Shown in pieces: positions 1 through 64,000 of a DNA stretch of 64,000 bases. The translations under genes were made by a program, and so were the position numbers. The DNA comes from an uncultured Pseudomonadales bacterium (GTDB taxonomy: Bacteria; Patescibacteriota; Microgenomatia; UBA1400; PJMF01). The notes under the pieces were generated by a model. The model was not told the DNA's origin, did no database searches, and worked only from the letters and a program-made list of their open reading frames with translations. Location of the stretch: positions 1,929-65,928 of the forward strand of contig CAZIBX010000001.1 in assembly GCA_964537615.1 (NCBI GenBank), written 5' to 3'. How positions within the stretch are numbered: position 1 is the first letter of the stretch; every line of letters starts with the position of its first letter.

Positions 1-1476
1 TGACCGGCACAATCCGGCCGGCATCTGCCCCACTTGGATTACGACGCACAATCCAGGCATTGATAATATCGCTCATCTCTTCTTGTGATAACCAAGGGTG
101 AGACCGGCCACAACTGTTGCCACTGCTGAAGTAACCACTGCGATACCAAGCTTTATAAAACCAAGGACTGGCGGCTTTATTTTCCCAAGTCCGGCTAGCC
201 CAGTCTCCCCCGCCCTGTTTGTCAGTGGTATCCCAACCGCTGGTGGTGGTATACCCCCCGTGAGTAGAAGCATACTGGGTCGAGACCGGATTACCCGAGC
301 CGTCCACCAACACCCAGCCCCGAGTTTCGTTGACAGCTTTTTCCCAGTCACCACCTTTCTTTTGATTTTTGAAAACCTGACAGCTCTCGGTGGTACAAAT
401 AGACTTACTGCCGTTGCCAGTGTACTTGATGGCAAAAGTTCTGGCCGCGATAGCTTGAGCTTTCAAAGCATTGATGTGCCAACTACTGGGCATTTCATAA
501 ATCCCCTGCAGATACTGATCTTCAAAAGACATACTGCCGTAACCCTGAACCGAGATACTACCCATAGCCGGGTAGTCTTTTTTGAGTTGAGTGCCTGGGT
601 AATAACTAGACAAAATGTCTTCTACGCTCTGGCCGGCTTCAGCTCTGGCTTTGGCTCCGTACTGGCTCATACCCCGCCGGTGGGTGTAAGCCCCAAAAGA
701 AAAAACGGCAAACGAGTTGCTGGGAGCTTGGGACTTGTAACCGATAGAGGCGTTGAAATCATCAGATAGTGGCACTTCACCCACCGAGGTGATAAACGAG
801 CCAGACCTGGCAGCCAAAATAGCTTGTTGTTTGGCTGACAAGGCAGCTATTTTGCCACTTAATTCCTGTTGGTAGGACTTGGCTTTGGTGATCTCACCTT
901 TGAAAAATTCTGCCTGATCGTCCAGTTGAACCTGCAGAGCCGCCAAAGTTTTTTGCCTTTCCTCCAGTTTCTTCTTGTCATCCTCGAGACTAATAATTTT
1001 TTGTGAAGTTGACTGCAAAATCAGCTTGTCTTGAGATTGGACGCTGGCGTGATAAGTCAGTTGTTGGCGCAACCCTACAGAGCTGGCCAAAAACTGCCAC
1101 CAACTGGGGGTCTGGCTTTGGCGCAGCAGTTTGTACTCTTCTGCCATGCGCCGGCGCAACAACTTATACTGCACCGCCAGATCGACTTCCCGCTGGCTGA
1201 TGTCTTCCGCTAGTTTGGCGGCGTTGGCTTTGGCTTGGGCGATGCCTGTTTGAGCTGACTTAATCTTGGCTTCCAGGCCGGTGAGCTCTTTTTCCAGTGG
1301 TCTGGTGGCGTTTTCTGACAAAGTTTTGAGTTTGGCTAGTTCATTGATCTGGTTTTGCAGATCCTCCACTTCATCGGCCTGGGTTAAAGCAGGACCAGCC
1401 AACGACAAAACCGCCAAGACTGCTACAGTCAATGTCAGTTTGACTAGAAAACCTAACCCGTTTTTACGTTTCAGCA
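1..1476 (-). CDS. Secreted coiled-coil protein with a SpoIID/LytB-like domain (C-terminus beyond window start)
   Basis: The minus-strand frame is uninterrupted from a GTG at 1476 to position 1 (~490 codons), so it is absent from the ORF track because it runs off the edge. The N-terminus is a signal-like hydrophobic segment (LTLTVAVLAVLSLAGPALTQA), followed by a long heptad-like coiled coil. It then carries a SpoIID/LytB-like motif (…AQAIAARTFAIKYTG…CTTESCQVF…). The overlapping ORFs 73..435 and 98..769 are therefore judged spurious. Confidence 0.55.
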
Positions 1477-1566
1477 CGCCTACAGCATACCAAATGAGTT
1501 CTCTGTTTGCCCGCTCTCATCCGCCTCTTCCCTACCACCTCACCCTTGAAGTACAATACAGTGGTA

Positions 1567-2838
1567 ATGAGACGGCTCCTGAATATCATCTGGGTTGTGG
1601 TGTTGTTTGTGGTTTTCTTGAGCAGTAGCCAAAAGGCGTCTGCTGCTACTTGTCCCGGTTTACATCAAGGTGTAGGAAATAACGTTTTGCTACCTATATA
1701 TACGCCGGGAGCGAGTCACACGGTGGTTATTGACACCTCGACGTTTAATAAGAACTACAATTACTACTTCAAAGTCAAAAATGGCAGTTTTTCTGATGAT
1801 GAAGCTCAAACACCATCTTTTAGAGTCGACGCTTCAAACAGTATCACAGATGGCTGTAACCAGATTACGGTTGATGCTACCAATAATAAAGTTACTTGGG
1901 TAATTTCTTGTCGGGAAGCACTACAAAATGCTGGTGACCGAGTTCAAGAAAAAGACCCTCATTATGTGATTGCTTATAGATGGGAGGCCGGGTCTAACCG
2001 GTTTTGTGACGTGGGTGCATACTACACTTCAGACAATGTGCTGAAAAACTCGACTTGTAAATTGGTTATCTGGCAAGGCGATGACTCACAACCAGGTATG
2101 GCTTGTTACGCCCCTGGATGTATCGAGAAAGACAAAGATGTCACTATCAGAGTAGACGAGTTAAAAATCAATAACCAACCATACAACGGCAATGTTTCAA
2201 TGGATTTAGCTGCAGGTGGAACCGACATTGTCCAAGATAGAGTTGTCGCCATCACCAATGGTATTGGAATGACTAAGTTTCCTCCGCGAAGCAAAACAAA
2301 ACATTCTGTGATTGTGAAGGTCAGAAATGCTGACGGTGGCCTTCGGATCGTTCCTGGTTGCAGAGCTAGTTTTAATGTTTCTGACTACTGTAGTCCCAAT
2401 CAGTGTAATAAAACCAGAACAGTTATGACTCCAGGAGACTTAAACGGGGCTCCGTTTAAAATCTGTGATCAAATCGACAGTGGTTTGCAGGACAGTCAGG
2501 GACGCAACATGAAAAATCTCTGTATCCAGTGTATCGGTGGTGATGAAGAAGGTCGGGAAGGTATGTGGACGGCGTTGGGCTGTATTCCTCGCCAACCAGA
2601 GCAAATCGTCAAACGTTTCTTGCTACTGGGACTGGGGATGGGAGGTGGGGTTGCTCTACTGATGATTCTGGTGGCTGGCTTCCAGATTTCTACCTCACAA
2701 GGTAATCCAGAACAGTTTAATAAAGCCAAAGAAATGCTAGTCGGAGCCATTACCGGTTTGCTGTTTATCATTTTTTCGGTGACGATTTTGCAGTTTATCG
2801 GTTACTCGATTTTGAAAATACCAGGATTTGGAGGGTAA
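1567..2838 (+). CDS. Large Cys-rich secreted ectodomain protein with a C-terminal pilin-like two-TM anchor (first member of the paralog array)
   Basis: The internal Met at 1567 gives a clean signal peptide (MRRLLNIIWVVVLFVVFLSSSQKASA). A ~330-aa Cys-rich ectodomain follows. The C-terminus (…LGLGMGGGVALLMILVAGFQISTSQGNPEQFNKAKEMLVGAITGLLFIIFSV…) has the same TM–polar loop–TM architecture as the downstream small paralogs. Confidence 0.6.
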   Translation: MRRLLNIIWVVVLFVVFLSSSQKASAATCPGLHQGVGNNVLLPIYTPGASHTVVIDTSTFNKNYNYYFKVKNGSFSDDEAQTPSFRVDASNSITDGCNQITVDATNNKVTWVISCREALQNAGDRVQEKDPHYVIAYRWEAGSNRFCDVGAYYTSDNVLKNSTCKLVIWQGDDSQPGMACYAPGCIEKDKDVTIRVDELKINNQPYNGNVSMDLAAGGTDIVQDRVVAITNGIGMTKFPPRSKTKHSVIVKVRNADGGLRIVPGCRASFNVSDYCSPNQCNKTRTVMTPGDLNGAPFKICDQIDSGLQDSQGRNMKNLCIQCIGGDEEGREGMWTALGCIPRQPEQIVKRFLLLGLGMGGGVALLMILVAGFQISTSQGNPEQFNKAKEMLVGAITGLLFIIFSVTILQFIGYSILKIPGFGG

Positions 2839-2840
2839 AG

Positions 2841-3575
2841 ATGAAAAAACAACTGATGAGGATAGTCACGACTTTACTATTTGTTGGTTTGGTTGCGTTT
2901 TACCCCCATCCAGCTCAAGCCCAAACTTGTGGTTTTGCTACTAGAAACCGCTGTGACGTTTGTACTAATAACCAAAAGTGTGTCAGTGGCCTAGGTTGGC
3001 CAATTTATGATTGTAGAACTGTAGCCGGTCAGTGCGGCGCTCCCTGGCCCACCACCTGCAACCAAGGCAACTACTTGCGCTGTGACGTTTGTCCATCTGG
3101 CCAACAATGTCTCAAGAGTGGCTCCAACTATTACTGTGGCACCCCCACCACGGCTTGCGTTACCCCCGCTCCCACTTCACCACCTGGCACCACCCCCACC
3201 ACCCCACCCACCCCCACCATGTTTTCTCCCTACGATCCACCGACCAACGAAACTTTTGACATGGTCAACCCGCTCAAGATCGGTGGTGGCACTGATCTGG
3301 CGTCAGACCAACCATCTCAATTTGCCGGCCAACTTTCCTCTCCAGGAGGCATCGTTAGTCGAGTTCTGACTTATGCCTTTCCTCTGGCCGGCTTGATTCT
3401 TTTTGCCATGCTGACTTGGGGAGGATTTGAGATGATCATGGGCGCTGCTAGCAAAAAATCTCTTGACGCTGGTAAACAACGCGCTACCGCTGCGGTTGTT
3501 GGGTTTTTGATCCTGTTTGTGTCATACTGGATATGGCAAATACTAGAAGTAGTTTTTGGCATCGTGGTGTTTTAA
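2841..3575 (+). CDS. T4SS pilin-like (VirB2/TrbC-like topology) two-TM protein with a duplicated Cys-rich module and Pro/Thr linker
   Basis: A GGAGGG RBS lies 6 nt upstream and there is a signal peptide. Two copies of the motif RCDVC-x-x-x-Q-[KQ]-C-[VL]-x-SG are followed by a TPPGTTPTTPPTPT linker. The C-terminal hairpin is LILFAMLTWGGFEMIMGAASKKSLDAGKQRATAAVVGFLILFV. Confidence 0.6.
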   Translation: MKKQLMRIVTTLLFVGLVAFYPHPAQAQTCGFATRNRCDVCTNNQKCVSGLGWPIYDCRTVAGQCGAPWPTTCNQGNYLRCDVCPSGQQCLKSGSNYYCGTPTTACVTPAPTSPPGTTPTTPPTPTMFSPYDPPTNETFDMVNPLKIGGGTDLASDQPSQFAGQLSSPGGIVSRVLTYAFPLAGLILFAMLTWGGFEMIMGAASKKSLDAGKQRATAAVVGFLILFVSYWIWQILEVVFGIVVF

Positions 3576-3580
3576 AAAAT

Positions 3581-4027
3581 ATGCAGAAAAAATACTTAAA
3601 AAATTGGTCACAAAAAATTTGGAAACTTTTCAGCTTGGCTGGCGGTCTGGTTATAACTGCTACTCAACTAACTTCAACTGTTTGGGCTCAACCCGCACCA
3701 CCTTGTGATCCCGGCTCCGGTGGTATTAACCTGGGTGACTGTCTGCGTTTAAGCGATGACTCTCTGGTTTCCAGTGTTTATAACAACCCAGCAGCTCTGG
3801 TTAACTTGCTGGCCCGCAATTTATTTGTGGTGGCCGGAGTGTTTTTGTTTGGCTTATTTTTACTGGCCGGACTGAAAATTATCGCGTCAGGCAAGGGCGG
3901 CAAACAAGGCCTGGACGAGGCCAAAACTATGCTGACCTCGGTGGCTATCGGTTTTGCTATCATGTTTGCTGCCTACTGGATCGTCCAGATCGTCAAAATC
4001 ATTACCGGAGCCAATATAGTTTTATAA
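3581..4027 (+). CDS. T4SS pilin-like two-TM protein (paralog)
   Basis: The start is moved to the ATG at 3581, just after the upstream stop; the track ORF 3533 overlaps the previous gene. There is a signal peptide and the C-terminal motif FLLAGLKIIASGKGGKQGLDEAKTMLTSVAIGFAIMFAAY. Confidence 0.55.
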   Translation: MQKKYLKNWSQKIWKLFSLAGGLVITATQLTSTVWAQPAPPCDPGSGGINLGDCLRLSDDSLVSSVYNNPAALVNLLARNLFVVAGVFLFGLFLLAGLKIIASGKGGKQGLDEAKTMLTSVAIGFAIMFAAYWIVQIVKIITGANIVL

Positions 4028-4038
4028 TCAGGATCACT

Positions 4039-4407
4039 ATGCCAGCAGATGATTTCATAAACATAGTCGGCAACATTCAGCCACCACCAGGGGTCGAACA
4101 ACAAATTGCTGATTCCGGCCTGGCACCCAATGAAGTAGCTCTGTTGTTTTTTGTTAATAAGATGTTAATTGCCGTGACTGTGGTGATGGGTATCTGGGTG
4201 TTATTTAATCTGGTCTTGGCTGGAGTCTCGTATATTACATCCTCCGGTGATGCCAAAGCTCATACTCAAGTCAAAGATCGGCTGATTATGAGTGTATTGG
4301 GCATTATATTGATCGTGGGGGCTTATACTTTGACTGCCGTAGTCAGTTATGTCATTTTTGGTGACCCCAACTACGCTCTTAACCCCACTATTACCGGACC
4401 CAACTGA
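4039..4407 (+). CDS. T4SS pilin-like two-TM protein (paralog)
   Basis: Hairpin VLAGVSYITSSGDAKAHTQVKDRLIMSVLGIILIV. The stop overlaps the next start (TGATG at 4404–4409), indicating translational coupling. Confidence 0.55.
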   Translation: MPADDFINIVGNIQPPPGVEQQIADSGLAPNEVALLFFVNKMLIAVTVVMGIWVLFNLVLAGVSYITSSGDAKAHTQVKDRLIMSVLGIILIVGAYTLTAVVSYVIFGDPNYALNPTITGPN

Positions 4408-5021
4408 TGTCAAACCTGATCTCAATCACCACTCAAAAGATTAAACAGCTTTTTGCCAAAACACATGTTTGGACACTTCTGTTGATAGTTGGACTGATAC
4501 TGATTGCGCCGATTTCTGTCAGTGCCCAAAACTGCCCTTCCGGCTATCAATGTGAGGGGGGGTGTGAGTATATCGGTCACTGCGTTTCCAACCGAACCTG
4601 TATTTTGGTGCCACCCTTTTACATCCGGCCTGGTGCTAGAAACTGCGGATCTTTTATCATCGGCCGAGTTAATCCTCCTCAAGGAGTAGCCGATTACAAC
4701 ATGCAGACCGCCCTCCAACCAGGATCAGGCAATATCGGGATTTTGTTGTTTGTTTCCAATGTCGTTAAGTTAATTACGGCCGTGGGCGGAATTCTGATTC
4801 TGATCAACTTCGTGGTGGCGGGCATTACTTTGATCGCACAAGCTGGCAATACCCAAGCCATGACCGGCGTCAAAGATAAGTTGACTTATGGCCTGATTGG
4901 TTTGGTCATCATGGTGGCGGCCTACACGGCTATGGCTCTAGTGGGTCAAATTATCTTCGGCAATCCCTTGTTTATCATCAATCCAGATCTTAACGCCTTG
5001 GGTGCTTTATCTGGACCGTAG
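4407..5021 (+). CDS. T4SS pilin-like two-TM protein with an N-terminal Cys-rich ectodomain (paralog)
   Basis: Signal peptide, then a CPSGYQCEGGCEYIGHCVSNRTC Cys cluster. Hairpin FVVAGITLIAQAGNTQAMTGVKDKLTYGLIGLVIMVAAY. Confidence 0.55.
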   Translation: MSNLISITTQKIKQLFAKTHVWTLLLIVGLILIAPISVSAQNCPSGYQCEGGCEYIGHCVSNRTCILVPPFYIRPGARNCGSFIIGRVNPPQGVADYNMQTALQPGSGNIGILLFVSNVVKLITAVGGILILINFVVAGITLIAQAGNTQAMTGVKDKLTYGLIGLVIMVAAYTAMALVGQIIFGNPLFIINPDLNALGALSGP

Positions 5022-5046
5022 TAAGCGTTATACTATCTACACAAAT

Positions 5047-5433
5047 ATGCCACTCTCTTCCAAACTCGCCCAGTTCGGCCAAGGCCTCCAACCACCCACC
5101 GACGCTTTCAGCACCGGCTCAACCAATGATCTGACTCAACCGGTCAATGCTTTTACCAATCTTGAGTACATGGTGTCCAACGTCATTGCTATCGTGACTG
5201 CTCTAGCTTCCCTGATGTTTATTTACTACTTTATCATGGCAGCTATCAGCTGGATTAACTCCGGTGGTGACTCTGGCAAGCTACAAACCGCCAGAAACCA
5301 GATGCTGAACGCAGTTCTGGGTTTGGTGCTACTGGTCGCCAGTTATGCCATCGTAGGTCTGATTGGTACTTTGTTTGGCCTTGACTTGCTCAATCCTGGT
5401 AAAGTGCTCAAAGGTTTAGTTCCCACACCATAA
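5047..5433 (+). CDS. T4SS pilin-like two-TM protein (paralog)
   Basis: Internal Met chosen as start. Hairpin FIMAAISWINSGGDSGKLQTARNQMLNAVLGLVLLVASY. Confidence 0.5.
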   Translation: MPLSSKLAQFGQGLQPPTDAFSTGSTNDLTQPVNAFTNLEYMVSNVIAIVTALASLMFIYYFIMAAISWINSGGDSGKLQTARNQMLNAVLGLVLLVASYAIVGLIGTLFGLDLLNPGKVLKGLVPTP

Positions 5434-5438
5434 CCAAT

Positions 5439-5942
5439 ATGTTCAAACTTCACTTACTAAATCAAACTTTCAGAACCGGTGCGGTGTTTTTGACAGTGAT
5501 AATAACTATGGTGATAGCCACTTTACTGATGGGTGGTAGACCAGTCATGGCCCAGATCACCAACCCGGCCATCGGTGAGCTGGGTGGAAATGATAATTCT
5601 GGTCAGTACAGCCCTGATCCAGCGGCCGTCACTGCAGCCCAGTCAGGGGCGTCATTTTTGGCCCAGTTTGTCCGACTGTGGGGCAATGTAGTCACCATCG
5701 GAGTTATCTTGGTTTTAGTCATGTTCATCTGGGGAGCGATCGAGTGGATTACGGCCGGTGGAGATGCCGGCAAGATCGGCAAGGCCCGCGACCGGATGTT
5801 GCAGTCGGCCATCGGCTTACTGGTTCTAGTCAGTTTGTTTATCTTGATTGGTTTCTTGAGCGGAACTCTGTTTGGCGATACACTTGATATCCTCAAGCCC
5901 AAGTTTGTCACCCCCAATACCAACACCGGAGCCACACCATGA
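5439..5942 (+). CDS. T4SS pilin-like two-TM protein (paralog)
   Basis: Signal peptide. Hairpin MFIWGAIEWITAGGDAGKIGKARDRMLQSAIGLLVLV. The start overlaps the upstream stop. Confidence 0.55.
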   Translation: MFKLHLLNQTFRTGAVFLTVIITMVIATLLMGGRPVMAQITNPAIGELGGNDNSGQYSPDPAAVTAAQSGASFLAQFVRLWGNVVTIGVILVLVMFIWGAIEWITAGGDAGKIGKARDRMLQSAIGLLVLVSLFILIGFLSGTLFGDTLDILKPKFVTPNTNTGATP

Positions 5943-6457
5943 TTTTCAGCTCACTTGTCGCCCAACTACCAGACACCGTACCTTTTGATATCGGAGAGGC
6001 CGGAGCCACGATTATTCCCCATGCCGTAGGCAATAATACGCCGGATACTTACCAGGCAGCTTTTGGTAATTTCTTGGGCAGTATTTTGTCTTTTGTGATC
6101 GTTATTGCAGTCATCATGGTGTTTCTATATCTAGTCTGGGGAGCTATCGAGTGGATTACTTCTGCTGGTGACAAAGGCAAACTGGAAAAAGCCCGCAACC
6201 GGATGTTTCAAGCAGTGATTGGTATTATTGTGTTATCCGGCACTTTGGCTTTTCTGATGATTATCCAACAGTTTTTGGGTATTTGTGTGTTAAGTATCAG
6301 TGGTAAGTGTACCGGGACTTCCAGCGCACCAACTGAACTCTATAGATGCTTGCCCATCAACCAGTGCGGGCCACCTACCAACTCTGGAGTGAGTGTCGGT
6401 AACTGTTCTCCTCACCGGGTGGGCTATGTCAACTGTCGATTCCGGGCTACACCTTAG
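5939..6457 (+). CDS. T4SS pilin-like two-TM protein with a C-terminal Cys-rich tail (paralog)
   Basis: ATGA start/stop overlap with the upstream gene. Hairpin LYLVWGAIEWITSAGDKGKLEKARNRMFQAVIGIIVL. The Cys-rich extension (…CVLSISGKCTG…CLPINQCGPP…NCSPHRVGYVNC) is at the C-terminus instead of the N-terminus. Confidence 0.55.
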   Translation: MIFSSLVAQLPDTVPFDIGEAGATIIPHAVGNNTPDTYQAAFGNFLGSILSFVIVIAVIMVFLYLVWGAIEWITSAGDKGKLEKARNRMFQAVIGIIVLSGTLAFLMIIQQFLGICVLSISGKCTGTSSAPTELYRCLPINQCGPPTNSGVSVGNCSPHRVGYVNCRFRATP

Positions 6458-6559
6458 TCACTACGCCTTGATCAGACAGCAACTTGACACTCGAGAATAA
6501 AGCACTGTACAATATAAAAGTACTTTGTAGCAATCATTAATAATAAAAAAGGGAGCTGT

Positions 6560-6976
6560 ATGAAACAGTCGCTAAAAACAATCACCGCCTTGGGTGGTGT
6601 GATGGTGGGTACTCTGCTAGCCAGCGTGCCACAAACGATGGCCGCCATTGACGTAGGCACCATCGAAGGTACCAAGGGTATGGCCAATAACTTTGGTAGC
6701 TTTCTTTCCAGCTTGCTGACCATCGTCATGGCTATCGCCGCTCTGGCTGTTTTCATTTACTTGATCTGGGGTGGTATCGAGTGGATTACCAGCGGTGGTG
6801 ACAAAGGCAAAACCGAGACTGCCAGAAACAAGATCACAGCCGCAGTCATCGGTTTGATCGTCTTGGCTGCAGCTTATGCCATCTTGTCCATCGTGCTGCG
6901 ATTCCTGGGCTTCTCCAGCATTACCAACGTGTTTGAGAACGTCAAGGTGATCACGCCAGGTGGCAGTGGCATTTAA
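6560..6976 (+). CDS. T4SS pilin-like two-TM protein (paralog; canonical member)
   Basis: AAGGGAG RBS and a signal peptide. Hairpin IYLIWGGIEWITSGGDKGKTETARNKITAAVIGLIVLAAAY. Confidence 0.6.
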   Translation: MKQSLKTITALGGVMVGTLLASVPQTMAAIDVGTIEGTKGMANNFGSFLSSLLTIVMAIAALAVFIYLIWGGIEWITSGGDKGKTETARNKITAAVIGLIVLAAAYAILSIVLRFLGFSSITNVFENVKVITPGGSGI

Positions 6977-7000
6977 TTAAACTTTAAGATCAAAAGTTTA

Positions 7001-7031
7001 ACACCCTCCCAAAGTTTGGGAGGGTGTTTTG
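7001..7031 (+). terminator. Rho-independent terminator inside the paralog array
   Basis: Perfect GC-rich inverted repeat CACCCTCCC-aaagttt-GGGAGGGTG at 7003–7027, followed by TTTT. Confidence 0.6.
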
Positions 7032-7057
7032 GTAATTCTGATATAATAAGTGGTCAT

Positions 7058-7606
7058 ATGTCCATCAAGCACTTCGTACTCACTCTTGTTCTCGTTTTTG
7101 GTATCAGTTATGGCGTAGTTGGCTCCACTCCAGCCATGGCCGCCGGTACAACTGGCACAGATACCAACGCCGGTCAAGTTCAAACTCAAAACACTGACGG
7201 CTCACTCAACTTGACCACCAGCGTCAACACCGCTACGGCTTCCACTACCCCCAATCCTGATCTAGAGTACTTACCGCCTGGTTTTGCCAAATCTTTTCCT
7301 GATCTTTTGGCCAGTATTTTGACCTTGCTGGTAGCAATTGTAGCTATCTTGGTTTTTGCTTACCTGATTTGGGGTGGACTCAACTGGATTACCAGCGGAG
7401 GCGATAAGGGCAAAACTGAGACCGCCCGCAATAAAATCATGGCTGCCTTGATCGGGCTGATCATCATCGCTTCGTCATACGCCGTGCTTCAGATCGTGTT
7501 GCGGTTTTTGGGCTACAGCTCATTGATCGATGCTTTTAATAAAATCAAACCCATATCTGAACCGGGTCGTAACTTGCGGGTTGAACTGACTGTAGAGAAA
7601 GCATAG
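7058..7606 (+). CDS. T4SS pilin-like two-TM protein (paralog; near-duplicate of 6560..6976 in the anchor)
   Basis: Start placed at the internal ATG at 7058 (MSIKHFVLTLVLVFGISYG… signal peptide). Thr/Asn-rich ectodomain. Hairpin AYLIWGGLNWITSGGDKGKTETARNKIMAALIGLIIIASSY, ~85% identical to the previous paralog anchor. Confidence 0.6.
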   Translation: MSIKHFVLTLVLVFGISYGVVGSTPAMAAGTTGTDTNAGQVQTQNTDGSLNLTTSVNTATASTTPNPDLEYLPPGFAKSFPDLLASILTLLVAIVAILVFAYLIWGGLNWITSGGDKGKTETARNKIMAALIGLIIIASSYAVLQIVLRFLGYSSLIDAFNKIKPISEPGRNLRVELTVEKA

Positions 7607-7615
7607 GATAAAGCC

Positions 7616-8035
7616 ATGTGGCGATTACGCAAGTGGTTAAAACACATCGGTTTAATTTTATCTGTCATAGCATTGTCGATTCCGGGCCGAGTTCTGGCTC
7701 AAACTGTGGAGTGGAACGGAGTTTGTGTCGGAGGAGCTGATCAAGATGTGGCAACCATCCAAGGGCTGGAGTGCTTGATCGCCAATGTTTTTACGGTTTT
7801 TATTACTTTGTTGGGGTTGCTGGGTTTTGTCATGTTCATCATCGCCGGATTCAAGTGGATGACATCTGGTGGTAACAGTAAAGGTATGGAGTCAGCCAGA
7901 GGCGCTATGACTTATGCCGTGCTGGGTCTGGTGATCAGTTTAAGTGCTTTTATCATCATCAACTTAATCGCCGAGTTTACCGGAGTTAATATCATCCGGA
8001 CATTTTCTATTCCCACATCTGATTTGGGTATGTAG
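7616..8035 (+). CDS. T4SS pilin-like two-TM protein (divergent last paralog)
   Basis: Signal peptide. Hairpin FIIAGFKWMTSGGNSKGMESARGAMTYAVLGLVISL. Confidence 0.5.
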   Translation: MWRLRKWLKHIGLILSVIALSIPGRVLAQTVEWNGVCVGGADQDVATIQGLECLIANVFTVFITLLGLLGFVMFIIAGFKWMTSGGNSKGMESARGAMTYAVLGLVISLSAFIIINLIAEFTGVNIIRTFSIPTSDLGM

Positions 8036-8134
8036 TTGACTGCGCTCAATTGATCAAAACCAATGGTCAATAAAGATAGACGGCTTTATTTCATAAATCT
8101 ATTATTTTATCTGACAGGTATAATGTGATCAGTT

Positions 8135-11100
8135 ATGTGCAAAAACCGGATTTTGTCTGGATTGATAAGTTTTTGGCTGATATGTTTACTGGTGGTAGGA
8201 CTAGGGTGGTCATTTTCTAGACCTGCTTATGCAACTTATGGCTTGCCCGAGTTTAAAACTGATTTGACCTGGTTACTGGGCAACGGATCAGTGTCTGGCG
8301 CCCTACTGTTTAACGCTTTCCGCACCAATCCCGACCCCAGCTTCACCAAACATGTTTTAAGTGACGAGCAAATTCAAGATTTGTGTGATGGCGACTGCGG
8401 AGCCAAAAACATCGGTGTTAACATGGCTACCTTTTATAAAGGCGGTGACTATGCCAGAGCCAGAACTCACAAGATGAACTGGTCACTGGAGATCATCAGG
8501 GCCAACACTTCACCTCAAACTGTAGCCGATATCATCAATAAGGAAGGCGTAGGTAACGTCATCATCAGAATCGGGGTAAGTGGTTCGGCCGAAGGTTTTG
8601 AGAGTCCAGCCACTTATGCTAATTTTTTGCGGGCGGTGGCCAGTCAAGTCGGCGGTAAGCCGTTTTATGCTATCGCCGGCCCCAACGAACCAGATTTGGA
8701 AAAATGGCTTGCCCAGGGCTGTTCTGCGCCCGAACCCAGTGCCGCTGAAGCAGTGAGACGGGCGTACTACAGTTGTATCGGCAAACCATTGGCTGATTAC
8801 ATGAACGCTATGATTTCTGCCGGCCTACCCACCAATGTCCGCCTGCTGTCGCCGGCTTTTAACTTAACCAGCTTTACTTTTGCCGACAACCCCGGTCAAC
8901 CCAGTGGTATCCCAAGGGCTATGAGATCAGCCGGAGCCAAGTTTGACAAACTTTATGCTCTCTCTGGCAACATCTACCCCAACGGTGACAGCATGCAAAA
9001 CATCTGGAATCGTAATGTAGCCGGTGTGGTAGCCGAGTTAGGCAAGCCGATGATAATTACCGAAACCGGCCCGTGGAACAACTTGTTGACTAACCCGGGA
9101 GGACTGGATCTGTCCAAATACCCTGATTACAACGCCTCTGACGGGCAAGTTTATATCAACCCCATCTTGGGACTGAACGGCCCGGCCCGCAATATCGCCA
9201 CCATCAGAAACGACTTGATTAACCAAGGATATGAGGCACGCTGTGCTACCCCGGGCTTTAAAATCGAACTGACCCAATCCGGCCAGGACTGGATGGACGA
9301 CTTTGTGGATCAGTACACGCCCGGTAAAGTTTTTGGTGGAGGTCAAAATGCTTATATCAAAGGCCGACCGGCTCCCGGCCCTTATGGTGAAGGTGACCCT
9401 GTCCGCTCGACTTTAACCATCGATTATCGAGATGTAGAAGTACCCCTGTTTCGGGATGTGGGGGGCAAAATGTTTCTGACCTCATCACTGGAAGAATTTT
9501 TCGGGTTCAAAGACATCACGGCCCAAGACAACACTATCTCTGAAGTTAACTCGTCGGCGATCAACTCTCTCTTATCCAATCTGCAACGCTGTCAGGTAGC
9601 GGCCACGCTTTTAATCAAACAGGAAGAAATGTGTCAAAAACTGCAAAGTCCCGATGCTTGTGCGCTTTATCCGCGCCAAATTCAGGGTACTGATCTGAAA
9701 GTCCAGGATCTGCTTAATCGGTACAAACAAGAGGCGGGATCGGATTACAAGTCTGACGCGACTGTCAGACGGGTCTGTGAAAAACTGCAAGCAGACAGTC
9801 AAGCCAACCCAGAATTAAAACAAGGCCTGTCACTTATGCCACTACATCTCGACCGAGCCTACCGCCTGGCTTTTCTGGTGACGGCTATTCAGTTGCGCTA
9901 TCCCACCTGGGATACCATGTTTCACTTTTTTACCCACCCCAACGCCGGGCCGGTAGACGGGCCGGAAAAACCCACCACAGCTATTCTGGTTAATGCGTTC
10001 AAAGTGCCGGATATCACCACCAATAAAGGCACCGCCACCAGTGGCCAAACACCCTGGACTGACCCGGCCATTTTGACCCGCAACTCTCTTTTGCCCAAAA
10101 ATACTGCTACCAAACTGGAAGAAAAAGCTCAAGAAAAACGCGATACGCTGAAGCTGGCGGCCAGCTACTATGATCAAGCCGAGCAGTCTGAAAAAGATGC
10201 AATTTTTTGCGTAGCCAAAGAAGCTCCGACCGGTATTGGTGGCCCAGAGTGTAATGACGAGTTGTCCAAGGCTTTGACCGACATCATCAATGGCCAAGCC
10301 AAACTTAATCTTCCTCTACTGGAATGTCCACAGGATCCGGCTGACTACCAGATAGAAACCAGCTTAGGTATCACTGACCCGGGATCACTGGATCCGCGCA
10401 CCGATCCCAGTAAGGTTTACAGCGTGCCATTTGGAGCTCAACTGTTGGAAAATATCTTCCGGACTGTGCCTGTGGGAACCCGATACTCTACAGCTGATTC
10501 AACCCATCAAATAGAACCACTTGGCGAAAGCGACCCGATGTTTGCGGAAACTTGGCGCACTGGCGATCCAGAAGGAGATAATCCTCTACCAGGAGTGAGA
10601 GATTGGGGACTGAAAAGCATGTTTCATGTAGTGACACAGATGCAGGACAGGGGTTTTCCTTACTGCTGTAAAGATCAGCGCATCGTCAAACATTATCTGG
10701 TTTATCCAGAAGGATACGACCTGCAAACCGTCGAGGATACTCTGGCCGGTTCTTTTTTCAGCCAAACTCAACTGACGGCTTTACTGGAATCAGAAAAAAA
10801 TTATGATCGGGTCAAAGTTGAGAACGACTCGATTGGGTTTGAGGGTGGACAGTTGAGTAAAACGTTTGCAGATAGCCAGAATACTTCTCCCAACAATAAT
10901 GTTCAGGGCGATCCGGCTTGCGCCAAAGAAGAACGCCTGCCAAATGGTGATACCAGGACTTATTATGCCCTACCCTGCGATCGGACTTTTGAGTTTAAAA
11001 TTGGTCAAAAAAATGAGGCCTTGTCGGCGGGCATACTGGGAGGTAAGTTGGGCTTCTGGCTAAGAGAAGTCCAAAAAACCCTCAACTCTTCTGCCAGTGT

Positions 11101-11599
11101 GGCCCGAGCTTACCTGGATACCTGCGAAACCACCGAGCAGTTTTTGACTGGTCGCTGTGGCGATCAAACCATCACCGCTCCCAAGCGGGAAGAGGACGAC
11201 TGTACCGGTCTCGGGTGTCCGGGAGCACCCGCTCCCTCTGGCCCGGCTCCAACTGGTGTTTGTGATACCAACCAGCCCAACTTGGTGACTGATTTAAGTG
11301 TTGACCAGAACCGCAACTGGTGGCTGGATGTGCGTTGCCCGCAGTGTCAAAGTACCTGGGGAGATATCAGTTTGGACGTAACTACCAACGTGGGTAACTT
11401 CCACTGGGGGCCCAACAACTTGCCCCAGGGGGGGATGTTACGTTTTCCTTGCACTTCATGCAATCCGTCCAGTGTACAAATTTTGCCTTCTGCCGTATCT
11501 GGCGGGCAGTTTTGTATCACTATGAAGCTGACTTCCAACGCCGCCGGCAATCAGTGTCAGCAAGATAGAGAGCGATTTTTATGTGCGCCGGTACCGTAG
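8135..11599 (+). CDS. Large secreted protein with an N-terminal GH-A clan (GH5-like) glycoside-hydrolase domain and a Cys-rich C-terminal region
   Basis: Signal peptide. The sequence AIAGPNEPDLEKW matches the GH5 acid/base NEP signature. About 130 aa later, MIITETGPWNN matches the GH5 nucleophile Glu signature (x-T-E-x-G). The last ~150 aa contain >14 Cys. A TATAAT lies 11 nt upstream of the ATG. Confidence 0.45.
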   Translation: MCKNRILSGLISFWLICLLVVGLGWSFSRPAYATYGLPEFKTDLTWLLGNGSVSGALLFNAFRTNPDPSFTKHVLSDEQIQDLCDGDCGAKNIGVNMATFYKGGDYARARTHKMNWSLEIIRANTSPQTVADIINKEGVGNVIIRIGVSGSAEGFESPATYANFLRAVASQVGGKPFYAIAGPNEPDLEKWLAQGCSAPEPSAAEAVRRAYYSCIGKPLADYMNAMISAGLPTNVRLLSPAFNLTSFTFADNPGQPSGIPRAMRSAGAKFDKLYALSGNIYPNGDSMQNIWNRNVAGVVAELGKPMIITETGPWNNLLTNPGGLDLSKYPDYNASDGQVYINPILGLNGPARNIATIRNDLINQGYEARCATPGFKIELTQSGQDWMDDFVDQYTPGKVFGGGQNAYIKGRPAPGPYGEGDPVRSTLTIDYRDVEVPLFRDVGGKMFLTSSLEEFFGFKDITAQDNTISEVNSSAINSLLSNLQRCQVAATLLIKQEEMCQKLQSPDACALYPRQIQGTDLKVQDLLNRYKQEAGSDYKSDATVRRVCEKLQADSQANPELKQGLSLMPLHLDRAYRLAFLVTAIQLRYPTWDTMFHFFTHPNAGPVDGPEKPTTAILVNAFKVPDITTNKGTATSGQTPWTDPAILTRNSLLPKNTATKLEEKAQEKRDTLKLAASYYDQAEQSEKDAIFCVAKEAPTGIGGPECNDELSKALTDIINGQAKLNLPLLECPQDPADYQIETSLGITDPGSLDPRTDPSKVYSVPFGAQLLENIFRTVPVGTRYSTADSTHQIEPLGESDPMFAETWRTGDPEGDNPLPGVRDWGLKSMFHVVTQMQDRGFPYCCKDQRIVKHYLVYPEGYDLQTVEDTLAGSFFSQTQLTALLESEKNYDRVKVENDSIGFEGGQLSKTFADSQNTSPNNNVQGDPACAKEERLPNGDTRTYYALPCDRTFEFKIGQKNEALSAGILGGKLGFWLREVQKTLNSSASVARAYLDTCETTEQFLTGRCGDQTITAPKREEDDCTGLGCPGAPAPSGPAPTGVCDTNQPNLVTDLSVDQNRNWWLDVRCPQCQSTWGDISLDVTTNVGNFHWGPNNLPQGGMLRFPCTSCNPSSVQILPSAVSGGQFCITMKLTSNAAGNQCQQDRERFLCAPVP

Positions 11600-11606
11600 G
11601 AAAGTT

Positions 11607-12026
11607 GTTTCGTAAATAATCTAGTTTGTTTGGACATTAAACAGAACTCAACCAACCTATGTTTTATCGATAAGTAATGTTCTTGTTGCGTAAATAACCT
11701 CGTTTGTTTGACTATGACAAGAGTTAACTAAACTCATGATAGTTTATTGCGGTGTAAACACCTACTGTATTGGTTATATATGTCTTTTCAAATTTAGTCT
11801 GCACAAACAAGGTTATTTACTCCACAACCCTATCTCCTGAAGCCAATATGTCTGTCTGAAGGAAAACAAATACAAGTCAACTTTAATCGGAACAAATATT
11901 GTTCTTTGTGCAGGACACAACTTGCAAAATAAGTATTGAGATCATTTAAGAGCTTATTTACACCGCACTAACACCAGAACAATCCAAACAACCCCGTGTG
12001 TCCAAACAAAGAATAATGTTTGTGGA
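11607..12026. repeat. Repeat-dense 450-bp non-coding spacer between convergent genes
   Basis: There are at least 4 copies of a ~25-nt motif (GTAAATAAyCTnGTTTGTTTGGACA). Two are direct (11607–11636, 11685–11714) and two inverted (11798–11828, 11997–12026). A second inverted pair, TGCGGTGTAAA (11748) / TTTACACCGCA (11958), is also present. No ORF support. Confidence 0.6.
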
Positions 12027-12052
12027 GATGGGAAATTGGGGGTATTTAGTTT

Positions 12053-12835
12053 CTACTTACCCTGCCAAACAGTTTTGGGCAATTTTTTGATGACTGACTT
12101 GCTGGGCTTCCAGACACGACTGGCGCCGGCTTGTAACAACTCCGCGACTGTCATAAAAGTATCTGCCCCGACACTACTTGACCTCAATCGATCAGTAACA
12201 CTATCGATACCACTAAGTAAATCAGTGCCGGCAGGCCCGGTCAGGGTCAGGCCACTGGCTTTAATCAGTAGAAAAGCCAGTTCAGACAGAGAAGGTCGCT
12301 GGTCTAGAGTTAAAACTACACTGGCAAACTCCACCGGCTGATCACAGAGAGCGATGCTGGAAGTATTTTTATACTCGTCTTCATAACCGATGTATAACTG
12401 GGCTAGTGAATCCAGGTCTTTCACCCCGACAAAAATCAGTAAGTCCGCCTCAAAGCCGGCATAAGCAAACTCCACGGCTTTGATGTCCAGGGGTTTGGCT
12501 GATGACTTGGGTTTAATCGTCAGGTAAAACCGTTTGTTGGTCTCCCCGATGTGATAACTGATCTTGTCCACCTGTGACTCGACATAGGGAAAACTGATCA
12601 ACAAGTTGCGATTGCCCACTTCTGTTTCCAGATGAGCCAAGCCCTTGGTGATGGGTGAGGTGATTTTTTCTGGACAAACCAACTGGATGGATTTGCCATT
12701 TTCCGTCAAGCTAGTAGCCAGGCCGGCGGCAGTGGCCAGAGCGTCAATTGACGGGCTGGGAGGTAAAATCACTATGACTTGCTGGGACTGATTGATCAGG
12801 GTTGCTGCCGATGTCACAGCAGAAGTGTCAGTCAT
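12053..12835 (-). CDS. Hypothetical cytoplasmic protein, possibly a degenerate DHH/DHHA1 (NrnA-like) fold
   Basis: The N-terminal VIVILPPSPSIDALATAAGLATSL resembles DHH motif I/II (…SPDGDAIGS…) but has lost the Asp residues. A GPAG sits where DHHA1 proteins carry GGGH. This is a weak, sequence-only call. Confidence 0.3.
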   Translation of the reverse strand: MTDTSAVTSAATLINQSQQVIVILPPSPSIDALATAAGLATSLTENGKSIQLVCPEKITSPITKGLAHLETEVGNRNLLISFPYVESQVDKISYHIGETNKRFYLTIKPKSSAKPLDIKAVEFAYAGFEADLLIFVGVKDLDSLAQLYIGYEDEYKNTSSIALCDQPVEFASVVLTLDQRPSLSELAFLLIKASGLTLTGPAGTDLLSGIDSVTDRLRSSSVGADTFMTVAELLQAGASRVWKPSKSVIKKLPKTVWQGK

Positions 12836-12934
12836 AAATACCTCAAAGTACTGCTAAAACTAGTTTAAACATATCAAAAACAAGCAGATCTAGCAAGCGG
12901 GAATATCTGATCAAAACTGTTATAATTAGCACCG

Positions 12935-14761
12935 ATGCGTGCGCGTTTCATGTTCACTAGCGTCGGTGTAGTGGTGACGGCCATAATTTTTGGCTGGCTG
13001 GTGGCCGGTGCAGTTCACGCTCAAGCTCCTACTCCCACTCCAGAACGAGAAATTGCCCCCAATCCTTTTGGCTATCAAATTTTTAAAGATGAAAAAGAAC
13101 AGTATTTAGAGGCAGTCAAAGACTGCTCTACACCATCACTTGAGTGTCTAGTACACAATGTAGCGCGTTTTACAGCCATCGAGTGGGTTTATGAAATCTC
13201 TGGCCCGCAGAGTAGTTGTCAACCAGGTGAGACCGGCCCGGAATGTCTGGAAAGCACCGAAAACTCTATCCCCGCTGATTCCTCCGGTTCTTCCCTACCC
13301 AGTTCCGTCCCTGTAGCCCAAGGCGCCATTGGCGGTATCGGTAAACTGATTTCTGCCATGTACCAACACCCCGTAGCCAACACCGGTACTTATGTGGCTG
13401 ACGTGTTAAACTCGGCTCATATCGCCACTCCGGCTTACGCTCAAGGCCTGGGCTTTGCTGCTCTTGATCCCATCCTGGTGCTGTGGAAAACTTTCCGCAA
13501 TATCGCTTATCTGTTTTTTGTCATAATTTTTGTCATCATCGGTTTTATGATTATGTTTCGCCAGAAGATGGGTAACGCGGCTATCACGGCCCAACAAGCC
13601 ATTCCCAATATCTTAACCGCCCTGATTTTTGTGACTTTTTCCTACGCTATCGCTGGACTTTTGATCGATATGATGTATGTGTTGATGATCCTGATTATCG
13701 GGGTATTTGGTGAAACCTTCCAGGAGGCCGGTCAAAACGTCAACATCCTGACTTTTAATATTCTCAACTTGGTGGGCGTGATGTTCCGTGGAGTGGCAAG
13801 AGTGGGCAATAACGTCGATATTATTTCCAGCTTGCTGGAAGGCCTGGGCGTGTCTGGGTTTCTTAATACCTTGACTAGTTTGTTGGGTGGTTTGACTTTG
13901 ACCCTGGTTTTGGCTATCGCCGTGCTGATCGGGGCCGTCAAGTTGTTTTTTGAACTACTACGCTCATACGCGACTGTGGTGCTATCTGTGGTCACGGCCC
14001 CCATTGTGCTGATGATGGGCGCTATACCTGGCAAAAACGTCTTCATGCCGTGGATTAAAACCATCGCCGGCAACCTTCTGCCCTTCCCCACAGTTTTGTT
14101 GGTGCTAGTCATGTACTACAAGTTTACTGATGGTACTATCCGTGAAGGTGGCGGTTTCATGCCGCCGTTTTTGCTCGGTGGTGGCCAGGGCGGAACGATT
14201 GTGGCTATCATGGGTTTGGCTATCATTTTGGCTCTGCCGGAAATTGTCAAAAAAGTGCGGGACAGCGTGGCACCCAAGGGTGGGATTGGGGAGTTTATAA
14301 CTGATGCTGGCGTGAAAGCTGCCAAAAATGCATGGAGTGGTAAAGTACCAGGTGGATTTAATGCGAAAAATATGTTTACTAGAACTGCCAAGACTCCACT
14401 AGCTGTGGCTGGCGGTTATCTTGGATACAAATATGCTGACAACAAAGCAAATGAACTTGGCCTTGAGGGTAGGGCGCGTAATATCGCACGAGCCGGTGGT
14501 ATACTGGGTGGCGCATCAATTGCTCCAAATATGTTTGGAATAGTAAGAAGAAGAGGTGGTGAGTTTGTGAGCCAGTTGGGTCAAGCCCAAGCTACTAAGT
14601 TCGTTCAAGACATAGAAACGGCCTCTAAACGACGACGCGGGCAAGCGGCCAGCCAGACCAACACAGATATTGCGGCAACTGAAACCACAGTAACTGCGGC
14701 GCCTACAGCGACCACAACGCGTGGTTCAAGTGGTGCCGATCCATCGACTCAAGGGTTATAA
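12935..14761 (+). CDS. VirB6/TrbL-like polytopic membrane protein of the T4SS-like locus
   Basis: Signal peptide plus a ~150-aa periplasmic region. Six or more TM helices span aa ~190–420. A Gly/Lys-rich cytoplasmic tail follows. Size and topology are typical of VirB6/TrbL/ConG, and the T4SS context supports the call. Confidence 0.5.
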   Translation: MRARFMFTSVGVVVTAIIFGWLVAGAVHAQAPTPTPEREIAPNPFGYQIFKDEKEQYLEAVKDCSTPSLECLVHNVARFTAIEWVYEISGPQSSCQPGETGPECLESTENSIPADSSGSSLPSSVPVAQGAIGGIGKLISAMYQHPVANTGTYVADVLNSAHIATPAYAQGLGFAALDPILVLWKTFRNIAYLFFVIIFVIIGFMIMFRQKMGNAAITAQQAIPNILTALIFVTFSYAIAGLLIDMMYVLMILIIGVFGETFQEAGQNVNILTFNILNLVGVMFRGVARVGNNVDIISSLLEGLGVSGFLNTLTSLLGGLTLTLVLAIAVLIGAVKLFFELLRSYATVVLSVVTAPIVLMMGAIPGKNVFMPWIKTIAGNLLPFPTVLLVLVMYYKFTDGTIREGGGFMPPFLLGGGQGGTIVAIMGLAIILALPEIVKKVRDSVAPKGGIGEFITDAGVKAAKNAWSGKVPGGFNAKNMFTRTAKTPLAVAGGYLGYKYADNKANELGLEGRARNIARAGGILGGASIAPNMFGIVRRRGGEFVSQLGQAQATKFVQDIETASKRRRGQAASQTNTDIAATETTVTAAPTATTTRGSSGADPSTQGL

Positions 14762-14777
14762 AAATCTAAACTTCACG

Positions 14778-17750
14778 TCACCTTTGATATTTAAAGACAC
14801 CTTCTACTTGTTGTGCTATAAGTTCGGTCATTTCTTGAGCATTCTCAACTGTTCCAAAGGATGCGTCCAAGGCAACGGTAATTGCTTTTACAGCATCTTC
14901 GCCGATTGCAGTAGTCAAGTAACTTAGTTTTTCTTTAACTTCTTTTAATTTAACTTTATCAACAGCTAACAAGGTTAAACATCTGGAAAAAACATGGACT
15001 ATTGTAATTCTTCTAAAAACATTTTCTGCTCTAAATCTACCGGCAGAAACCTCAAGACCCCAAACGGGAAAAAATGATGCCGCATACTTTACTTCATTCT
15101 GTTCTATTGGCAACTTATTGACATCGAGCACACTGTCACCTGGAGCATGGCTAAACATTTCATACAATCTAGTTATATTTTTGCCGTTGTTGTACCATTT
15201 TTCTATTCCATTGCTAGGTAAGACCAAGTCCCAAGGAATATATTCGTACATTATTCTGCCATCAGTATTAACAAAATCAGCCGCCGTAATAGGTGGTGGA
15301 ATGTAGCCGGGTTGCTCTGGCCATCTCATAACTGGTGTTTCGTTTGCTAATTGGGTTGGGTTGGCACTATAACGTGAAGTATCTGGATCTCTGAATATCA
15401 TATATTGAAGAGGCATGGGAATAACTTGATAATTTCCTTGTGGATTCTGGTGTAGTAACACCAATGGTAGGTTTGCCAAAAACTCAAAATCTGTTAAATC
15501 TTTTTCTCCTAGTGCTGTTAGTATTTTATTTCTTGCAGATGAGGTGTGTGATGCATCAGGCAAGTTGGCTAATCTAAAGCCTATACGTTCCACAATACCA
15601 TCGGGTTCTTTCATCCTTCTCATGTCATATCTTCCAATGTTATCCAATACATAATGTTTTCCATCGGCAGCGGGTGGTAGGTTTGGGTCATACTTTCTAA
15701 ATAAACAGATTGATTCCAAAATTGACGCTGGAGTTGTGCCCCCAATAACACCCTGACTTACATAGTCGAGCCATTGGTTGGCCTTAAACAGGCTATCATT
15801 TGTAAATGGACTTTTTCCAGGAATCATCATTGATTGATGTAATAGCATTGAATGAAAAAGCCAGGCCTGTCGTACTTCTAGAGGAGAAATGTCGTATCCG
15901 TAAAGAAGCATGGCTGTTCTGGAAATTACTGTATGTAAGTTGTTTTTGTAGCTGCTGATGTGTAGTGATTTATAGTAGTTGTCCAACAAAATTATTAGTT
16001 GCTGCTCTTCTTGGTTGGGAGTTCTACCTTCAGCTATAATTTTGTCTTTCAACATTTTGTGTAACTTATTTTTATATAAATCATCTAAAATCCGCATTAC
16101 CTCACCATGGGTAGTGGGAATAAAATCAGGCAAATTAACAAAGCCATCGGGAGATGAAAAATCTCTAATAGAATCTGCTCTAGATGGTAAGTCTCTTACG
16201 TATGCTTTTTCGTTATCGGGTTGAAGGTCGGGGTCTGGATCATGACCATTGCGTGGATGAATAGCTATAGAAAAATCTTGCTCTGTAATAAAGATTTCTG
16301 GAGTTTGTTGTGGAAACTGTCTCGTAGAATCGGTCTTCTGGTCACCAAAACCAAAAATCATGGGTTCTAGTTTCTGTTCTGCAAAAAATACTCTACGCCG
16401 GAAAGACAGTGTGCGCTGAAAAGCTGCATTGTCCAATTTTATTGCATCTCTTTTAAGAGATAGAACTGGATTTTGGCTCGCCTTTTTTTCTATTAAATTC
16501 AATCTGCCAAAACCTCTTTCGCCCGCGATAACAATATCCCATCCACTGGACTGTGTTGCGGCACTATCTTGAAAATAAAAGTTTGAATTTTTTAAGTCCA
16601 GTTCATCGTCTTGCATTCTATGTTCTATGGCTCTTTTTGTTTCCACATAGTCACACAAAAGAACTCTGCTTTCCAAAGAAAAATATTCTGTATCTTGGCC
16701 AAAAGCTCTTATTCTATCAAGCAAACCATAAAGTTTGCTCAGTCTTTCGGCCAATCTATCAGTCATAACTTCAAGCGTTACAGGTCCCAGCTGTTTAATC
16801 CTATCCAGTTCATCGTCTATCTCTTGTCTTAATTGCGTCTCTGTTTCTAGATCGACAGCAGGAGGGCTAGCTTCTGGCTGTGGGGTATAAGGCTGGTCAG
16901 TTGGTTCTTCCAACTCAATTTCTTCATCTACTGAAACTAATGGACTCGATGTTTGTGTGGCTTCGTCCTGTCTTACCTTTTCTATCGCTGCATCTACCAA
17001 CGCGTGAAGATCATCAAAAAAAGTATATAAATCGGGGTTGGATGCACTGTTAACCCTTGCTTCCTGATCATTGATGCGTTGGTGAAATCTCTCGAGGGCG
17101 GAAATAGTTGTTTCGGCAGTTGATTGTCGGTCTTCAAATCTTTTCAGCACCCTAGCTATTCCCTCTAGAATAAGTTTTGAAAAAGAATCCTTATCAAAAG
17201 ATTGTTCTCTAGTAGATCCACTGGCTTCGACTGTTAATGGGTCTTTTTCCTCCAACTTATCAAGCTCGACCATAATAACTTCCACCAACAATAACTGAAG
17301 TAAGCCTAAGCGTTCATTGTCGGCTTCCTGAACTCCTTGGTCCTCTGTCTGTTCAACACCCTCTGTCTCATCTTCGTCCATACCAAATAAATCTTTATGA
17401 GCCATGATCTCTGTCATGGCGCTTTGCGCCTGAAGATTACCTATGAAATCTACAATTTTATCGAATAATCCTCGGAGTTTTTGAGTTCTCTTTTCTTTTA
17501 TAGCAATCTGTAAAGCTGCGTGTGTGTCAAAATACAATTGCCTAATGTCATTATTTTTTGGTTGTTTTAAAAAACTGGATATTTCAGTTAATTGTTCTTG
17601 GTCAACAACTTCTTGTTTTAAAATATCAGCAACAACTTCAGAAATTTCATCCATGTCAACTCTGGTTTTACCAATCTCAACCAGTTGACCTGCCGTTACT
17701 TTTTTACTCAACAAATCTTTGACGGATAATCCTTTACTGCTTTCGGCCAT
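14778..17750 (-). CDS. Large (990 aa) soluble hypothetical protein, AT-richer than neighbours, on the opposite strand inside the T4SS-like locus
   Basis: Long clean ORF with no TM segments and no recognisable catalytic motif. It has acidic/Gln-rich N-terminal low-complexity segments. Its nucleotide composition is visibly AT-richer than the flanking genes. Confidence 0.6.
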   Translation of the reverse strand: MAESSKGLSVKDLLSKKVTAGQLVEIGKTRVDMDEISEVVADILKQEVVDQEQLTEISSFLKQPKNNDIRQLYFDTHAALQIAIKEKRTQKLRGLFDKIVDFIGNLQAQSAMTEIMAHKDLFGMDEDETEGVEQTEDQGVQEADNERLGLLQLLLVEVIMVELDKLEEKDPLTVEASGSTREQSFDKDSFSKLILEGIARVLKRFEDRQSTAETTISALERFHQRINDQEARVNSASNPDLYTFFDDLHALVDAAIEKVRQDEATQTSSPLVSVDEEIELEEPTDQPYTPQPEASPPAVDLETETQLRQEIDDELDRIKQLGPVTLEVMTDRLAERLSKLYGLLDRIRAFGQDTEYFSLESRVLLCDYVETKRAIEHRMQDDELDLKNSNFYFQDSAATQSSGWDIVIAGERGFGRLNLIEKKASQNPVLSLKRDAIKLDNAAFQRTLSFRRRVFFAEQKLEPMIFGFGDQKTDSTRQFPQQTPEIFITEQDFSIAIHPRNGHDPDPDLQPDNEKAYVRDLPSRADSIRDFSSPDGFVNLPDFIPTTHGEVMRILDDLYKNKLHKMLKDKIIAEGRTPNQEEQQLIILLDNYYKSLHISSYKNNLHTVISRTAMLLYGYDISPLEVRQAWLFHSMLLHQSMMIPGKSPFTNDSLFKANQWLDYVSQGVIGGTTPASILESICLFRKYDPNLPPAADGKHYVLDNIGRYDMRRMKEPDGIVERIGFRLANLPDASHTSSARNKILTALGEKDLTDFEFLANLPLVLLHQNPQGNYQVIPMPLQYMIFRDPDTSRYSANPTQLANETPVMRWPEQPGYIPPPITAADFVNTDGRIMYEYIPWDLVLPSNGIEKWYNNGKNITRLYEMFSHAPGDSVLDVNKLPIEQNEVKYAASFFPVWGLEVSAGRFRAENVFRRITIVHVFSRCLTLLAVDKVKLKEVKEKLSYLTTAIGEDAVKAITVALDASFGTVENAQEMTELIAQQVEGVFKYQR

Positions 17751-17858
17751 ACCACTAATTATAAATCAACAACATTTAAATGTCTTATTCAACCTTGGGT
17801 CTTCAACTTACTTAAAAAAATTAGGTCAACTCAATCTTTTCAAGCTATAATCTAACCC

Positions 17859-20800
17859 ATGCCCGATTCTTCCAAAACCGGCCAAGGTGGTGTTGTGTTT
17901 TCTGATACCCAAACTCTAGACAGACAGGCACCTCGAGCAGATGGATCTAAATTACCATACGGTTTTGGCAACAACATACGTAAAGTAGAAAACATCAAGC
18001 AACTCGGCACGCCTTTTGCTTTGACTCAAGAAAATGTAACAGATTTACTTGATCAATTCGGTCGCATTATTGATGTTTCTAATTTGGAGTGGATTGGTCA
18101 AGTCGCTGATTTTTATTATCCAATTAAAAATCGAGCAGGAAAAGTTAATTTACCCAGCGTCAACTTTCCTAACGACTTACCTGACTTAAAAGTACAAGAT
18201 CAATATTTATACCCATCGGACTTAATCCGGATACTGACCAGATTAGCTTGGCGTATAGATCATAAATATAACTCCCCAACTTTGATCGGATACCGAGGCG
18301 ATCAAGATGGGTTGCTTTTAATTAACCAGAATTACCGACCGGAAAATGGGGTTGTCGATGAAACGGCTTTGCTCAAAAACACAGCCGAGTTTCAAAAAGT
18401 TTTGGCTAAATTGTTTGAAGATCTTTATCAAGCCATATCTCAACTACCCAAAAATGAACAAGTCGCCGCCAATCCAAAATTAGCCGATGAAGATGAGTCG
18501 CTACCAGTCGCCGACCTCCCCGCCACGGCCGTCACTACTGGTTTAGCTGGCGGGGTAACGGATGCACAGGCCACTGCCCCAGAGGCAGGTGGTGGTGAAC
18601 CCAGCACTACTCAACCTTCTACTCCACCCACCGATCAGCAAACTGCTTCACCCAACGCCAGAGACATTAACCAAATGGCCCAGTGGATCTCGGCCCCCTT
18701 GATTGCCGAATTGTTTGACTTAAACCAAATTGATCCGGGTGAGTACTCCTTGCTGACCGGTGAGATCCGCCTGGAGGCGGCCAACTTAATCAGAAATCTA
18801 AATCTGACCGATCAAGAATGGGAAAATCGAAAACACGACTTGAAATTCAGGGTCGAAATGTTTGAGCGTCTGCGAGCCAAAATCTGGCGCAGCCCAACCT
18901 TCCGGCGTGAGTACCAAATTTTGGTTCAAAACAACCACGGCAAAATTATCGATAACTTCGGACGTAATCTGCAACAAGCCCTGGCTCAAGACGGTCAGAT
19001 CGACAATCCCGATCTCGACCCCGCAACCATCCAAATTGACGGACTGAATCTGGATAACTTGACCACCCAGCTGGACACCCTGGTTATCAGTAGTGGTGAG
19101 AACGCCTCGGCGGTGATAGAAGCCGCCATCGAGCAGATGAGTTCAGCCGAGCTGGCAGCTTTGCTTTTGCCTGATACCGTCATCACCCCGTCTTTGGAAA
19201 GATTTTTTGACCGCCAAAAACTGCATGTAGTCGAGATGTTGAGCCGATACATGGTGGCTAGAAATGTCAAGCTGGCCAGCTTGACTGATCCTACTAGAGC
19301 CAGAACCGGTGCTTTTGATGAAACGACTCGAGAAACCATAAATAACCCCGCCAGTGTCAGAACACATCTAGTAGATACTCTGTTTTCTCCCCGCGGGTTG
19401 GTGGCTGACAACGGAGCGGAGGCGGTGGCAGAGGCTACAGAGGTAAGTGGCAAAAAACACCAAATCCGCCTACTGGAGTACTACCAAAAATTTATCCCTG
19501 TCTGGAAAAACCTAGATCCAGAAGTTCAAAAACAAGCCGTGCTGTTGGCTTATCACGGTGACGGCGGCATGTATAAAAATTATGTCGAGTTAAACTTCAA
19601 TAAAGAAAACGATGGTCAAGTATATCTAGACATTGCTTTGTTTGGCATCAGCATGCCCTGGCACGAACTGATTCGTAAAGCCATCAAACAACAGCGTGAT
19701 TTAACACAGGGTGAAAATCAAGCATTAAATCAAATCGCCACAAACGAAGCCGAGCGACTGAATTTAATCAACGCCACGCAACTGCGCCAGTCTTTTTTGG
19801 TCGATTTCGTGCGTGACTTGCCGGCCGATCAACTGCGAGCCGTTAAAGCTCTGTTGGCCATCAAAGATCTGACCCGGCTAGAACAAGCTTTGGCCGGAGC
19901 GGATGAAGCTAGGCGGGTCGCTATCCTGCAAGCTTTTTATCAACGTCTGGCGGTGGCGGAAAAATTAACAGCTGGGGTAGTTGACCGCGGTGTCAAAGAC
20001 CAACTAGCCGAGAGGTTAAAACAGTTGGGCGATCAGGCCGATGTGGCTGCCCGTCAATTTTTGCCTACTCCGGTAGAAGGCGCGCCGGCCCCCAGCCGGT
20101 CAGAGGTGGTGACATATATCCAAACCCAAGTGGTGGAAATCACCGTTGTGGAAGAAGTGGTTGAGCCCCTGATAGTCGAGGTGGGTGAAGACGGAGAGCC
20201 CGGTTTTGACTCGGCCAGCGTCGATGATTTATCTCAAGCTACAGATGAAGCTCAAGCCATGGGAGAACAGGCCCCGGCCGGAAGTGGACGCAATAGATTG
20301 AAGAATTTAGTCAAAAGATCCAAACCCTGGCAAAAAGGCTCGGCTCTGAAAAAGAAAGCCATGGAAAAGATGGGCAAAAAAGCCCTGGATTTTGCCGCCA
20401 AAAAAGGCCTGACCACGGCGGTAGGAGCTGCATCTGGGCCAGTGGGTTGGGCGTTGACGGCCGCCATGCTGGCCAAAGACGCAGCTAAGTTTCTCAAAGA
20501 CCCCAAAAATCGCAAGAAAATTGGCTTTATCATTGCCGGCCTGGGTGGGGGGTTAGCTCTGCTTTTAAGTAAACTGCTCAATATGCTGGCTCAAGCCGCC
20601 TGGATTACTGGTGGATTGATTGGGGCTGGTATTGGTTTTGCTGTCGGTGGGCCAATCGGCGCAGTTATAGGTGCTGGCATCGGGGCTGGTGCCGGCTACT
20701 TGCTTGGTCAGGGCGTTTTTGGGGGCGGAGGCGGAGCGGGTGCGGTTGCTTCCAGTGGACTGGTTTCACCCGCTACTACCGGCGCCACCACCGGATCTGG

Positions 20801-21920
20801 CGCTGTAGCCGGCGGATCACTGTCACCGGCAGCTGCCGGAGGCGGTGGGTTAATTTTAGCCAGTGCCGGATCAGGAGCGGGGGCGGCCGCAGCCGGAGGT
20901 GGTCTGTTGGCTATGGGCACAGCTACACTCATTCCTTTATTTACTATCCTGGGCATGATGCTTTTGACTATTTACACCGTATTTGTGATCTTTGCTTCAT
21001 TTTTGGCTCCTCTGCCGGTCGGTGATCCCACTAGCCGGAATGTCAGAAGTAGTGAGTATGTGACTTTGACCAAGTCGGCCGAGCCCAAAAAACTAGCCAA
21101 CAATCAAACCGCCACGATCAACTATGTGATTACTATCAGGCCCAAACCAGGTTATAAAATTGCTTTGACAGACTTGACAGATAGCGCCAACAACAACGGC
21201 TGGGAGTTTCTGTCCAACAACCCGACTAACCGCCAAAACCCCGTTATTACCCCCACAGATAATCTGGTGTCGATCAACAACTTCCCGCCCGAGCCATTTG
21301 GTAACTTGGTCAGTCATAGCTACGATGTGACGATGGAAGGTGGAGTTGATGTTTTGGTCAGAAATAAAGTCGAGATCACCTACAACGTGCTGGATCGCGC
21401 CGGACAAACCGTCCAAACTGGTCAAAAGTTAAGCACTGCCGCCGGCGTAGTGATCGGCGACCCCAAAGTTTCCTGCTGGCCTACCTCCGGAACCATCACT
21501 CAACTACCAGACGGCTCGTGGTCACATAATAACATTATGGCTTATGACATCGCTGCCCCGATGGGTACCAAGGTTTACGCCCCAATTACAGGCACAGTTT
21601 ACCGCAAAGAAGAACGCTCCGGCCGATCATACGCCGGGTATGGTTTATATGTAGAGTTGGAGTTTGAACTGGACAACAATCGTGGCGGACGTTTAATTTT
21701 TGGCCATTTGAGCTCGGTGCCGACCAACATTACTAGATCTGGCACCAGTGTTAATAGCGGTGATGTTATCGGCCGAGTCGGTAGCACCGGCAACTCGACT
21801 GGTAGCCACTTACACTACGAACTACGTCCTTGGGCTGGACACACGCCCTTGTCTGACTTTTTGCCCGATCTGATTTCTGAAAAACCCAGTTTAAACGATA
21901 AGGTTTATACTTGTTTTTAA
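17859..21920 (+). CDS. Membrane-anchored peptidoglycan endopeptidase (C-terminal M23/LytM domain) with a large N-terminal domain and a Gly/Ala-rich membrane region
   Basis: The C-terminus carries the M23 signatures H-x3-D and S/G-T-G-x-S-T-G-x-H-L-H-[YF]-E (…GRVGSTGNSTGSHLHYELR…). Around aa 860–1000 a poly-Gly/Ala hydrophobic low-complexity stretch flanks the TM helices. It is the functional analogue of a T4SS cell-wall hydrolase (VirB1/CwlT/TcpG-type). Confidence 0.65.
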   Translation: MPDSSKTGQGGVVFSDTQTLDRQAPRADGSKLPYGFGNNIRKVENIKQLGTPFALTQENVTDLLDQFGRIIDVSNLEWIGQVADFYYPIKNRAGKVNLPSVNFPNDLPDLKVQDQYLYPSDLIRILTRLAWRIDHKYNSPTLIGYRGDQDGLLLINQNYRPENGVVDETALLKNTAEFQKVLAKLFEDLYQAISQLPKNEQVAANPKLADEDESLPVADLPATAVTTGLAGGVTDAQATAPEAGGGEPSTTQPSTPPTDQQTASPNARDINQMAQWISAPLIAELFDLNQIDPGEYSLLTGEIRLEAANLIRNLNLTDQEWENRKHDLKFRVEMFERLRAKIWRSPTFRREYQILVQNNHGKIIDNFGRNLQQALAQDGQIDNPDLDPATIQIDGLNLDNLTTQLDTLVISSGENASAVIEAAIEQMSSAELAALLLPDTVITPSLERFFDRQKLHVVEMLSRYMVARNVKLASLTDPTRARTGAFDETTRETINNPASVRTHLVDTLFSPRGLVADNGAEAVAEATEVSGKKHQIRLLEYYQKFIPVWKNLDPEVQKQAVLLAYHGDGGMYKNYVELNFNKENDGQVYLDIALFGISMPWHELIRKAIKQQRDLTQGENQALNQIATNEAERLNLINATQLRQSFLVDFVRDLPADQLRAVKALLAIKDLTRLEQALAGADEARRVAILQAFYQRLAVAEKLTAGVVDRGVKDQLAERLKQLGDQADVAARQFLPTPVEGAPAPSRSEVVTYIQTQVVEITVVEEVVEPLIVEVGEDGEPGFDSASVDDLSQATDEAQAMGEQAPAGSGRNRLKNLVKRSKPWQKGSALKKKAMEKMGKKALDFAAKKGLTTAVGAASGPVGWALTAAMLAKDAAKFLKDPKNRKKIGFIIAGLGGGLALLLSKLLNMLAQAAWITGGLIGAGIGFAVGGPIGAVIGAGIGAGAGYLLGQGVFGGGGGAGAVASSGLVSPATTGATTGSGAVAGGSLSPAAAGGGGLILASAGSGAGAAAAGGGLLAMGTATLIPLFTILGMMLLTIYTVFVIFASFLAPLPVGDPTSRNVRSSEYVTLTKSAEPKKLANNQTATINYVITIRPKPGYKIALTDLTDSANNNGWEFLSNNPTNRQNPVITPTDNLVSINNFPPEPFGNLVSHSYDVTMEGGVDVLVRNKVEITYNVLDRAGQTVQTGQKLSTAAGVVIGDPKVSCWPTSGTITQLPDGSWSHNNIMAYDIAAPMGTKVYAPITGTVYRKEERSGRSYAGYGLYVELEFELDNNRGGRLIFGHLSSVPTNITRSGTSVNSGDVIGRVGSTGNSTGSHLHYELRPWAGHTPLSDFLPDLISEKPSLNDKVYTCF

Positions 21921-21924
21921 CACC

Positions 21925-22926
21925 ATGCCCACTCCAGATCACCAAACCACCATTCCCAACCCCAACCGTTCCAAATATAGACTGATAATTGTTCTGGTGA
22001 TTGTGGTTATAGTCATAGTTATGCTGAAAATTTTTACTCCAGCCACACCGATTACCAAGGGGCCATTGACTCAACAAAACTTCGACGGTAGTAGCAGTAG
22101 TTTTAAACTCAAGTTTGTGGGTAACCAACCGGAGTTTCCTGGTGACTTGCCCATCGGTCACGTGGTGGTCGAAAGCGTCAGTCAAGCCGAGTTGCTCGCC
22201 CCACTCATCAATCAATATCAGCTCCAGCCCGAGCCGGGCGACCCTCTGGTCTGGACCGGCCCTGACTATGTTTTGGTCAAAGATGAGGGCTCCGGCATGT
22301 ACACTTTGGCCACTCAACTCCTAGCAGAGCGTAGTTCGACCATAAATGAAACTGAAATCATAACCCAAGCTGAAAACCTGGCCCAAAAACTGTTTCCTGA
22401 CACCCATCTCAAAGTTGTTCCATCAGACACCAGATACCTGGCTGGCAGTGAAGAACAAAAAGAAGTCGGGCTGGCCCAAGCCGAGGTGATTGAGTTGGTT
22501 CTCGCCCCCACCATGAGCAATTATCCTGTGATGATCAAAAACAACAGTCAAAGTTTGGTACAGATGACATTTGATAGTAGCCAAAAATTAATTAAACTCA
22601 ACTTTCTGCCAGAAGTGGCTGGATTGAGTTACTCACCTGGTATGGGTCAAGAGTTCAAGGTCATTAAAATCGATCAAGCGGTCGCCAATACCAACCGCGG
22701 CGACGGGGCGATTATCAGCGCTGATAGTCGGCAGGTTACAAGACTTAATCTCAACTCCAAAATAACGGGAAATCTTAATCGAGTGGAAATCGAGTATAGA
22801 AGCAATGATGCTCAACAGCTTTTGCCCTACTATCGTTTCTCTGGGTTATTACAATTGGATGGCTTGGAGTTTACAGCCGACATTATCACCCCAGCCATTG
22901 ATCTTGACACCATACCTGACTCATAA
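21925..22926 (+). CDS. N-terminally anchored extracytoplasmic protein, candidate VirB8-like component
   Basis: Single N-terminal TM (LIIVLVIVVIVIVMLKIF) followed by a ~290-aa extracytoplasmic domain. The position between the hydrolase and VirB3/VirB4-like genes matches Gram-positive T4SS VirB8-like proteins, but no motif supports it. Confidence 0.3.
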   Translation: MPTPDHQTTIPNPNRSKYRLIIVLVIVVIVIVMLKIFTPATPITKGPLTQQNFDGSSSSFKLKFVGNQPEFPGDLPIGHVVVESVSQAELLAPLINQYQLQPEPGDPLVWTGPDYVLVKDEGSGMYTLATQLLAERSSTINETEIITQAENLAQKLFPDTHLKVVPSDTRYLAGSEEQKEVGLAQAEVIELVLAPTMSNYPVMIKNNSQSLVQMTFDSSQKLIKLNFLPEVAGLSYSPGMGQEFKVIKIDQAVANTNRGDGAIISADSRQVTRLNLNSKITGNLNRVEIEYRSNDAQQLLPYYRFSGLLQLDGLEFTADIITPAIDLDTIPDS

Positions 22927-22941
22927 TCACTCTCACTGCCC

Positions 22942-24192
22942 ATGAAAGACCACCCCATCCCCCAAGACGTCACCGGTTATAAGTTTCATATCGTAGGTAA
23001 CATGACACTCAAGCAGTTTGGTTTGATTGTTTTTGGCGTGATTGTGGCCTTTATTATTTATCAACTGAAGTTACCGGCTTTAATCGGCTGGCCGTTTATC
23101 GTGATTTTTGCCGGCGGTGGTCTGCTGGCAGCGTTTATTCCGATTGAAGAAAGGCCACTGGATCACTGGATTTTAACTTTTATCAAAACACTCTACCGAC
23201 CCACCCAATTTTTCTGGCGCCGGGAACCCCATGTGCCAGCTGTGTTTGACTATGTGGCCAACAATAATCAAAACACCCCCCCTCCGACCGATTTGGCCCC
23301 GGCCAAAAGAGCACGGATTCATGACTATCTCAACTCACTCCATGACCCAGGAGATAATTCGGAAACAGATGAACACAGCCCCCAACTGGCCCAGATTTTG
23401 GCTAACTTTCACTCATCTCCTGATCCAGTTAATCAGACAGCGGATACTGCCCCTCCACCTAGTATGACGGTCAAAGTCAGGGCTCTGGCCCCCAATCCGG
23501 AAGACCAAACCAACCCGGAGAAAATGCCTGTTAGTGCCACCACCACCATCGTGGACTTTTCAGCTGCGACACAAACGACATCAGAACCGTTGATTGCTCC
23601 AGAACCACTAATGACTCCAGAGCTAACAATAACCCCAATACCACCAGCCAACCCAGAGCCAGAAGTCGACCGGACCATTTCCCAAGCCGCCAGCACAGTC
23701 CAACTACCCACTCAAACTATCACAGCCATTGATCACTCCGATCAAATCCAGAATGTGAACGAAAGCCCAATCCTACAACCCCAGCTGGAATCTACGCCAG
23801 TCACTCCGCCTGACCCAACTCCACCCAAGCCAGACAACACCAACACCATTTCCAGCATCACGCCAGAATCACTAGCTGAAAACACCCAAGTCGCTCAACA
23901 ACCAGACAACCTCCCCTTTCCTTCTGCGCCCAGCCAACCCAATGTAGTGGTGGGTATGGTGGTTAATCAAAAGCAAGAATTACTGCCAGGAGCTATAATA
24001 GAAGTGGCTCTAAACAGTGGCCAAGTCGTCAGGGTAGTACGCACCAATGCTTTGGGCCAATTCTTTGTGACTACACCATTACCAAATGGTAGTTATGTCC
24101 TGCGGGCAGAAGTGGACGGGCTACAGTTTGCCCCCCAAAGTCTTGAGGTAATTGGTCAAACAATTGCTCCAATTTTATTCACCGCCAGTTGA
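22942..24192 (+). CDS. VirB3/PrgI-like two-TM protein with a long Pro/Thr-rich extension
   Basis: N-terminal TM hairpin (FGLIVFGVIVAFIIYQLKLPALIGWPFIVIFAGGGLLAAFIPI) followed by WILTFIKTLYRPTQFF, reminiscent of PrgI/VirB3-family proteins found directly upstream of VirB4. A ~250-aa PT-rich low-complexity region is followed by a small C-terminal domain. Confidence 0.45.
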   Translation: MKDHPIPQDVTGYKFHIVGNMTLKQFGLIVFGVIVAFIIYQLKLPALIGWPFIVIFAGGGLLAAFIPIEERPLDHWILTFIKTLYRPTQFFWRREPHVPAVFDYVANNNQNTPPPTDLAPAKRARIHDYLNSLHDPGDNSETDEHSPQLAQILANFHSSPDPVNQTADTAPPPSMTVKVRALAPNPEDQTNPEKMPVSATTTIVDFSAATQTTSEPLIAPEPLMTPELTITPIPPANPEPEVDRTISQAASTVQLPTQTITAIDHSDQIQNVNESPILQPQLESTPVTPPDPTPPKPDNTNTISSITPESLAENTQVAQQPDNLPFPSAPSQPNVVVGMVVNQKQELLPGAIIEVALNSGQVVRVVRTNALGQFFVTTPLPNGSYVLRAEVDGLQFAPQSLEVIGQTIAPILFTAS

Positions 24193-24277
24193 AACTAGCC
24201 AGAATACAGTTTGTCGCCCGCACCAGTTAATAAGTAGCGATAACCGGTTGAAGCAGAAGGTTGAATCCTGTATTCTT

Positions 24278-25135
24278 ATGGTTGTTATGCCTGCCAGCAA
24301 CGTTTTGCACTCGACTACCCAGCATTTTTTGGATATTTATGACATCACCAACGACGTGGTGATGATTAAAAACGGCACGGTGTCTTTGATTTTGACCGTT
24401 GATGCTATGAACTTTGGGCTACTGGCCGATGAAGAACAAGACGGGGTGATGTATGCGTATGCCGGACTACTTAACTCTCTCAACTACCCCATCCAAATCC
24501 TGGTCCAGTCTCAAACCAAAGATGTGACCAATTATCTGCGACTACTCCAACAACAAGAAGAACAAACCCCCAATCCACTGATGCGCAAAAGAATCAGAAC
24601 ATACCGAGAGTTTGTGGCTAACTTAATCCACGAACGCAACGTATTGGATAAAAGATTTTATGTAGTTATCCCAGCTTCACCTCTAGAATTGGGGTTTTTG
24701 TCAGCCGGAGGCCTGGTGCCTGGTAGTAAACCATTTGATATCAGCTCTGTAGAAAAAAGCGTGGTGCTGGAAAAAGCCCTCAACATTCTTGAACCTCGCC
24801 GCGATCATCTCATTTCTCAATTTGCCCGCATCGGTCTTTTTTCTGAACAACTCAAAACACAGGATATCATTCAGTTGTTTTATCTCAACTACAACCCAGA
24901 AGCATCAGAGGGTCAAAAAATTACTGACAGCAAAAATTACACCTCGCCCCTGGTTCATGCCGCTTTAAGAGAAAAAATCGTGCAGGGTAGTCAACCAGAT
25001 GTGACCCCACCTGTACCTCCCGCTCCCACTCCACCCCTTACCCCACCAATCGAACCAATCCAGACCACCACACCAACCACACCAACTCAACCTAATCCTA
25101 TAACGCCAACCAACCCAGTCGCCAGCCCCACTTAA
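24278..25135 (+). CDS. T4SS-associated protein, possibly a detached VirB4 N-terminal segment
   Basis: Start moved to the internal ATG at 24278 to remove the 41-nt overlap. The segment …TTQHFLDIYDITNDVVMIKNGTVSLILTVDAMNFGLLADEEQDGVMYAYAGLLNSLNYPIQILVQS… resembles the extreme N-terminus of VirB4/TrbE family ATPases. A PT-rich tail follows. Confidence 0.35.
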   Translation: MVVMPASNVLHSTTQHFLDIYDITNDVVMIKNGTVSLILTVDAMNFGLLADEEQDGVMYAYAGLLNSLNYPIQILVQSQTKDVTNYLRLLQQQEEQTPNPLMRKRIRTYREFVANLIHERNVLDKRFYVVIPASPLELGFLSAGGLVPGSKPFDISSVEKSVVLEKALNILEPRRDHLISQFARIGLFSEQLKTQDIIQLFYLNYNPEASEGQKITDSKNYTSPLVHAALREKIVQGSQPDVTPPVPPAPTPPLTPPIEPIQTTTPTTPTQPNPITPTNPVASPT

Positions 25136-25138
25136 ACC

Positions 25139-27178
25139 ATGCCCAACTCACTACTTGCTTCACTACCGTTTTTTAGCAAAAAACCCTCTCCCACCGATCA
25201 GGACAAGGCCAAAGAGCTGGAGTTGGAAAAACTTAAAGAGTTTTCGCGGGGGCTGGTCACTATTCAGGACATCATTGCGCCAGAAGCTATCGAGGTAGAC
25301 TTCACCTTTCAAAAAATTAACTCTACTTATACCAGGACTTTATTTGTGGCCGGCTACCCCAGGTCGGTTCCTGCCAACTGGTTGTCACCCCTGATTAACT
25401 TCCCCCACCAAATCTCGGTCGGGATGTTTATTTATCCTGTTGATTCCACCGAAGTCCTAGATAACTTAAAACGCAAAATTACCGAGATGGAGGCAGAAAT
25501 TCAATCAGATCTACGCGCAGGTAAAATCAGCAACATCAACACGGAAATCAAACTGGAAGATGCCCGCTTCATCAGAGAAGATTTGGCCAAAGGCAGCGAG
25601 CGATTTTTCCAGTTCGGGCTATACGTCACCATCACCGCCACCAGCAAAGAAGAGTTGGACAGAGTAACCAAAGCCATCCAGTCGTCGCTAGGATCACTGC
25701 TGATCGTGTCTAAAAAAGCTACCCTGCAGATGGACGAGGGCTTCAAAACTACTCTGCCCATGGGGGTAGATAAACTGATTATCACCCGCAACATGGACAC
25801 CACCAGTTTGGCCACCACCTTTCCCTTCACTTCGTCTGAACTGGCCATGGACACCGGTATCGTTTATGGCATCAACGAACACAACGACTCGCTGGTGATT
25901 TTTGACCGCTTCAAGATGGAAAATGCCAACATGGTAATTTTTGCCAAATCGGGTGCTGGCAAGTCTTATACCGTCAAACTGGAGGTTTTGCGTCAACTGA
26001 TGTTTGGCTGTGAAATTATCGTCATGGATCCGGAACACGAGTATGAGGATTTGTGTAAAGCTGTGGGGGGCGAATACATCAACTTTACTTTTGGTTCGAC
26101 CGCCAAAATCAACCCCTTTGACCTATCCGCTCTATATGAAGAGGGTGAAAACGAACTGGGTCAAAAAATTATTTCCATCCACGGCTTGCTCAAAGTTATG
26201 TTGGGAGCCATGACTCCCCAGCAAGATGCCATTCTCGACCGAGCTTTGGTGGCTGCCTATAAAGCCAAGGGTATCACGCCAGATCCAGCTACCCAAACCA
26301 ACGAACCACCCTTGATGGAAGATGTGTATAAAGCTTTAATCGGTATGGAAAACAAAGAAGCCGACGACATCGCGGCTCGGCTGGAAAAGTTCATCACCGG
26401 CTCTTTCCGGGGAATTTTTGACCAAAAATCCAACATCGATATTAAAAACCAACTGACTGTTTTTTCCGTCAAAGAAATGGAAGAGGAAATGCGACCGATC
26501 GCCATGTATGTCATCCTGGACTTCATCTGGACTCGGGTGAAGAAAGATCTTAAAAAACGCATACTGGTGATTGATGAAGCCTGGTATTTTATGAAACACG
26601 CCGACTCGGCATCGTTTATTTACTCTATGGTCAAAAGGGCCCGTAAATACTACCTGGGCATCACCACCATTACTCAAGATGTAGAGGATTTTTTGCGCAA
26701 CGATTATGGTAAAGCCATCGTCACCAACGCCTCGATTCAATTTTTGATGAAACAGTCCTCTGCCTCAATTCCGGTTTTGGCCGAAACTTTCTTTTTATCT
26801 CAAGGAGAGCGCCAGTTGTTGGTGACTTCAGAAGTCGGTGAAGGTGTATTTTTTGCCGGTCAAAATCACGTGGCGATTAAAGTAGTAGCCAGCGACGAAG
26901 AACACTCGCTCATTACTACCAATCCAGAGGAATTGATGAAGCGCAAAGCAGATTTGGCTCAACAAACCAGTGTCAATCCCGCTCCCGCCAATCTGTCGTT
27001 TGCCCAAATTGAGTCCGGAATTACAACTCCCCCACCGGTTAATTTACCAGAACCACCAACCAATCCCAACCCAACTCCCACCATAATACAGAACACCCCG
27101 TCCCCAACTACTGTTCCGCAAGCTTACCAAGCCCCTACCATTGCTGACTACACCCCACCCAAACCTGGTACTTTTTAA
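25139..27178 (+). CDS. virB4: VirB4-like T4SS ATPase
   Basis: Carries the VirB4/CagE/TrbE motif TRTLFVAGYPRSVPANWLSPL. Walker A is FAKSGAGKSYTVK and Walker B-like is ILVIDEAWYFM. Size is 679 aa with a PT-rich C-terminal tail. Confidence 0.8.
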   Translation: MPNSLLASLPFFSKKPSPTDQDKAKELELEKLKEFSRGLVTIQDIIAPEAIEVDFTFQKINSTYTRTLFVAGYPRSVPANWLSPLINFPHQISVGMFIYPVDSTEVLDNLKRKITEMEAEIQSDLRAGKISNINTEIKLEDARFIREDLAKGSERFFQFGLYVTITATSKEELDRVTKAIQSSLGSLLIVSKKATLQMDEGFKTTLPMGVDKLIITRNMDTTSLATTFPFTSSELAMDTGIVYGINEHNDSLVIFDRFKMENANMVIFAKSGAGKSYTVKLEVLRQLMFGCEIIVMDPEHEYEDLCKAVGGEYINFTFGSTAKINPFDLSALYEEGENELGQKIISIHGLLKVMLGAMTPQQDAILDRALVAAYKAKGITPDPATQTNEPPLMEDVYKALIGMENKEADDIAARLEKFITGSFRGIFDQKSNIDIKNQLTVFSVKEMEEEMRPIAMYVILDFIWTRVKKDLKKRILVIDEAWYFMKHADSASFIYSMVKRARKYYLGITTITQDVEDFLRNDYGKAIVTNASIQFLMKQSSASIPVLAETFFLSQGERQLLVTSEVGEGVFFAGQNHVAIKVVASDEEHSLITTNPEELMKRKADLAQQTSVNPAPANLSFAQIESGITTPPPVNLPEPPTNPNPTPTIIQNTPSPTTVPQAYQAPTIADYTPPKPGTF

Positions 27179-27228
27179 CAATCGCTTTGAATCCGTCTTT
27201 TTTTCCTCTTGCCAATTGTGGGAAACAC

Positions 27229-27299
27229 TGTGTATAAACCAGTTCTGATTGCTCAACTGTCCGTTTGTATATTAAGATAGGTGTTTTAACCTATACACA
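27229..27299. promoter_or_regulatory. DnaA boxes upstream of dnaA (oriC, left part)
   Basis: TGTGTATAA at 27229–27237 (reverse complement TTATACACA) matches the TTATNCACA consensus. CTATACACA at 27291–27299 has one mismatch. Confidence 0.5.
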
Positions 27300-27310
27300 G
27301 GTATATTTTA

Positions 27311-28825
27311 ATGAATATTTCTGATGGTTTTGAACCGCAAAATGTGTGGAAACAAGCCTGCTTAATTCTGGCCAAATCGTTGTCACCGGCCGTGTTTAAT
27401 ACCTGGATCATTGCCAACCCACTCACCGAGTTGGTAGAAAGCGGCGATGGTTATGAAGCTACCATCACCAGCCCCACGGCTTTTCACGCCACCAATCTGC
27501 AAAAAAACCTACATCAACAAATTTTGGGCGCTATTCAGGACATCATCGGTGCGCCAGTCACACTTCACTATCAGGTGGGCAGTAAAATCACCACCCACAA
27601 TTCAGAATTGTCTCAAAATCACGTTTCAACAGATCAAAAAACCGACTCACACTTGTCACCCAGTCCCTCTTCCCTCCAGTCACCTCGGGTGGAAGAACTA
27701 TTTTCACAACAAGCCATTATGTCCGCCTCACAAGATCGTTTGGCCTGGCGGGTCAAACAAGTGGGGCTTAACAGCGCTTTTATTTTTGAAACATTTGCAG
27801 TCTCCACCACCAACGAGATGGCTCACGCCGCTGCTGTAGCCGTCTCCAATAAGCCCGGCCACTCATACAACCCCTTATTTCTCTATGGCGGGGTGGGAGT
27901 AGGCAAAACTCACTTGATGCACGCTATCGGTAATAATATTTTGGCCAGCGACCCAGATATCAACATGGTTTACTGCACGGGTGAGGAGTTTACCAACGAA
28001 ATAGTCCAGGCCATACAAACCAAGCGAGCCAACTCTTTTAAACACAAGTACCGCACAGCCAGCGTGCTTTTGATCGACGACATTCAGTTTATCGCCGGCA
28101 AAACAGCTGTGCAGGAGGAGTTTTTTCATACTTTCAACGCCCTCACCCAACAACACAGCCAAATCGTTTTGACTTCTGACAGACCACCCCAAGAAATCTC
28201 TCTACTAGAAGATCGTTTGCGCTCCAGATTTGAAGCCGGGCTGATGATCGACATCGGCCAACCCAGCTTTGAGCTACGCACGGCCATTGTTTTACTCAAA
28301 GCCAAGGCGGGACGCCTGCCCATCGATATAGATTTGGCCAAACAAATCGCCCAAAACGTAACCAGTGCCAGAAAAATCGAGGGTATTATTACTTCCGTCC
28401 GCTCGGCTGTCGAGTTAAAACATCGAGAGGTTAACTCCCAGCTTATATCGGAGTTATTACAAGCTGAAGACAGTAGTCAAAATAAAATCAAAATTAATAT
28501 TAATCCAGCCGATGTGATTAAAACCGTAGCCGACCACTATCGGCTTAAACAAGCCGAGTTGAAGGGCGCTAGTCGAGAACGACACGTGGTCACAGCCAGA
28601 CACGTAGCTATGTATCTACTTTATAAAGACGTAGGATTACCACTGACAGAGATTGCCCGTTGGTTTGGAGGTCGTGATCACACCAGTGTTTTACACGCCA
28701 CCAGAAAAATTGCCACAGACATAGAAATTTCAGGATCAAGTTTAACCGATGTCAGCACTCTCCGTCACCGACTGCGCCAAAAAACAGGAAACAATTTATC
28801 CACAACTGTGCAAAACTATGTGTAA
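27311..28825 (+). CDS. dnaA: Chromosomal replication initiator DnaA
   Basis: AAA+ Walker A (GGVGVGKTHLMHAIGN), sensor motifs, and the C-terminal DnaA-box-binding helix-turn-helix (…LPLTEIARWFGGRDHTSVLHATRKI…). Confidence 0.95.
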   Translation: MNISDGFEPQNVWKQACLILAKSLSPAVFNTWIIANPLTELVESGDGYEATITSPTAFHATNLQKNLHQQILGAIQDIIGAPVTLHYQVGSKITTHNSELSQNHVSTDQKTDSHLSPSPSSLQSPRVEELFSQQAIMSASQDRLAWRVKQVGLNSAFIFETFAVSTTNEMAHAAAVAVSNKPGHSYNPLFLYGGVGVGKTHLMHAIGNNILASDPDINMVYCTGEEFTNEIVQAIQTKRANSFKHKYRTASVLLIDDIQFIAGKTAVQEEFFHTFNALTQQHSQIVLTSDRPPQEISLLEDRLRSRFEAGLMIDIGQPSFELRTAIVLLKAKAGRLPIDIDLAKQIAQNVTSARKIEGIITSVRSAVELKHREVNSQLISELLQAEDSSQNKIKININPADVIKTVADHYRLKQAELKGASRERHVVTARHVAMYLLYKDVGLPLTEIARWFGGRDHTSVLHATRKIATDIEISGSSLTDVSTLRHRLRQKTGNNLSTTVQNYV

Positions 28826-28910
28826 AACCCGGCTTTTTACTGTGCATAAAAATTCACAAAACCAAGCTTGTTTGCTTGTCGATAGTAACTTTTTCCATTA
28901 TATGCCGCCG

Positions 28911-28987
28911 ATATTCACAGACTTATTCAAAACAAAACCAGCCGTTTATTCACAAGTTGCTCTAGAGAAAATTAAGACTTACTCACA
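28911..28987. promoter_or_regulatory. DnaA-box cluster plus AT-rich unwinding region between dnaA and dnaN (oriC, right part)
   Basis: ATATTCACA at 28911–28919, TTATTCACA at 28946–28954 (perfect TTATNCACA) and TTACTCACA at 28979–28987. An AT-rich stretch follows (taattaagatatatacaatacaag). Confidence 0.55.
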
Positions 28988-29053
28988 CGATTTATTCTCT
29001 CTACTACTACCACTACTAATTAAGATATATACAATACAAGCTTCTGTTTAAAC

Positions 29054-30163
29054 ATGAAAATAATAGTCTCGCAATCACTTTTAAACCAAGCTTTAACTTA
29101 CGCCCAGAAAGCTATCGCCAGTAAGCCGTCGTTACCTGTTTTGGGTGGGATTTTATTTAAAGCTGAAAAAGATAGTTGCCAAATTTTGGCCACAGACTTG
29201 TATTTAGGAATAAAAACCACCATTCCAGCTGAAATTAAAAAAACCGGCAGCGTGGTAATCCCAGGCAAGCAACTAAAAGAATTAGTCAGCGTGCTAGATG
29301 AAAAGGATATAGAAATTGAAACACAAGAAAACAGTGTCGTTATTAAATCTGGTGAAGGAACAACAACTTTTTCAGTCCTACCCACAGCTGATTTTCCAGA
29401 ATTTCCTGACGTAAAAGGAGAAGATGTAATTTTATCCAACCAACTATTGGACCAAATCAGTCAAAAAGTCCTCCCCTCTATTTCCAGCGATACCACTAGG
29501 CCTGTTTTGACTTGCGTTTTGTTTGATATAGATAAAAAAAATACCCAAGTGGTGGCCACAGACGGCTTCAGACTTTCTTTGCTTAAATCAAGCGAAGTTT
29601 ATAGTTCTACCAAACAACAGTGGCTGATTCCCGCCACTGCTCTGTCAGAAGTTATCAGGGTGGCCCAAGCTAAGTCAGAGAACTCGGTGTCAGTCTGCGC
29701 CGCACCAGACATTAAACAAGTCCGCTTCAGTGTGGCCGACGTTCAGTTTTGGGTCAGATTGATGGACGGCGAGTATCCGCCTTATAACAAAATCATTCCC
29801 AGTGATTTTAAAACAGAAGTCAAAGTTCTGGCTGATGAACTACTGTCTCATGTCCGTCGGGCTCAAGTGGTTAATAAAGACACTTCTAACATCGTGGAAC
29901 TGCGCGTCATTAAATCTCAACTAACCATCGCAGCTAGAACCACCACCGTTTCCTCATACACAGCTCAACTTAATACAATTAGTGTGGACGGGGCGGACTG
30001 TACCATCGCTTTCAACGCCAGATATTTGATAGACATTCTGAAAGAAGCTGGTCAAAATCAAGTTAATTTATCTCTAGTAGAGAGTTTGAAGCCCGCCCAA
30101 CTCACTTTTTTAAACGAGACTGATTTTTTATATGTGATGATGCCTTTTCGCATCAATGAATAA
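29054..30163 (+). CDS. dnaN: DNA polymerase III beta sliding clamp
   Basis: 369-aa protein with typical DnaN N-terminal sequence and three-domain length, in the conserved position after dnaA. Confidence 0.9.
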   Translation: MKIIVSQSLLNQALTYAQKAIASKPSLPVLGGILFKAEKDSCQILATDLYLGIKTTIPAEIKKTGSVVIPGKQLKELVSVLDEKDIEIETQENSVVIKSGEGTTTFSVLPTADFPEFPDVKGEDVILSNQLLDQISQKVLPSISSDTTRPVLTCVLFDIDKKNTQVVATDGFRLSLLKSSEVYSSTKQQWLIPATALSEVIRVAQAKSENSVSVCAAPDIKQVRFSVADVQFWVRLMDGEYPPYNKIIPSDFKTEVKVLADELLSHVRRAQVVNKDTSNIVELRVIKSQLTIAARTTTVSSYTAQLNTISVDGADCTIAFNARYLIDILKEAGQNQVNLSLVESLKPAQLTFLNETDFLYVMMPFRINE

Positions 30164-30209
30164 ACTGACGATAGGATAAACAGATCGGTTTTGGTATACT
30201 ACCCATCTT

Positions 30210-30359
30210 ATGACCAAACGCACTTATCAACCCAAAAAGCGCCGCCGAGCCAGAGTTCACGGTTTTTTTGCCAGAATGAAAACCATGGCCGGCCGAGCAG
30301 TTTTGAAACGACGCCGGCTTAAAGGACGTAAATTATTGACCGTAAACGCTTCTTATTAG
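30210..30359 (+). CDS. rpmH: 50S ribosomal protein L34
   Basis: Unlisted short ORF: [49 protein letters not shown]. The canonical L34 sequence sits immediately upstream of rnpA. Confidence 0.9.
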
Positions 30360-30364
30360 CCCCT

Positions 30365-30700
30365 ATGCTGCCCAAGCGCTGGCGATTATTACTTAGGAAG
30401 GAGAAAAACTTTTTTGATCAAGCCAAACGACATTTTTCTGATGGTATAACCACTTTTTATATCCAGAAAAATCAAGAATTGAAACTGGGAGTGATAGTTC
30501 CCAAACATCAATTTCTACTCTCTTCTACCAGGCATAAAATAAGTCGTCGGTTTTATCAAGCTATAGAAGAAGTAATTAAAACAAATTTATACCATGGTCA
30601 CTATGTTTTTGTTTTATCTAGAGTTATATTGACCAAAAATAATTCAGAACTTAAACAAATCATTCTTCATCACCTCAACTTTTTTTATCCACCTACATGA
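30365..30700 (+). CDS. rnpA: RNase P protein component
   Basis: 111-aa basic protein in the conserved rpmH–rnpA–yidD–yidC order. Confidence 0.75.
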   Translation: MLPKRWRLLLRKEKNFFDQAKRHFSDGITTFYIQKNQELKLGVIVPKHQFLLSSTRHKISRRFYQAIEEVIKTNLYHGHYVFVLSRVILTKNNSELKQIILHHLNFFYPPT

Positions 30701-30909
30701 CATTTTTTCAAACCACCACTATTAAAATTATTCAAGCCCTTCGATTAGTAAGAAGCTATATATTAATTAGTCAGTTTGGTAGTTTGTCCCGTTGTCGTTA
30801 TAGCGAAACTTGTGGCCAATATCTAGTGCGGCAAGTTAAACAACTTGGTGTTTTACCCGGCCTAGGTGTGGGCTTAAAACGTATGGCTAGTTGTCAAGGA
30901 TTGTTATGA
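30697..30909 (+). CDS. yidD: Membrane protein insertion efficiency factor YidD
   Basis: LVRSYILISQFGSLSRCRYSETCGQY…LKRMASCQ matches the YidD motif (…RFYQ..iSp…CRF.PSCS.Y…RCHP). It overlaps rnpA by 4 nt. Confidence 0.8.
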   Translation: MTFFQTTTIKIIQALRLVRSYILISQFGSLSRCRYSETCGQYLVRQVKQLGVLPGLGVGLKRMASCQGLL

Positions 30910-31667
30910 TTTTTACTTATTTTTCCCAACTCATAGTTTTTCTGTCCCAAGCCACCGGCAGTTTTGGTTTGGGTGTGGTGGTTTTTACCATTTTACTCCG
31001 GTTGATTTTATTACCCATCAGTTTGTCTTCACTACGGGTCAGTAAAAAAATGACCGACGTTGCCCCCAAACTAAGTGAGTTAAAGAAAAAACACGCCAAA
31101 GATCCCAAAGCTCTCCAACAAGCCCAACTCAATCTTTATAAAGAACACAACATCAACCCCGCCTCTGGCTGTTTACCCCAAATTGTCCAGTTGGTGGTGC
31201 TGATTTTTCTTTGGCAGGCATTTTTGAACTTATTTAAACTCAATCAGGGTGGTCTGATTCAAGTTAATGGTACGACCCTTAACCCGGTATTTTATTGGTC
31301 TGACTTAACCAAGCCGGACGGTTTGTATGTCTGGCCTATTTTGGCCGGTGCATCTCAACTTCTACTCTCTCTGATGATGATGCCCAAAAAAGTCACTTCC
31401 AAAACCCCGGTTCCAGTCAAAAATAACAACAAAAAACCAGATCAACCGGACTTTGCCGACACCATGATGGGGATGCAAAAACAAATGTTGATAATTATGC
31501 CGGTGATGACCACATTTATCGGTATCAGTTTGCCGGCTGGTTTATCCATGTACTGGTTTATTACCACTATCGTCAGCATCTTACAGCAGTGGTATGTGTC
31601 TGGTTGGGGAGTTTTGTCTGATAGTAAAAGCCTTGTCCTGGCTAGTGTTAAACGTTTTAAATCATAA
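30891..31667 (+). CDS. yidC: Membrane protein insertase YidC (short Gram-positive/CPR form)
   Basis: 258 aa with the conserved TM core (…NLYKEHNINPASGCLPQIVQLVVLIFLW… and …YWFITTIVSILQQW). Gene-order context supports the call. Confidence 0.8.
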   Translation: MSRIVMIFTYFSQLIVFLSQATGSFGLGVVVFTILLRLILLPISLSSLRVSKKMTDVAPKLSELKKKHAKDPKALQQAQLNLYKEHNINPASGCLPQIVQLVVLIFLWQAFLNLFKLNQGGLIQVNGTTLNPVFYWSDLTKPDGLYVWPILAGASQLLLSLMMMPKKVTSKTPVPVKNNNKKPDQPDFADTMMGMQKQMLIIMPVMTTFIGISLPAGLSMYWFITTIVSILQQWYVSGWGVLSDSKSLVLASVKRFKS

Positions 31668-31680
31668 AAAAGGAGGATTT

Positions 31681-32148
31681 ATGTCGCTATCTCCCGCTGA
31701 TTTTGTCAGCCAACTACTTGAACATGCTGGCTTGGATCCGGCTAGTTTTAAAATAGAGACTCTTGACCAAGATCAGTGGTTAAAAATTAATATCTCGGTG
31801 TCAGAGGAAGAGTCGGGTATTTTGATCGGGGTTCACGGTGAAACATTAAGTTCATTGCAGCGCTTGGTGCGCCTGGCTTATCTTGACACCGTCACAGATA
31901 AAAAAATCGTTATTAACATCAATGATTATCGAGAACGGCGAGAAGAAAAACTGAAAAATATGGTTGAAATTGTGGCAGAAAGGGTTTTGCAAACCGGTCA
32001 ACCCCACACCCTCCCCTCTTATCTGCCTTCATACGAGAGATTTTTTATTCACACCATGTTATCTGGTGACGAAAAATATGCAGGACTAACCAGCTCGTCG
32101 ACCGGAGTGGGTCGGGACAGACGTTTAACCATTGCCGTTAAGTCATGA
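31681..32148 (+). CDS. jag: Jag/KhpB-like KH–R3H RNA-binding protein
   Basis: AGGAGG RBS 6 nt upstream of the ATG at 31681. The sequence has KH-like (…ILIGVHGETLSSLQRLVRLA…) and R3H-like segments, and the gene sits in the conserved position after yidC. Confidence 0.6.
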   Translation: MSLSPADFVSQLLEHAGLDPASFKIETLDQDQWLKINISVSEEESGILIGVHGETLSSLQRLVRLAYLDTVTDKKIVININDYRERREEKLKNMVEIVAERVLQTGQPHTLPSYLPSYERFFIHTMLSGDEKYAGLTSSSTGVGRDRRLTIAVKS

Positions 32149-32567
32149 CACCATCAAAGTTGATAATTTACACAGACGGAGGAGCCAGAGGTAATCCTGG
32201 GCCTGCGGCTATTGGTGTGGTCATTTTTAACCAAGACCAAAAAATCGCTAACTTCGGTCAAGTCATCGGCGTTGCCACTAACAACGAAGCAGAATACCAG
32301 GCGGTTTTGGCTTCACTTAATTATTTGCTTCAACACAAAGATGTTTTTTTAAACAATACTTTGGAGTGGCGACTGGACTCTTTACTGGTGGCCTCTCAAC
32401 TAACCGGTCAATATAAGATTAAAGAACCTCGTCTTAAACAGTTGGCAGGTCAGGCGCTGGTTTTATTTAGCCAACTAGGCGTCAGCTACACCATCACCCA
32501 CGTCCCCCGTCATCAAAACGCTCTAGCCGATGAGTTGGTTAATCGATCGTTGGATGCAGAACTTTGA
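32145..32567 (+). CDS. rnhA: Ribonuclease HI
   Basis: IYTDGGARGNPGPAAIGVVIF is the classic RNase H N-terminal motif. The DEDD residues are spaced as in RnhA and the protein is 140 aa. Confidence 0.8.
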   Translation: MTPSKLIIYTDGGARGNPGPAAIGVVIFNQDQKIANFGQVIGVATNNEAEYQAVLASLNYLLQHKDVFLNNTLEWRLDSLLVASQLTGQYKIKEPRLKQLAGQALVLFSQLGVSYTITHVPRHQNALADELVNRSLDAEL

Positions 32568-32630
32568 ACTGTTGTTTCTTAACACCATTCCTAGTCGGGA
32601 CTTTTACCAGTACAATGTGTTTACCTGCTC

Positions 32631-35525
32631 ATGAAAACCGCGGCTATCTCTGACTCACCTACCATCGGTATAGTTTCTACTCACCAGAGTTGGGCTCAAC
32701 TATTGGCTGAAGGTATAAATCGGCCGGGGTTAATAGTTAATCAAATCAGTCCCTCACAACTGACCCAGAACGATTGTTACAAAATTATCTGGTTGGTTGA
32801 TCCGGGTCAAACTCAAACACAAGAGTTAATTACAACCATGAGTCTGGTCAACAAACCATTGTTGGTAGTTTTTCCTTTTGTGTCGCCTGCTTTAACTGAT
32901 CCAGACAAAACAAATCCAGCTTGGTCCAATTACCACTTACACGAAAGACAGGTTCTGGCCGACTTAATGAAAGCTTTGCCTAGTGCGGTGTTTGTTTTTA
33001 TTCCCAACTTGATCTTGCCCGCACCTCTACAACCCTTGTTCACAGATTTGGTTTGGTTAATTTCTCCTCTGGAAAAGGGTTTGTTGTTTGACCCAGACAT
33101 ATCAACTACTTTGACTGGTTGGAAAGAGGCCGCCGACAGCGTTGCTGATTTGGTTATCAGACCTCATTTACCTGATCGAATCTTATTATCTCCACCTCAA
33201 ATTTCCTCTGATTTAATTCTAAAAGAAATTCAGTCGGCCAGTATTAAACAAAACGGCGATCATCCAGATATTTTGACCAGACCGATTAAGCTGGACTTTG
33301 CTTATCCCCCCACCGACCGGGTTCAACCACTTCACACTTCGCCTCGCCAAACTCTTTATGGCTTCTTAAATCAAATTGAACTGCCCTGCGCTGTTACTAA
33401 GCCAGAAATCCCCCAACCTACCGTTTTAGCTCCACAATCAACAGAATCGCCACTCAATTCTTTACTCACCCCACTACCCACCCCGCTACCCCATTCACCA
33501 CTCAACCCACTGCCTCCAACCAGAGATAGTGTATTAATCCCCTCGCCTATTTCCGCACCGACTCCATCACCGCACGACTTCAGTTTGTCTCAATCTTTAT
33601 CAAGTATTTTTACCCATACCAACGCCGTTCAACAACAAGATTATTTAACCAAAATTACCAAGACAGAAATTAAAGAAGGTAAAAGATCGGGCCGGCGCAA
33701 ACGCCTTTTTGTTTTTGGTTCGGCCAGCGTAGGAGTGGCTTTATTGGCCATCATGTTGTTTGGTGCGTTTTCTTTGAATTTAAATCTGGTCAAAAATCAT
33801 CTGGTTAATCGGTTTGACCAAAGCGACCCATCACCCAACTGGCAAACTCGAGCTTATCCTTGGTTGACCTCTACTCTGCAGGTTCAGACCAATATTTATA
33901 ATGCTTTATTTTCCAACCCCAGATTGGAAGAGGCCCAAGCGGTGGTTAACTCCACCCAGCTGTTGGCTCAAGCCGAGCAGCAAACTCAACTTCTACAAAC
34001 TACCGGCCAAAATCTGGTTGCGGCCATGCTGGGAGTTGATGATACTTCAGAAATCGAGCCAACCGCCCAAAACGTCGCCCTACACAGTCGTAGCGCCTAT
34101 GAATTGTGGTCACAGTTGCAAGCTAGTACGGCACAAATTGATTTATCTGATAAAGCCGAGCCAACTGATGGCGGTCAAACCATCAACCAAACTACCACCC
34201 AAACTGATCAGCGACTCAAAAACTTAATCAAACTGCAAAAGTTATCGCCCGTTTTTACCAAATTAGCCCAAACCCCCAAAACCACTGTCGCCGTTTTGTT
34301 CCAAAATAGTCAGGAACTGCGCCCCACCGGCGGATTTATTCAGGCGGTGGCGATTTTAAACTTCGAGCGGGGTCGGTTGGTGGCTTACTCAACTCATAGT
34401 AGTTACTCTCTAGACACCAAAATTTCCGGCCAGGTAGCAGCTCCTGACGACATCAGAGCCATTTTGGGTGAAAGTAATTTTTATTTTCGCGACAGTAATT
34501 GGGACGGCAATTTTCCTACCAGTATGCAAAAATCCGGTTGGTTTTTGGACAAAGCATTAAACAAACAAATAGACGGAATTATAGCTCTAAATACTATTTC
34601 TCTTCCCACGCTTTTGTCCGCTATTGGGCCAGTGGAACTGCCTAGTTATAACGAAGTGATTACTCCGGCCAATGTGGCCGAACGACTAGAGTTTCATTCA
34701 GAAATTCAGTTAACGCCCGGCAGTCAGGACTATACCACCACTCTTTTGGACGCTATGTTAACCAACATCAAAAATCTCAAGCCAGACAAGTATCCGGCTT
34801 TGGCTCGAGCTATGTCAGACATGTTGGATGAGCAAGGTGTGTTGATCGCGTTTGATGATAAGGACTCTCAACAAAACTTAACGGAATTGGGCTGGACTGG
34901 CGCTCTTTTGACCCCGCCTTGCCCCGCTCAATTTACCTCTCCTGATTGTTTTGTCGATACTATCGCTCAAGTTGAAGCCAATGTTGGTATCAATAAAGCC
35001 AATTATTATCTGGAAAAGAATCAAACTCACTACGTGACTTTGACCCCAAGTTCAGCCAGTCATGACTTAACCACGCGCTACACCAACACTGCCAAGTCCA
35101 ACGCCTGGCCGCGTGGGCCGTACAAGGCCTACGTCCGGCTTTATTTGCCGGAGGGAACGACGGGAGTTGAGATCGAGTTCAATCAAACCAAGCTGGCCGG
35201 TCAAAGTATTAAAACCTACACCGAGTATTCTAAGCAAGTTTGGGCTTTTTCGCTTGAAGTTCCGGTCAATTCTTCTCGGGATTTACGTGTCCGCTATCAT
35301 GTGCCATTAACTAGCAAATCCGCCAACCAATCGGACAAATTAAGCTATGTTTTATTTGAACAAAAACAACCTGGTACCGGACCTATGCCGGTCAAAACCA
35401 CTATCCAGTTATCTGACGATCTCTCCCCCACCCTGATTGCACCTCAAGCAGAGGTGTTAAACAAAACCATCATTTTTCACGCTACTAGTCAAAGCCACTT
35501 GCTGTATGGAGTTTTGGCCAATTAG
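32631..35525 (+). CDS. Large single-pass membrane protein with a ~590-aa extracytoplasmic C-terminal domain (DUF4012-like)
   Basis: ~350-aa N-terminal cytoplasmic part with Pro-rich segments, one TM (LFVFGSASVGVALLAIMLFGAF), then a large outside domain (…TGGFIQAVAILNFERGRLV…SNFYFRDSNWDGNFPTS…). Function unknown. Confidence 0.5.
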   Translation: MKTAAISDSPTIGIVSTHQSWAQLLAEGINRPGLIVNQISPSQLTQNDCYKIIWLVDPGQTQTQELITTMSLVNKPLLVVFPFVSPALTDPDKTNPAWSNYHLHERQVLADLMKALPSAVFVFIPNLILPAPLQPLFTDLVWLISPLEKGLLFDPDISTTLTGWKEAADSVADLVIRPHLPDRILLSPPQISSDLILKEIQSASIKQNGDHPDILTRPIKLDFAYPPTDRVQPLHTSPRQTLYGFLNQIELPCAVTKPEIPQPTVLAPQSTESPLNSLLTPLPTPLPHSPLNPLPPTRDSVLIPSPISAPTPSPHDFSLSQSLSSIFTHTNAVQQQDYLTKITKTEIKEGKRSGRRKRLFVFGSASVGVALLAIMLFGAFSLNLNLVKNHLVNRFDQSDPSPNWQTRAYPWLTSTLQVQTNIYNALFSNPRLEEAQAVVNSTQLLAQAEQQTQLLQTTGQNLVAAMLGVDDTSEIEPTAQNVALHSRSAYELWSQLQASTAQIDLSDKAEPTDGGQTINQTTTQTDQRLKNLIKLQKLSPVFTKLAQTPKTTVAVLFQNSQELRPTGGFIQAVAILNFERGRLVAYSTHSSYSLDTKISGQVAAPDDIRAILGESNFYFRDSNWDGNFPTSMQKSGWFLDKALNKQIDGIIALNTISLPTLLSAIGPVELPSYNEVITPANVAERLEFHSEIQLTPGSQDYTTTLLDAMLTNIKNLKPDKYPALARAMSDMLDEQGVLIAFDDKDSQQNLTELGWTGALLTPPCPAQFTSPDCFVDTIAQVEANVGINKANYYLEKNQTHYVTLTPSSASHDLTTRYTNTAKSNAWPRGPYKAYVRLYLPEGTTGVEIEFNQTKLAGQSIKTYTEYSKQVWAFSLEVPVNSSRDLRVRYHVPLTSKSANQSDKLSYVLFEQKQPGTGPMPVKTTIQLSDDLSPTLIAPQAEVLNKTIIFHATSQSHLLYGVLAN

Positions 35526-35636
35526 TCGGTGTGATCGGCCCATTGACCGGACTGGTATACTAACATACTCAACAGATACAGCGCACCAACGCACAGTAAA
35601 AATATACATATCTGATATGTATTAGACCGGAAATTT

Positions 35637-36359
35637 ATGACAGATCATAAGTCAATTTTTTTTCATGTGAATCATAGGGATTTGCTTGGTAAATCAAGCA
35701 AAAAACTGCATTTCCAGGGGAAACTGCCAGGCAATGTGTACGGGTTACACACAAATTCTGAAAATATTGAACTTTCTTCTCAAGAGTTTAATAAAATCTA
35801 CAAAAAAGGTGAGGAATTGGGACTGGTTTATTTAAAAAGCGAAATACACACCCAAGATGTACCGGTGCTTATCAGCCACGTTGATTTTGACCCCGTCACC
35901 AACCAAGCTACTCACGTTTCTTTTCGTCGTGTCAGTTTGGCCGAAAAAGTTACTGTGGAGGTGCCGGTAGAAACAGTGGGGGAGGCAGACATCATCGATG
36001 CCAACGTGGTTCAGGTTTTGAGCGTGGTAGAGATCGAGGCCTTACCAACCGATATTCCGGAGAAAATCGAAGTCGACGTGAGTGTTTTGACGGCTGTTGG
36101 TCAATCGATTTTGCTTCAAGACATCGTGCCGGTCGGGGCTAAGTTCAGTCTGACTGCTTCAGAAGAAGAACTGCAGAGCCCGGTGGTGATTGTGCAGGAA
36201 GTCAAAGAAGAGGTCGAACCAGAACCGGTAGTTGAGCCGGAAGCCGGTGCAGAAGGTGAGGGCACAACTGGTGAAGGTGAAGGCGCGACGGAAGGCGAGT
36301 CAGAAGGCCAAAAACCTGATGGTGACAAAAAACCAGAGTCGGATAAAAAAGAAGAGTAG
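35637..36359 (+). CDS. rplY: 50S ribosomal protein L25 / general stress protein Ctc with an acidic Glu/Gly-rich C-terminal tail
   Basis: The N-terminus (…HVNHRDLLGKSSKKLHFQGKLPGNVYG…) matches the L25/Ctc beta-barrel. The C-terminal 60 aa are EPEP/EGEG low complexity. Confidence 0.7.
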   Translation: MTDHKSIFFHVNHRDLLGKSSKKLHFQGKLPGNVYGLHTNSENIELSSQEFNKIYKKGEELGLVYLKSEIHTQDVPVLISHVDFDPVTNQATHVSFRRVSLAEKVTVEVPVETVGEADIIDANVVQVLSVVEIEALPTDIPEKIEVDVSVLTAVGQSILLQDIVPVGAKFSLTASEEELQSPVVIVQEVKEEVEPEPVVEPEAGAEGEGTTGEGEGATEGESEGQKPDGDKKPESDKKEE

Positions 36360-36569
36360 TGGAGTAGGTGAAAGGCCTGTAGATTCAAAAATTTTGTTTC
36401 AAAGGTTTTTGCCGGCTAGATCAATTGCTGTTTTACCTCAAGCACTGAACAACAAGTCGCTACTTATAGACGGCCTAATGGTTGAAAATTATTAAATTAC
36501 ACGGCGATTTTGCTTCGGAGAACTTAGTCCTAACAGCCAATAAACCCACGCATCTAGTTATCATTAACG

Positions 36570-37124
36570 GTGTTCAATAAATTAATTTGGTTAAACAATT
36601 TGGAGAAAAAAATTACTTTATTCTCGGAGCAAACAAGATCAATGGTTAAGCATGCGATTAACAAGAACTGGCGTGACAAATTTTTAAGTTGTAAAATGCA
36701 GTTAGCAAAATGCCTGAACTACCAATGCCCCCCCAGAATTGTTACAGATTATGCAAATCACAGGATAAGTGATGATTGTCTCGACCAAGACCAAAGAGAG
36801 CGATTGTCTGGTTTACCTGAGAAAAAGCTGTTAGCTATTTTATATCCAGAAACCGAATTCGTTGGTAGAGGTAACTTCAGCTTCGTTATAGGTCATCCAA
36901 CGAATCCCAACATGGTTATCGCCTACAACATTTTTAGCAGTGACATTCGAGAGGATCCAATTAGAGCGAAGGAGATATACCACATGCATCGTATTCTTAG
37001 TGTTCTTTTCCCAAGGAATTTTCCAAAGTTTGCTGCAGTGATTGGTGGTGAGAATGCTCAGTCCATACGTCAAAGAGTTTTTTATCGAAAAGTCGGCAGG
37101 TTTTGTATCCGCTTAGCGAAGTAG
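36570..37124 (+). pseudogene. Hypothetical ORF, 5' half of a probable frameshift-split gene (AT-rich islet)
   Basis: Low-GC ORF whose stop at 37122–37124 falls inside the next ORF, which is open from 37052 in another frame. A T6 homopolymer at 37078–37083 sits in the overlap. Confidence 0.35.
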
Positions 37125-37600
37125 TGAAATGGACTAAATACTTTGGTTTTCCTCTTAACGCTGATTTTTCTCATCAACAAAATATTGTTGTTGGTCCAGA
37201 TGGAGGCGAATACTATGTGGATGTTTCTATGACAACAAGCAATGAGTTTTTCTTCAAAGATTTGGACATGAAAAAATTAAACGAATATATGCTACTTCAA
37301 AATATTCCAAAGGAAGAACAAGACACAGTAATTTCATCAATACGAAGACTCAGAGAATTGAGTGTAATAAATGTTGTCAGTTTAGTTCTAAATAATTGGG
37401 AATCTTTCTTGGAAAAGGGATATCCTGTTGATACGAGAGAATTTTATGAATATTTGCTTAGCAATTCTATTCAAAAAGACTTTTGGGAATTGGGGAAAGA
37501 ATCCTTAAGAAGGATTATTCTGCATATTGAAAAACTACCGATAACTCAGAAAAATCAACATGTGCGAGAAAGGATACTGGATCATATTCAAGGTTTATGA
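37103..37600 (+). pseudogene. Hypothetical ORF, 3' half of a probable frameshift-split gene (TTG start in track)
   Basis: Its frame is open from 37052, overlapping the previous ORF by ~70 nt. Composition and codon bias match the previous ORF. No recognisable domain. Confidence 0.35.
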
Positions 37601-38121
37601 GATGTATTTCCTTCAGTGTCTCTTGGTATAAACGCCTCTAGTCACCACTTTGAGCTTTCTCCATAGGTATGTGGCCATGCTCCCAGTCCAAGTTGATATA
37701 TGACATAGTCAGCAAACGCTTGTATTATGCAGTAGGGCAGATTTAAAACGACAGTCGATAACCCTCCTACGAGGGATATTATTTTTTTCACTTTGGCATT
37801 ATATGTCAAACTTTAGCACGAACAGACAATCAAAAATCATGAAATCAGACACCCGTTTTTGGACTTAAGCCTGGTTATTACACCGTTACCTTTTTTGAAC
37901 CAGAAGATGAACACTACGTTCTCAAAAGGGTTTTTAAAAGAGGTGACTTAATAGATTTAACAGGAAGACCTCTGTCCTCTTCATTTGCAACTTCACCTAG
38001 GGGGTGATGCAAGCCAGCTGGCGAGGGCTAAGCTTTCTGGCGTCTGTAAATCTAGAGGCAATATATTATTTAGCGACTCGAAAGTCAACAACCCACCCAT
38101 CAACCCTCAAACATTACAGCC

Positions 38122-38541
38122 CTATTGTTTTGACAAAAGTAAGGCCGGATTTAAGTCCTGGAGTGTTTGTTTAGTTTGGTTGACACACTCGATTTGATTA
38201 CTCCTGCTACAGAGTGATAAAAGTGTCAAAGCTACCATTTCCGATTTAGGCTGTTGCTGATAGATTTTTTGCCACACATCGATAGCGTGGTCAAGTTGTG
38301 GTTTGGTCAGTTGGACGGTTTGGGGCAGGGGAGAGATAGTGGGCCAAGTTTGAACCTGAACTGGTGGCCAGAAATGAGCCAAAGTACTTAGACCTACCAA
38401 GCTTAGAATAACTACCAACAACACGCCGGCCGAGCGGACTTTGGCTTGGGCCAAAAAAACCAAACCCACAAAATAAACGATATTGGAGACGAGCAGAGTC
38501 AAAAATACCGGGCGGGGTAGGCGAGGCAGGATTTTGGTCAT
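38122..38541 (-). CDS. Small membrane protein (2–3 TM), hypothetical
   Basis: Hydrophobic N-terminal helices (LTLLVSNIVYFVGLVFLA…, VLLVVILSLVGLSTLAHFW). It lies immediately downstream of valS on the same strand. Confidence 0.5.
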   Translation of the reverse strand: MTKILPRLPRPVFLTLLVSNIVYFVGLVFLAQAKVRSAGVLLVVILSLVGLSTLAHFWPPVQVQTWPTISPLPQTVQLTKPQLDHAIDVWQKIYQQQPKSEMVALTLLSLCSRSNQIECVNQTKQTLQDLNPALLLSKQ

Positions 38542-38545
38542 AGTT

Positions 38546-40831
38546 TTATTTTGTATTTGACCGATTTGAGTTGAGTTGATTTGTGTTAGGCCAGGGTGAG
38601 GTCATCAGTAGATGATGGTCAATTAGCCCTGTCGATTGTAAATTTTGCCAGATTGCTTCAGTCACAAACGGCACAAACGGATGAAGCATTTTGATAAAAC
38701 TGACCAATGCTTGGCGCATGAAACGATGACTTAATTCACCTTTTTTGTGTTGTTCGATGGCCTGGTCACAGTACCAGTGCCAGAATTCGTCATAGAGAGT
38801 GTCGGCGGCCAAGCCCAGCTTGAATTGATCCAAATACCTGGTGATGTCTTTGATCACTTGATTCAGTTTTTCATCTGCCACTTGATCACCAGCTTTATCT
38901 CCGGTTTGGTCACCAGCTGTTTTGTCAGCCACATAGCGAGCAGCATTCCAGATTTTATTGGTGAAGTTGCGAGCGGCTTTAAAATCACCTTCTCCCACCG
39001 ATTTATCTTGACCAGGGCTAGAACGTATGACCAGAGCTAGCCGCAAAGCATCGGCTCCAAACTGGTCAACCACAGACAGGGGGTTAACCACATTGCCTTT
39101 GCTTTTGCTCATTTTGACACCTTTGCTGTCCCGGATCAGGCCATGCAGATAAACGGTCTGAAATGGGGTTTGGCCGGTCAAGTAAATACCCAGTAGCATC
39201 ATCCGCATCACCCAGATGGGCAAAATGTCATACGCCGTTTCCATCACGCTATTGGGATAAAATCGGTCAAAGTCGCCGGGTTGGGTAGCGTGCAGAGTCA
39301 CAATCGGCCACTGACCAGAGGAAAACCAGGTATCAAAAGTATCGGTTTCTGGCAAATAAAACTTATTGTCTGTTGGTTTGGTTTGGCCCAAAACATAGGG
39401 CACATCACTGGCGGCGGACAAACTTTGTAAACCTTTGACCACCACGTCGCGATCATAGGTTTTTAATAACTCACTCAACAACCCCGCTTGATATTGGCCG
39501 TTTTGATCCAAAAAAGCCAGAGTGATTTTATGTTCATAGTTCTCGGCTTGGTACCAAACAGGAATCCGCATTCCCCAAACTATTTGGCGACTGATATTCC
39601 AGTCTACCAGGTTATCCAGCCAGTGGCGTAGGGTTTTTTCTCGGCCGGGGCCGAGAATTTTGGTTTGTTTTTGATCCAAAACTTGAACAATTTTTTTGAC
39701 TAAATTATTTTTTTTGTCTTTGACGCGCAGGAAGAACTGGGGGAGGGGCAGGGGCTCGATGATACGGCCACAGCGATAACAAGTACCGACAGAGTGAGTA
39801 TATTTGTTGTCAACTTTAGTAATCAGGCCTAACTCGGTCAGGGCCTCAACCGTTTTTGTCCTTGCCTCGGCCACCGACAAACCGGCAAACTGCTGGGTGT
39901 CTGCCGTCATTTTTCCTCTGGTATCAATGACTGGCTTGGTGGGTAAATTATGTTTCTTGCCGACCATAAAGTCATTCAGATCATGAGCGGGGGTGATTTT
40001 GACTACCCCCGTGCCAAACTCTGGATCGACAAAATCGTCTGATAAAACGGGCAGTTCGATTTCGCCCAGCACATCTTGAACTTTGACTGTTTGGCCGATG
40101 TATTTACTATAGCGTTTATCATCTGGGTGCACCGCCAGTGCTACGTCACCAAACTTGGTTTCTGGTCTGACAGTAGCCACCTCAAACGGGCCATACTTAA
40201 TATAATAGAGGGGGTCGTTTTTTTCGACATAAACTACTTCTAGGTCCGAGTAGCTGGTGCCGCATTTGGTACAGTAGTTAACTAGCTGAAAATCACGATA
40301 TATCAATCCATCTTTGTGTAATTTATAGAAAGCGTCATAGACTTGTTGAACCACTTTTTCGTCTAGGGTGAAAACAAATCGTGTCCAGTCCAAACTGAAA
40401 CCCAGGCGTTTAAGTTGATCGGTGGCGGTTTGGGAGTTGGTTTGGACGTAGTCCCAGATCTGTTGGTACAAACTTTGGCGGTCAAACTGGAAGCGCGACT
40501 TACCTTGTTGCTGCAGTTTTTTTTCAAACACATACTGGGTCTCGATGCCGGCGTGGTCGGTACCGGGTAGCCAGAGCGTATCATCACCCAGCATGCGGTG
40601 ATAGCGGATCAGCACGTCTTCTACTGCGTACATGGCGTGACCCACATGCAGGGGGTCGTTGGCGTTGGGTGGGGGCAAAATGATGGAGAAGTTCTTGCCC
40701 GTAGATACTCCGTGCGGGTAGGGGGTATTTTTGTCCTGGTCAAAATCCGAACGCGGTTGGTAGCCGCCAGAATTTTCCCAGAGTTTTTGCATTTCTGGCT
40801 CATGTGAGGTGTGGTTATAAGTGGAGTCCAT
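38546..40831 (-). CDS. valS: Valyl-tRNA synthetase (compact form)
   Basis: ILPPPNANDPLHVGHAMYAVEDVLIRYHRMLGDDTLWLPGTDHAGIETQ matches the ValRS signature PPPNVTGxLHxGHA…RxxRMxG…LWxPGTDHAGIxTQ. The KMSKSKGN motif is present. At 761 aa it apparently lacks the C-terminal coiled coil. Confidence 0.8.
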   Translation of the reverse strand: MDSTYNHTSHEPEMQKLWENSGGYQPRSDFDQDKNTPYPHGVSTGKNFSIILPPPNANDPLHVGHAMYAVEDVLIRYHRMLGDDTLWLPGTDHAGIETQYVFEKKLQQQGKSRFQFDRQSLYQQIWDYVQTNSQTATDQLKRLGFSLDWTRFVFTLDEKVVQQVYDAFYKLHKDGLIYRDFQLVNYCTKCGTSYSDLEVVYVEKNDPLYYIKYGPFEVATVRPETKFGDVALAVHPDDKRYSKYIGQTVKVQDVLGEIELPVLSDDFVDPEFGTGVVKITPAHDLNDFMVGKKHNLPTKPVIDTRGKMTADTQQFAGLSVAEARTKTVEALTELGLITKVDNKYTHSVGTCYRCGRIIEPLPLPQFFLRVKDKKNNLVKKIVQVLDQKQTKILGPGREKTLRHWLDNLVDWNISRQIVWGMRIPVWYQAENYEHKITLAFLDQNGQYQAGLLSELLKTYDRDVVVKGLQSLSAASDVPYVLGQTKPTDNKFYLPETDTFDTWFSSGQWPIVTLHATQPGDFDRFYPNSVMETAYDILPIWVMRMMLLGIYLTGQTPFQTVYLHGLIRDSKGVKMSKSKGNVVNPLSVVDQFGADALRLALVIRSSPGQDKSVGEGDFKAARNFTNKIWNAARYVADKTAGDQTGDKAGDQVADEKLNQVIKDITRYLDQFKLGLAADTLYDEFWHWYCDQAIEQHKKGELSHRFMRQALVSFIKMLHPFVPFVTEAIWQNLQSTGLIDHHLLMTSPWPNTNQLNSNRSNTK

Positions 40832-40870
40832 AAAAACTAATTATACTCGAACGAAATTTTGATTTTTTTA

Positions 40871-42640
40871 TCACTGTCCCACCAAATACTTCGCCGCCCA
40901 GGGTCGGTAATTAGAAGTATAGATATCCTCGCGCAAAACTTGACCGTCTTTATCTGTTACTCGATTGGTAAACTTGGCCTTAATCCCACTGGCGGCCCAG
41001 TCGATTTGTTTTTTTACCCCAGTAGGCAGTGAAGGATCGGGGATAAACTGGGGGGCTAGAGCTGGCCTGGGATCCCAAGTTACATGATTAACAATTTGTC
41101 CCCGTCGGCCGGAGTCGGTGCCGTAAAGCTCAAAATACATGGATAAGTTCTGGGCATCAGCTGCTCCGTGAATCAAGACATAGTGACCGGTGTCGTTTTT
41201 GAAACGCAGATCAGTGTTGCCAGAAAAAACCGTGGCATCCACACCTGGTTTGCTATCCAGTTCATAGTAACTGACGCGGTAAGAGTGGGGGAGGCGCCTG
41301 GTGACGGGCAGGCCGGCATTTAACAAAGCTCTAAACAAAGTCGTGCTGACCTGACACACCCCGCCGCCATCACCCAGCACTGTTTGGCCATTCTGGATGA
41401 TGTAAGCTGGTTTGAAGCCAGTCAGTTGGGACACATCGCCGATGGCCTTATTGAAAGAGAACTCGCTATCAGGCGGAACTAGAAAGTGATTGATCCGGCT
41501 GGTAGCCAGAGACACGTTGTGAATCCGGCTGGGGATAGAGTGGGCGTACTTACTTTCGCCATAGCCAATCAGCGACTCGATACCCAAGTCATTGGTGGCA
41601 GACAGTGGCACTTGGGCGGTGGTTTTGGTCATCACCAGATTGATAGGGGAGAGAGAAGCACTGGTAGTGGCGCTTAACTGTTCAAGTTGCTGACTGACAT
41701 CGCTTGTTAGTTTCTGTGTATCTACACCTAGACCGGGTTTGTCCGGCACAAACTGGTTAACCCGCATGGTGGTTTGGTCAAAGTCAAACTTGGCATCTTG
41801 TGGCGGGCGATTAAGTTGGTCGGCGATTTGTGTGGTCAGTTGGTCAAGTTTGATCGAGTCTAGGCCTTGGGGGTGGCCGATGATGCCCACCAACTGTTTG
41901 TCGTTTAAAGTGATTTTGATGTGTTCACTGGTTTCGTTCAGGGTGATATTTTTGCCCACGACTGACTTGGCGCGGTCAAGGGCTAGGGCGGAATCAGATG
42001 CACTCCAGACCTGGCCGGTTAATCGAGTAACCACCACCACTTGGTCTTGGTCGTGGCGTAGGGCATCTACCAACCGAGCTTGAGTTTGATCAAAATCTAT
42101 AGCTTGGCCCGGTTCGCCACTAAATACTTGCAAAGTCTTGGGCTGACCTGATGTGTTTAAAGTAACGCTGGGTGGTTTGGGATCGATATTAACGCGTTTT
42201 CCCAACTCGGATAGAACTGACTGATACTTGGCTTGATCGACAGAGTAGGGGGTAGTACGGTCGAAGCGATTGGTTGGTTTGATTTGATGTTTGAGCTTTT
42301 CCCACCATGGAGTATGTTGCCACTCGGCTATCATCTGGTCTAGGGTTTGTTGGGGATTGTGGCTGACACCTAGAGCGCTAGATGAAGTTGTAGCCGATAC
42401 CAACCCGGCTGTCAGAGTTAAAATAGGATCAGTTGGGCTGGTTACTTGTTGTGAATAATAGTTATGTACTTGAGTGATGGGTTGGTAATCCAGCTTCACA
42501 CTATCCAGTCGGGCCATTGCTGGTAGGCGAGCACTACTCCAAAAATTAAAAACCACCACACCTACAGCTAGTAGAGTAAAAATCAAACCACTGACAACCA
42601 ACTCCCGATGATGAGCGTTGGCCAAAAAACCACGGAGCAT
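40871..42640 (-). CDS. VanW-family protein (N-terminal TM anchor, extracytoplasmic)
   Basis: The C-terminal region (…QNGQTVLGDGGGVCQVSTTLFRALLNAGLPVTRRLPHSYRVSYYE…) matches the VanW signature (GGGvCQvSTTLynA…eR.nHs). There is one N-terminal TM. Confidence 0.7.
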   Translation of the reverse strand: MLRGFLANAHHRELVVSGLIFTLLAVGVVVFNFWSSARLPAMARLDSVKLDYQPITQVHNYYSQQVTSPTDPILTLTAGLVSATTSSSALGVSHNPQQTLDQMIAEWQHTPWWEKLKHQIKPTNRFDRTTPYSVDQAKYQSVLSELGKRVNIDPKPPSVTLNTSGQPKTLQVFSGEPGQAIDFDQTQARLVDALRHDQDQVVVVTRLTGQVWSASDSALALDRAKSVVGKNITLNETSEHIKITLNDKQLVGIIGHPQGLDSIKLDQLTTQIADQLNRPPQDAKFDFDQTTMRVNQFVPDKPGLGVDTQKLTSDVSQQLEQLSATTSASLSPINLVMTKTTAQVPLSATNDLGIESLIGYGESKYAHSIPSRIHNVSLATSRINHFLVPPDSEFSFNKAIGDVSQLTGFKPAYIIQNGQTVLGDGGGVCQVSTTLFRALLNAGLPVTRRLPHSYRVSYYELDSKPGVDATVFSGNTDLRFKNDTGHYVLIHGAADAQNLSMYFELYGTDSGRRGQIVNHVTWDPRPALAPQFIPDPSLPTGVKKQIDWAASGIKAKFTNRVTDKDGQVLREDIYTSNYRPWAAKYLVGQ

Positions 42641-42803
42641 AGCTTGATATTGTGCCAGACAGATGGTGGATATACAACTTCCGATCTTTGAGCAGAAGTT
42701 TAGTGGGCCAGCTGATCATTGGTCAGCCGATCTGTTGTTGCGTCACGGCTCTATTCTAGATACTATATAGTAGTACTCACCGTTTGAACGGTGGGTATGT
42801 GTT

Positions 42804-44993
42804 ATGCCAGACAGCACTTTGCCCAAACCTACACCGCCCAGCTCTCCAGTTTCGTCTGGATCACCTATTTCTAGCACTCCGACTGTCTTGCCTCCCTCTG
42901 TTTCCCCTCTGACTCTTACTACCGCAGTTACTTCACCTACTTCTACACCGACTACCATTTCTACACCCACACCTACGTCTGCCACACCTACGTCCACCAC
43001 ACCTACGCCAGATGACGTATCCGGTCCGCCTCTGAAGTTAAGCGTGCAAGGAGATATAGTGCCGGCCACCGATCCAACCGATGACGACCTGACTCCGCCC
43101 CCCTCGACCCTACAATCAGCTCCACCGGCTCCACTGCCGAAACCTTTGGCTCCCGCCGATTTGCCAGGGCCAACAGTTTTATCTACGCCCAAACTTCCCA
43201 CTTCACCCTCGATCACTCCCACTTCACCCTCCATCACTCCCACCTCGACTGGCACTGATCCCAAACCAGTTACTTCTGTCACTCCGTCTCCTGTATCAAT
43301 GACCGGTCCAGTTATTTCGCCGCCCACTACCCCAGTCGCTCCGTCACCCACCACTTCAGTTAATCCACCTGCCACCACCCCAGTTACGTCGCCCACTAAC
43401 ACCCCAGTTACTCCACCACCCACTACCCTGACGGCTTTGTCCTCTATGACCAGCGCATCAGTTCCGCCCACTCCGCCCCCCACCCCCACCGCGCCCACCG
43501 CCTCTGGCCCCAAAACCCAACCGGTTTTGGCCACCGCCCCCAAAAAATCGTTTCCCTTACCATTACTTTTAGGTCTGGGAGCTCTGGTTTTGTTAATTTT
43601 GGGAGCTGTGGCTTTCTTTTTGTTAAGGCCCGGCTCAACTTCAGTTAGTACTAGACAAGACTCAACTGATGGTGGTCAAACCACCCGTCAAACCACTGGC
43701 AACCAAACCACAGGTTCTGGCACCAATCCAGCCAACCAATCCAACCAAACCAGTGGTGGCAGTGGCGCCGGCGCAACTACTGGTCAAAATACCACCAGCT
43801 CTGGTCAGCCGGTAGTTCTCGAGTATTGGGGACTGTGGGAACCAGAGAGTTTGATGACAGAAGTGCTGGCAAATTATCAAAAAGACCACCCCGGAGTCAG
43901 TGTCCGCTACACCAAACAGTCATATCAAGATTACCGTCAGCGTTTACAGACGGCGGTTGCGTCTGGAAATGGACCGGATCTATTTCGTTTTCACGCCAGT
44001 TGGGTGCCGATGCTGAAAAATGAATTAGCACCCATGCCGGCTTCGATTATGACAAGCAACGAGTTTAGCAACATCTTTTTTCCAGTGGCCACCACTCAAC
44101 TTCAACAAAATGGCCAAATTGTCGGCATTCCCCTGATGTACGATGGACTGGTTCTTTATTACAACAAAGATATTTTCAAAACCGCCGGCGTTGATCCGCC
44201 TCAAACTTGGGCCGAGGTTAGAACTTTGGCCAGCAAGCTGGCTATTAAAAACAGCTCGGGTGGACTGCAGCGCGGGGGTATCGCCATGGGTAATGTGGCC
44301 AATGTCGAACACTTCTCCGATATCTTAGGCACACTTTTACTGCAAAACGGCGCCGACTTAACCAGACCCAACTCGGCCCAAACCAGAGATGCTTTGTTGT
44401 TTTATACCAATTTTGTTAAAGTTGATAAAGTTTGGGACGACCAGCTACCCAGCTCAACTTTGGCTTTTTCCAGAGGTGATGTAGCTATGATGTTTGCTCC
44501 TTCGTGGCGAGCTCACGATATCGCCGCTCAAAACCCCGGCTTGCAGTTTGGCACAGTACCTTTGCCTAAGTTGAGCGAAAAACGTTTGGGCTGGGCTACT
44601 TACTGGGCTGAAGGGGTGAGCCAGCAGAGTAAACATAAGCAGGAGGCCTGGGAGTTGCTCAAGTACTTGAGTTCTAGTCCAGTCATGAAATCCCAGTATG
44701 CTCAAACTGCTGCTACCCGCAGTTTTGGTGAAATTTATTCCCGTCAAGATATCGCCAGTGAGCTGGCCAGCACAGAGGTGGTCAAAAGTGTTTTGGAAGA
44801 TGCGCCTTTTGCCAAAAACTGGTATCTCAATTCATACACTCACGACGATGGTCTCAACGACAATCTGATCCAGTACTACACAGATGCCGTCAACGGTATT
44901 TTGACCGGCAAAAGACCAGAGGAAGTGCTGGTAACTTTGGAGCAGGGGACAGCCCAAGTTTTGGGTCAGTATAACGTCGGTCTAACTCTGTAG
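42804..44993 (+). CDS. Extracellular solute-binding protein (family 1, sugar-type ABC SBP) preceded by a ~250-aa Pro/Thr/Ser-rich low-complexity region and a TM; start uncertain
   Basis: The C-terminal ~450 aa (VVLEYWGLWEPESLMTEVLANYQKDHPGVSVRYTKQSYQDYRQRLQTAVASGNGPDLFRFHASWVP…) is SBP_bac_1-like. A TM (LPLLLGLGALVLLILGAVAFFLL) precedes it. The N-terminal PT-rich sequence may be partly non-coding. Confidence 0.6.
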   Translation: MPDSTLPKPTPPSSPVSSGSPISSTPTVLPPSVSPLTLTTAVTSPTSTPTTISTPTPTSATPTSTTPTPDDVSGPPLKLSVQGDIVPATDPTDDDLTPPPSTLQSAPPAPLPKPLAPADLPGPTVLSTPKLPTSPSITPTSPSITPTSTGTDPKPVTSVTPSPVSMTGPVISPPTTPVAPSPTTSVNPPATTPVTSPTNTPVTPPPTTLTALSSMTSASVPPTPPPTPTAPTASGPKTQPVLATAPKKSFPLPLLLGLGALVLLILGAVAFFLLRPGSTSVSTRQDSTDGGQTTRQTTGNQTTGSGTNPANQSNQTSGGSGAGATTGQNTTSSGQPVVLEYWGLWEPESLMTEVLANYQKDHPGVSVRYTKQSYQDYRQRLQTAVASGNGPDLFRFHASWVPMLKNELAPMPASIMTSNEFSNIFFPVATTQLQQNGQIVGIPLMYDGLVLYYNKDIFKTAGVDPPQTWAEVRTLASKLAIKNSSGGLQRGGIAMGNVANVEHFSDILGTLLLQNGADLTRPNSAQTRDALLFYTNFVKVDKVWDDQLPSSTLAFSRGDVAMMFAPSWRAHDIAAQNPGLQFGTVPLPKLSEKRLGWATYWAEGVSQQSKHKQEAWELLKYLSSSPVMKSQYAQTAATRSFGEIYSRQDIASELASTEVVKSVLEDAPFAKNWYLNSYTHDDGLNDNLIQYYTDAVNGILTGKRPEEVLVTLEQGTAQVLGQYNVGLTL

Positions 44994-44994
44994 T

Positions 44995-46401
44995 TTGATA
45001 GCGTACAATACCGTCACCGTGCCGGTTCAGTCTTATTTTTTACGATTACTTTTGACTTTGTCTTACAGTCATGTTTTTGACAAAGGTCTGTCTATCGCAG
45101 ATCTATACTTGCGCCAAGTTGCTTTGGCTAGTTATGACTTTATATCTTGGCCACAAGTGACCGCAGCAGTGGCTCAACTGCGTCGGCATAAGGTCATCCG
45201 GATTGATCGGGATCAAATTTTACCGTTTGACCGAATAATCGGTGATGAGCTAACCACCGGTTGGAGTCAGTCCACTCCCGCTCATTTGCAAGCAGCTTTG
45301 CAAGCGTCTAAATTGGCTGAAGCTGAAATGGTGGCGTCACTGCTTAATAAATTACCTTGGGTTCAGGCCGTGGCATTGACGGGGTCGGTGGCGGTAGGTA
45401 ATACCAAACCCAAAGACGACTGTGATTTTTTCATTATCACCACTCCCCACACTTTGTGGTTAACCCGATTGGTAGTTTTATGGATCGCCAAACTTCACGG
45501 TAAGCGGCGATCTTTTGCCAAAGAGGAATCAGACAGTTGGTGTTTTAATATGTGGTTGAGTGATAATAGCTTGGTTTTGCCGGTTAATATGCGATCTTTG
45601 TACACGGCTTATGAACTATGCCAAGCGGTGTGGTTGGTCAATAAAAACTTAACCGCCCAAAGATTTATAGCGCTTAATTCATGGGCCCGGCGTTTATTGC
45701 CGGTTTATTATTTGACGGCTTATCAAGCTGTTTACAAACATAATACAACTCATCTACCAGGCACAAAAACTCTATTTTGGTTGATTGGTGTTTTGACTCC
45801 ACTACTGAACGCATGGTGCTTTTTGATGCAGTACTTGTATATGTTGCCTCACAAAACCAGCGAGTGGGTAGGTTACTCTCACGCCTTTTTCCATCCCCGT
45901 CCCACCGGCCAATTGACTTTACACAAGCTTCAAAGTTGGCTAGAGTACTATCTTTACTCAAAAACCGAAAGAAAACCGAAAAAAAAGATCAAACGGGTAT
46001 TAGTGACTGGTGTATTTGATTTACTGCACACCAAACACCGTCAGTTACTGCAACAGTCGGCCCGATTGGGTCAACTCTGGGTGGGAGTTGAGTCAGATCA
46101 GCGGACCCGGACCCTGAAAGGTTGGGACAGACCACTCCAACCCGCCTGGTGGAAGGTCATGCAGCTAAATCGTCTGGCCGTAGTCAGCCGAGCTTTCATT
46201 TTACCAACCCAAATTGATCAAGAGGAAGTTCAGCGCCAGCTTTTGGCTAAGATCAAACCGGATATCCTGGCTGTTTCCGCCTCGACACCTCACTTGGCTC
46301 AAAAAAAACGCTTGATGGCAGAAATTGGTGGTCGAGTTGAGGTTGTTTTACCTCATGATCAAACGATTTCCACTACTCAAATTGTGCAAGCCAAACGTTA
46401 G
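44995..46401 (+). CDS. Two-domain protein: Pol-beta-superfamily nucleotidyltransferase-like N-terminal part fused to a cytidylyltransferase-like (HxGH) C-terminal domain
   Basis: N-terminal …ALTGSVAVGNTKPKDDCDFFIIT… matches the GS…[DE]x[DE] NTase motif. C-terminal …RVLVTGVFDLLHTKHRQLL… matches the GxFDxxHxGH cytidylyltransferase motif. Confidence 0.45.
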   Translation: MIAYNTVTVPVQSYFLRLLLTLSYSHVFDKGLSIADLYLRQVALASYDFISWPQVTAAVAQLRRHKVIRIDRDQILPFDRIIGDELTTGWSQSTPAHLQAALQASKLAEAEMVASLLNKLPWVQAVALTGSVAVGNTKPKDDCDFFIITTPHTLWLTRLVVLWIAKLHGKRRSFAKEESDSWCFNMWLSDNSLVLPVNMRSLYTAYELCQAVWLVNKNLTAQRFIALNSWARRLLPVYYLTAYQAVYKHNTTHLPGTKTLFWLIGVLTPLLNAWCFLMQYLYMLPHKTSEWVGYSHAFFHPRPTGQLTLHKLQSWLEYYLYSKTERKPKKKIKRVLVTGVFDLLHTKHRQLLQQSARLGQLWVGVESDQRTRTLKGWDRPLQPAWWKVMQLNRLAVVSRAFILPTQIDQEEVQRQLLAKIKPDILAVSASTPHLAQKKRLMAEIGGRVEVVLPHDQTISTTQIVQAKR

Positions 46402-46423
46402 AGTAATAGTGTAGAGTAACAGT

Positions 46424-47812
46424 ATGACGGCCAAACCATCTTCCCAGTACGTTTGTCAGCAGTGCGGAGCCAAATTCTTGCGTTGGAGCGGTCAGTGTAG
46501 TAGCTGTAATGCGTGGAATACTCTGGTTGAAGAGGTAACTACGCCGGTTAATAAGCACAAAACGGCATCTGGTACAGCTCCAGCCGCTACTGCAATCAGT
46601 TTAAACCAGATCTGGCAACCATCCAGTCCGGCTTCACGATTATCGACGGGCTTGGCCGAGTTTGATCGGGTGTTGGGTGGTACATCTCCTGGTTTGGTAC
46701 CTGGCATGGTAGCTTTGCTGGGTGGTTATCCGGGTATCGGCAAAAGTACTCTGGTGACTCAAGCCATTTTACAAATTTTAAGCCAAAATCCAGATTTGGG
46801 CCCGATAGTTTATATCGCTGGTGAGGAAAATCCAGACCAGATTGTGTTGCGGATCAAGCGTTTGTTGGCGGCCGGTGTTTTAAGTTCAGCCAAACTAACC
46901 AAAAGTACGCTAGACCGAGTGAGTTTCATCACCACTACGGACGTGGATAGTGTTATCGCGTCTCTGGATCAAGTCAAACCTTGTCTAGTAATCATCGATA
47001 GTATTCAGACTTTAACTACCACAGACTTATCTGGCGGTGCCGGCTCTGTCGGGCAGGTCAAGGAATCGGCCAATCGCCTGACAACTTGGGCTAAACAAAC
47101 TTCTGTACCCATGATCTTAATCGGTCACGTGACCAAAGAAGGTCAGTTGGCTGGCCCGATGGTTTTGGAGCACATGGTTGATACGGTTATCGAGTTGACA
47201 GGAGAGAGAACCAGCGACTTACGTTTACTGCGGGCGCTCAAAAACCGGTTTGGCCCGACTGATGAAGTCGGAGTTTTTCACCTGACGCAGGCCGGACTGC
47301 AGGGAGTAGACAATCCCAGTCAGTTTTTTTTACAACAAAGACTAGCCGAGCCCGGATCGGTGGTGGCAGGAGTGATGGAGGGGACTAGGCCACTTTTGAT
47401 TGAGGTACAAGCGCTTGCCGTACCTTCACATTTACCCACTCCCAGGCGAGTAGGTAGGGGAGTGGAACTATCCAGGATTCAGGTTTTGTCGGCGGTACTG
47501 CAAAAATTTTGCCATTTACCCACTGGCGAGAGTGATATTTTTGTCAGTGTAGCCGGTGGTTATGCCACCAAAGAACCCTCGCTTGATCTGGCGGTGGCAG
47601 TCGCCATCGCTTCATCTCTGCTCAATGTCAGCGTGCCTAACTCCAGTGTTTATGTGGGGGAGGTGGGTTTGTTGGGGGAGATCCGTAGCGTTCAGTTTTT
47701 GGATAAAAGGATCAAAGAAGCCAAACGTCTGGGTTTTTCTCGAGTCGTGACTCATCAAACTGACAAAACTCTGCGTGATGTTATATCCACGCTCAAAAAT
47801 TCTCGTCGCTAA
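46424..47812 (+). CDS. radA: DNA repair protein RadA/Sms
   Basis: C4 zinc finger (CQQCGAKFLRWSGQCSSCNAW), RecA-like Walker A (GGYPGIGKSTL), the KNRFG motif and a C-terminal Lon-like domain. Confidence 0.9.
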   Translation: MTAKPSSQYVCQQCGAKFLRWSGQCSSCNAWNTLVEEVTTPVNKHKTASGTAPAATAISLNQIWQPSSPASRLSTGLAEFDRVLGGTSPGLVPGMVALLGGYPGIGKSTLVTQAILQILSQNPDLGPIVYIAGEENPDQIVLRIKRLLAAGVLSSAKLTKSTLDRVSFITTTDVDSVIASLDQVKPCLVIIDSIQTLTTTDLSGGAGSVGQVKESANRLTTWAKQTSVPMILIGHVTKEGQLAGPMVLEHMVDTVIELTGERTSDLRLLRALKNRFGPTDEVGVFHLTQAGLQGVDNPSQFFLQQRLAEPGSVVAGVMEGTRPLLIEVQALAVPSHLPTPRRVGRGVELSRIQVLSAVLQKFCHLPTGESDIFVSVAGGYATKEPSLDLAVAVAIASSLLNVSVPNSSVYVGEVGLLGEIRSVQFLDKRIKEAKRLGFSRVVTHQTDKTLRDVISTLKNSRR

Positions 47813-48079
47813 AAGTGGTCAAAATCGGGTTTTTGGTCAGACCAACTTGGTTCTCTGCGTTTAGTTATCCATCACTTTGATTTGGTTTGTATGGTTTGAC
47901 GAAATGATTCAGCGTTTTTTTGAAATAGATGAAGTGGTGGTTGGTATCAAAATCAGGTTTTCCAAGGTTTATCCTAAGTCGTGATATCTGTGTGCATAAC
48001 TATTTTATTTTTGTCTGTAAATTAGCAGAAAAAAAAGTTATAAGATATCAATTTTTTAGCTAATTTATAATTATGGGTC

Positions 48080-48107
48080 TTGACATTGGTCAATCAGTAG
48101 TTATATA
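48080..48107 (+). promoter_or_regulatory. Candidate sigma70-type promoter for the 48181 ORF
   Basis: TTGACA at 48080–48085, a 16-nt spacer, then TATATA at 48102–48107. Confidence 0.3.
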
Positions 48108-48180
48108 GTTATCAATGTTGGACGAACCACAAACATTATTGCCCGCATGTCGGTGCGGGCCTGGGGATTGACAATCAATC

Positions 48181-48486
48181 TTGTTTTTTATTATTTTTAT
48201 TGGTATGGAAACGGGGACAAACCAAGATAGAGTCACAATTTTGACCGGCCAATTGAGAGTGGTTGAAAAGGAAAGATATGAGGCAGAAAAAATCATAGCG
48301 CAGTTAAACCAAGAACACTCAAGGTTATTTCAAATTTGGCACGGTGCAACAGACTCACAAGAGGCTGAACAAATATTAAGTCAAGTTAAAGCTCTTGATT
48401 TACAAATTGATCAAGCCCAAACCAAACTAGATGAACTAGAAAGACGTGAACGAGTACTAGCAGCTAATTTGTTGAATTTGCCATAA
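48181..48486 (+). CDS. Small coiled-coil hypothetical protein
   Basis: 101-aa ORF with heptad-like charged repeats (…QIDQAQTKLDELERRERVLAANLLNL). Confidence 0.4.
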   Translation: MFFIIFIGMETGTNQDRVTILTGQLRVVEKERYEAEKIIAQLNQEHSRLFQIWHGATDSQEAEQILSQVKALDLQIDQAQTKLDELERRERVLAANLLNLP

Positions 48487-48505
48487 CATAATTCCAAAAA
48501 ATATC

Positions 48506-49546
48506 ATGCTCAAATACAGTTTCTACAACGACTATTCAGAAGGGGCACACCCCAAGATTTTGCGATTATTGGAACAAACCAATGATCGTCAGGAAACGGG
48601 TTATGGATTGGACAGTTTTTGTCTGCAGGCCTCCGAGTTAATTAAGAAGGCGGTTGGGAATCAAGCTGTGGCGGTTCACTTTGTCTCTGGTGGAACCCAG
48701 GCCAACTTGATTTGTTTGAGCTCCATGCTGAACTCGTATCAGGCGGTGATCGCTCCTACATCTGGTCACATCAGTTTGCATGAGGCCGGCGCCATCGAGT
48801 CCACTGGTCACAAAATTATTGAGATTAAGGTTGAAGCCGGCAAGTTGACAGTAGACGAGATTCAAAAAATCGTCAAAGACCACGAGGACGAACACATGGT
48901 CCAGCCCAAGGTGGTCTCGATTGCCCAACCCACCGAGCTGGGGACACTTTACTCCAAAGCAGAGTTGACGGCTATATCCCAGTACTGTCATCAACACGGT
49001 CTGTACTTATATCTGGACGGGGCCCGACTTGGTTCGGCTTTGTGTAGTTCTGAAAATGACTTGACTTTGCCAGAGATCGCCCAGTTGGTAGATATGTTTT
49101 ACATCGGTGGCACCAAAAACGGAGCACTAATTGGTGAAGCGATTGTGATCTGTAGTCCTGATTTACAAAAAAACTTCCGGATTCACATCAAACAACGTGG
49201 CGCGCTACTGGCCAAGGGTAGGTTGATGGGACTGCAGTTTATGGCTTTGTTTACCGATAATCTGTACTTTGATCTAGCCAAACATGCCAACGCTCTGGCG
49301 ACTAAGTTGGTCAAAGGCATGTCTGATCTGGGATTTAAATTTTTGGTTGAATCAAGCACCAATCAGATTTTTCCGATTTTACCCAACTCTTTGATAGAAA
49401 AGTTACAAAAAGATTATGGCTTTTATGTTTGGTCTAAGGTCGATGAAGATCACTCGGTTATCCGGCTCGTCACCTCATGGGTTACGCCGGAGGAAAAGGT
49501 GGATGAGTTTTTGAATTTTATAAGCCAAGCCAAGAAGCTTGAGTAA
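48506..49546 (+). CDS. ltaE: Low-specificity L-threonine aldolase (beta-eliminating lyase family, PLP-dependent)
   Basis: The N-terminal DNYSEGAHPKILRLL…GYGLDSFC…VHFVSGGTQANLI is typical of the threonine aldolase/beta-eliminating lyase fold. Length 346 aa. Confidence 0.7.
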   Translation: MLKYSFYNDYSEGAHPKILRLLEQTNDRQETGYGLDSFCLQASELIKKAVGNQAVAVHFVSGGTQANLICLSSMLNSYQAVIAPTSGHISLHEAGAIESTGHKIIEIKVEAGKLTVDEIQKIVKDHEDEHMVQPKVVSIAQPTELGTLYSKAELTAISQYCHQHGLYLYLDGARLGSALCSSENDLTLPEIAQLVDMFYIGGTKNGALIGEAIVICSPDLQKNFRIHIKQRGALLAKGRLMGLQFMALFTDNLYFDLAKHANALATKLVKGMSDLGFKFLVESSTNQIFPILPNSLIEKLQKDYGFYVWSKVDEDHSVIRLVTSWVTPEEKVDEFLNFISQAKKLE

Positions 49547-49562
49547 TTTTCGACGAAAAAAA

Positions 49563-49607
49563 GCATTATTATCGCTGGACGAAACCACGATTAACAATGC
49601 TTTTTTC
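49563..49607 (+). terminator. Rho-independent terminator after the threonine aldolase gene
   Basis: Stem GCATTATTATCG (49563–49574) pairs with CGATTAACAATGC (49588–49600), followed by TTTTTT. Confidence 0.55.
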
Positions 49608-49962
49608 TTGGTGAGCGAAAAACAAGCATCTTGTCGGAGATGCACGCTCAACAACGCAAACAATACCAATAAATCTTATCTTTGTAAATTGCTACTTTAT
49701 ATCTCAAACTACTGCGTTATACTATCAAACTGATGAAGGGTGAGTAGTGGAGGTTCGGTAGTTGGGCAGGCAGCCGGGCCTCTACTACCCACCTTTTATT
49801 TTTAAAATCCTACAATCAAATTACGCCCCATAATCTGGGTTTTTTGGTCAATTTTTTATTTTGGAGTCATTGATTAAAATTGGTGTTTATATCCTTACAC
49901 ATTTTTTCTATGATAAATCAGGTCGAAGTGATATTAGTTAGAGTTAGTTTTTTGACAAATTT

Positions 49963-51090
49963 ATGACAAACAAGCGCGCACAAGAGCAAAGTAGTGGTAG
50001 ATCAACGCCAGATTTTACTCAAGTTAATCCCGCCGCCCAGTGGTTGGTTAATAAAATGAGAAGATTGTTGCTTGGTTGGGGTCGAGTCAGCTATGAACTT
50101 TCTAGTCCTAAGATAGAACAATCTCATTTTATGGATCAAGGTCTGAAAAGCGTAGAAGTAAATGGCACTCGCTTGTCGTACTTGGAAGCCGGTAATCCCA
50201 AGAGTGAAAATAAGTATTGTTTAATTGCTGGCTGGCCAATTTCAGCTCCCAGCTGGGCTTTGTTAATGCAGGAAATGACTCCACCTGATGCCGATATTCA
50301 TTTGGTAGCCATTACTTTGCCCGGATTGGGGTCGTCTGATCCGATTGTTAATCGCCGAGGTGATATGGACATCAACCGAGACAGTTTAATTACAACTCTT
50401 AAGTCAGCTATAGGTGTAATTTTTAACCAAAATCAAGACAATCAGTCAGATAGGGACGTGCCAATCAACATTATTGGCCACTCAACCGGGGCTTTATTAG
50501 CGATGGTTTTGTTGGAAAAATATCCAGACAAAATTAAAGACATTACGGTCATGGCTCCTCCCTGGAGTCAGGAAAATCGAGACCAAATTCTTAATCACCA
50601 CTTACCTAGAACGGCGCTGTATAAGTTTTTGCGGTCACAACAATGGGTTCTGGCTTTGGCTAGAAAAAATACAATTCACAATTTGGTTTCTGGTTTTATG
50701 TTGGATGTTTATAAACAAAAATATGGTTATTTAACGACTGACCATCAAGAGTTTTTAAGTAAATTGGTTGCTGATATGGAAAAAATGCACATGCAGGCGG
50801 CTTTGCAGTTGGCCAGTGTTGTGCTGGAAGGAGGAGATTGGATTGATATCGGTAAAATTAAGGAGGTTTTGGCCCAAGGTGGGCATCAGATTAAGTTGGT
50901 TTTTGGTCAACACGATAGGGCAGTTGATCCCACTACTACCAGAGCTTTGTACCAACAGTTAACTAATCAAAACACCGGTGATCCGAATAATTTCGGAATA
51001 ACCTCGGTGGTGCTAGTAGAAGTCCGGGGGGCCGGTCACGATATGGTATTCTCGCACACGGCTCAACTAGCAGATATTGTTTTATCATGA
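49963..51090 (+). CDS. Alpha/beta-fold hydrolase
   Basis: Nucleophile elbow IIGHSTGALLAMVLL (G-H-S-x-G). C-terminal GAGHDMV contains the catalytic His. Length 375 aa. Confidence 0.65.
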   Translation: MTNKRAQEQSSGRSTPDFTQVNPAAQWLVNKMRRLLLGWGRVSYELSSPKIEQSHFMDQGLKSVEVNGTRLSYLEAGNPKSENKYCLIAGWPISAPSWALLMQEMTPPDADIHLVAITLPGLGSSDPIVNRRGDMDINRDSLITTLKSAIGVIFNQNQDNQSDRDVPINIIGHSTGALLAMVLLEKYPDKIKDITVMAPPWSQENRDQILNHHLPRTALYKFLRSQQWVLALARKNTIHNLVSGFMLDVYKQKYGYLTTDHQEFLSKLVADMEKMHMQAALQLASVVLEGGDWIDIGKIKEVLAQGGHQIKLVFGQHDRAVDPTTTRALYQQLTNQNTGDPNNFGITSVVLVEVRGAGHDMVFSHTAQLADIVLS

Positions 51091-51842
51091 AAATCGTCTC
51101 TCTCAATCTCTGGAACGGCGGGCGCTTATTTGATCAAGCTAGGGATTTTTTGGTTAGTCAAAATGCAGATATTTATTTGTTGCAAGAAGTCTACAATGGA
51201 CACGGCACAAACTTAGAAGCTAGATTTCGGACGGCCGATTTACTACGCCAGACTTTCTCCAATTATGACCACTTTTTTGCCCCCTTTTATTTAGACACCC
51301 GGCCCAAAGAAGGCAAGATTGAAGACGGTCAATTGATGATTTCCCGCCGGCCTTTGTCCAATCAACAAATGATTTGGTTTGATGTGCCGTTTGGCGAGTA
51401 TGACATCGATGCCATGACCGATTTTTCTAACTCACCGGCCGGTGTGCAAAAAGCCCAGGTTGAGTTTGAAGGCAAAAACATAACTTTATTAAACGTTCAT
51501 GGGCCTTGGAATTTGGATGGTTTGGCTGATACAACCAGACGCCAGACGATGCGGGACAAGCTTCTGGCCGAGGCAGGGGAGTACACGATTATGGCCGGCG
51601 ACTTCAATGCTCAAACTGATGCACCGGCTATGCGTGATCTGGGCAAAGAATTAGTTAATGTTTTTGGTCACAATCAAGCCACCAGCTTTAATTTGTCCAG
51701 AAAAGACCTGGATAAGTTTCCAGGATACGCCACTGCGGTGGTGGACATGATGTTTGTCACCCCCAATTTACACATAATATCCAAACAAATGCCCCAAGTA
51801 GATGTATCAGATCACTTGCCTTTGGTGGTGGAAGTAGAGTAA
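51087..51842 (+). CDS. Endonuclease/exonuclease/phosphatase (EEP) family protein
   Basis: N-terminal MKIVSLNLWNGG and C-terminal SDHLPLVVEVE are hallmark EEP motifs. Overlaps the previous gene by 4 nt. Confidence 0.75.
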   Translation: MKIVSLNLWNGGRLFDQARDFLVSQNADIYLLQEVYNGHGTNLEARFRTADLLRQTFSNYDHFFAPFYLDTRPKEGKIEDGQLMISRRPLSNQQMIWFDVPFGEYDIDAMTDFSNSPAGVQKAQVEFEGKNITLLNVHGPWNLDGLADTTRRQTMRDKLLAEAGEYTIMAGDFNAQTDAPAMRDLGKELVNVFGHNQATSFNLSRKDLDKFPGYATAVVDMMFVTPNLHIISKQMPQVDVSDHLPLVVEVE

Positions 51843-51971
51843 AAAATTGACACAGATGATAACTGGAGTACAATAAGCCCTGTTCTCCGCTTTTTATATA
51901 CTTTGGCTAGATTTTTTTGCTCATGCATCTTTATTTCCGTATCAGGTAGCTATTGAGGAGGGTCAATTATC

Positions 51972-53402
51972 ATGACCAGTGACAACAAACCCAAAACTAG
52001 AAAACTGCCACCCGTTGAGCCACTAAAAGCTCACAAGGCAGTTACGCCTCCTATTCCTACACCATCAACCGCCGCTCCAGACGTTGACAAGTCCCAATCG
52101 CCGGTCAGCTCGTCTGTCAGCGAACCTGCTCCGGTTACGCCTTTACCCACTCCCACCCCGCCACCTGTGATTGAGCCTTCATCTAAGTCAACACCTACAC
52201 AGTCGGCTGCACCCACATCGGTAACACCTCAACCTTCACCGGTGCGCAGTATGCCCACTTTTGCTACAGAAAGTGTCGGCACAATTACCGGCGTTTTGGA
52301 TTTGTCCAGAGAAGGTCATGGGGTAGTGCGTGAGGGTTACAGCGAGGATGACAACGATGCTTATATTTCTACTGCCTTGGTCCGGCGCTTTAACCTCCGA
52401 CCGGGTGATGTGGTGACCGGGCCGGTACGCCGACCCAAAGATAACGAGCGCTACTACGGCCTGATCAACATCGACAAAATCAATGGTTTGGATCTGGATG
52501 AGTGGATGAAAAAAGGCCCCCGAGTCAGATTTTATAAACTGACGCCGGTTTATCCCGACTCCCAGATTAAACTGGAAATTGGTGATGAACCACTATCACT
52601 GCGTATCATCGATCTGGTTGCCCCGATCGGTAAAGGTCAGCGGGCACTGATTGTGTCACCGCCTAAGGCGGGTAAAACCACTTTGCTCAAAGACATCGCC
52701 ACCGGTGTCGCCAAAAACCACCCCGAAATTCACGTCATGGCGGTTTTGGTGGGCGAGAGACCAGAGGAAGTGACTGACATCAGGCGTCATATCGACAAAA
52801 TTACTGCCGGCAAAGGTGAGGTGGCGGCCAGCAACTTTGATGAATCAGCCAAAGACCAGTGTCGAGCTGCCGAGCTGGCCTTGGAAAGAGCCAAAAGAAT
52901 GGTCGAAATGGGTCAAGATGTTTTAATTTTACTGGACTCCATCACTCGGTTGGCTCGAGCTTATAATCTAGCCATTCCGACTTCTGGCAGAACTTTGTCA
53001 GGTGGTTTTGATCCGGAGGCGTTATTTCCGCCCAAGCAGTTTTTTGGGGCGGCCCGCAACTTCGAGGTGCCGGGTAGCTTGACGATTGTTGGTACGGCCC
53101 TAGTCGATACGGGATCAAGAATGGATGATCTGGTTTATGAAGAGTTCAAAGGTACCGGCAATCAGGAAATTCACTTATCCCGCAAACTGGCTGAACGCCG
53201 GATTTATCCCAGTATCGAAGTCCAGAAGTCTGGTACCAGGCGCGATGATTTGTTGATGGACTCGATGACTTACCAATCCATCATTACATTACAACGCATG
53301 TTGGATATGATAGATAAAGAGGAACGGACCGTCACGCTGATCGAACAGATGAAGCGGACCAAAACCAACAAAGAATTTTTGGCCTCTCTCAAGGCAGGAT
53401 AA
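51972..53402 (+). CDS. rho: Transcription termination factor Rho with a Pro/Thr/Ser-rich N-terminal extension
   Basis: RNA-binding domain (…[26 protein letters not shown]…) and ATPase core with Walker [21 protein letters not shown]. The first ~95 aa are PT-rich low complexity. Confidence 0.9.
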
Positions 53403-53404
53403 CT

Positions 53405-54535
53405 ATGTCACGGCCACGCGCCCAGACTCCAGGACAAATCTTAATAGCTGATATCAGGGCTTTTGGTCGATTTTTGTATTGGTATAGTAAAAATCGTAGT
53501 TACCGCTGGTTCGTCCGGTTTGAGTCGGTCAAGGACATCCTAGTTGATGTGTTATATAAAAAAAGAGGGCGTTATGGTCGGCCAGTTCTACATGTGGCTA
53601 CGATTGGCTTAGTTTTTGCTGTGATGTCGATGGGACCTTTGGTCTTTAATCAGGGCGAGGAAAGTCAAAATCAACAAGCCGGCAGAACCCTTTTGGCCAA
53701 CAATGTTTATGGTTCCAGTTTTTATACCCAGCAGGCAGAGGAAGTCCGCCAGTTCCGAGGTGGTCAAGTCATCACTCACACCGTGGCTGAAGGCGACACG
53801 GTCAGTTCTATCGCTACCAGATATGGATTACAGCCAGATACCATCATTTGGGAAAATAATTTAGCCAAAACCGCCAAACTTAAACCGGGTGACGAGCTAA
53901 GGATTTTACCTCTGGATGGTGTACGTCACAAAGTCAGTCGGGGTGAAACGATTTACTCGATCGGCAAAAAATATGGGTTGGAAGGATCTGAAGTCCAGGT
54001 GATAGTCGACTATCCTTTTAATGAGTTTCTCAACGATGAGACGTTTGAGTTGGCGACAGGTCAGTGGTTGATGGTACCAGATGGTACTATGCCGACAGCT
54101 GTGGCTGGTAGTCAGCCGGGATTGCCGGGCCGGACTGTGGTCAAAACCCCAGACGCGGGTAGTGTGACGGCTACCGGCAACTTCGTTTGGCCGGCAGCCG
54201 GCGGTATTTCCCAGGGATATCGGTTCTATCATAAAGCTATCGATATTGCCAACAAATCTGGCGGTCCGATTTTAGCTGCCGACTCTGGTACCGTGGTAGT
54301 GGCTGGTTGGGTCGATAACTCCGGTTATGGTAACCGCATCATGATCGATCACGGCAACGGTTATGTCACCCTATATGGCCACTTGAGCGTGGTTCAGGTC
54401 AGTGTGGGGCAGAGAGTTAATAGAGGTGATGTCATCGGTCAGATGGGTTCCACCGGCCGGTCAACCGGTACCCACTTACACTTCGAGATTCGTCAGGGTA
54501 GTGTTTTATTAAGTCCGCTATCATTTTTACAGTAA
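53405..54535 (+). CDS. LysM-domain M23 peptidoglycan endopeptidase
   Basis: N-terminal TM, two LysM-like repeats (HTVAEGDTVSSIATRYGL…; HKVSRGETIYSIGKKYGL…), and a C-terminal M23 domain (MIDHGNGYVTLYGHLS…GSTGRSTGTHLHFEIR). Confidence 0.8.
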   Translation: MSRPRAQTPGQILIADIRAFGRFLYWYSKNRSYRWFVRFESVKDILVDVLYKKRGRYGRPVLHVATIGLVFAVMSMGPLVFNQGEESQNQQAGRTLLANNVYGSSFYTQQAEEVRQFRGGQVITHTVAEGDTVSSIATRYGLQPDTIIWENNLAKTAKLKPGDELRILPLDGVRHKVSRGETIYSIGKKYGLEGSEVQVIVDYPFNEFLNDETFELATGQWLMVPDGTMPTAVAGSQPGLPGRTVVKTPDAGSVTATGNFVWPAAGGISQGYRFYHKAIDIANKSGGPILAADSGTVVVAGWVDNSGYGNRIMIDHGNGYVTLYGHLSVVQVSVGQRVNRGDVIGQMGSTGRSTGTHLHFEIRQGSVLLSPLSFLQ

Positions 54536-54545
54536 GAAGGAAGTT

Positions 54546-55769
54546 ATGGTTGACTGCGTTCAGTTTATAGCTCAAGCCGGCGACGGCGGTCATGGTCGAG
54601 TCTCCTTTTTGCGCGACAAGATGAGTCCCAAGGGTGGTCCAGATGGTGGCTGGGGTGGTGATGGTGGTCAGATTTGGATAGAAGCATCCAGCCAGTTGGC
54701 TACTCTGGCTCATTTGTCTGGAGTTAAACAAATCACTGCTTCTGCCGGCAATCCCGGCGGCAGTCAAAATCAAAGAGGCAAAAATGGTCAAGACCAGACT
54801 ATTTTGGTGCCCATTGGGACTTTGGTTTGGGTTTTTAGTCAAAACTCTATCGCCAGCTTTCGCCAGCGGGTTTATCAAGATCAAGTTATCCCGCGTGACC
54901 AGCAACATCTTAAACAGTACCATCTGGTCAAACCGGGTAGTCCGCCCCCGCCTGACGATCAAACTAACAGACATCAACTTAATTCAGTTTTAAATCCCGA
55001 TAATCATCTGGCACAAGCCGAGTTAAAAAATAAAAAAACATCGGTTTACGGAGTTTATTTGACAGAATTGACGACAGAGGGGCAAAAATATTTACTCTGT
55101 CAGGGTGGGTATGGGGGAAGGGGCAACACGGCTTTCAAAGGCCCGGCTATGCAGGTGCCCATGATGGCGGAGTGGGGCGGTCCAGCCGAAGTCAAGGAAG
55201 TAGTTTTGGAGTTGAAGCTTCTGGCTGATGTGGCTTTTGTAGGCCTGCCTAGTGTCGGTAAAAGCACTTTATTATCCGCTCTGACTCCAGCCAGACCCAA
55301 GATCGCCAGCTATCCCTTTACCACTCTGGAGCCCCAGCTGGGAGTTTTGCGCCATGATAACAAAGAGTGGATACTAGCCGATATTCCCGGTGTCATCAAA
55401 GATGCTCATCTGGGCAAAGGTTTGGGTATCCAGTTTTTACGTCATTTAGATCGTTGTGCCGGTTTATGTTATGTCTTATCACCGGAGGAATATGAAGTCC
55501 TGCAAAACCCTGATCCGACAGATTTGGCTCGTATTTTGATAGATCAACTCCAACTTCTCCAGAAAGAATTGGCTTATCATGATCAAGCTTTGGTTGCCAA
55601 ACCATACTTGGTGGTTATCTCCAAAGCCGATCTCTACCCATTACCACTGCGTCAACAAGTTTTGCATGCTTTGACAGATCAAAACGTTTCAGCCACCTTT
55701 GTCAGTGCGCCACTACATGAGGGAACAGATGAGTTGGTCAAGCAGTTAATTGCTTTTTCGCCTCGATAG
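54546..55769 (+). CDS. obg: GTPase Obg/CgtA
   Basis: Obg fold N-terminus (FIAQAGDGGHGRVSFLRDKM…GGPDGGWGGDGG). G1 is GLPSVGKSTLLSALT and G3 is DIPG. A ~90-aa insertion sits between the Obg fold and the G domain. Confidence 0.85.
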   Translation: MVDCVQFIAQAGDGGHGRVSFLRDKMSPKGGPDGGWGGDGGQIWIEASSQLATLAHLSGVKQITASAGNPGGSQNQRGKNGQDQTILVPIGTLVWVFSQNSIASFRQRVYQDQVIPRDQQHLKQYHLVKPGSPPPPDDQTNRHQLNSVLNPDNHLAQAELKNKKTSVYGVYLTELTTEGQKYLLCQGGYGGRGNTAFKGPAMQVPMMAEWGGPAEVKEVVLELKLLADVAFVGLPSVGKSTLLSALTPARPKIASYPFTTLEPQLGVLRHDNKEWILADIPGVIKDAHLGKGLGIQFLRHLDRCAGLCYVLSPEEYEVLQNPDPTDLARILIDQLQLLQKELAYHDQALVAKPYLVVISKADLYPLPLRQQVLHALTDQNVSATFVSAPLHEGTDELVKQLIAFSPR

Positions 55770-55838
55770 TATCAGCTAGCTATTTTTACACCCACGTCTG
55801 TTTTAACTAAGTCGGCTGGGTTACATACAGACTCAATT

Positions 55839-57950
55839 TTAAGGCTTTGTGGTAGGAGTAGGGGTCTTCGCGCTGATGGAGGCCGTGTTCACCTCCAAAC
55901 CACTGGCTTGATTAACCACTTGTTGTGAGCTTTGAGTCACGTTTTGGGAGGTAATACTCTGGCCGCCTAGTAGTTTGCCGGATTGAGTTGATTCTTGTCG
56001 AGTGACGATGGCCTTATCTAGTTCTTCCAGTTGTTTATTAACGCTGATGTAGTCATCGCTCTCTGGTTTGAGTAAGTTGAGAGCGTTGTTATAACTGGTT
56101 TTGGCCGCCTGCAGATCACCGGCTTGATTGAGGGCCACGGCCAGATTAAAGTGAGCATTGGCCAGATCCGGTTTAAGACTCACGGCTTGGTTAAAAAACG
56201 GCACGGCTTGTTGTGGCTGGTTATTGGCCAGAAAGATACCACCCAAAGTAATCCTTAAATTGGGGTCACTGGGGCTGGTCTCTATAGCTTTGACGTAGGC
56301 CTGGACCGCCCATTCCCGAGCATCTGGGGCTGTACTGATCATGTTTTGGTAGATTTGGGCCAAAACCTGCCAGTTTTGAGTATCTTGAGGATCAAGTGTG
56401 GCCGCCGCCCTGGCTTCTCTGATGGCTTGTTGGAGTAGGGTAGCAGTTTGGTTTCTATCTTCTGTTGTCGCATCGGTTTTATTGGACAAACTGGCTGCCA
56501 AAAGTAAGTTGGTTAAGGCGAAACGCCGACGGTTGATGTCCAGATATTGGTTGAGCTGAACAGAGGCCAGGTTATTGTTATAAACCCCCACTCCGTCGTT
56601 GCTGTTGGCCGCCATAGTGGCACGATAAGCGTAGACTTGAGATACGTAGGTGCGTCCCACCAGGTAAATTAAAAAGCCCAGACCCAGCACTACAACTGTA
56701 GCCAAACCAACACTGACAGGACTGAAGTGAGGTTGATTGGTTTGAGTGCGGTTTAATAATCTGGTTAGTAAGTTTTGGTTGCTGTCTGCAGATTGCAGTT
56801 CCAACTTAATCAAGTGTTGTGACAATTTACCATGTCTGGCCCAGACTGCCAAAAACACCGCCAACAGAGACAGTAAAACCGGATTGGGAGGAGTCAGTAC
56901 CAGCAGTCCCAGTAATGTCAGTGTTCCCCAGACGATCGGTTTGACATCGGGTTCTAGTTTGTTTTTGCCTACGGCTTTGACCAGACCTACTACAAACCAC
57001 AACCAGACCACCAGGCCGGCCAAACCCAGGGTGGGCACGATGGTTAGTGGCCAGTTATTGGCTGTACCAAACTGCAAAGCCCAGTTGTTGGTGCCATTTA
57101 CCCAAGCAGGTCGGTAAAGTAAGTATAAGTTGGAGTAACTAGCCGGGCCGTGACCAAAAAGGGCTGATCTGGGTTCTCGCATGCTATCCAGGGCGATGGA
57201 CCAGGACGCTTTCCAGTCTGGCAGAGACAGTTGGGCTGGCTTGTCACTCCATAAAATCCAGACTTGAATGGCCAAACCCACCACCACAATAGGCAGAGTA
57301 ATCAACCAAAATTTGGACTTAAAGTTTTGTTGCCATAGTGAAACAATGCCCACCACACCGGCTACCAGACAAACCTCAATTCCCACCAAGATTGATCCCG
57401 TCAGACTGAAACCAGGTGTGTTGGCAATTTGCAGTCCAGAAATTTGCTGTAATACCAAACTGGGGCCAAAACCGGCCGCCTGGGCCAGAGCCATTATGCC
57501 CAGTCCGGCTCCGGTTATGCCTATCGTCCAACTGATTTGATTGGCCGAGTGACTGGTCAGCAGTGGACTAAGAGTGATAGTCAACAACATCAACCCAGTC
57601 ATTACTCCTCCCATGCCCAGCAGTGACTCGATCGGGTAGGGGCTGGCCAGGAAAGTGCTGACCAGGTACATCAGGCCAAATACAAACCAAGGCAACAAAA
57701 ATGGCGCAGATGACAGCTCCAATTTTCTTTGATATAAGCTTTTGATCAAAAATCCTCCCAAACTGATCAAACCAACCAGGAAAATCAGGTAGTATTTAGT
57801 TTGATTCAGGGGATTATCCGTAAACGGAACAATTAAAAACACACTGGTAATAATCAAAACAACTGCCAAAAACAAACCCAACAGCTCAAAAGCTGGGGAG
57901 TGATTTTTGGGTGAAAAAATGGAGTTAAACATACCGGTCCAGTATAGCAA
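55839..57950 (-). CDS. Polytopic membrane protein (O-antigen ligase/Wzy_C-like) with C-terminal TPR repeats
   Basis: About 12 predicted TM helices over the first 450 aa, a large loop, then TPR-like repeats (…AHFNLAVALNQAGDLQAAKTSYNNALNLLKP…). The family call is tentative. Confidence 0.45.
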   Translation of the reverse strand: MLYWTGMFNSIFSPKNHSPAFELLGLFLAVVLIITSVFLIVPFTDNPLNQTKYYLIFLVGLISLGGFLIKSLYQRKLELSSAPFLLPWFVFGLMYLVSTFLASPYPIESLLGMGGVMTGLMLLTITLSPLLTSHSANQISWTIGITGAGLGIMALAQAAGFGPSLVLQQISGLQIANTPGFSLTGSILVGIEVCLVAGVVGIVSLWQQNFKSKFWLITLPIVVVGLAIQVWILWSDKPAQLSLPDWKASWSIALDSMREPRSALFGHGPASYSNLYLLYRPAWVNGTNNWALQFGTANNWPLTIVPTLGLAGLVVWLWFVVGLVKAVGKNKLEPDVKPIVWGTLTLLGLLVLTPPNPVLLSLLAVFLAVWARHGKLSQHLIKLELQSADSNQNLLTRLLNRTQTNQPHFSPVSVGLATVVVLGLGFLIYLVGRTYVSQVYAYRATMAANSNDGVGVYNNNLASVQLNQYLDINRRRFALTNLLLAASLSNKTDATTEDRNQTATLLQQAIREARAAATLDPQDTQNWQVLAQIYQNMISTAPDAREWAVQAYVKAIETSPSDPNLRITLGGIFLANNQPQQAVPFFNQAVSLKPDLANAHFNLAVALNQAGDLQAAKTSYNNALNLLKPESDDYISVNKQLEELDKAIVTRQESTQSGKLLGGQSITSQNVTQSSQQVVNQASGLEVNTASISAKTPTPTTKP

Positions 57951-57996
57951 TCCAAGGGCTGTGGCGCAAGCCCAAAATAATATACAATCTTAAACT

Positions 57997-58482
57997 GTGA
58001 GCAGACAATCCAAGGGTTTTACTTTGATCGAAATTTTGATAACTGTGGCTGTTTTGGCCGTTTTGATTGTAGTGGGAATTTGGTCGATGCGCAGTTATAT
58101 TTATCGGGCTCAAGATGCTCGGCGCAAATCGGACTTAACCAAACTTAAACAGATTTTTCAGGATTACTACAACGATCATGGCGAGTATCCTCCGACTGAT
58201 GTTTTGCAAAACTACTGTCAAAATGGCTCCAATCCGGTGTTAAGCTCTTACCGAACCCAACTGGCTTGTGACCCGGTAACTAAACAAGCGTATTTATACT
58301 TCACCTATCCTGACTCCACCACTCGTACGGCTGGATTTCGCTTGATGACCCGGCTACACAATTTGGATGACCCGGCCATCACTCAACTCAAGTGTCAACC
58401 TGATCAGGGTTGTGGCTTGGGCTTGGGATATGAGGCCTATGTTTATGGTGTGTCGGAGGGTGTGCCGGTCAGTGCGTTGTAA
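57997..58482 (+). CDS. Type IV pilin / pseudopilin (prepilin-type N-terminal cleavage/methylation motif), GTG start
   Basis: N-terminus …SKGFTLIEILITVAVLAVLIVVGIW has the class III signal (G|FTLIE) with Glu at +5 and a hydrophobic helix. Confidence 0.8.
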   Translation: MSRQSKGFTLIEILITVAVLAVLIVVGIWSMRSYIYRAQDARRKSDLTKLKQIFQDYYNDHGEYPPTDVLQNYCQNGSNPVLSSYRTQLACDPVTKQAYLYFTYPDSTTRTAGFRLMTRLHNLDDPAITQLKCQPDQGCGLGLGYEAYVYGVSEGVPVSAL

Positions 58483-58550
58483 TTTGCACCTGATTGAGTT
58501 TGGGCCTACAATGAGTTGGGTTAACTTCCAACTGAATTAGCCCTGAAATT

Positions 58551-59114
58551 ATGATGGAATCAGTCTCTCGCCAAGAATCAAAACATAAATCTCTGGGTTT
58601 TACCCTGATTGAGTTGTTGGTAGTGGTGGTAATTTTGGGTGTTTTGGCAGCTGTCGGTTTGGGGGCTTATCTATCTGGTCAGACCAAAGCTCGTGACGCC
58701 AGACGCAAAAATGACCTCAAATCCATTACGGCGGCGCTTGAGGCCTATTACAATGACACCAGAAGTTACCCCCAGTCCAGTTCCGGTCAAATTATGGTTG
58801 ATGGTTGTAGTTTGGGAGTGTGTAGTTGGGGTAGTGAGATGAAAGACAGTGTCGGTACTACCTACATGGTTCAGTTGCCTCAAGACCCCAGGTCTAGTTG
58901 GGATTATTGCTATGTTGATCAGCAAGGTGGTCAGGCCTACTTGCTTTTGGCCAGACTGGAGAACTCTCAAGACAGCATTATTCCCCAAGTTGGGGGGCAG
59001 AACGGCTACTATCTCACCGCCGACTTGGGTTGTAGTCAAGTAGTAGGTAGTAACTATAATTATGTGGTAGCCAGCTCCAACGCCACTCTGCCTACCGCCG
59101 AATTGGAGCCATAA
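58551..59114 (+). CDS. Type IV pilin / pseudopilin
   Basis: …SLGFTLIELLVVVVILGVLAAVGLGAYL prepilin motif. Cys pairs in the C-terminal domain. Confidence 0.8.
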   Translation: MMESVSRQESKHKSLGFTLIELLVVVVILGVLAAVGLGAYLSGQTKARDARRKNDLKSITAALEAYYNDTRSYPQSSSGQIMVDGCSLGVCSWGSEMKDSVGTTYMVQLPQDPRSSWDYCYVDQQGGQAYLLLARLENSQDSIIPQVGGQNGYYLTADLGCSQVVGSNYNYVVASSNATLPTAELEP

Positions 59115-59119
59115 AACTT

Positions 59120-59587
59120 ATGTCAAATAACAACCAAATCAAGCGAGGTTTTACTTTGATCGAACTGCTGGTAGTCATCACCATTATCGGGATTTTGGCT
59201 ATCGTCTTGATTCCCAATATGGTCGGTATGCGCCAAAGAGCCAGTGATAACTCTGGTAAACAACAACTGACCCATCTCAAAGACGCTCTCCGGCTTTACT
59301 ACAATGATTATCAGTCTTACCCCTCAACCGGTTTGAACAATGCCATGAATGGTTGTGGCGACGGAGATGATGCTTGTGTCAATGGTGGTGACTTTTCTGC
59401 CAATGGCACACTTTACTATAAACAACTGCCGGCAGAGTTTTGGTATGAGCAAACTATGTCTGGCGATGGTTTTGTAGCTTGGATCGAGCTCCAAAATGCT
59501 TCTGATCATGAAATTGCCGAGAGTGCCAGCCGGTGTAACAAAACGCCAGCAGTTGGTGATACTTATTACTACGTTTGTTCTTATTAA
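59120..59587 (+). CDS. Type IV pilin / pseudopilin
   Basis: …KRGFTLIELLVVITIIGILAIVLIP prepilin motif. Cys-containing C-terminal domain. Confidence 0.8.
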   Translation: MSNNNQIKRGFTLIELLVVITIIGILAIVLIPNMVGMRQRASDNSGKQQLTHLKDALRLYYNDYQSYPSTGLNNAMNGCGDGDDACVNGGDFSANGTLYYKQLPAEFWYEQTMSGDGFVAWIELQNASDHEIAESASRCNKTPAVGDTYYYVCSY

Positions 59588-59594
59588 TTTTTTT

Positions 59595-62500
59595 CTATTG
59601 CACGATCCACCAACTGAAGTGAATATCTTCAGTTACCGGAGTGTCGATACCGACCACAAACCTGCCGGTGTTTTGGTTGGAGTGAGCAGTTTTGGACTTG
59701 ACGTAGATGACTTGATTTTGAGTACTGCCTTGGGGAGTAATCTGGACAATCGATTGGTCATTGATAACATTGTTGTTGATAGTTAACTCTGTTGTGCCGG
59801 CTGTCAAAACGGCTGTGCCGGCGGTTTTGTTGGCCTGTAGTTGAGCTGACTCACTAGACGGTGGAGCGCCCAGATTTTCTGATCCGACTCCGATCCCGCC
59901 GGCAAACTGGGCCTGGCCTGTGGCAGAAATAGTGGCTACCGGCGCACCTAGCTCGTTGACGATCTCAAATCTGGACTGTTTCAGCTCTCCAGATTGAGTG
60001 GAGAGACCGGCTACCTGGACTTGGAAGGGGTTGCCAAAATCAACCGGTTGAATCAGTCCGGTCAGTAAAGTTTTGCCCACTGTTAAGTTATCTTGAACAG
60101 CTAGTGAGCCCTTGATCTCCACTTGACCGGTTTGGTCCAGAGTCATCAGCCCGGCCAAAAGTTCAATCCGGCCTTGACCAGAGGGTTGGATTTTCAAAGT
60201 TTGGCTGTCATGATCAGAGTGAAGGGCGATGTAGTCATAGCCGATCTCCATCTGGGTGCCTACCCGCAGTTTTCCGCCGATGCCCATCATGTCAGCCACA
60301 AAAGCCGTACCATTAACTTCAAAGTAGTGAGTCAAGTAAGCGGCGTTGGCTCGCAGTGAAATGCCGTTTTCTGGCAAACTGACATCAATTAAACTTTGGT
60401 TAGTTTGACCATCGGCCGAGCTGGTAGCTTCAATGCCGGTAGAAATGACGGCGGCATACAGTTGATCCAGACTGGCCGAGGTAGAGCTACTGGAACTATT
60501 ACTGACATTGAGTAAATCTTTGAGTGATGGTTGGCTAAAAGCGTCGGCAATTTGTTGGTCCAGATTGGCGATGTTATCAGCGTACAGAGTACCAGAGACT
60601 GTGGCTTCAACCAGCTCGGCCGTTGTGGCTTTGATTTGAGATAACTGGGCCATGCCGGCTTCCAGCTGGGCAATTCTGGCGGATTGAACAGTCAGTTCAC
60701 CACCAACTGAAGCATCGCCGGAAACAATCAACTCACCCAGAGCTGTTTGACCAGACACTTCTAAGTTTTGAGCTTGTGTATTTTGAACCTGAATGGTTTC
60801 AGCTTGAATATTTTGGGCTGTCAAAGTGTCTGTCACCAACAGGTCAGCCAGAGCTGAACTGGTAGCCGGCTGTGGAGTAGGTGATGGTGTAATGATGGGT
60901 TGATCGGCGATGTTGGTGTTGCTGATGTTGTTCTTGATGTAATCAGCCAGTTTTTGACCATCTATAGTTAGTTCTTTGACATTTAACTGGTTAATGTTGG
61001 CCAATTGGTTGACAACCAGATTTTGCGTCTGTACCAAGCCAGTTGTTAAAGTTGTTTTGATAGATTGAGTCAAATCAGATACGGTATCTGTCCAATAAGC
61101 TATTGTAGAAGTGAGACCACTTACTTGAGAGGCAACCATGGAATTATTGTTTTCGAAATGATCAAGTAAAGATTGATACTCTTTATGCACCCCTTGAATT
61201 CCCAGCACAGCATACCCCAGCGTGTTGACGGGATTAACAATTGTGCCGTTATGATGCATGGCCCATGATGATTCATCAGCCATCACACCCACATACTGTG
61301 TATCACTGTCCAGTGTTCCCATGCCGGGTTTGTAGTGAAAGTTATAAACAGTAGTCTTGAGTATTTTGTCTAAAGCATCTTGATAATCAGCTACTCCGTT
61401 TATATTTTTAAGCTCTCTTTGTGATCCTGCTGCAGCCCAAGATGTGACGCCGGATCCGTTAGTTTGAAGTTGCTGACCACTGTTACCGGCACCATTGGGT
61501 AGAGTCATAGTCCATACACCAGCTGAAGCTGCGACGCCAAGAGTGACATTACCAGAACCACTACCAGCAAACCTCATCACACCAGCTGTGTTACCGGCTA
61601 GACCTAAATCGAGCATGACTCCAGGACTGGAGTTGCCAATTCCCACTCTTTGTCTAAACCAAGCTGTGCCTCCCACTCCCAGGTTACGACTGATAGAGAC
61701 ACCAGCACCAAGGAAGGAAGTATTGGAGTATGAACCCATGATACCGGTAGTGACTATATTATCTGCTCCTGTATCAATCGCACCAAAGCCAGAAGCAATC
61801 GAACCACTAGTTAAAGCTCCTACTTTAGTTAAAGATGAGTTAACTACGTTATTACCAAGAGTAGTAGCATCAAGAACTGAAGTACCAGCTATATAGTAGG
61901 CATTACCAGTGAGTAGATTAACATTTCCTCCCACACCTAGAGCATAACTAGAAGCTGTTTGACCTATACCTACATTACCTGTGAAGTTAGCTGTGCCTCC
62001 CACTCCCAAGTTACCACTGATAGAGACACCAGCACCAAGGAAGGAAGTATTGGAGTATGAACCCATGATACCGGTAGTAACTATGTTTTCTGCTCCAGTA
62101 TCAATAGCTCCAAAGCCAGAAAAAATACAATCTTTCCAAGCTCCACCTTCATAGCAGCGAAACTTATTATTGGTTGAGTTGTAGTAAGTGGCGCCATTAA
62201 CTTGTATGCCGGTTGGGTCACTAGTCCCGTAGTCCAGAACCAACAGGTCTGTATCAGTGGTATTCTGATCACCGATATTTACCCGGGCCGAGGAAGAGTT
62301 GCCACCGGGGGCTAGCGTCAAATGTTCACTGCTTGGCGTAGTAATATCGTTGACAGCGTTATTGAAGATCAGACCACTTGAGCCGATAGATTTATTATTA
62401 AGAGTCTGGGTGGCATTTAATCCAACAAAAGTATCATTGGAGCCAAAGTCCGGTACTAAATATGTTCGCTGGGCAGCTGGATTGGCAAAACTGATTGTTG

Positions 62501-64000
62501 TTAAGTTGGTCGTGGGAATTTCCAGAGAAGTAGTACCTAGTTGAACGTTGTTATTTTGACTTAACTTGATCAAGTTGATATCGGCCGAGTCAGCTGCGTT
62601 TCTGGCAGTGATCCAAGTGTTATTTTTGAGAGATATATCACCGTTTGGATTAATTCCCAGGTTGGGGTCAAAGTAGCCCAAGTTAATAAAAACCAGGATT
62701 TTGCCCACTGCCGCCGTATCGGCGTTGGAGTAACTTTCTAGTGCTCGGCCGATGATATAACCGGGATTGGTAGCTTTGGTCCCGATACCGGCTACACCAC
62801 TACTAGTGATGGGATCGCCCGGGGCAATGTTACCGTTGGCACTGCTGACTTTAACTGGTACCCGGCCTGAAATGGATACATCAACATCACCATACTTATC
62901 ACCTCCCAGACTTTTTTCTGATGAGGTGGATACGACCCCGATTAGTTTTTCATCACCAGATTTAGTAGCTTTTTCAATCAGTCCGTTAGCACTATTGATA
63001 GCCACAATATCACCGGAAACAGCAGTCACACCTGATGAGAGTAAATATTTTTGTGACACATCTGATTCACGGACGCTGTCGGGCAACGCCTTTTTTTCTT
63101 CCTCCTTTTGTTCTCTGGTAGTGATGGTGGAGTTACGTTGTGCCAAATGACCAGAAATAACGGAATCCACGGTGGGTTTCACAACCAGTTCATCCAGCGA
63201 GTTAACGGTAGTTGTTTCAACAATCAATTCTGCCGGGTCAATGCCGAAATTTTGTGCGATAAAACGCATGGCCCAAAACCTGCCGGCTTCGTAATAACGT
63301 GATTCAATCTTTTCCAGGTCGCTGATTTGATCAAAGCTGGAAAGCCAGCCCCTTTTGTTGACAATGTAGTTGCGAAGTAGATCGGTAATTGCCTGTTGAT
63401 CGGAGGCGGACAGCTGATTGATAAAATTAGATAACTGGGTGACCGTCAAGGGTTTGACTGAAGCAAAACGCTGGCCAGATTTAAGAGAGGTGCCGATAAA
63501 TGGGTTGGGATTGGCCGGATATTCCTCTGGATTGACTGGATCTTCACTCTGCCAGACATTGGCAATGGTTCCGCCAGCATTAACCACTGTCCAGATAGTC
63601 GGATGGTCTGATGCAGTCACATAACGCCAGCGGATATCAAAACTACCACTGACACAGCTCATGTTGATTATCCTGAATCTACCTACAGTGTCATTGGTGG
63701 CGTTTGCCAGAAAAACATTGAGTTGTCCTGACGTGTCATCACAGTCATCGGCTTCAATGCTTGGGAAAAATGAGTAATCATTCATGGCCACATCAAGGTT
63801 TCCGGTACCGGCTGTTGATGAAGTGGCAGTCTTTAACTCTCCTTGACCTACTGCGCTGGCCCCGATATCGCCTTGACCTAGACAATCAGAGCAAGAAAAA
63901 TCACCGGCCGTAACTGTACCAGTGAAGTTGGCGGCACCCGTTACACCCAAGCTGTAACTACCATTGGCGGTTTGACCGATTCCGACATTTCCCACAAATC
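59595..64000 (-). CDS. Giant Gly-rich fibre-like surface protein with an internal phage tail-fibre intramolecular-chaperone (peptidase S74-like) segment; N-terminus beyond window end
   Basis: Frame open from 59595 to the window edge. The N-terminal half is repetitive (GNVGIGQTA..Y.LGV.G..NFTG repeats). The mid-protein segment …SQRELKNINGVADYQDALDKILKTTVYNFHYKPGMGTLDSDTQYVGVMADE… resembles the S74 chaperone motif (SDRRLK…Y.Y…G.iAqE). About 680 aa of Thr/Gln/Ser-rich sequence follow. Confidence 0.6.
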   Translation of the reverse strand, partial: FVGNVGIGQTANGSYSLGVTGAANFTGTVTAGDFSCSDCLGQGDIGASAVGQGELKTATSSTAGTGNLDVAMNDYSFFPSIEADDCDDTSGQLNVFLANATNDTVGRFRIINMSCVSGSFDIRWRYVTASDHPTIWTVVNAGGTIANVWQSEDPVNPEEYPANPNPFIGTSLKSGQRFASVKPLTVTQLSNFINQLSASDQQAITDLLRNYIVNKRGWLSSFDQISDLEKIESRYYEAGRFWAMRFIAQNFGIDPAELIVETTTVNSLDELVVKPTVDSVISGHLAQRNSTITTREQKEEEKKALPDSVRESDVSQKYLLSSGVTAVSGDIVAINSANGLIEKATKSGDEKLIGVVSTSSEKSLGGDKYGDVDVSISGRVPVKVSSANGNIAPGDPITSSGVAGIGTKATNPGYIIGRALESYSNADTAAVGKILVFINLGYFDPNLGINPNGDISLKNNTWITARNAADSADINLIKLSQNNNVQLGTTSLEIPTTNLTTISFANPAAQRTYLVPDFGSNDTFVGLNATQTLNNKSIGSSGLIFNNAVNDITTPSSEHLTLAPGGNSSSARVNIGDQNTTDTDLLVLDYGTSDPTGIQVNGATYYNSTNNKFRCYEGGAWKDCIFSGFGAIDTGAENIVTTGIMGSYSNTSFLGAGVSISGNLGVGGTANFTGNVGIGQTASSYALGVGGNVNLLTGNAYYIAGTSVLDATTLGNNVVNSSLTKVGALTSGSIASGFGAIDTGADNIVTTGIMGSYSNTSFLGAGVSISRNLGVGGTAWFRQRVGIGNSSPGVMLDLGLAGNTAGVMRFAGSGSGNVTLGVAASAGVWTMTLPNGAGNSGQQLQTNGSGVTSWAAAGSQRELKNINGVADYQDALDKILKTTVYNFHYKPGMGTLDSDTQYVGVMADESSWAMHHNGTIVNPVNTLGYAVLGIQGVHKEYQSLLDHFENNNSMVASQVSGLTSTIAYWTDTVSDLTQSIKTTLTTGLVQTQNLVVNQLANINQLNVKELTIDGQKLADYIKNNISNTNIADQPIITPSPTPQPATSSALADLLVTDTLTAQNIQAETIQVQNTQAQNLEVSGQTALGELIVSGDASVGGELTVQSARIAQLEAGMAQLSQIKATTAELVEATVSGTLYADNIANLDQQIADAFSQPSLKDLLNVSNSSSSSTSASLDQLYAAVISTGIEATSSADGQTNQSLIDVSLPENGISLRANAAYLTHYFEVNGTAFVADMMGIGGKLRVGTQMEIGYDYIALHSDHDSQTLKIQPSGQGRIELLAGLMTLDQTGQVEIKGSLAVQDNLTVGKTLLTGLIQPVDFGNPFQVQVAGLSTQSGELKQSRFEIVNELGAPVATISATGQAQFAGGIGVGSENLGAPPSSESAQLQANKTAGTAVLTAGTTELTINNNVINDQSIVQITPQGSTQNQVIYVKSKTAHSNQNTGRFVVGIDTPVTEDIHFSWWIVQ
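61663..61795. repeat. Intragenic direct repeat, copy 1 (~135 bp)
   Basis: ~90% identical at nucleotide level to 61985–62123. Encodes the duplicated peptide FGAIDTGA[ED]NIVTTGIMGSYSNTSFLGAGVSIS.NLGVGGTA. Confidence 0.8.
61985..62123. repeat. Intragenic direct repeat, copy 2 (~135 bp)
   Basis: Near-identical to 61663–61795, offset by 322 bp, inside the giant fibre gene. Confidence 0.8.

Follow-up and report, generated by a model that had tools for sequence, protein, structure and literature searches.

Eleven tandem T4SS pilin-family genes in an origin-proximal Patescibacteria locus probably encode a fixed team of VirB2-like subunits

Positions 1567-8035 of the window (the whole stretch of DNA analysed here, 64,000 nucleotides) are filled by eleven consecutive ORFs on the + strand, g1-g11. 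Our analysis suggested that these genes probably encode the VirB2-like pilins of an origin-proximal T4SS in a Microgenomatia-type member of the Patescibacteria, which would act as a fixed team with division of labour. The type of array is already known, the locus being that published for the Patescibacteria T4SS. Near dnaA, sets of 2-11 VirB2-like pilins have been reported (PMC12102498; PMC10633639; PMC12857230); 441 VirB2 arrays of 2-11 genes were described, most often in Microgenomatia (Quinonero-Coronel et al. 2025), and in a Saccharibacterium an array of this sort was shown to be essential (Wang et al. 2023). Positional orthology, a seven-class core, a class-specific promoter and the head domains were not found described in the literature on Patescibacteria arrays. 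What is apparently new here is the set of seven core and four accessory classes, the promoter of the g9 class, and the Ig-like head of g1 that is fused only to the anchor.

Two strongly hydrophobic segments separated by a loop of 15-18 residues were found near the C-terminus of each ORF. BLASTP joined all 11 proteins through this anchor (E-values 1e-4 to 1e-42), and an HMM built from the 11 anchors recovered exactly g1-g11, and nothing else, from the 64-kb window. Judged from the sequence, the paralogy of g1-g11 is far beyond chance, at an identity of 14-60% within the array (mean ~25%). ORFs, hydropathy, BLASTP and the anchor HMM agree with the original prediction, which described eleven same-strand paralogs with a C-terminal two-TM anchor. 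It had also given them a shared loop motif, W(G/A)xIEWITSGGDxGKxExARNK; this is found in full only in g7-g10 and is degenerate in g1-g6 and g11. The loop is net positive in 10 of the 11 proteins. Signal-peptide-like N-termini ending in AxA exist in eight of them, the others being g4, g6 and g8. The Cys counts from g1 to g11 are 14, 12, 2, 0, 6, 0, 0, 6, 0, 1 and 2. Ortholog alignments upheld the starts of g1 (1567) and g10 (7058), and revised those of g3 to 3581 (not 3533) and g6 to 5047 (not 5002). The two stop/start overlaps that had been predicted are real: TGATG between g4 and g5 (4405-4409) and ATGA between g7 and g8 (5939-5942). They suggest translational coupling, which implies co-expression of adjacent genes.

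Profile searches place the anchor in PF18895 (T4SS_pilin), a curated family of T4SS pilins. All 11 proteins matched it, seven of them above the curated gathering score of 26.6 bits. This family supports the proposed VirB2/TrbC-type pilin identity, as do the g9 orthologs, of which 48 of 120 matched PF04956 (TrbC/VirB2, best E 2.8e-8) and 13 of 120 matched CagC (PF16943). In contrast, the window's own proteins reached only sub-threshold values against PF04956 (E 0.04-0.13). No VirB2/TraA was recovered when PDB sequences were searched with a profile. In structure, the predicted hairpin can be superposed on archaeal conjugative pilins. g9 aligned to 76 of 80 positions of the Mycoplasma ICE pilin-like profile NF045849 (E=2e-8), but with 33.7 bits it misses the curated cut-off of 40 and therefore falls outside that family.

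The array proteins share with VirB2/TrbC/TraA and CagC a leader or signal peptide followed by two hydrophobic helices with a short basic loop, and a VirB4 ATPase encoded alongside. They differ from the VirB2/TrbC/TraA systems in that the host is monoderm and VirB5, VirB7, VirB9 and VirB10 are lacking, that many paralogs are present rather than one pilin, and that large folded domains are fused to some of them. The Mbov_0395 family (NF045849) of Mycoplasma ICEs resembles g9 as a small two-helix membrane protein beside VirB4 in a monoderm, MPF-FATA-type system, but it is a single gene on a mobile element.

The array was compared with 80 related loci, which were fished with a g9-like pattern and all contain g9 by construction. 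The paralog classes follow the same order in 79 of the 80. Seven classes (g3, g4, g6, g7, g8, g9 and g11) constitute a core, whose order 3-4-6-7-8-9-11 was found in 18 loci. The four accessory classes (g1, g2, g5 and g10) and extra g9-like copies come and go among genomes.

The first core gene, g3 (3581-4027; 148 aa, signal peptide, 2 Cys; PF18895 18.2 bits, below cut-off), has orthologs 42-64% identical at the equivalent array position, and its class comprises 66 ORFs across the loci. g4 (4039-4407; 122 aa, 27.7 bits) has no signal peptide in this genome, although orthologs such as L006 7364-7813 do have one. g6 (5047-5433; 128 aa, 26.5 bits against the cut-off of 26.6) is without a signal peptide like most of its orthologs; the positional ones are 43-52% identical, and 11% of the g6 orthologs show a signal-peptide-like stretch. 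For g7 (5439-5942; 167 aa, signal peptide, 27.2 bits), positional orthologs are 42-54% identical. g8 (5939-6457; 172 aa, no signal peptide, 30.2 bits) carries a Cys-rich C-terminal tail past the hairpin. It is 40-44% identical over ~155 aa to its counterparts in L021, L023 and L025, and orthologs with a C-tail of 4-11 Cys occur in several loci. The median tail identity over all g8 orthologs is ~2%, so that most are without the tail, which belongs to a subset only. The headless g9 (6560-6976; 138 aa, signal peptide) has the top PF18895 score of the 11 (36.5 bits) and 876 homologs at E<=1e-5. Its anchor is among the best conserved (median identity among orthologs 67%), and its AF2 hairpin (H39-77/H82-115) has a pLDDT above 90. 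g11 (7616-8035; 139 aa, signal peptide, 2 Cys, 34.3 bits) is the final array gene, and its orthologs, 53-72% identical, are invariably last in their arrays.

The accessory genes include the large-headed g1, g2 and g5, and the Cys-rich features of g2, g5 and the g8 tail, as well as the Thr/Asn-rich head of g10, are present as originally described. In g1 (1567-2838; 423 aa, PF18895 27.6 bits), a signal peptide, two beta-sandwich domains and a small Cys-rich knot accompany the C-terminal helical hairpin. The 251 homologs of g1 are ~400 aa long; 11 of their Cys are invariant or nearly so, and the C-terminal IPGFGG is invariant. In the AF2 model (pLDDT 84.9) the head folds as two Ig-like sandwiches, and Foldseek returned generic tandem Ig/macroglobulin-like matches (E ~1e-5). 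When the head was the sole query, only proteins of ~400 aa were returned, with the head at residues 30-340; by this search it occurs fused to the hairpin anchor and nowhere else. g2 (2841-3575; 244 aa, 20.7 bits, below cut-off) has a signal peptide, a duplicated Cys-rich RCDVC-x3-Q-x-C module and a Pro/Thr linker before its hairpin. Its anchor matched the other paralogs with BLASTP E-values of 1e-6 to 1e-14, and its positional orthologs sit at position 2 of other arrays. g5 (4407-5021; 204 aa, signal peptide, 25.0 bits, just below cut-off) bears a 6-Cys head (CPSGYQCEGGC...), and the orthologs in its class of 34 ORFs are 30-45% identical over 120-204 aa, head included. g10 (7058-7606; 182 aa, signal peptide, 33.0 bits) has a Thr/Asn-rich low-complexity head and is the closest paralog of g9, with 60-63% identity over the anchor (BLASTP 60% over 99 aa). 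Anchors ~85% identical and a recent duplication had been claimed for this pair. The best-matching 30 residues are 87% identical, but the value falls to 83% over 40 and 63% over 89, so the higher figure describes only a 30-40 residue core. Their DNA is 63% identical, and g10-class orthologs sit at the same, syntenic position in 21 other loci (21 ORFs), both of which contradict a recent origin.

A putative sigma-70-type promoter, near-consensus (TTGACA-18-TACAAT, 11/12 matches in a consensus scan), lies at 6484-6513 on the + strand within the 103-nt gap before g9. Across the related loci, a consensus match of at least 11/12 was found upstream of 38% of g9-class genes, compared with 0-2% for each of the other classes and 1.6% of random windows. 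Because it is headless and among the best conserved, with its own near-consensus promoter, the g9 class is a candidate, and probably the actual, major pilin. In metatranscriptomes of Patescibacteria, T4SS pilins rank among the unknown genes with the highest expression (PMC10936435).

The locus is a chromosomal, origin-proximal T4SS of a Microgenomatia-type, ultrasmall Patescibacteria (CPR) bacterium, with the layout as published (PMC12102498). The adjoining T4SS machinery that had been predicted was found 10-19 kb downstream of the array, all on the + strand. An M23 peptidase protein of 1353 aa (17859-21920; C-terminal PF01551 E=1e-18, with NCBIfam peptidoglycan hydrolase matches) is a candidate VirB1-type cell-wall hydrolase of the T4SS. 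It is followed by a VirB3-like PrgI with a C-terminal CarboxypepD_reg-like domain (22942-24192; PF12666 36.3 bits, cut-off 27), a TrsD-like protein equivalent to the N-terminal part of VirB4 (24152-25135; NF041427 TrsD E=6e-5 and NF045975 VirB4_plasma E=1.4e-6, both below cut-off), and a VirB4-type ATPase (25139-27178; PF19044 E=1e-22, PF12846, PF03135). dnaA (27311) and dnaN (29054) come straight after VirB4. No relaxase or coupling protein was seen among the ORFs scanned across the window.

The gap between the array and VirB4 is 17 kb and includes a divergently oriented 990-aa gene. Directly downstream of the array, a secreted protein of 1154 aa (8135-11599, +; 30 Cys, one N-terminal hydrophobic segment) gave no Pfam, NCBIfam or PDB sequence match, and 38 of 80 loci have a tblastn match to it on the downstream side of the array. 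A conserved soluble protein of 260 aa (12053-12835, -) holds the equivalent position in 36 of 80 loci and had no family match. The polytopic membrane protein of 608 aa next to it (12935-14761, +) is kept in 36 of 80 loci. Hydropathy indicates at least 6 hydrophobic segments and, besides a signal peptide, an extracytoplasmic domain of ~170 aa; the protein had no Pfam match and is a candidate divergent VirB6/PrgH, VirB6 by inference only.

The array resembles SEML1_0014-0019 of Southlakia epibionticum ML1, the 'Sec secreted array' of Nanosynbacter lyticus TM7x and the 441 arrays in its PF18895 membership, its tandem same-strand arrangement, and its place within or next to a T4SS of Gram-positive type (MPF-FATA-like) that includes PrgI, TrsD and VirB4. 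Location next to dnaA and a mean paralog identity of ~25% are likewise common to the known Patescibacteria arrays. It differs from them in its 11 genes, at the top of the 2-11 size range, and in its large heads (the 330-aa double Ig-like domain, Cys-rich modules and a C-terminal Cys tail). By Tn-seq, each of the six array pilins of S. epibionticum was scored growth-defective and then essential, and a stray pilin elsewhere in the genome was non-essential (PMC10633639 supplement). In that data set, polar effects of the transposon could make upstream genes seem more essential than they are.

In the mechanism we propose, each pilin would be made as a membrane hairpin, most of them using a cleavable signal peptide to enter via Sec. 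With both hydrophobic helices spanning the membrane, the short basic loop (GGDxGKxxxARNK) would stay on the cytoplasmic side, and the N-terminal heads and the C-terminal tail of g8 would be exposed outside the cell. The cleavable signal peptides and the positively charged loop predict this orientation and make the suggested surface display reasonable. Since g4, g6 and g8 are without signal peptides, their N-out topology is only assumed. By analogy with VirB2/TraA, a VirB4-driven machine would pull the hairpins from the membrane and polymerise them into a pilus or wall-spanning conduit, in which the loop would line the lumen and both termini would face outside. The g9 class would be the probable major subunit. 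g11 and the translationally coupled g3-g8 would probably be low-abundance subunits for priming, tip or base, and the accessory large-headed g1 (two Ig-like domains), g2 and g5 (Cys-rich heads) probable surface or tip adhesins towards a host cell. The latter would replace the VirB5/PrgB-type adhesins, which these systems lack.

It is also possible, though we consider it unlikely, that no long pilus is formed. The hairpins would then belong to the T4SS channel as stoichiometric components, embedded in the membrane or spanning the wall, and would make up a short pseudopilus or stalk comparable to that of type II secretion; the partner of the heads would be the cell wall or S-layer, not a host. 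A fixed, collinear set of 7-12 distinct subunits fits a defined complex better than a homopolymer, and to our knowledge a pilus has been observed for no Patescibacteria T4SS. Gram-positive-type T4SSs, which are ancestral here, are normally without pili (PMC12102498; PMC10633639). However, the g9 class has its own promoter, the very high T4SS pilin expression suits a polymerising major subunit (PMC10936435), and g9 orthologs resemble the TrbC/VirB2 and CagC pilin families. The original prediction further offered toxin/immunity proteins or T4SS substrates. Either reading, with the array products as small membrane proteins of toxin/immunity or bacteriocin-like type or as secreted substrates, would agree with small hydrophobic products, some with Cys-rich extracellular parts, from tightly packed genes. 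We regard this as very improbable: a single pilin family covers all 11, the order is kept across a whole class of bacteria, the array includes no ABC exporter or peptidase partner, no plasmid-borne homolog was found, and Sec-type signal peptides direct these hairpins to the membrane and not to a T4SS coupling protein.

A variable repertoire, as the original prediction saw it, appears improbable as well. In host-dependent Rickettsiales (Anaplasma, Ehrlichia, Rickettsia) and Bartonella, several virB2 paralogs lie in tandem next to a non-conjugative T4SS and are interpreted as variable surface repertoires (literature cited in PMC12102498). In a comparable array, alternative pilins would be swapped or differentially expressed for matching different hosts or evading recognition. 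Such a repertoire was also proposed in PMC12102498, and the high divergence of the paralogs, the variable presence of g9-like extras and accessory classes, and heads evolving faster than anchors (median identity among orthologs 24-36% versus 41-70%) are consistent with it. The heads are indeed unalike between paralogs, except for one weak g2/g5 BLASTP match (E=1e-4), but calling them hypervariable is misleading, because each is conserved in the positional orthologs of other genomes. In every class the positional ortholog is closer than any paralog (40-70% versus 14-60% identity), and the array, whose closest pair is 63% identical in DNA, holds no recent duplicates. The class order is collinear, translational coupling implies co-expression, and all six array pilins of S. 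epibionticum were scored essential (PMC10633639 supplement). From these comparisons, the array looks like an old, fixed, collinear team of specialised subunits with anciently diverged classes, rather than a variable repertoire.

A fixed team of this kind has a functional analogy in type IV pili and type II pseudopili, in which an abundant headless subunit works with conserved co-transcribed minor paralogs, some of which carry additional domains for priming assembly or building an adhesive tip. Those systems are unrelated in fold and machinery, with an N-methylated single helix, a globular domain and PilB/PilC assembly. Three type IV pilin-like genes lie apart from the array in the same window (57997-59587).

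Eleven consecutive plus-strand ORFs occupy positions 1567–8035 of the window, and an HMM trained on the C-terminal portions retrieved exactly these eleven genes. Their best-supported starts are located at 1567 (g1), 2841 (g2), 3581 (g3), 4039 (g4), 4407 (g5), 5047 (g6), 5439 (g7), 5939 (g8), 6560 (g9), 7058 (g10) and 7616 (g11). Hydropathy analysis showed that all eleven products carry two strongly hydrophobic segments at the C-terminal end, separated by a loop of 15–18 residues; we call this hairpin the anchor, and the extramembrane part ahead of it the head. The loop contains 2–5 Lys and Arg versus 1–2 Asp and Glu, and basic residues exceed acidic ones in ten of the eleven proteins, g1 alone being balanced (2/2). 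Helical hairpins were predicted by AF2 for g9 and g1. The stop/start overlaps that had been proposed between neighbouring genes are genuine (TGATG at 4405–4409, ATGA at 5939–5942), and the Cys-rich modules named in the original prediction were present in the ORF translations. The loop motif WGxIEWITSGGDxGKxExARNK, which had been attributed to the whole array, was complete in g7–g10 and degenerate in the remaining paralogs. Pairwise anchor identity among the paralogs was 14–60%. The closest pair, g9/g10, reached 87% identity across 30 residues; across 89 residues its identity fell to 63%, the same value as for the DNA, so the statement that their anchors are ~85% identical and recently duplicated does not hold.

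The Pfam family T4SS_pilin (PF18895; gathering score 26.6 bits) was the top match for all eleven proteins. Seven of them scored above the cut-off (g1 27.6, g4 27.7, g7 27.2, g8 30.2, g9 36.5, g10 33.0 and g11 34.3 bits), and four scored below it (g6 26.5, 0.1 bits short; g5 25.0; g2 20.7; g3 18.2); the latter four were tied to the other paralogs by BLASTP and by their positional orthologs. The array thus shows the family score, the two helices with a short basic C-terminal loop, and a VirB4 T4SS cluster alongside, the VirB4 linkage being examined in the window alone, as the 10-kb flanks of the related loci end short of VirB4. The likeness to VirB2/TrbC pilins was only partly borne out by the HMM search. 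PF04956 (TrbC/VirB2) matched the window proteins only at E values of 0.043 (g2) and 0.13 (g9), whereas it matched 48 of 120 g9 orthologs at E ≤ 0.01 (best 2.8e-8). CagC, the Helicobacter VirB2 homolog family, was matched by 13 of the 120. These profile matches support homology to TrbC/VirB2 for the g9 orthologous group, and not for the window sequences by themselves.

NF045849 (Mbov_0395, the 'pilin-like conjugal transfer protein' of a Mycoplasma ICE) aligned with g9 over nearly the whole profile (33.7 bits, E = 2e-8). Its curated cut-off of 40 bits was reached by none of the array proteins (g1 19.7, g8 17.8); judged from these scores, they are related to this family and not members of it. The TrsD-like protein encoded in the neighbouring T4SS cluster matches a Mycoplasma VirB4 family. 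Taken together, the two matches suggest that MPF-FATA-type systems of monoderms may already possess VirB2-like hairpins, a point relevant to the question, raised in the literature, of the source of the Patescibacteria pilins. A light-harvesting subunit, the sole PDB sequence match to the pilin profile, was judged a chance hit. A tblastn search of g9 against 72,556 plasmids gave no match and therefore no sign of a mobile-element link. We identify the locus with high confidence as a VirB2-like pilin array of a Patescibacteria T4SS.

An alignment scan of species-representative genomes with the g9 class returned 80 related loci, 45–74% identical to g9; at this identity, the species of the window is not itself among the representatives. 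Exact-sequence look-ups matched two short Logan contigs only, and the placement of the organism therefore relies on its relatives. The MAGs that contain the 80 loci are, with few exceptions, labelled as Pacebacteria, Woesebacteria, Microgenomates or Patescibacteria. Many related MAG records (those of loci L006, L008, L009 and others) carry the title 'uncultured Pseudomonadales bacterium', and one that of 'Vitreimonas sp.'; their arrays are of the Patescibacteria type and collinear with the window, so that these records seem to be taxonomically mislabelled. Six-frame ORFs of the loci were searched with the anchor HMM, and each pilin ORF was assigned to its best-matching window paralog, giving one class of positional orthologs for each. 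Arrays of 7 genes were found in 25 loci and arrays of 9–12 genes in 30. The class order was collinear with the window in 79 of the 80 loci; the commonest order was 3-4-6-7-8-9-11 (18 loci), and the complete order from 1 to 11 was found in 3 loci, plus 5 with an additional g9-like copy. Positional orthologs were 40–70% identical, above any paralog pair. From the class orders that recur across the loci we infer a core of seven classes (g3, g4, g6, g7, g8, g9 and g11) with g1, g2, g5 and g10 as accessory classes. The heads diverge faster than the anchors (median ortholog identity 24–36% versus 41–70%), yet they stay class-specific; the C-terminal tail of g8 was found in a subset of its orthologs only. 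In some genomes the g1–g2 pair lies apart from the other array genes with unrelated housekeeping genes between, which makes this pair of large-headed pilins a sub-module that can be separated from the rest. In L006, for example, four opposite-strand genes (uppS-like, isopentenyl phosphate kinase-like, Nudix/IDI-like and a sigma-70 factor; 3633–6928) stand between g1–g2 and g3–g11.

On the model of Bartonella and Anaplasma, such arrays have been suggested to help the bacteria adapt to different hosts (PMC12102498), and the original prediction likewise compared g1–g11 with the variable virB2 repertoires of Rickettsiales. A repertoire of the Rickettsiales/Bartonella type would consist of recent or lineage-specific duplicates that differ between close relatives, a pattern that g1–g11 do not show. 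A variation repertoire is contradicted by the collinear order and the positional orthology, and we reject both recent duplication and an antigenic-variation repertoire on these two results and on the low DNA identity of even the closest pair. The other proposals, that the genes encode toxin/immunity pairs or T4SS substrates, found no support.

The paralogs are not equivalent in their upstream regions. The 103-nt gap before g9 is the sole sizeable gap within the array, and it contains TTGACA-18-TACAAT, which agrees with 11 of 12 consensus promoter positions. In a consensus scan of the related loci, which were themselves selected through g9 similarity, a promoter with at least 11/12 positions was found in 38% of g9-class upstream regions (61% at ≥10/12), compared with 0–2% (5–21%) for every other class and 1.6% (4.4%) for random windows. 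g9 is headless and Cys-free, its median anchor identity of 67% is among the highest in the array, and it is the best array match to pilin families. This pattern fits one abundant subunit with a co-translated set of rarer ones.

The g1 family comprises 251 proteins of ~400 aa in which eleven Cys are invariant or nearly so and the C-terminal IPGFGG is invariant. The AF2 model of g1 (pLDDT 84.9) consists of a signal helix, two beta-sandwich domains (~30–160 and 163–272), a small Cys-rich knot and the hairpin; the Foldseek matches were all generic, to tandem Ig, macroglobulin and FN3-like structures. When the head alone was searched against 1.84 billion representative proteins, 75 matches were obtained, nearly all of them proteins of 390–450 aa with the head at residues 30–340, so that this head is essentially only found fused to the array anchor.

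Eight of the eleven proteins have a hydrophobic N-terminus ending in AxA, as read by eye (e.g. KASA/ATC, AQA/QTC, VSA/QNC and TMAA/IDV), and no signal-peptide-like N-terminus was seen by eye in g4, g6 and g8. Orthologs of g6 and g8 mostly lacked a signal peptide in a crude hydrophobicity test, used for these two classes only and so blunt that it misses the signal peptide of g9 itself. Most positional orthologs of g4 (e.g. L006 7364–7813) have a signal peptide, which g4 itself (4039–4407) lacks. Only 11 nt separate g4 from the stop of g3, which leaves no room for a signal peptide; either this is a real loss, or the class may be able to insert independently of Sec targeting, as seems to be so for the g6 and g8 classes. 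From the signal peptides and the basic loop we predict an extracytoplasmic position for the heads and for the tail of g8. Solved VirB2/TraA pili have their lumen lined by the loop and both termini turned outward; in a fibre of this build, the heads would sit on the outer surface or at the tip. Steric reasons seem to make a 35-kDa head on each subunit improbable and favour minor or tip roles.

These results suggest, with moderate confidence, a heteromeric pilus or conduit in which g9 is the major subunit and the head-bearing paralogs are adhesive minor subunits; no polymer has ever been seen. A non-filamentous channel complex is a live alternative. The literature on these systems contains, as far as we found, no report of a Patescibacteria T4SS pilus, and a 2025 review regards their possible production of a conjugative-type pilus as unique among monoderms (PMC12857230). 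A more specific form of the heteromeric pilus is a tentative proposal that we consider somewhat improbable as a whole: a heteropolymeric VirB2-type fibre whose division of labour would be new among characterised T4SSs. In it, a single promoter-driven, headless major pilin (g9 class) would be joined by a fixed set of at least six minor VirB2 paralogs, whose roles would be priming, capping or decorating the fibre. In g1, g2, g5 and g8, disulfide-rich or Ig-like adhesin domains would be joined directly to the pilin hairpin, would stand in for VirB5/PrgB-type adhesins, and would decide the choice of host cell for attachment and for the uptake of material by the epibiont.

The kind of array is already known. 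Quinonero-Coronel et al. (2025; PMC12102498) used PF18895 and PF04956 to screen 3,035 Patescibacteria genomes. Their 441 VirB2 arrays, of 2–11 genes each and with a mean within-array identity of 25%, came from 383 assemblies and were commonest in Microgenomatia and Saccharimonadia. The window array is a full-size member; it is no new kind of system, but it opens three ideas to test, namely that the paralogs are specialised subunits instead of a variation repertoire, that one class is the major pilin, and that adhesin-like heads are built into some of the pilins. If these three ideas hold, they indicate the proteins to label, deplete or image in the search for the host-contact structure of CPR epibionts. 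The positional orthology, the core classes, the class-specific promoter and the head domains were not found in the literature surveyed and may appear elsewhere. Patescibacteria, which rely on host cells, represent a sizeable part of bacterial diversity, and the T4SS with its pilin array is essential in the sole genetically tractable member. In S. epibionticum, the T4SS-cluster pilins were found to be essential (Wang et al. 2023; PMC10633639); in the supplementary table of that study, all six of SEML1_0014–0019 were scored growth-defective and then essential, and the stray pilin SEML1_0024 was non-essential. T4SS pilins are also among the most highly expressed genes of unknown function in Patescibacteria metatranscriptomes (PMC10936435).

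The M23 hydrolase, PrgI, TrsD-like and VirB4 genes (17859–27178) lie on the strand of the array, 10–19 kb downstream of it and just ahead of dnaA; the locus is the origin-proximal Gram-positive-type T4SS described for Patescibacteria (PMC12102498). The cluster encodes a 1353-aa protein with a C-terminal M23 peptidase (17859–21920, +), a 333-aa protein that is single-pass by hydropathy (21925–22926, +), the VirB3-like PrgI (22942–24192, +), the TrsD-like protein (24152–25135, +) and VirB4 (25139–27178, +). VirB4 is split (24152–27178) into the 327-aa TrsD-like protein, which resembles the VirB4 N-terminal region, and a 679-aa ATPase; the TrsD-like gene overlaps the end of the PrgI gene.

Between array and cluster, genes for 1154-, 260- and 608-aa proteins are kept downstream of the array in 36–38 of the 80 loci. 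The 1154-aa protein (8135–11599, +), directly 3' of the array and in the same place in 38 loci, is secreted, contains 30 Cys and belongs to no known family, with no Pfam, NCBIfam or PDB sequence match. Its N-terminal part has NEP and TETG motifs that by eye are reminiscent of clan GH-A (GH5-like) glycoside hydrolases. The 260-aa protein (12053–12835, −) is followed by the 608-aa protein (12935–14761, +; 36 loci), in which hydropathy indicates a signal peptide, six or more hydrophobic segments and an extracytoplasmic domain of ~170 aa; it has no Pfam match. VirB6 is scarce in Microgenomatia according to the 2025 survey (PMC12102498), and the 608-aa protein could be their 'missing', highly divergent VirB6/PrgH. 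A 990-aa protein (14778–17750, −) separates it from the cluster.

Downstream of VirB4 are dnaA, dnaN, rnpA, yidC and jag, and housekeeping genes take up the remainder of the window; scanning the window against Rfam and for tRNAs gave no hits. Further downstream, 53405–54535 encodes a second M23 peptidase, this one with LysM. Three tandem type IV pilin/T2SS-G-like genes with an N-terminal methylation motif (57997–59587, +) are unrelated to the array, and a 1466-aa minus-strand ORF (59595–63995) adjoins them. At the other end, a gene running off the left edge (1–1479, −) is divergent from the array and syntenic with it in 9 related loci. Its product combines a signal peptide with a long coiled coil and a SpoIID domain (PF08486, E = 1.5e-16), which marks it as a cell-wall remodelling protein.

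Follow-up and report, generated by a model that had tools for sequence, protein, structure and literature searches.

Positions 1567-27178 of the stretch analysed here (the window, 64 kb out of a 66.2-kb contig) hold a T4SS-like gene block that ends just short of dnaA, raising the question of whether this is a conjugative element or a resident system with another function. The source genome is a Microgenomatia-type Patescibacterium, and the 80 related loci collected for comparison are all in Patescibacteria MAGs (Pacebacteria, Woesebacteria or Microgenomates). The locus comprises 11 tandem VirB2-like pilins, an M23 protein, and PrgI/VirB3-like, TrsD-like and CD1110-type VirB4 proteins. Very probably, it is a chromosomal, vertically inherited T4SS of the Patescibacteria clade, derived from monoderm (MPF_FATA) conjugation machinery.

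A monoderm-type VirB4 with a separate N-terminal domain

The genes closest to dnaA define the type of system:

22942..24192, + strand, PrgI/VirB3-like membrane protein (PF12666 36.3 bits, cut-off 27; homologues in 72 loci)
24287..25135, + strand, TrsD-like protein, a stand-alone VirB4 N-terminal-domain homologue (NCBIfam TrsD 6.8e-5)
25139..27178, + strand, VirB4 ATPase of the MPF_FATA / CD1110 type (NCBIfam conju_CD1110 388.7 bits, cut-off 325)

The VirB4 ATPase aligns to positions 178-734 of the conju_CD1110 profile, with the first ~177 missing; it also matches P-loop_TraG (1e-22), and its best PDB match is 4ag5, VirB4 of a Gram-positive (1e-46). The TrsD-like protein matches VirB4_plasma positions 105-235 at 1.1e-6 and carries a precomputed Pfam assignment to PF26593 (TraC-like), and 25 of its 26 family members match both the VirB4 model, in its N-terminal part, and NCBIfam TrsD. 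These profile matches show that the monoderm-type VirB4 is encoded in two pieces, the TrsD-like N-domain protein and the ATPase. The PrgI/VirB3-like protein ends in a CarboxypepD_reg-like beta-sandwich (PF13620, 31.5 bits). CD1110-type VirB4, PrgI and TrsD together give the system a monoderm (MPF_FATA) architecture, in agreement with the Gram-positive layout, the VirB4 and VirB3/PrgI-like proteins and the extra VirB4-N-like protein of a preliminary description.

VirB4 is 70-87% identical across 80 species genomes. Median identity to the window is 80% for VirB4, 60% for TrsD, 54% for DnaA, 43% for YidC and 37% for DnaN, a sign of purifying selection on VirB4 and TrsD, with VirB4 conserved far beyond DnaA.

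An array of 11 pilins

Each of eleven genes on one strand (1567-8035) matches Pfam T4SS_pilin PF18895 through its C-terminal two-helix hairpin (E 5e-9 to 3e-3), and seven reach or exceed the gathering score, confirming the proposed pilin-like array:

1567..2838, + strand, pilin 1: signal peptide, then a Cys-rich extracellular domain of ~340 aa and a VirB2-like hairpin at the C-terminus (27.5 bits)
2841..3575, + strand, pilin 2: Cys-rich N-domain, Pro/Thr linker and hairpin (E 4e-4, below cut-off)
3578..4027, + strand, pilin 3 (E 2.7e-3, below cut-off; orthologues 52-54% identical)
4039..4407, + strand, pilin 4 (27.7 bits; orthologues in L084, L085 and L087)
4407..5021, + strand, pilin 5 (25.0 bits; orthologues found)
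5047..5433, + strand, pilin 6 (26.5 bits; orthologues found)
5439..5942, + strand, pilin 7 (27.2 bits; orthologues found)
5939..6457, + strand, pilin 8: C-terminal Cys-rich tail (30.2 bits; orthologues found)
6560..6976, + strand, pilin 9: short canonical form (36.5 bits)
7058..7606, + strand, pilin 10 (33.0 bits; 59% identical to pilin 9)
7616..8035, + strand, pilin 11 (34.3 bits; orthologues 61-66% identical)

Pairwise identity between paralogues in the window averages 25%, with a maximum of 57%. Pilins 1-11 occur in the same order in the metagenome contigs L084 and L087, where pilin 1 (14 Cys, TM segments) has positional orthologues and pilin 2 has orthologues of 49-55% identity; those of pilin 9 are 57-67% identical, and this gene is duplicated in L085 and L087. 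By this comparison the 11 pilins are ancient 1:1 orthologues whose order is fixed across genomes. Several carry large Cys-rich extracellular domains, and a near-consensus promoter-like site (11 of 12 matches) lies 5′ of pilin 9 at 6484-6513.

Membrane and cell-wall components

Four genes lie between the pilins and prgI on the same strand:

8135..11599, + strand, 1154-aa secreted Cys-rich protein: N-terminal hydrophobic segment, 30 Cys; next after the pilin array in L084-L087
12935..14761, + strand, 608-aa polytopic membrane protein: signal-like N-terminus, about 6 TM segments; syntenic in L084, L073 and L056
17859..21920, + strand, 1353-aa M23 protein: cytoplasmic N-region of ~880 aa, then Gly-rich TM segments and, outside the cell, the M23 peptidase (PF01551, E 1e-18)
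21925..22926, + strand, 333-aa bitopic protein: tandem YycI/PepSY-like alpha+beta domains

The M23 cell-wall hydrolase was correctly recognised in the preliminary description. Its TM segments lie at 888-1045, its M23 domain is C-terminal with the H...D...HxH Zn-ligand columns conserved among relatives, and homologues occur in 49 loci; it probably takes the VirB1 role.

Five of the eight component labels first proposed thus agree with the profile matches, and the remaining three (GH5-like, VirB6-like and VirB8-like) lack homology support. The 1154-aa protein had been called a GH5-like hydrolase. N184-E185-P186 and T309-E310-T311-G312 (NEP and TETG) are its sole invariant motifs in five orthologues, and on these motifs alone its N-domain is possibly a clan GH-A glycosidase; family homology did not emerge, with zero Pfam, NCBIfam or PDB matches even for a five-sequence profile. 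The 608-aa protein, labelled VirB6/TrbL-like, belongs to a large family (3269 representative clusters) and gave no signal in searches for VirB6, TrbL or PrgH similarity; topology and position make it a candidate functional VirB6 analogue. For the 333-aa protein, VirB8 homology tests were negative or weak; the VirB8-like label reflects topology and position only, and the protein models as a YycI/PepSY-like fold. PrgH, PrgL and PrgD of pCF10 have no detectable similarity to either the 608-aa or the 333-aa protein.

The locus lies in core chromosome beside dnaA

The virB4 stop codon (27178) and the dnaA start (27311) are separated by a 132-bp spacer, close to the 130 bp first reported.

27311..28825, + strand, dnaA, the boundary marker outside the T4SS (Bac_DnaA 8.8e-66)
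28796..29053, strand not applicable, probable oriC core: DnaA-box cluster and AT-rich stretch in the dnaA-dnaN spacer

The locus had been described as abutting oriC. Adjacency to dnaA holds, but it is the dnaA-dnaN spacer (28796-28990) that contains the best DnaA-box cluster, rather than the 132 bp between virB4 and dnaA. It consists of a perfect TTATCCACA box at 28796 and one-mismatch boxes at 28841 and 28946, accompanied by additional box-like heptamers and an AT-rich run.

Both flanks are housekeeping genes: a SpoIID-domain protein on the left and dnaA-dnaN-rnpA-yidC-jag on the right. On the right, the order M23 - 333-aa gene - PrgI - TrsD - VirB4 - dnaA - dnaN - yidC - jag - RNase H - DUF4012 recurs in relatives; of 70 genomes of related species, 69 have virB4 directly followed by dnaA (dnaA-dnaN-yidC-jag). 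The order to the left, SpoIID(-) - pilins 1-11 - 1154-aa - 260-aa(-) - 608-aa, is retained in L084 and L087 at ~35-65% identity. Because the virB4-dnaA junction and, in the two metagenome contigs, the SpoIID-pilin junction are both retained, the locus is vertically inherited core chromosome; its earlier placement in core chromosome rather than a mobile island is supported by these gene orders.

Searches of every ORF of at least 120 aa in the 64-kb window detected neither a relaxase nor an integrase nor a VirD4/FtsK-like ATPase, and neither tRNA genes nor flanking direct or att-like repeats occur within it. The reported lack of a MOB relaxase, VirD4 and integrase therefore stands for this 64 kb. 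Other parts of the genome may still encode a T4CP or a relaxase. Among 3,035 Patescibacteria genomes surveyed, 2,918 have VirD4-like T4CP homologues, usually at a distance from virB4, and a few carry relaxases (109 in 103 genomes) (PMC12102498).

Relation to known systems

The locus is an ordinary example of the known dnaA-adjacent, relaxase-less chromosomal T4SS of Patescibacteria (CPR bacteria). In the published survey (Quinonero-Coronel et al. 2025, PMC12102498), the Patescibacteria VirB4 clade is nested in MPF_FATA, relaxases are missing near the locus, VirB4 is accompanied by adjacent TrsD and PrgI, an M23 wall hydrolase and VirB2 arrays of 2-11 genes (mean identity 25%), and dnaA, dnaN and rnpA lie nearby in Microgenomatia and Paceibacteria. 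The window shows the same features with no essential difference, its 11 pilins standing at the top of the published range with the same mean identity. The Southlakia epibionticum ML1 T4SS (SEML1_0006-0019; Wang et al. 2023, PMC10633639) likewise combines Gram-positive-like subunits with a pilin array, lacks a relaxase or T4CP in its cluster and has origin-proximal locus tags. This saccharimonadial system differs in its pilin number, 6 against 11 here, and in the genes downstream of virB4, which encode a peptidase and a lysozyme where dnaA follows directly in the window; there the T4SS and its pilin array are proven essential for epibiotic growth.

As in pCF10 Prg/Pcf and CTn2-type (CD1110) Firmicutes T4SS (MPF_FATA), VirB4 passes the CD1110 cut-off, PrgI/VirB3 and a large membrane-anchored wall hydrolase (a PrgK analogue) are present, and outer-membrane core components are absent. 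pCF10 encodes adhesins (PrgB), the coupling protein PcfC (VirD4) and a relaxase with its accessory factors, but no VirB2 pilins; the window locus has pilins, lacks T4CP, relaxase and adhesin, and has a VirB4 split from its TrsD-like N-domain protein. Bordetella Ptl, Brucella VirB and H. pylori ComB also work without a VirD4 coupling protein or relaxase, but belong to the diderm MPF_T type, built around a VirB7/9/10 core, sharing homology with the locus in VirB4, VirB3 and VirB2 only.

Gram-positive MPF_FATA ancestry, TrsD, PrgI and pilin arrays of 2-11, the missing relaxase and dnaA proximity are thus already in print (Wang 2023; Quinonero-Coronel 2025), as is the inference of a non-conjugative T4SS near the origin. 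Our additions are four small points: the ancient 1:1 orthology of the 11 pilins, the much stronger conservation of VirB4 than of DnaA, a hypervariable opposite-strand slot within the locus, and the DnaA-box cluster in the dnaA-dnaN spacer. PMC12102498 states neither that the pilins are 1:1 orthologues in a constant order across genomes, nor the opposite-strand slot, nor the YycI/PepSY-like 333-aa model. The window further shows a large conserved polytopic family in the place of VirB6, for which few homologues have been reported in this class.

Possible functions

An integrated conjugative element, or its decayed remnant, with relaxase, T4CP and integrase outside the window, is very improbable. 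Its VirB4, PrgI and TrsD proteins belong to families known from conjugative elements of Gram-positives, a few Patescibacteria do carry relaxases, and the left flank is visible only to the SpoIID-domain gene, which runs off the window. Set against this are the conserved junctions on both sides, the absence of integrase, tRNA and att-like repeats, a GC content equal to that of the flanks save at one ORFan, and divergence of adjacent T4SS genes that roughly parallels that of housekeeping genes.

DNA import, as by H. pylori ComB or archaeal Ced, to supply nucleotides or genes from the host cell, has been raised because Patescibacteria cannot make nucleotides (PMC11665869), and would accord with the missing relaxase and T4CP in the 64-kb window. 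VirB4 does match CedB (1.1e-16), but at 60.7 bits this is far under the cut-off of 700, whereas the CD1110 conjugative type passes its own. CedA/CedA1/CedA2 or ComB7/9/10-type proteins were not detected by profile searches, and none of the locus genes is recognisable as encoding a nuclease or a DNA-binding protein. Nor does S. epibionticum lend support, since it can do without competence, which depends on ComEC and type IV pili, but not without the T4SS (PMC12857230). We consider import unlikely, and give similarly low weight to a surface filament for host attachment, in which VirB4 would be a pilus-assembly ATPase only and no substrate would be translocated. Pilins make up 11 of ~20 genes, several with Cys-rich extracellular domains suited to binding, every paralogue is kept as a 1:1 orthologue, and a substrate-recruiting T4CP is absent from the 64-kb window. 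However, type IV pili are already encoded for adhesion (three N_methyl pilin genes at 57997-59587) and handle adhesion in Saccharibacteria (PMC12857230), and a conduit is suggested by the two wall hydrolases and by the conservation of a polytopic protein of channel type.

We favour a machine for contact-dependent exchange with a host bacterium rather than conjugation. VirB4, the TrsD-like protein and PrgI would energise a cytoplasmic-membrane channel in which the 608-aa protein may take the VirB6 role and the bitopic 333-aa protein that of a scaffold. VirB4 would also power pilin extraction and polymerisation into an extracellular filament or tube, while peptidoglycan, whether of the cell itself or of its host, would be opened by the M23 peptidase and by the putative glycosidase, the secreted 1154-aa protein. 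The likeliest role would be protein/effector export or uptake of host macromolecules; such exchange fits the essentiality of the homologous system in epibiotic growth of S. epibionticum. At the level of the locus, a monoderm T4SS conserved beside dnaA, with no relaxase, T4CP or integrase in 64 kb, supports the non-conjugative reading given in the preliminary description.

Two opposite-strand genes

Two minus-strand genes, absent from the preliminary description, break up the block:

12053..12835, - strand, 260-aa predicted cytoplasmic protein: position conserved, L084 having an orthologue (37% identity) at the same site, also on the minus strand
14778..17750, - strand, acidic cytoplasmic ORFan of 990 aa, occupying the hypervariable slot

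Family searches with the 260-aa protein (Pfam, NCBIfam) gave no match. The ORFan, with a net charge of -47, no signal peptide and one weak borderline hydrophobic segment (148-166), matched only itself among 5.8e9 proteins. Relatives carry unrelated minus-strand ORFs in its slot, and GC around the ORFan is 0.39-0.43, the locus elsewhere having the same GC as its flanks.

The T4SS locus and its gene content

Profile searches across the 64 kb bear out a relaxase-less T4SS block with Gram-positive architecture, as claimed from sequence alone in the preliminary description, whose interpretation proved essentially correct. The map was built from an ORF listing combined with profile searches.

Genes of the T4SS locus and its left flank (window positions, strand, description)
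2-1483, -, SpoIID-domain gene, cut by the left window edge
1567-8035, +, 11 co-oriented pilin genes, terminal two-helix hairpin, Pfam T4SS_pilin PF18895
8135-11599, +, 1154-aa secreted Cys-rich protein
12053-12835, -, 260-aa gene
12935-14761, +, 608-aa polytopic membrane protein
14778-17750, -, 990-aa gene
17859-21920, +, 1353-aa protein with C-terminal M23 peptidase domain
21925-22926, +, 333-aa bitopic protein
22942-24192, +, PrgI-family protein (PF12666)
24287-25135, +, 282-aa TrsD-like protein, directly upstream of virB4
25139-27178, +, VirB4 ATPase

A spacer of 132 bp separates virB4 from dnaA, after which come dnaN, rnpA, yidC, jag, RNase H, a DUF4012 protein, L25 and then housekeeping genes to 64 kb. 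Two opposite-strand genes (12053-12835 and 14778-17750), unmentioned in the preliminary description, interrupt the block. No relaxase (MOB-type), VirD4/FtsK-type, integrase or transposase domain was detected in ORFs of at least 120 aa in the 64-kb window, and the locus itself contains no DNA-processing genes. The claimed lack of relaxase, coupling protein and integrase therefore holds within the window; for the coupling protein it can be claimed for this window only, because T4CP homologues are present in 2,918 of 3,035 Patescibacteria genomes, usually far from virB4 (PMC12102498). Rfam families were not found anywhere in the window, and a scan for sigma-70 promoters and terminators gave counts not above those of shuffles. 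Two near-consensus sigma-70-like promoters were observed, one at 6484-6513 (+, 11/12 matches) in the intergenic gap preceding pilin 9, the other at 17786-17758 (-, 10/12 matches) ahead of the 990-aa minus-strand gene.

Components of the secretion apparatus

The VirB4 ATPase passed the cut-off of the NCBIfam model conju_CD1110 (388.7 bits against 325), the match covering profile positions 178-734 only. This model describes the Firmicutes CTn2-type conjugative VirB4. The best solved relative is PDB 4ag5, the VirB4 of a Gram-positive (1e-46), and assignment of the protein to the monoderm MPF_FATA type appears solid on these matches. The 282-aa protein encoded directly upstream, initially labelled an extra VirB4-N-like protein, matches the N-terminal part of the VirB4 model (positions 105-235) as well as the TrsD model. 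When the family was aligned from related genomes, 25 of 26 members matched both models, the best E-values being 6.5e-8 for NCBIfam TrsD and 3.4e-11 for the VirB4 N-region, with all scores under the curated cut-offs, and the label was upheld. The tie to the VirB4 N-domain is visible solely via NCBIfam profiles: no similarity emerged when the protein was compared by BLASTP with the VirB4 of the window, or the family by hhalign with pCF10 PrgJ. Judged by its profile matches, the 282-aa protein is a TrsD homologue, a component known from pGO1-type systems. The PrgI/VirB3 and M23 labels were likewise confirmed, the former by PF12666 (36.3 bits, cut-off 27); the zinc-ligand columns of M23 (H, D, HxH) are kept across relatives.

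For three further proteins the labels have no backing from homology. The 1154-aa protein, described as GH5-like, drew no match from Pfam, NCBIfam or PDB, and a profile built from five sequences did no better; the best GH profile for its family, Glyco_hydro_cc, reached an E-value of 0.14 in one of five orthologues. What is left of the label is a pair of invariant motifs, NEP and TETG, 125 residues apart, which fit a clan GH-A glycosidase but fall short of proof.

The family of the 608-aa protein is large, with 3269 clusters at 50% identity. No homology supports the label VirB6/TrbL-like: neither a Pfam search with 51 members against TrbL/VirB6, nor a PDB profile search against VirB6 chains, nor hhalign against pCF10 PrgH detected similarity. 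Topology and position alone make it a candidate for the VirB6 role. A published survey found VirB6 to be scarce in Microgenomatia, so a VirB6 homologue is no strict requirement of this family, and VirB8 to be rarely detectable (PMC12102498). Searches of the 333-aa family against VirB8-type scaffolds, by PDB profile and by Pfam on 46 members, were negative, as was hhalign against PrgL and PrgD; a first AF2 model of this protein, from 3 sequences, had a pLDDT of 42 and was unusable.

Vertical inheritance and conservation of the locus

Scanning one genome per species with VirB4 gave 309 relatives. The best 80 of these (70-87% identity), which we used, are all Patescibacteria MAGs of the Pacebacteria/Woesebacteria/Microgenomates type, some of them wrongly titled, in keeping with a place for this VirB4 in the monophyletic Patescibacteria clade. 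The junction at the right end is nearly invariant: of the 70 loci that extend far enough downstream, 69 have dnaA directly after virB4, in the same orientation. The order kept in relatives is M23, 333-aa, PrgI, TrsD, VirB4, dnaA, dnaN, (rnpA), yidC, jag, RNase H, DUF4012. When metagenomes were scanned with the 1154-aa protein, four contigs were recovered, and two of these, L084 and L087, keep the left half, with the SpoIID gene (-), all 11 pilins in unchanged order and the 1154-aa gene. L084, which shares its source organism with genome locus L004, continues with the 260-aa gene (-) and the 608-aa gene. As block and flanks are syntenic across relatives, the 27-kb block with both its flanks is vertically inherited in this lineage and is core chromosome, not an island, in agreement with the preliminary description.

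Across the same 80 genome loci (L001-L080), median identity to the window is 80% for VirB4, compared with 54% for DnaA, 43% for YidC and 37% for DnaN, a gap that is somewhat inflated by the choice of loci by VirB4 similarity, yet large. The far greater divergence of DnaA, YidC and DnaN points to unusually strong constraint on the VirB4 ATPase.

The 964-aa DUF4012 protein (32631-35525) recurs after jag and RNase H in 54 of the 80 related loci, and its gene belongs to this origin-proximal block of synteny.

Position relative to oriC

The locus had been described as abutting oriC, which is approximately right: dnaA is indeed 132 bp away, but the oriC core likely lies ~1.6 kb from the end of virB4, in the dnaA-dnaN spacer region, where the best cluster of DnaA boxes is found. 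The sole perfect DnaA box in the window, TTATCCACA, is at 28796, and the region 28796-29053 (dnaA 3′ end and dnaA-dnaN spacer) combines it with several one-mismatch boxes and an AT-rich run. Within the 132-bp virB4-dnaA spacer there is a single one-mismatch box, at 27229, along with one other 9-mer resembling a box. Cumulative GC skew reaches its minimum near 36 kb, away from dnaA, in a 64-kb window that is too short for skew to decide. If the origin is at dnaA-dnaN, we infer that the plus-strand T4SS genes (18 of the 20 of the block) would be head-on to the leftward fork.

An ordered set of pilins

The pilin-like array of the preliminary description was substantiated as 11 genes of PF18895, seven scoring at or above the gathering score and four below it. 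Core identity within the array averages 25%, with a maximum of 57%. Each of the 11 pilins has its best match in its positional counterpart in the related contigs, in the same order and at 34-67% identity (window 1567-8035 compared with L084 2505-9838 and L087 2225-9869). Only pilin 9 is duplicated, in the metagenome contigs L085 and L087. By these matches the 11 pilins are an old, fixed set of 1:1 orthologues. Such a set, with orthologues 34-67% and paralogues ~25% identical, is easier to reconcile with a filament that is heteromeric or divided in roles than with the rapid antigenic or host-range variation proposed in the literature.

A hypervariable slot and exchangeable wall-cutting modules

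One position in the locus behaves differently from its surroundings. Among 38 loci with a readable gene just upstream of the M23 gene, 17 carry a large ORF on the minus strand at this position, flanked by the 608-aa and M23 genes (window 14778-17750 (-), L073 2029-4218, L084 18987-21557, and likewise L021, L047 and others). Together with the window's own, these 17 ORFs fall into 11 unrelated sequence groups; they are large, mostly acidic and without signal peptide, and most are without Pfam domains. The slot protein is unrelated between genomes though the flanking T4SS genes are ~50% identical. This slot is hypervariable, and the rest of the T4SS locus is conserved.

In the window the slot is occupied by the 990-aa gene, which has a lowered GC content (0.39-0.43). 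Its product, acidic and cytoplasmic, has no homologue among 5.8e9 proteins, nor did jackhmmer find one in the 80 loci. We also considered this ORFan as a cryptic T4CP or relaxase and rejected it, finding no Pfam, Walker A, HUH or HExxH motifs. A reading of low probability is that lineage-specific substrates of the T4SS, or factors of host specificity, are encoded in the slot, in which case its ORFs would be the first candidate cargo for the Patescibacteria T4SS; they may instead be passengers. VirB4, TrsD, PrgI, the polytopic protein and the ordered 11 pilins are the fixed parts and the opposite-strand slot is the part that turns over, a contrast that could narrow the search for substrates.

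Variation of another kind affects the wall hydrolases. In the related loci L005 (2798-6610) and L024 (2689-7035), the C-terminal end of the 1353-aa homologue carries an HExxH-type motif sequence in place of the M23 domain, which suggests wall-hydrolase module swapping. In L084 the site of the window's 453-bp spacer 11600-12052 is taken by an additional gene, whose 620-aa product has an SLT_3 lysozyme-like domain. Because M23 is replaced in two loci and the SLT_3 gene added in another, the wall-cutting modules are, on domain content, exchangeable. The spacer itself lies between convergent genes, is AT-rich (GC 0.34), has no Rfam match and contains a 25-nt inverted repeat (11683-11707 / 11803-11827, 88% complementary).

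Relation to published systems

T4SS are essential for the epibiotic life of the Patescibacteria, a huge and mostly uncultured bacterial radiation. The Saccharibacterial T4SS (SEML1_0006-0019) is Gram-positive-like, has an essential pilin array, is without recognisable coupling or relaxase proteins and probably moves no DNA (Wang et al. 2023, PMC10633639). A survey of 3,035 Patescibacteria genomes found VirB4 in 2,417, almost all in one clade nested in MPF_FATA, with TrsD as the most frequent companion of virB4 and PrgI common; VirB2-like arrays of 2-11 genes with a mean identity of 25% occur especially in Microgenomatia and Saccharimonadia, relaxases in only 103 genomes, and dnaA, dnaN and rnpA are enriched beside virB4 in Paceibacteria and Microgenomatia (Quinonero-Coronel et al. 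2025, PMC12102498). A 2025 review treats these systems as newcomers that are now established in the superfamily (PMC12857230), and their function has been called completely unknown even in cultivated species (PMC11665869).

The present locus resembles the Patescibacteria clade in its MPF_FATA VirB4, adjacent TrsD, PrgI and divergent VirB2-like array (PF18895/PF04956), in having no relaxase by virB4 in the 64-kb window, and in its chromosomal position beside dnaA, dnaN and rnpA; it departs from the clade's list in that the 608-aa protein does not qualify as a VirB6 homologue. Its pilin array, with 11 genes and a mean identity of 25%, falls squarely within the published statistics (PMC12102498). 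Every headline claim on the locus was already published in 2023-2025, and it is an unremarkable member: a textbook Microgenomatia arrangement and no new kind of system. Its value is that of a clean, complete example, from the SpoIID-domain gene through dnaA. Beyond the literature, 1:1 pilin orthology, the VirB4 conservation gap, the hypervariable slot and exchangeable wall-cutting modules are small additions.

Proposed function and alternatives

The locus combines a split monoderm-type VirB4 with TrsD, VirB3/PrgI, a wall peptidase and many VirB2-like pilins, under strong constraint. We propose that VirB4, TrsD and PrgI would power a cytoplasmic-membrane channel in which the 608-aa polytopic protein may play the VirB6 part and the 333-aa bitopic protein the scaffold part. 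VirB4 would also drive pilin assembly into an extracellular filament or tube, and the M23 peptidase, perhaps together with the secreted 1154-aa enzyme, may cut the peptidoglycan of its own or the host cell. The purpose would be contact-dependent exchange with a host bacterium, with protein export and uptake of host macromolecules as the two options.

Three other readings were weighed against contact-dependent exchange. If the locus were the remnant of an ICE, variable presence or insertion site would be a mark of it; the neighbours are the same in 69 of 70 species genomes and in L084 and L087. Neither relaxase (MOB) and oriT nor a T4CP (VirD4/TcpA) lies within the window, integrases number zero, and the whole-window scan found no tRNA, so there is no tRNA-type integration site. 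No direct repeat brackets the locus: a search for att-site repeats over positions 1-30000 returned nothing beyond the pilin paralogue core and short chance-level matches. Such an ICE remnant is thus extremely improbable. Import of DNA by a Ced/ComB-like machine has a better, though still low, probability: the window VirB4 scores 60.7 bits with CedB, far under the cut-off of 700, and profile searches found neither the CedA partner nor ComB2-10 families among the locus proteins. That the pilins form a filament for adhesion and nothing else is about equally unlikely. Contact-dependent exchange remains the reading we prefer.

At the far right of the window are three consecutive N_methyl-motif type IV pilin-like genes (57997-59587, +), two of them with T2SSG similarity, adjoined by a 1466-aa minus-strand protein (59595-63995) that reaches the window edge. 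The genes at 57997-63995 are probably part of a type IV pilus or competence apparatus.

Follow-up and report, generated by a model that had tools for sequence, protein, structure and literature searches.

A conserved, repeat-built spacer between two converging genes in one lineage of Patescibacteria: a candidate orientation-independent hairpin element

Introduction

Why would a Patescibacteria chromosome hold several hundred base pairs of repeat-dense, non-coding DNA between the 3' ends of two converging genes, at a junction that is usually tight in related genomes? The genomes of Patescibacteria are small and streamlined, very little of their DNA is non-coding, and to our knowledge almost nothing is known of their regulatory RNAs, repeat elements or transcript-end signals.

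The DNA analysed here (the window, 64 kb in length) had previously been interpreted from its letters and open reading frames. This sequence-only reading drew attention to the spacer and offered three interpretations: an ncRNA with repeated structural modules, an oriT- or partition-like site for the neighbouring T4SS, or a decayed MITE. Here we describe the spacer, compare it with the same junction in related genomes, and weigh these and other explanations of what it may be.

Genomic context

The window comes from the chromosome of a member of the Patescibacteria (CPR), of Microgenomates/Woesebacteria-Pacebacteria type, and homologues of the two proteins flanking the spacer come from MAGs of Woesebacteria, Pacebacteria and Microgenomates. 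A row of T4SS-pilin paralogues occupies 1507-8035, and the last gene of this operon (8135-11599, + strand) encodes a Cys-rich protein of 1154 aa with no family match. The C-terminal 400 aa of this protein gave no match when used as the query, while the full-length query found homologues. The gene on the other side of the spacer (12053-12835, - strand) encodes a protein of 260 aa, which is conserved across Microgenomates and Pacebacteria, and one homologue of which carries a DHH domain. Further along are the genes for PrgI/VirB3-like and VirB4 proteins (22942-27178), followed by dnaA at 27311 and dnaN at 29054, with housekeeping genes beyond.

The locus is 15 kb from dnaA and beside T4SS genes. 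Chromosomal T4SS clusters of Patescibacteria sit near dnaA and are mostly without relaxases, and the layout of the window agrees with these published clusters (PMC12102498). Searches with Pfam or NCBIfam found no relaxase, T4CP, ParB, recombinase or transposase domain in the scanned ORFs of the window.

Architecture of the spacer

The non-coding spacer (11600-12052) measures 453 bp, has 34% GC, and lies between the stop codons of the converging 1154-aa and 260-aa genes. The earlier description of a repeat-dense gap of about 450 bp is borne out by measurement: there are 25 perfect inverted 8-mer pairs in the spacer, where 3.9 +/- 2.5 are expected from 500 dinucleotide shuffles (none of which reaches 25), and four perfect inverted 11-mer pairs, where 0.07 are expected.

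The spacer is built from six copies of a motif of about 25-33 nt, of which A, B and G are on the plus strand and C, E and D on the minus strand. Copy A (11604-11636, +; GTTGTTTCGTAAATAATCTAGTTTGTTTGGACA) begins 4 nt past the stop codon of the 1154-aa gene and is an exact fit to the consensus of the sequence-only reading. Copies B (11683-11714, +) and C (11795-11828, -) also match the consensus and are predicted to form the 5' and 3' arms, respectively, of a first hairpin. Copy C is complementary to A and G as well as to B, so that alternative pairings are possible. It is followed by a loop motif, LM (11830-11868, +; CTCCTGAAGCCAATATGTCTGTCTGAAGGAAAACA), which is present once in the spacer of the window. 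Copy G (11885-11921, +) is of a variant type and contains the near-palindrome GAACAA-ATA-TTGTTC; it would provide the 5' arm of a second hairpin, or alternatively pair with C. Copy E (11950-11973, -) is partial and consists of the 5' half only. Copy D (11996-12030, -), which would be the 3' arm of hairpin 2, is specific to the lineage of the window; its fit to the consensus is confined to its 3' half, TTTGTTTGGACA, and it is an inverted copy of G (24/28). The segment A-B-C-LM-G (11604-11921, +, 318 bp) is referred to below as the core.

At least four motif copies in both orientations had been recognized from the sequence. Copies A, B, C and D account for these, and G and E are newly added. An inverted pair, TGCGGTGTAAA / TTTACACCGCA, had also been listed as a separate feature. 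It does exist, and extends to 15 nt at 93% (11744-11758 / 11957-11971), but it is not separate, because its right arm is within copy E. A search with GTAAATAAYCTNGTTTGTTTG, allowing up to 3 mismatches, gave three matches in the 64-kb window, all within the spacer, compared to 0.01 expected, and blastn of the spacer against the window found no further copy. The 32-mer ATCGGAACAAATATTGTTCTTTGTGCAGGACA, and CTGCACAAACAAGGTTATTTA, are given as sequence tags for k-mer searching of the element.

The genome around the spacer had been called tightly packed, which is true in part. There are seven further gaps of 210-737 bp between ORFs of at least 120 aa in the window, but none of them has a comparable density of inverted repeats, and 6/7 are without any inverted match. 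A single 52-nt near-palindrome is found in the gap at 49547-49962. The other convergent junctions in the window measure 7-70 bp, the exception being 37601-38121.

Lineage restriction

The same junction was compared in 78 related GTDB genomes, in 67 of which the homologue of the large protein converges on the homologue of the 260-aa protein. The median gap is 16 bp. Among closer relatives, the gap is 23 bp in L007 and 5 bp in L095. In L094 (GCA_029780895.1), where the large protein is 73% identical and the 261-aa protein 56% identical to those of the window, a gap of 78 bp has no significant similarity to the spacer and is regarded as an empty site. The motif is absent at the junction in all three. 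A 'proto-motif' in the L094 site, TTGTTTCAATAAT, was considered and rejected, its alignment scores being no better than those of shuffles. No GTDB locus has a 260-aa protein above 46% identity. Given that the junction is normally tight in relatives, the spacer is a lineage-specific gain. Gaps of more than 200 bp were found at the junction in six of the 78 GTDB relatives, and of the four that were inspected none is repeat-dense. The large gap of L050 contains tandem 27-bp G+C-rich repeats.

Copies of the element were also looked for elsewhere. The motif and an nhmmer profile of the core gave no match in about 1 Mb of related loci (80 GTDB loci), and there is no second copy in 12 kb of L094. The motif was not found in JGI metagenomes or in plasmid and phage collections. 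IMG/VR gave only two distinct single-copy chance matches to the motif, one of which is identical in four contigs, all of one IMG metagenome.

Sister genomes and the inverted core

The exact flanking proteins were found, apart from the source contig, only in short Logan contigs. Among relatives with a complete junction the closest is L005 (ENA ERZ27258500), in which the 260-aa protein is 79% identical and the large protein 85% identical to those of the window, and which has a spacer of 562 bp at the same place. A third lineage, L006 (76% identity), contributes a fragment of 54 nt. The comparison made here is consequently of two complete spacers (window and L005) and this fragment.

The blastn alignment places the core (11604-11921) at L005 1569-1887 on the plus strand, with an E value of 1e-51. 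The flanks align on the minus strand, 11500-11599 with L005 2213-2114 and 12044-12148 with L005 1561-1457. Because the core matches on the plus strand and the flanking gene ends on the minus strand, the core is inverted relative to both of its neighbours. The arrangement in the window is confirmed by Logan contigs from both sides: in L004 copy A comes straight after the 1154-aa gene, and in L001-L003 copies D, E and half of G come after the 260-aa gene. The L005-type arrangement has independent support from L006, where a copy of A/B type comes directly after the 260-aa gene, as it does in L005. The L006 contig ends 15 nt beyond its first motif copy.

The tails outside the core are not homologous between the genomes. 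The tail in the window consists of E and D, and neither copy E nor the TGCGGTGTAAA / TTTACACCGCA pair is conserved in L005. The tail in L005 consists of two more copies of LM (40-64 nt), one direct and one inverted, making three LM copies in total in that genome, two direct and one inverted. No conserved ORF was found in the spacer, an ORF of 121 aa in L005 being interrupted at its counterpart in the window.

In at least four samples, the Logan k=31 contigs stop exactly at 11640 (coming from the left) and at 11899 (coming from the right). The shared break points suggest a second allele, or another copy with the same outer blocks. A simple inversion (A/D, A/C, or 11641-11898) was rejected as their cause, since the positions are without matching inverted repeats.

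Conservation of the core

Over all alignment columns, the cores of the window and L005 share 70% identity, with a mean column identity of 84% using MAFFT. By comparison, identity between the same two genomes is 40-45% at the four-fold degenerate sites of both flanking genes, which are essentially saturated. Judged by this alignment, the core is conserved well above the neutral expectation. The identity is clustered in runs of 32, 21, 16, 16, 13 and 11 nt (permutation p < 5e-5), which coincide with G, C, A, B, LM and a TTGGTTATATA block. The longest is the 32-nt block in copy G that is identical in L005 (11886-11917). Blocks in A (11621-11636), B (11691-11706) and C (11799-11819) are likewise 100% conserved in L005, and there is a conserved block in LM (11845-11857).

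In the B:C stem, 49/50 cells are paired across the window and L005, and the internal loop is retained. Four double compensatory changes separate the two genomes, all of them Watson-Crick, with no one-sided changes; the number of compensatory pairs expected under independent substitution is estimated at about 0.25, with 9/50 columns changed, and the covariation evidence consists of one pairwise comparison (n = 2). A pattern that looks compensatory can also come from quasipalindrome template-switch mutation or from gene conversion between the arms, both of which would act without selection.

Predicted hairpins

Two bulged hairpins of about 145 nt are predicted from the repeats. Hairpin 1 (B:C, 11683-11828) has a 25-pair stem with a conserved 3x3 internal loop, and a partly structured loop of about 95 nt. 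Hairpin 2 (G:D, 11886-12030) adjoins the end of the 260-aa gene. The folding z-scores of hairpin 1 are -4.4 on the plus strand and -6.1 on the minus strand; hairpin 2 has folding energies of -37.3 and -37.1 kcal/mol, with z-scores of -4.1 and -2.4. The entire spacer has a folding z-score of about -3 on either strand. The window and L005 are alike in having two predicted hairpins of ~145-150 nt, one at each gene end, with energies of -36 to -46 kcal/mol and z-scores of -2.4 to -6.1. For the second hairpin the window uses G:D, whereas L005 uses LM2:LM3, the tail copies of LM, which are predicted to form a 150-nt hairpin adjoining the large gene (-46 kcal/mol). This hairpin was thus built independently in each lineage, from different duplicated modules.

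Fold stability is similar on the two strands, which is what would be expected if the element is orientation-independent. The stem of hairpin 1 is, however, somewhat more stable on the minus strand of the core in both genomes, at -43.2 compared to -39.6 kcal/mol in the window and -44.8 compared to -36.3 kcal/mol in L005, and RNAalifold on the two cores gave -55.2 for the minus strand and -40.6 for the plus. This is because three mismatches in hairpin 1 are A.C on the plus strand and G.U on the minus strand. The predicted advantage of the minus strand would suit a strand-specific RNA better than a symmetric element.

There is no intrinsic terminator (a GC-rich stem followed by a U-tract) inside the spacer of the window or of L005, and no sigma-70-like promoter or intrinsic terminator is conserved between them. 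The sole terminator-like site from a scan of the window is at 11489-11506, within the coding sequence of the 1154-aa protein, and is at chance level. Rfam gave no match at gathering thresholds anywhere in the window (families covered include 6S, HEARO, OLE, ROOL and GOLLD). With E values of up to 10, the two spacers matched only eukaryotic families, at chance level (E of 1 or more).

Comparison with known elements

One close likeness is to the REP/BIME elements of Enterobacteria and Pseudomonas. These are extragenic and non-coding, often lie between converging genes or at 3' ends, and consist of short motifs in alternating orientation with variable linkers, the arrangement of copies varying between strains. 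The orientation of the copies here is of this kind, in that A+, B+, C-, G+, E- and D- follow one another between two stop codons. The hairpins of REP/BIME in read-through transcripts stabilize 3' ends or attenuate read-through, which for the spacer is a proposal. There are also differences. REPs are imperfect palindromes of about 35 nt, with hundreds of dispersed copies and a RAYT transposase, whereas the spacer is known from one locus; its motif, GTAAATAAYCTNGTTTGTTTGGACA, has no internal dyad and so is not a palindromic unit, and its stems form between separate copies 75-95 nt apart. No RAYT (IS200/IS605-like) transposase was found with Pfam or NCBIfam among the scanned ORFs of the window.

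MITEs and the Correia (Neisseria), ERIC, RUP and BOX elements share with the spacer a length of 100-450 bp, the lack of coding capacity, the ability to form hairpins, restriction to a lineage, and an intergenic location in either orientation, and some of them act as terminators or RNA-processing sites. Families of this type are marked by clear terminal inverted repeats and target-site duplications, and each genome carries tens to hundreds of copies. By contrast, the spacer has a weak terminal repeat, with the ends of the core matching at 10/12 in the window (GAAAGTTGTTTC / reverse complement GCAAGTTGTGTC) and at about 7/12 in L005, and a single copy in the sequence searched. A target-site duplication is absent, since direct repeats are lacking both around 11604/11921 and at the ends of the spacer as a whole.

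Invertons such as fimS and hin are also segments of a few hundred base pairs that are rich in inverted repeats and found in both orientations relative to fixed flanks. They carry a promoter facing the 5' end of a gene and need a nearby recombinase, whereas the spacer is between 3' ends and no recombinase was found. In addition, the two orientations here are known from different lineages, and the Logan break points at 11640 and 11899 are not bounded by matching inverted repeats. The predicted hairpins resemble 6S RNA-like rods, which are imperfect hairpins of about 145 nt with internal bubbles, conserved structure and variable linkers. They differ from 6S RNA in that there is no Rfam 6S match, no promoter or terminator was found, and the stems are copies of one repeat motif.

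Several other classes were considered and rejected. The earlier view that the spacer has no ORF support and no regular spacing, and is not a CRISPR array, stood up well: its ORFs are not conserved between the window and L005, which argues against a small protein gene, and the copies are irregularly spaced and in both orientations, with only one direct pair (A/B, 78 nt from start to start). An oriC is not indicated, as there is no TTATCCACA-like DnaA box (up to 1 mismatch) in 11600-12052, and DnaA boxes cluster instead at 28796-28954, between dnaA and dnaN. A parS site is not indicated either: no site of the TGTTNCACGTGAAACA type is present in the spacer, no ParB was detected, and the sole match to parS in the window with 3 mismatches, at 35659, is at chance level. 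An oriT was rejected because no relaxase or T4CP domain was found in the scanned ORFs of the window and relatives with the same pilin/VirB4 locus lack the spacer. A DGR template or variable repeat was rejected because the spacer shares only an 11-nt chance match with the end of the 1154-aa gene on its 3' side, and there is no reverse transcriptase nearby.

Discussion

The reading that we favour, and put forward tentatively, is that the spacer is a cluster of hairpins, placed where two 3' ends converge, which is under selection and works independently of orientation. It would be REP/BIME-like in action without belonging to that family. The spacer is built of short modules (the ~33-nt motif family A/B/C/G/D/E, and LM), duplicated locally both directly and in inverted form, and as a result the DNA, or a read-through transcript of either gene, can fold into the two hairpins of ~145 nt. 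Selection would be on the hairpins themselves, which would act symmetrically, as a barrier or a 3'-end structure, on transcripts that run past the end of either gene. They may block convergent read-through and antisense RNA, and protect 3' ends, a role that is modelled on REP/BIME and other intergenic palindromic elements. As a hairpin cluster works either way round, the ~318-bp core could be turned over at no cost in one of the lineages; its inverted copies probably served as the partners for recombination or template switching. The parts of this proposal that we infer are that transcription enters the spacer, that the hairpins terminate or stabilize transcripts, and how the inversion came about. 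The history would then be one gain in the ancestor of the three lineages, followed by long-term maintenance of the hairpin-forming blocks, and later by one inversion of the core and ongoing local duplication, giving a hairpin beside each gene end.

Some observations do not fit well with this proposal. The typical U-tract or GC-rich stem of an intrinsic terminator is absent. Furthermore, relatives manage without the spacer at this junction, and so neither a terminator nor an insulator is required there. The likeness to REP/BIME does not extend to copy number, as no other copy was seen in either the 64-kb window or the ~1 Mb of related loci.

The main rival is that the ~320-nt core is the gene for a new structured ncRNA, either with its own promoter or processed from a 3' UTR, which we consider somewhat unlikely. 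It would account for conservation far above neutral along the whole core, with invariant blocks separated by variable linkers with indels; for the compensatory changes, which affect a small internal hairpin as well as the B:C stem; for the greater stability of hairpin 1 on the minus strand in both genomes; and for the alternative pairing of C with A, B or G, which resembles a switch. The inversion is no obstacle, since the core is inverted like an autonomous unit, and any small gene could flip relative to its neighbours. Against it, Rfam gave no family match with E values as high as 10 allowed, the two genomes share no conserved promoter or terminator, and no homologue was found in the other loci and collections searched. 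The long AU-rich stems are near-perfect repeats of one motif, which is more typical of repeat elements than of RNA folds that have evolved, and the lineage-specific tails are rebuilt out of copies of core modules. Of the earlier suggestion of an ncRNA with structural modules, the modular hairpins with their four compensatory changes are retained, but a free-standing RNA gene finds no backing from Rfam or from a promoter or terminator.

A related possibility, which we rate as unlikely, is that the core is an undescribed structured RNA of one Microgenomates/Woesebacteria-like lineage, located where the T4SS-pilin operon ends, with its invariant C and G blocks switching between the mutually exclusive pairings B:C and C:G, and/or that the interior of the spacer is a site of rearrangement that is polymorphic within natural populations. 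A polymorphic interior that is actively rearranging would explain why the k=31 assemblies stop at 11640 and 11899.

It is unlikely, in our view, that the spacer is a non-autonomous mobile or selfish element of MITE/PATE-like type, or a relic of one, in a permissive 3'-3' junction and with no function for the host, having landed there perhaps more than once and in either orientation. Its presence in one lineage only, with empty sites in close relatives, its opposite orientation in the sister genomes and its lack of coding capacity are as expected for such an element, and there is an imperfect terminal inverted repeat of 12 nt at the ends of the core (GAAAGTTGTTTC / GACACAACTTGC, 10/12). Identity above that of neutral sites could mean that the element is younger than the split of its hosts, and the Logan breaks at identical positions would fit with extra copies or structural variants in the population. 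However, a second copy is absent from the 64-kb window, from 12 kb of L094 and from ~1 Mb of related loci, and the JGI metagenome, IMG/VR, plasmid and phage collections gave chance matches at most. A target-site duplication is missing, L005 has only a weak terminal inverted repeat, and no transposase or recombinase was found in the window. Block-wise conservation and compensatory changes speak for constraint, and the A-end is beside the 260-aa gene in L005 as well as in L006, in agreement with a single gain and then a single inversion. The earlier idea of a decayed MITE therefore survives in so far as the spacer is a lineage-specific, non-coding insertion whose orientation differs between genomes; it fails in that the element is not decaying, has no target-site duplication, and gave no second copy in the sequence searched.

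An array of double-stranded binding sites for a sequence-specific protein, whether a regulator, a nucleoid or partition protein, or a relaxosome at an oriT, is improbable. The six motif copies in both orientations with irregular spacing, the fact that the motif cores are the most conserved parts, the dyad GAACAA-N3-TTGTTC within the 32-nt invariant block, and the position 15 kb from dnaA and adjoining T4SS genes would all suit such an array. Compensatory changes in the less conserved flanks of the arms are not predicted by a model of double-stranded sites, and since the spacer lies between two 3' ends there is no promoter for a bound protein to regulate. No relaxase, ParB or recombinase was found, there is no parS, and the DnaA boxes are at 28796-28954 instead. 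The element is missing in relatives with the same T4SS, and so is not a general part of that apparatus. With no coupling protein found either, the proposal of an oriT- or partition-like site for the T4SS is not supported.

Finally, neutral junk, in the sense of decaying duplicated DNA with neither function nor mobility, would agree with relatives doing without the spacer and with tails that differ between lineages, but is highly improbable given a core 70-84% identical beside saturated four-fold sites at 40-45%, non-random conservation (p < 5e-5) and maintained stems. The sequence-only reading had allowed for neutral decay if the motif were absent elsewhere and poorly conserved; what was found is a core conserved in L005.

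On the evidence of two genomes, the spacer is a lead of moderate interest, short of a discovery. To return to the selected hairpin cluster that we prefer, its interest is that a gain of ~430 bp of non-coding DNA has stayed conserved while synonymous sites became saturated. With stems kept by way of compensatory changes, an inversion that was tolerated, and a second hairpin regrown independently in two lineages, the locus would be a tractable example, among Patescibacteria, of hairpins under selection in DNA or RNA. Should it prove to be transcribed as a discrete RNA, the spacer would represent an RNA class not described before; as a transcript barrier, it would illustrate the insulation of convergent genes in organisms that lack canonical terminators at such junctions.

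Variation of the spacer among relatives

In the closest relative with a complete spacer (L005), two stretches at 1781-1845 and 1933-1994 form a direct duplication of about 64 nt, which are approximately 88% identical and include the loop motif, a spacer module. A third copy is found at 2055-2094, in inverted orientation. Together, the direct duplication and the inverted third copy show that local duplication is still enlarging the spacer in the L005 lineage.

The spacer also contains positions at which assemblies repeatedly stop. In four or more samples, k=31 Logan contigs assembled independently (loci L001-L004, which match the two ends of the spacer) break exactly at window positions 11640/11641 and 11898/11899, and the contig of a third lineage, L006, ends at 1811, which is 15 nt past its first motif copy. 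No matching inverted repeats flank the two window break points. The shared stop positions and the end of L006 suggest that the populations contain a further copy or a structurally variant form.

The relative L094 (GCA_029780895.1) has an "empty" site, in which the junction gap is only 78 bp. In L094 the stop of the large gene comes 30 nt sooner, and the spacer there (5996-6073) retains the sequence CCGGTACTAA, a remnant of C-terminal coding sequence that is present in the window. Part of the 78-bp gap is therefore a decayed gene end.

Other intergenic regions and a probable replication origin

A second unusually large spacer between converging genes (521 bp, window 37601-38121) is located at the cumulative GC-skew minimum. 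Neither inverted repeats nor an Rfam match were found in it, and its fold z-score is modest (-2.1). The 416-bp gap that precedes an alpha/beta-hydrolase gene contains a 52-nt near-palindrome (49557-49606), which is 77% self-complementary.

The dnaA-dnaN junction carries a cluster of DnaA-box-like sites at 28796-28954, consisting of one perfect TTATCCACA and two sites with one mismatch, and is likely to be oriC, although the cumulative GC-skew minimum is located elsewhere, near 36-38 kb in the window.

Pilin-type genes, a large protein and a low-GC island

At least five tandem T4SS_pilin (PF18895) genes, and probably more, occupy window 1507-8035, and encode proteins that vary widely in length (139-443 aa). 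This array of paralogues stands before the gene for the 1154-aa Cys-rich protein. At 59595-63995, adjoined by three type IV pilin-like (N_methyl) genes, is a gene whose product is 1466 aa or longer and has a weak match to Peptidase_S74 (E 9e-4, 20.0 bits), which falls below the Pfam cut-off of 22 bits. Peptidase_S74, the endosialidase chaperone, is a domain that phage tail fibres typically carry.

The region 14778-17750 is a low-GC island (38-40%, compared to about 47% elsewhere). The 990-aa protein encoded there matches only the defence-associated domain ABC-3C CTD12, and does so weakly. In relatives, the gene that occupies this place encodes 632 aa (L094) or more than 1054 aa (L095, another relative with a short junction gap), and given these differing sizes the slot looks variable.
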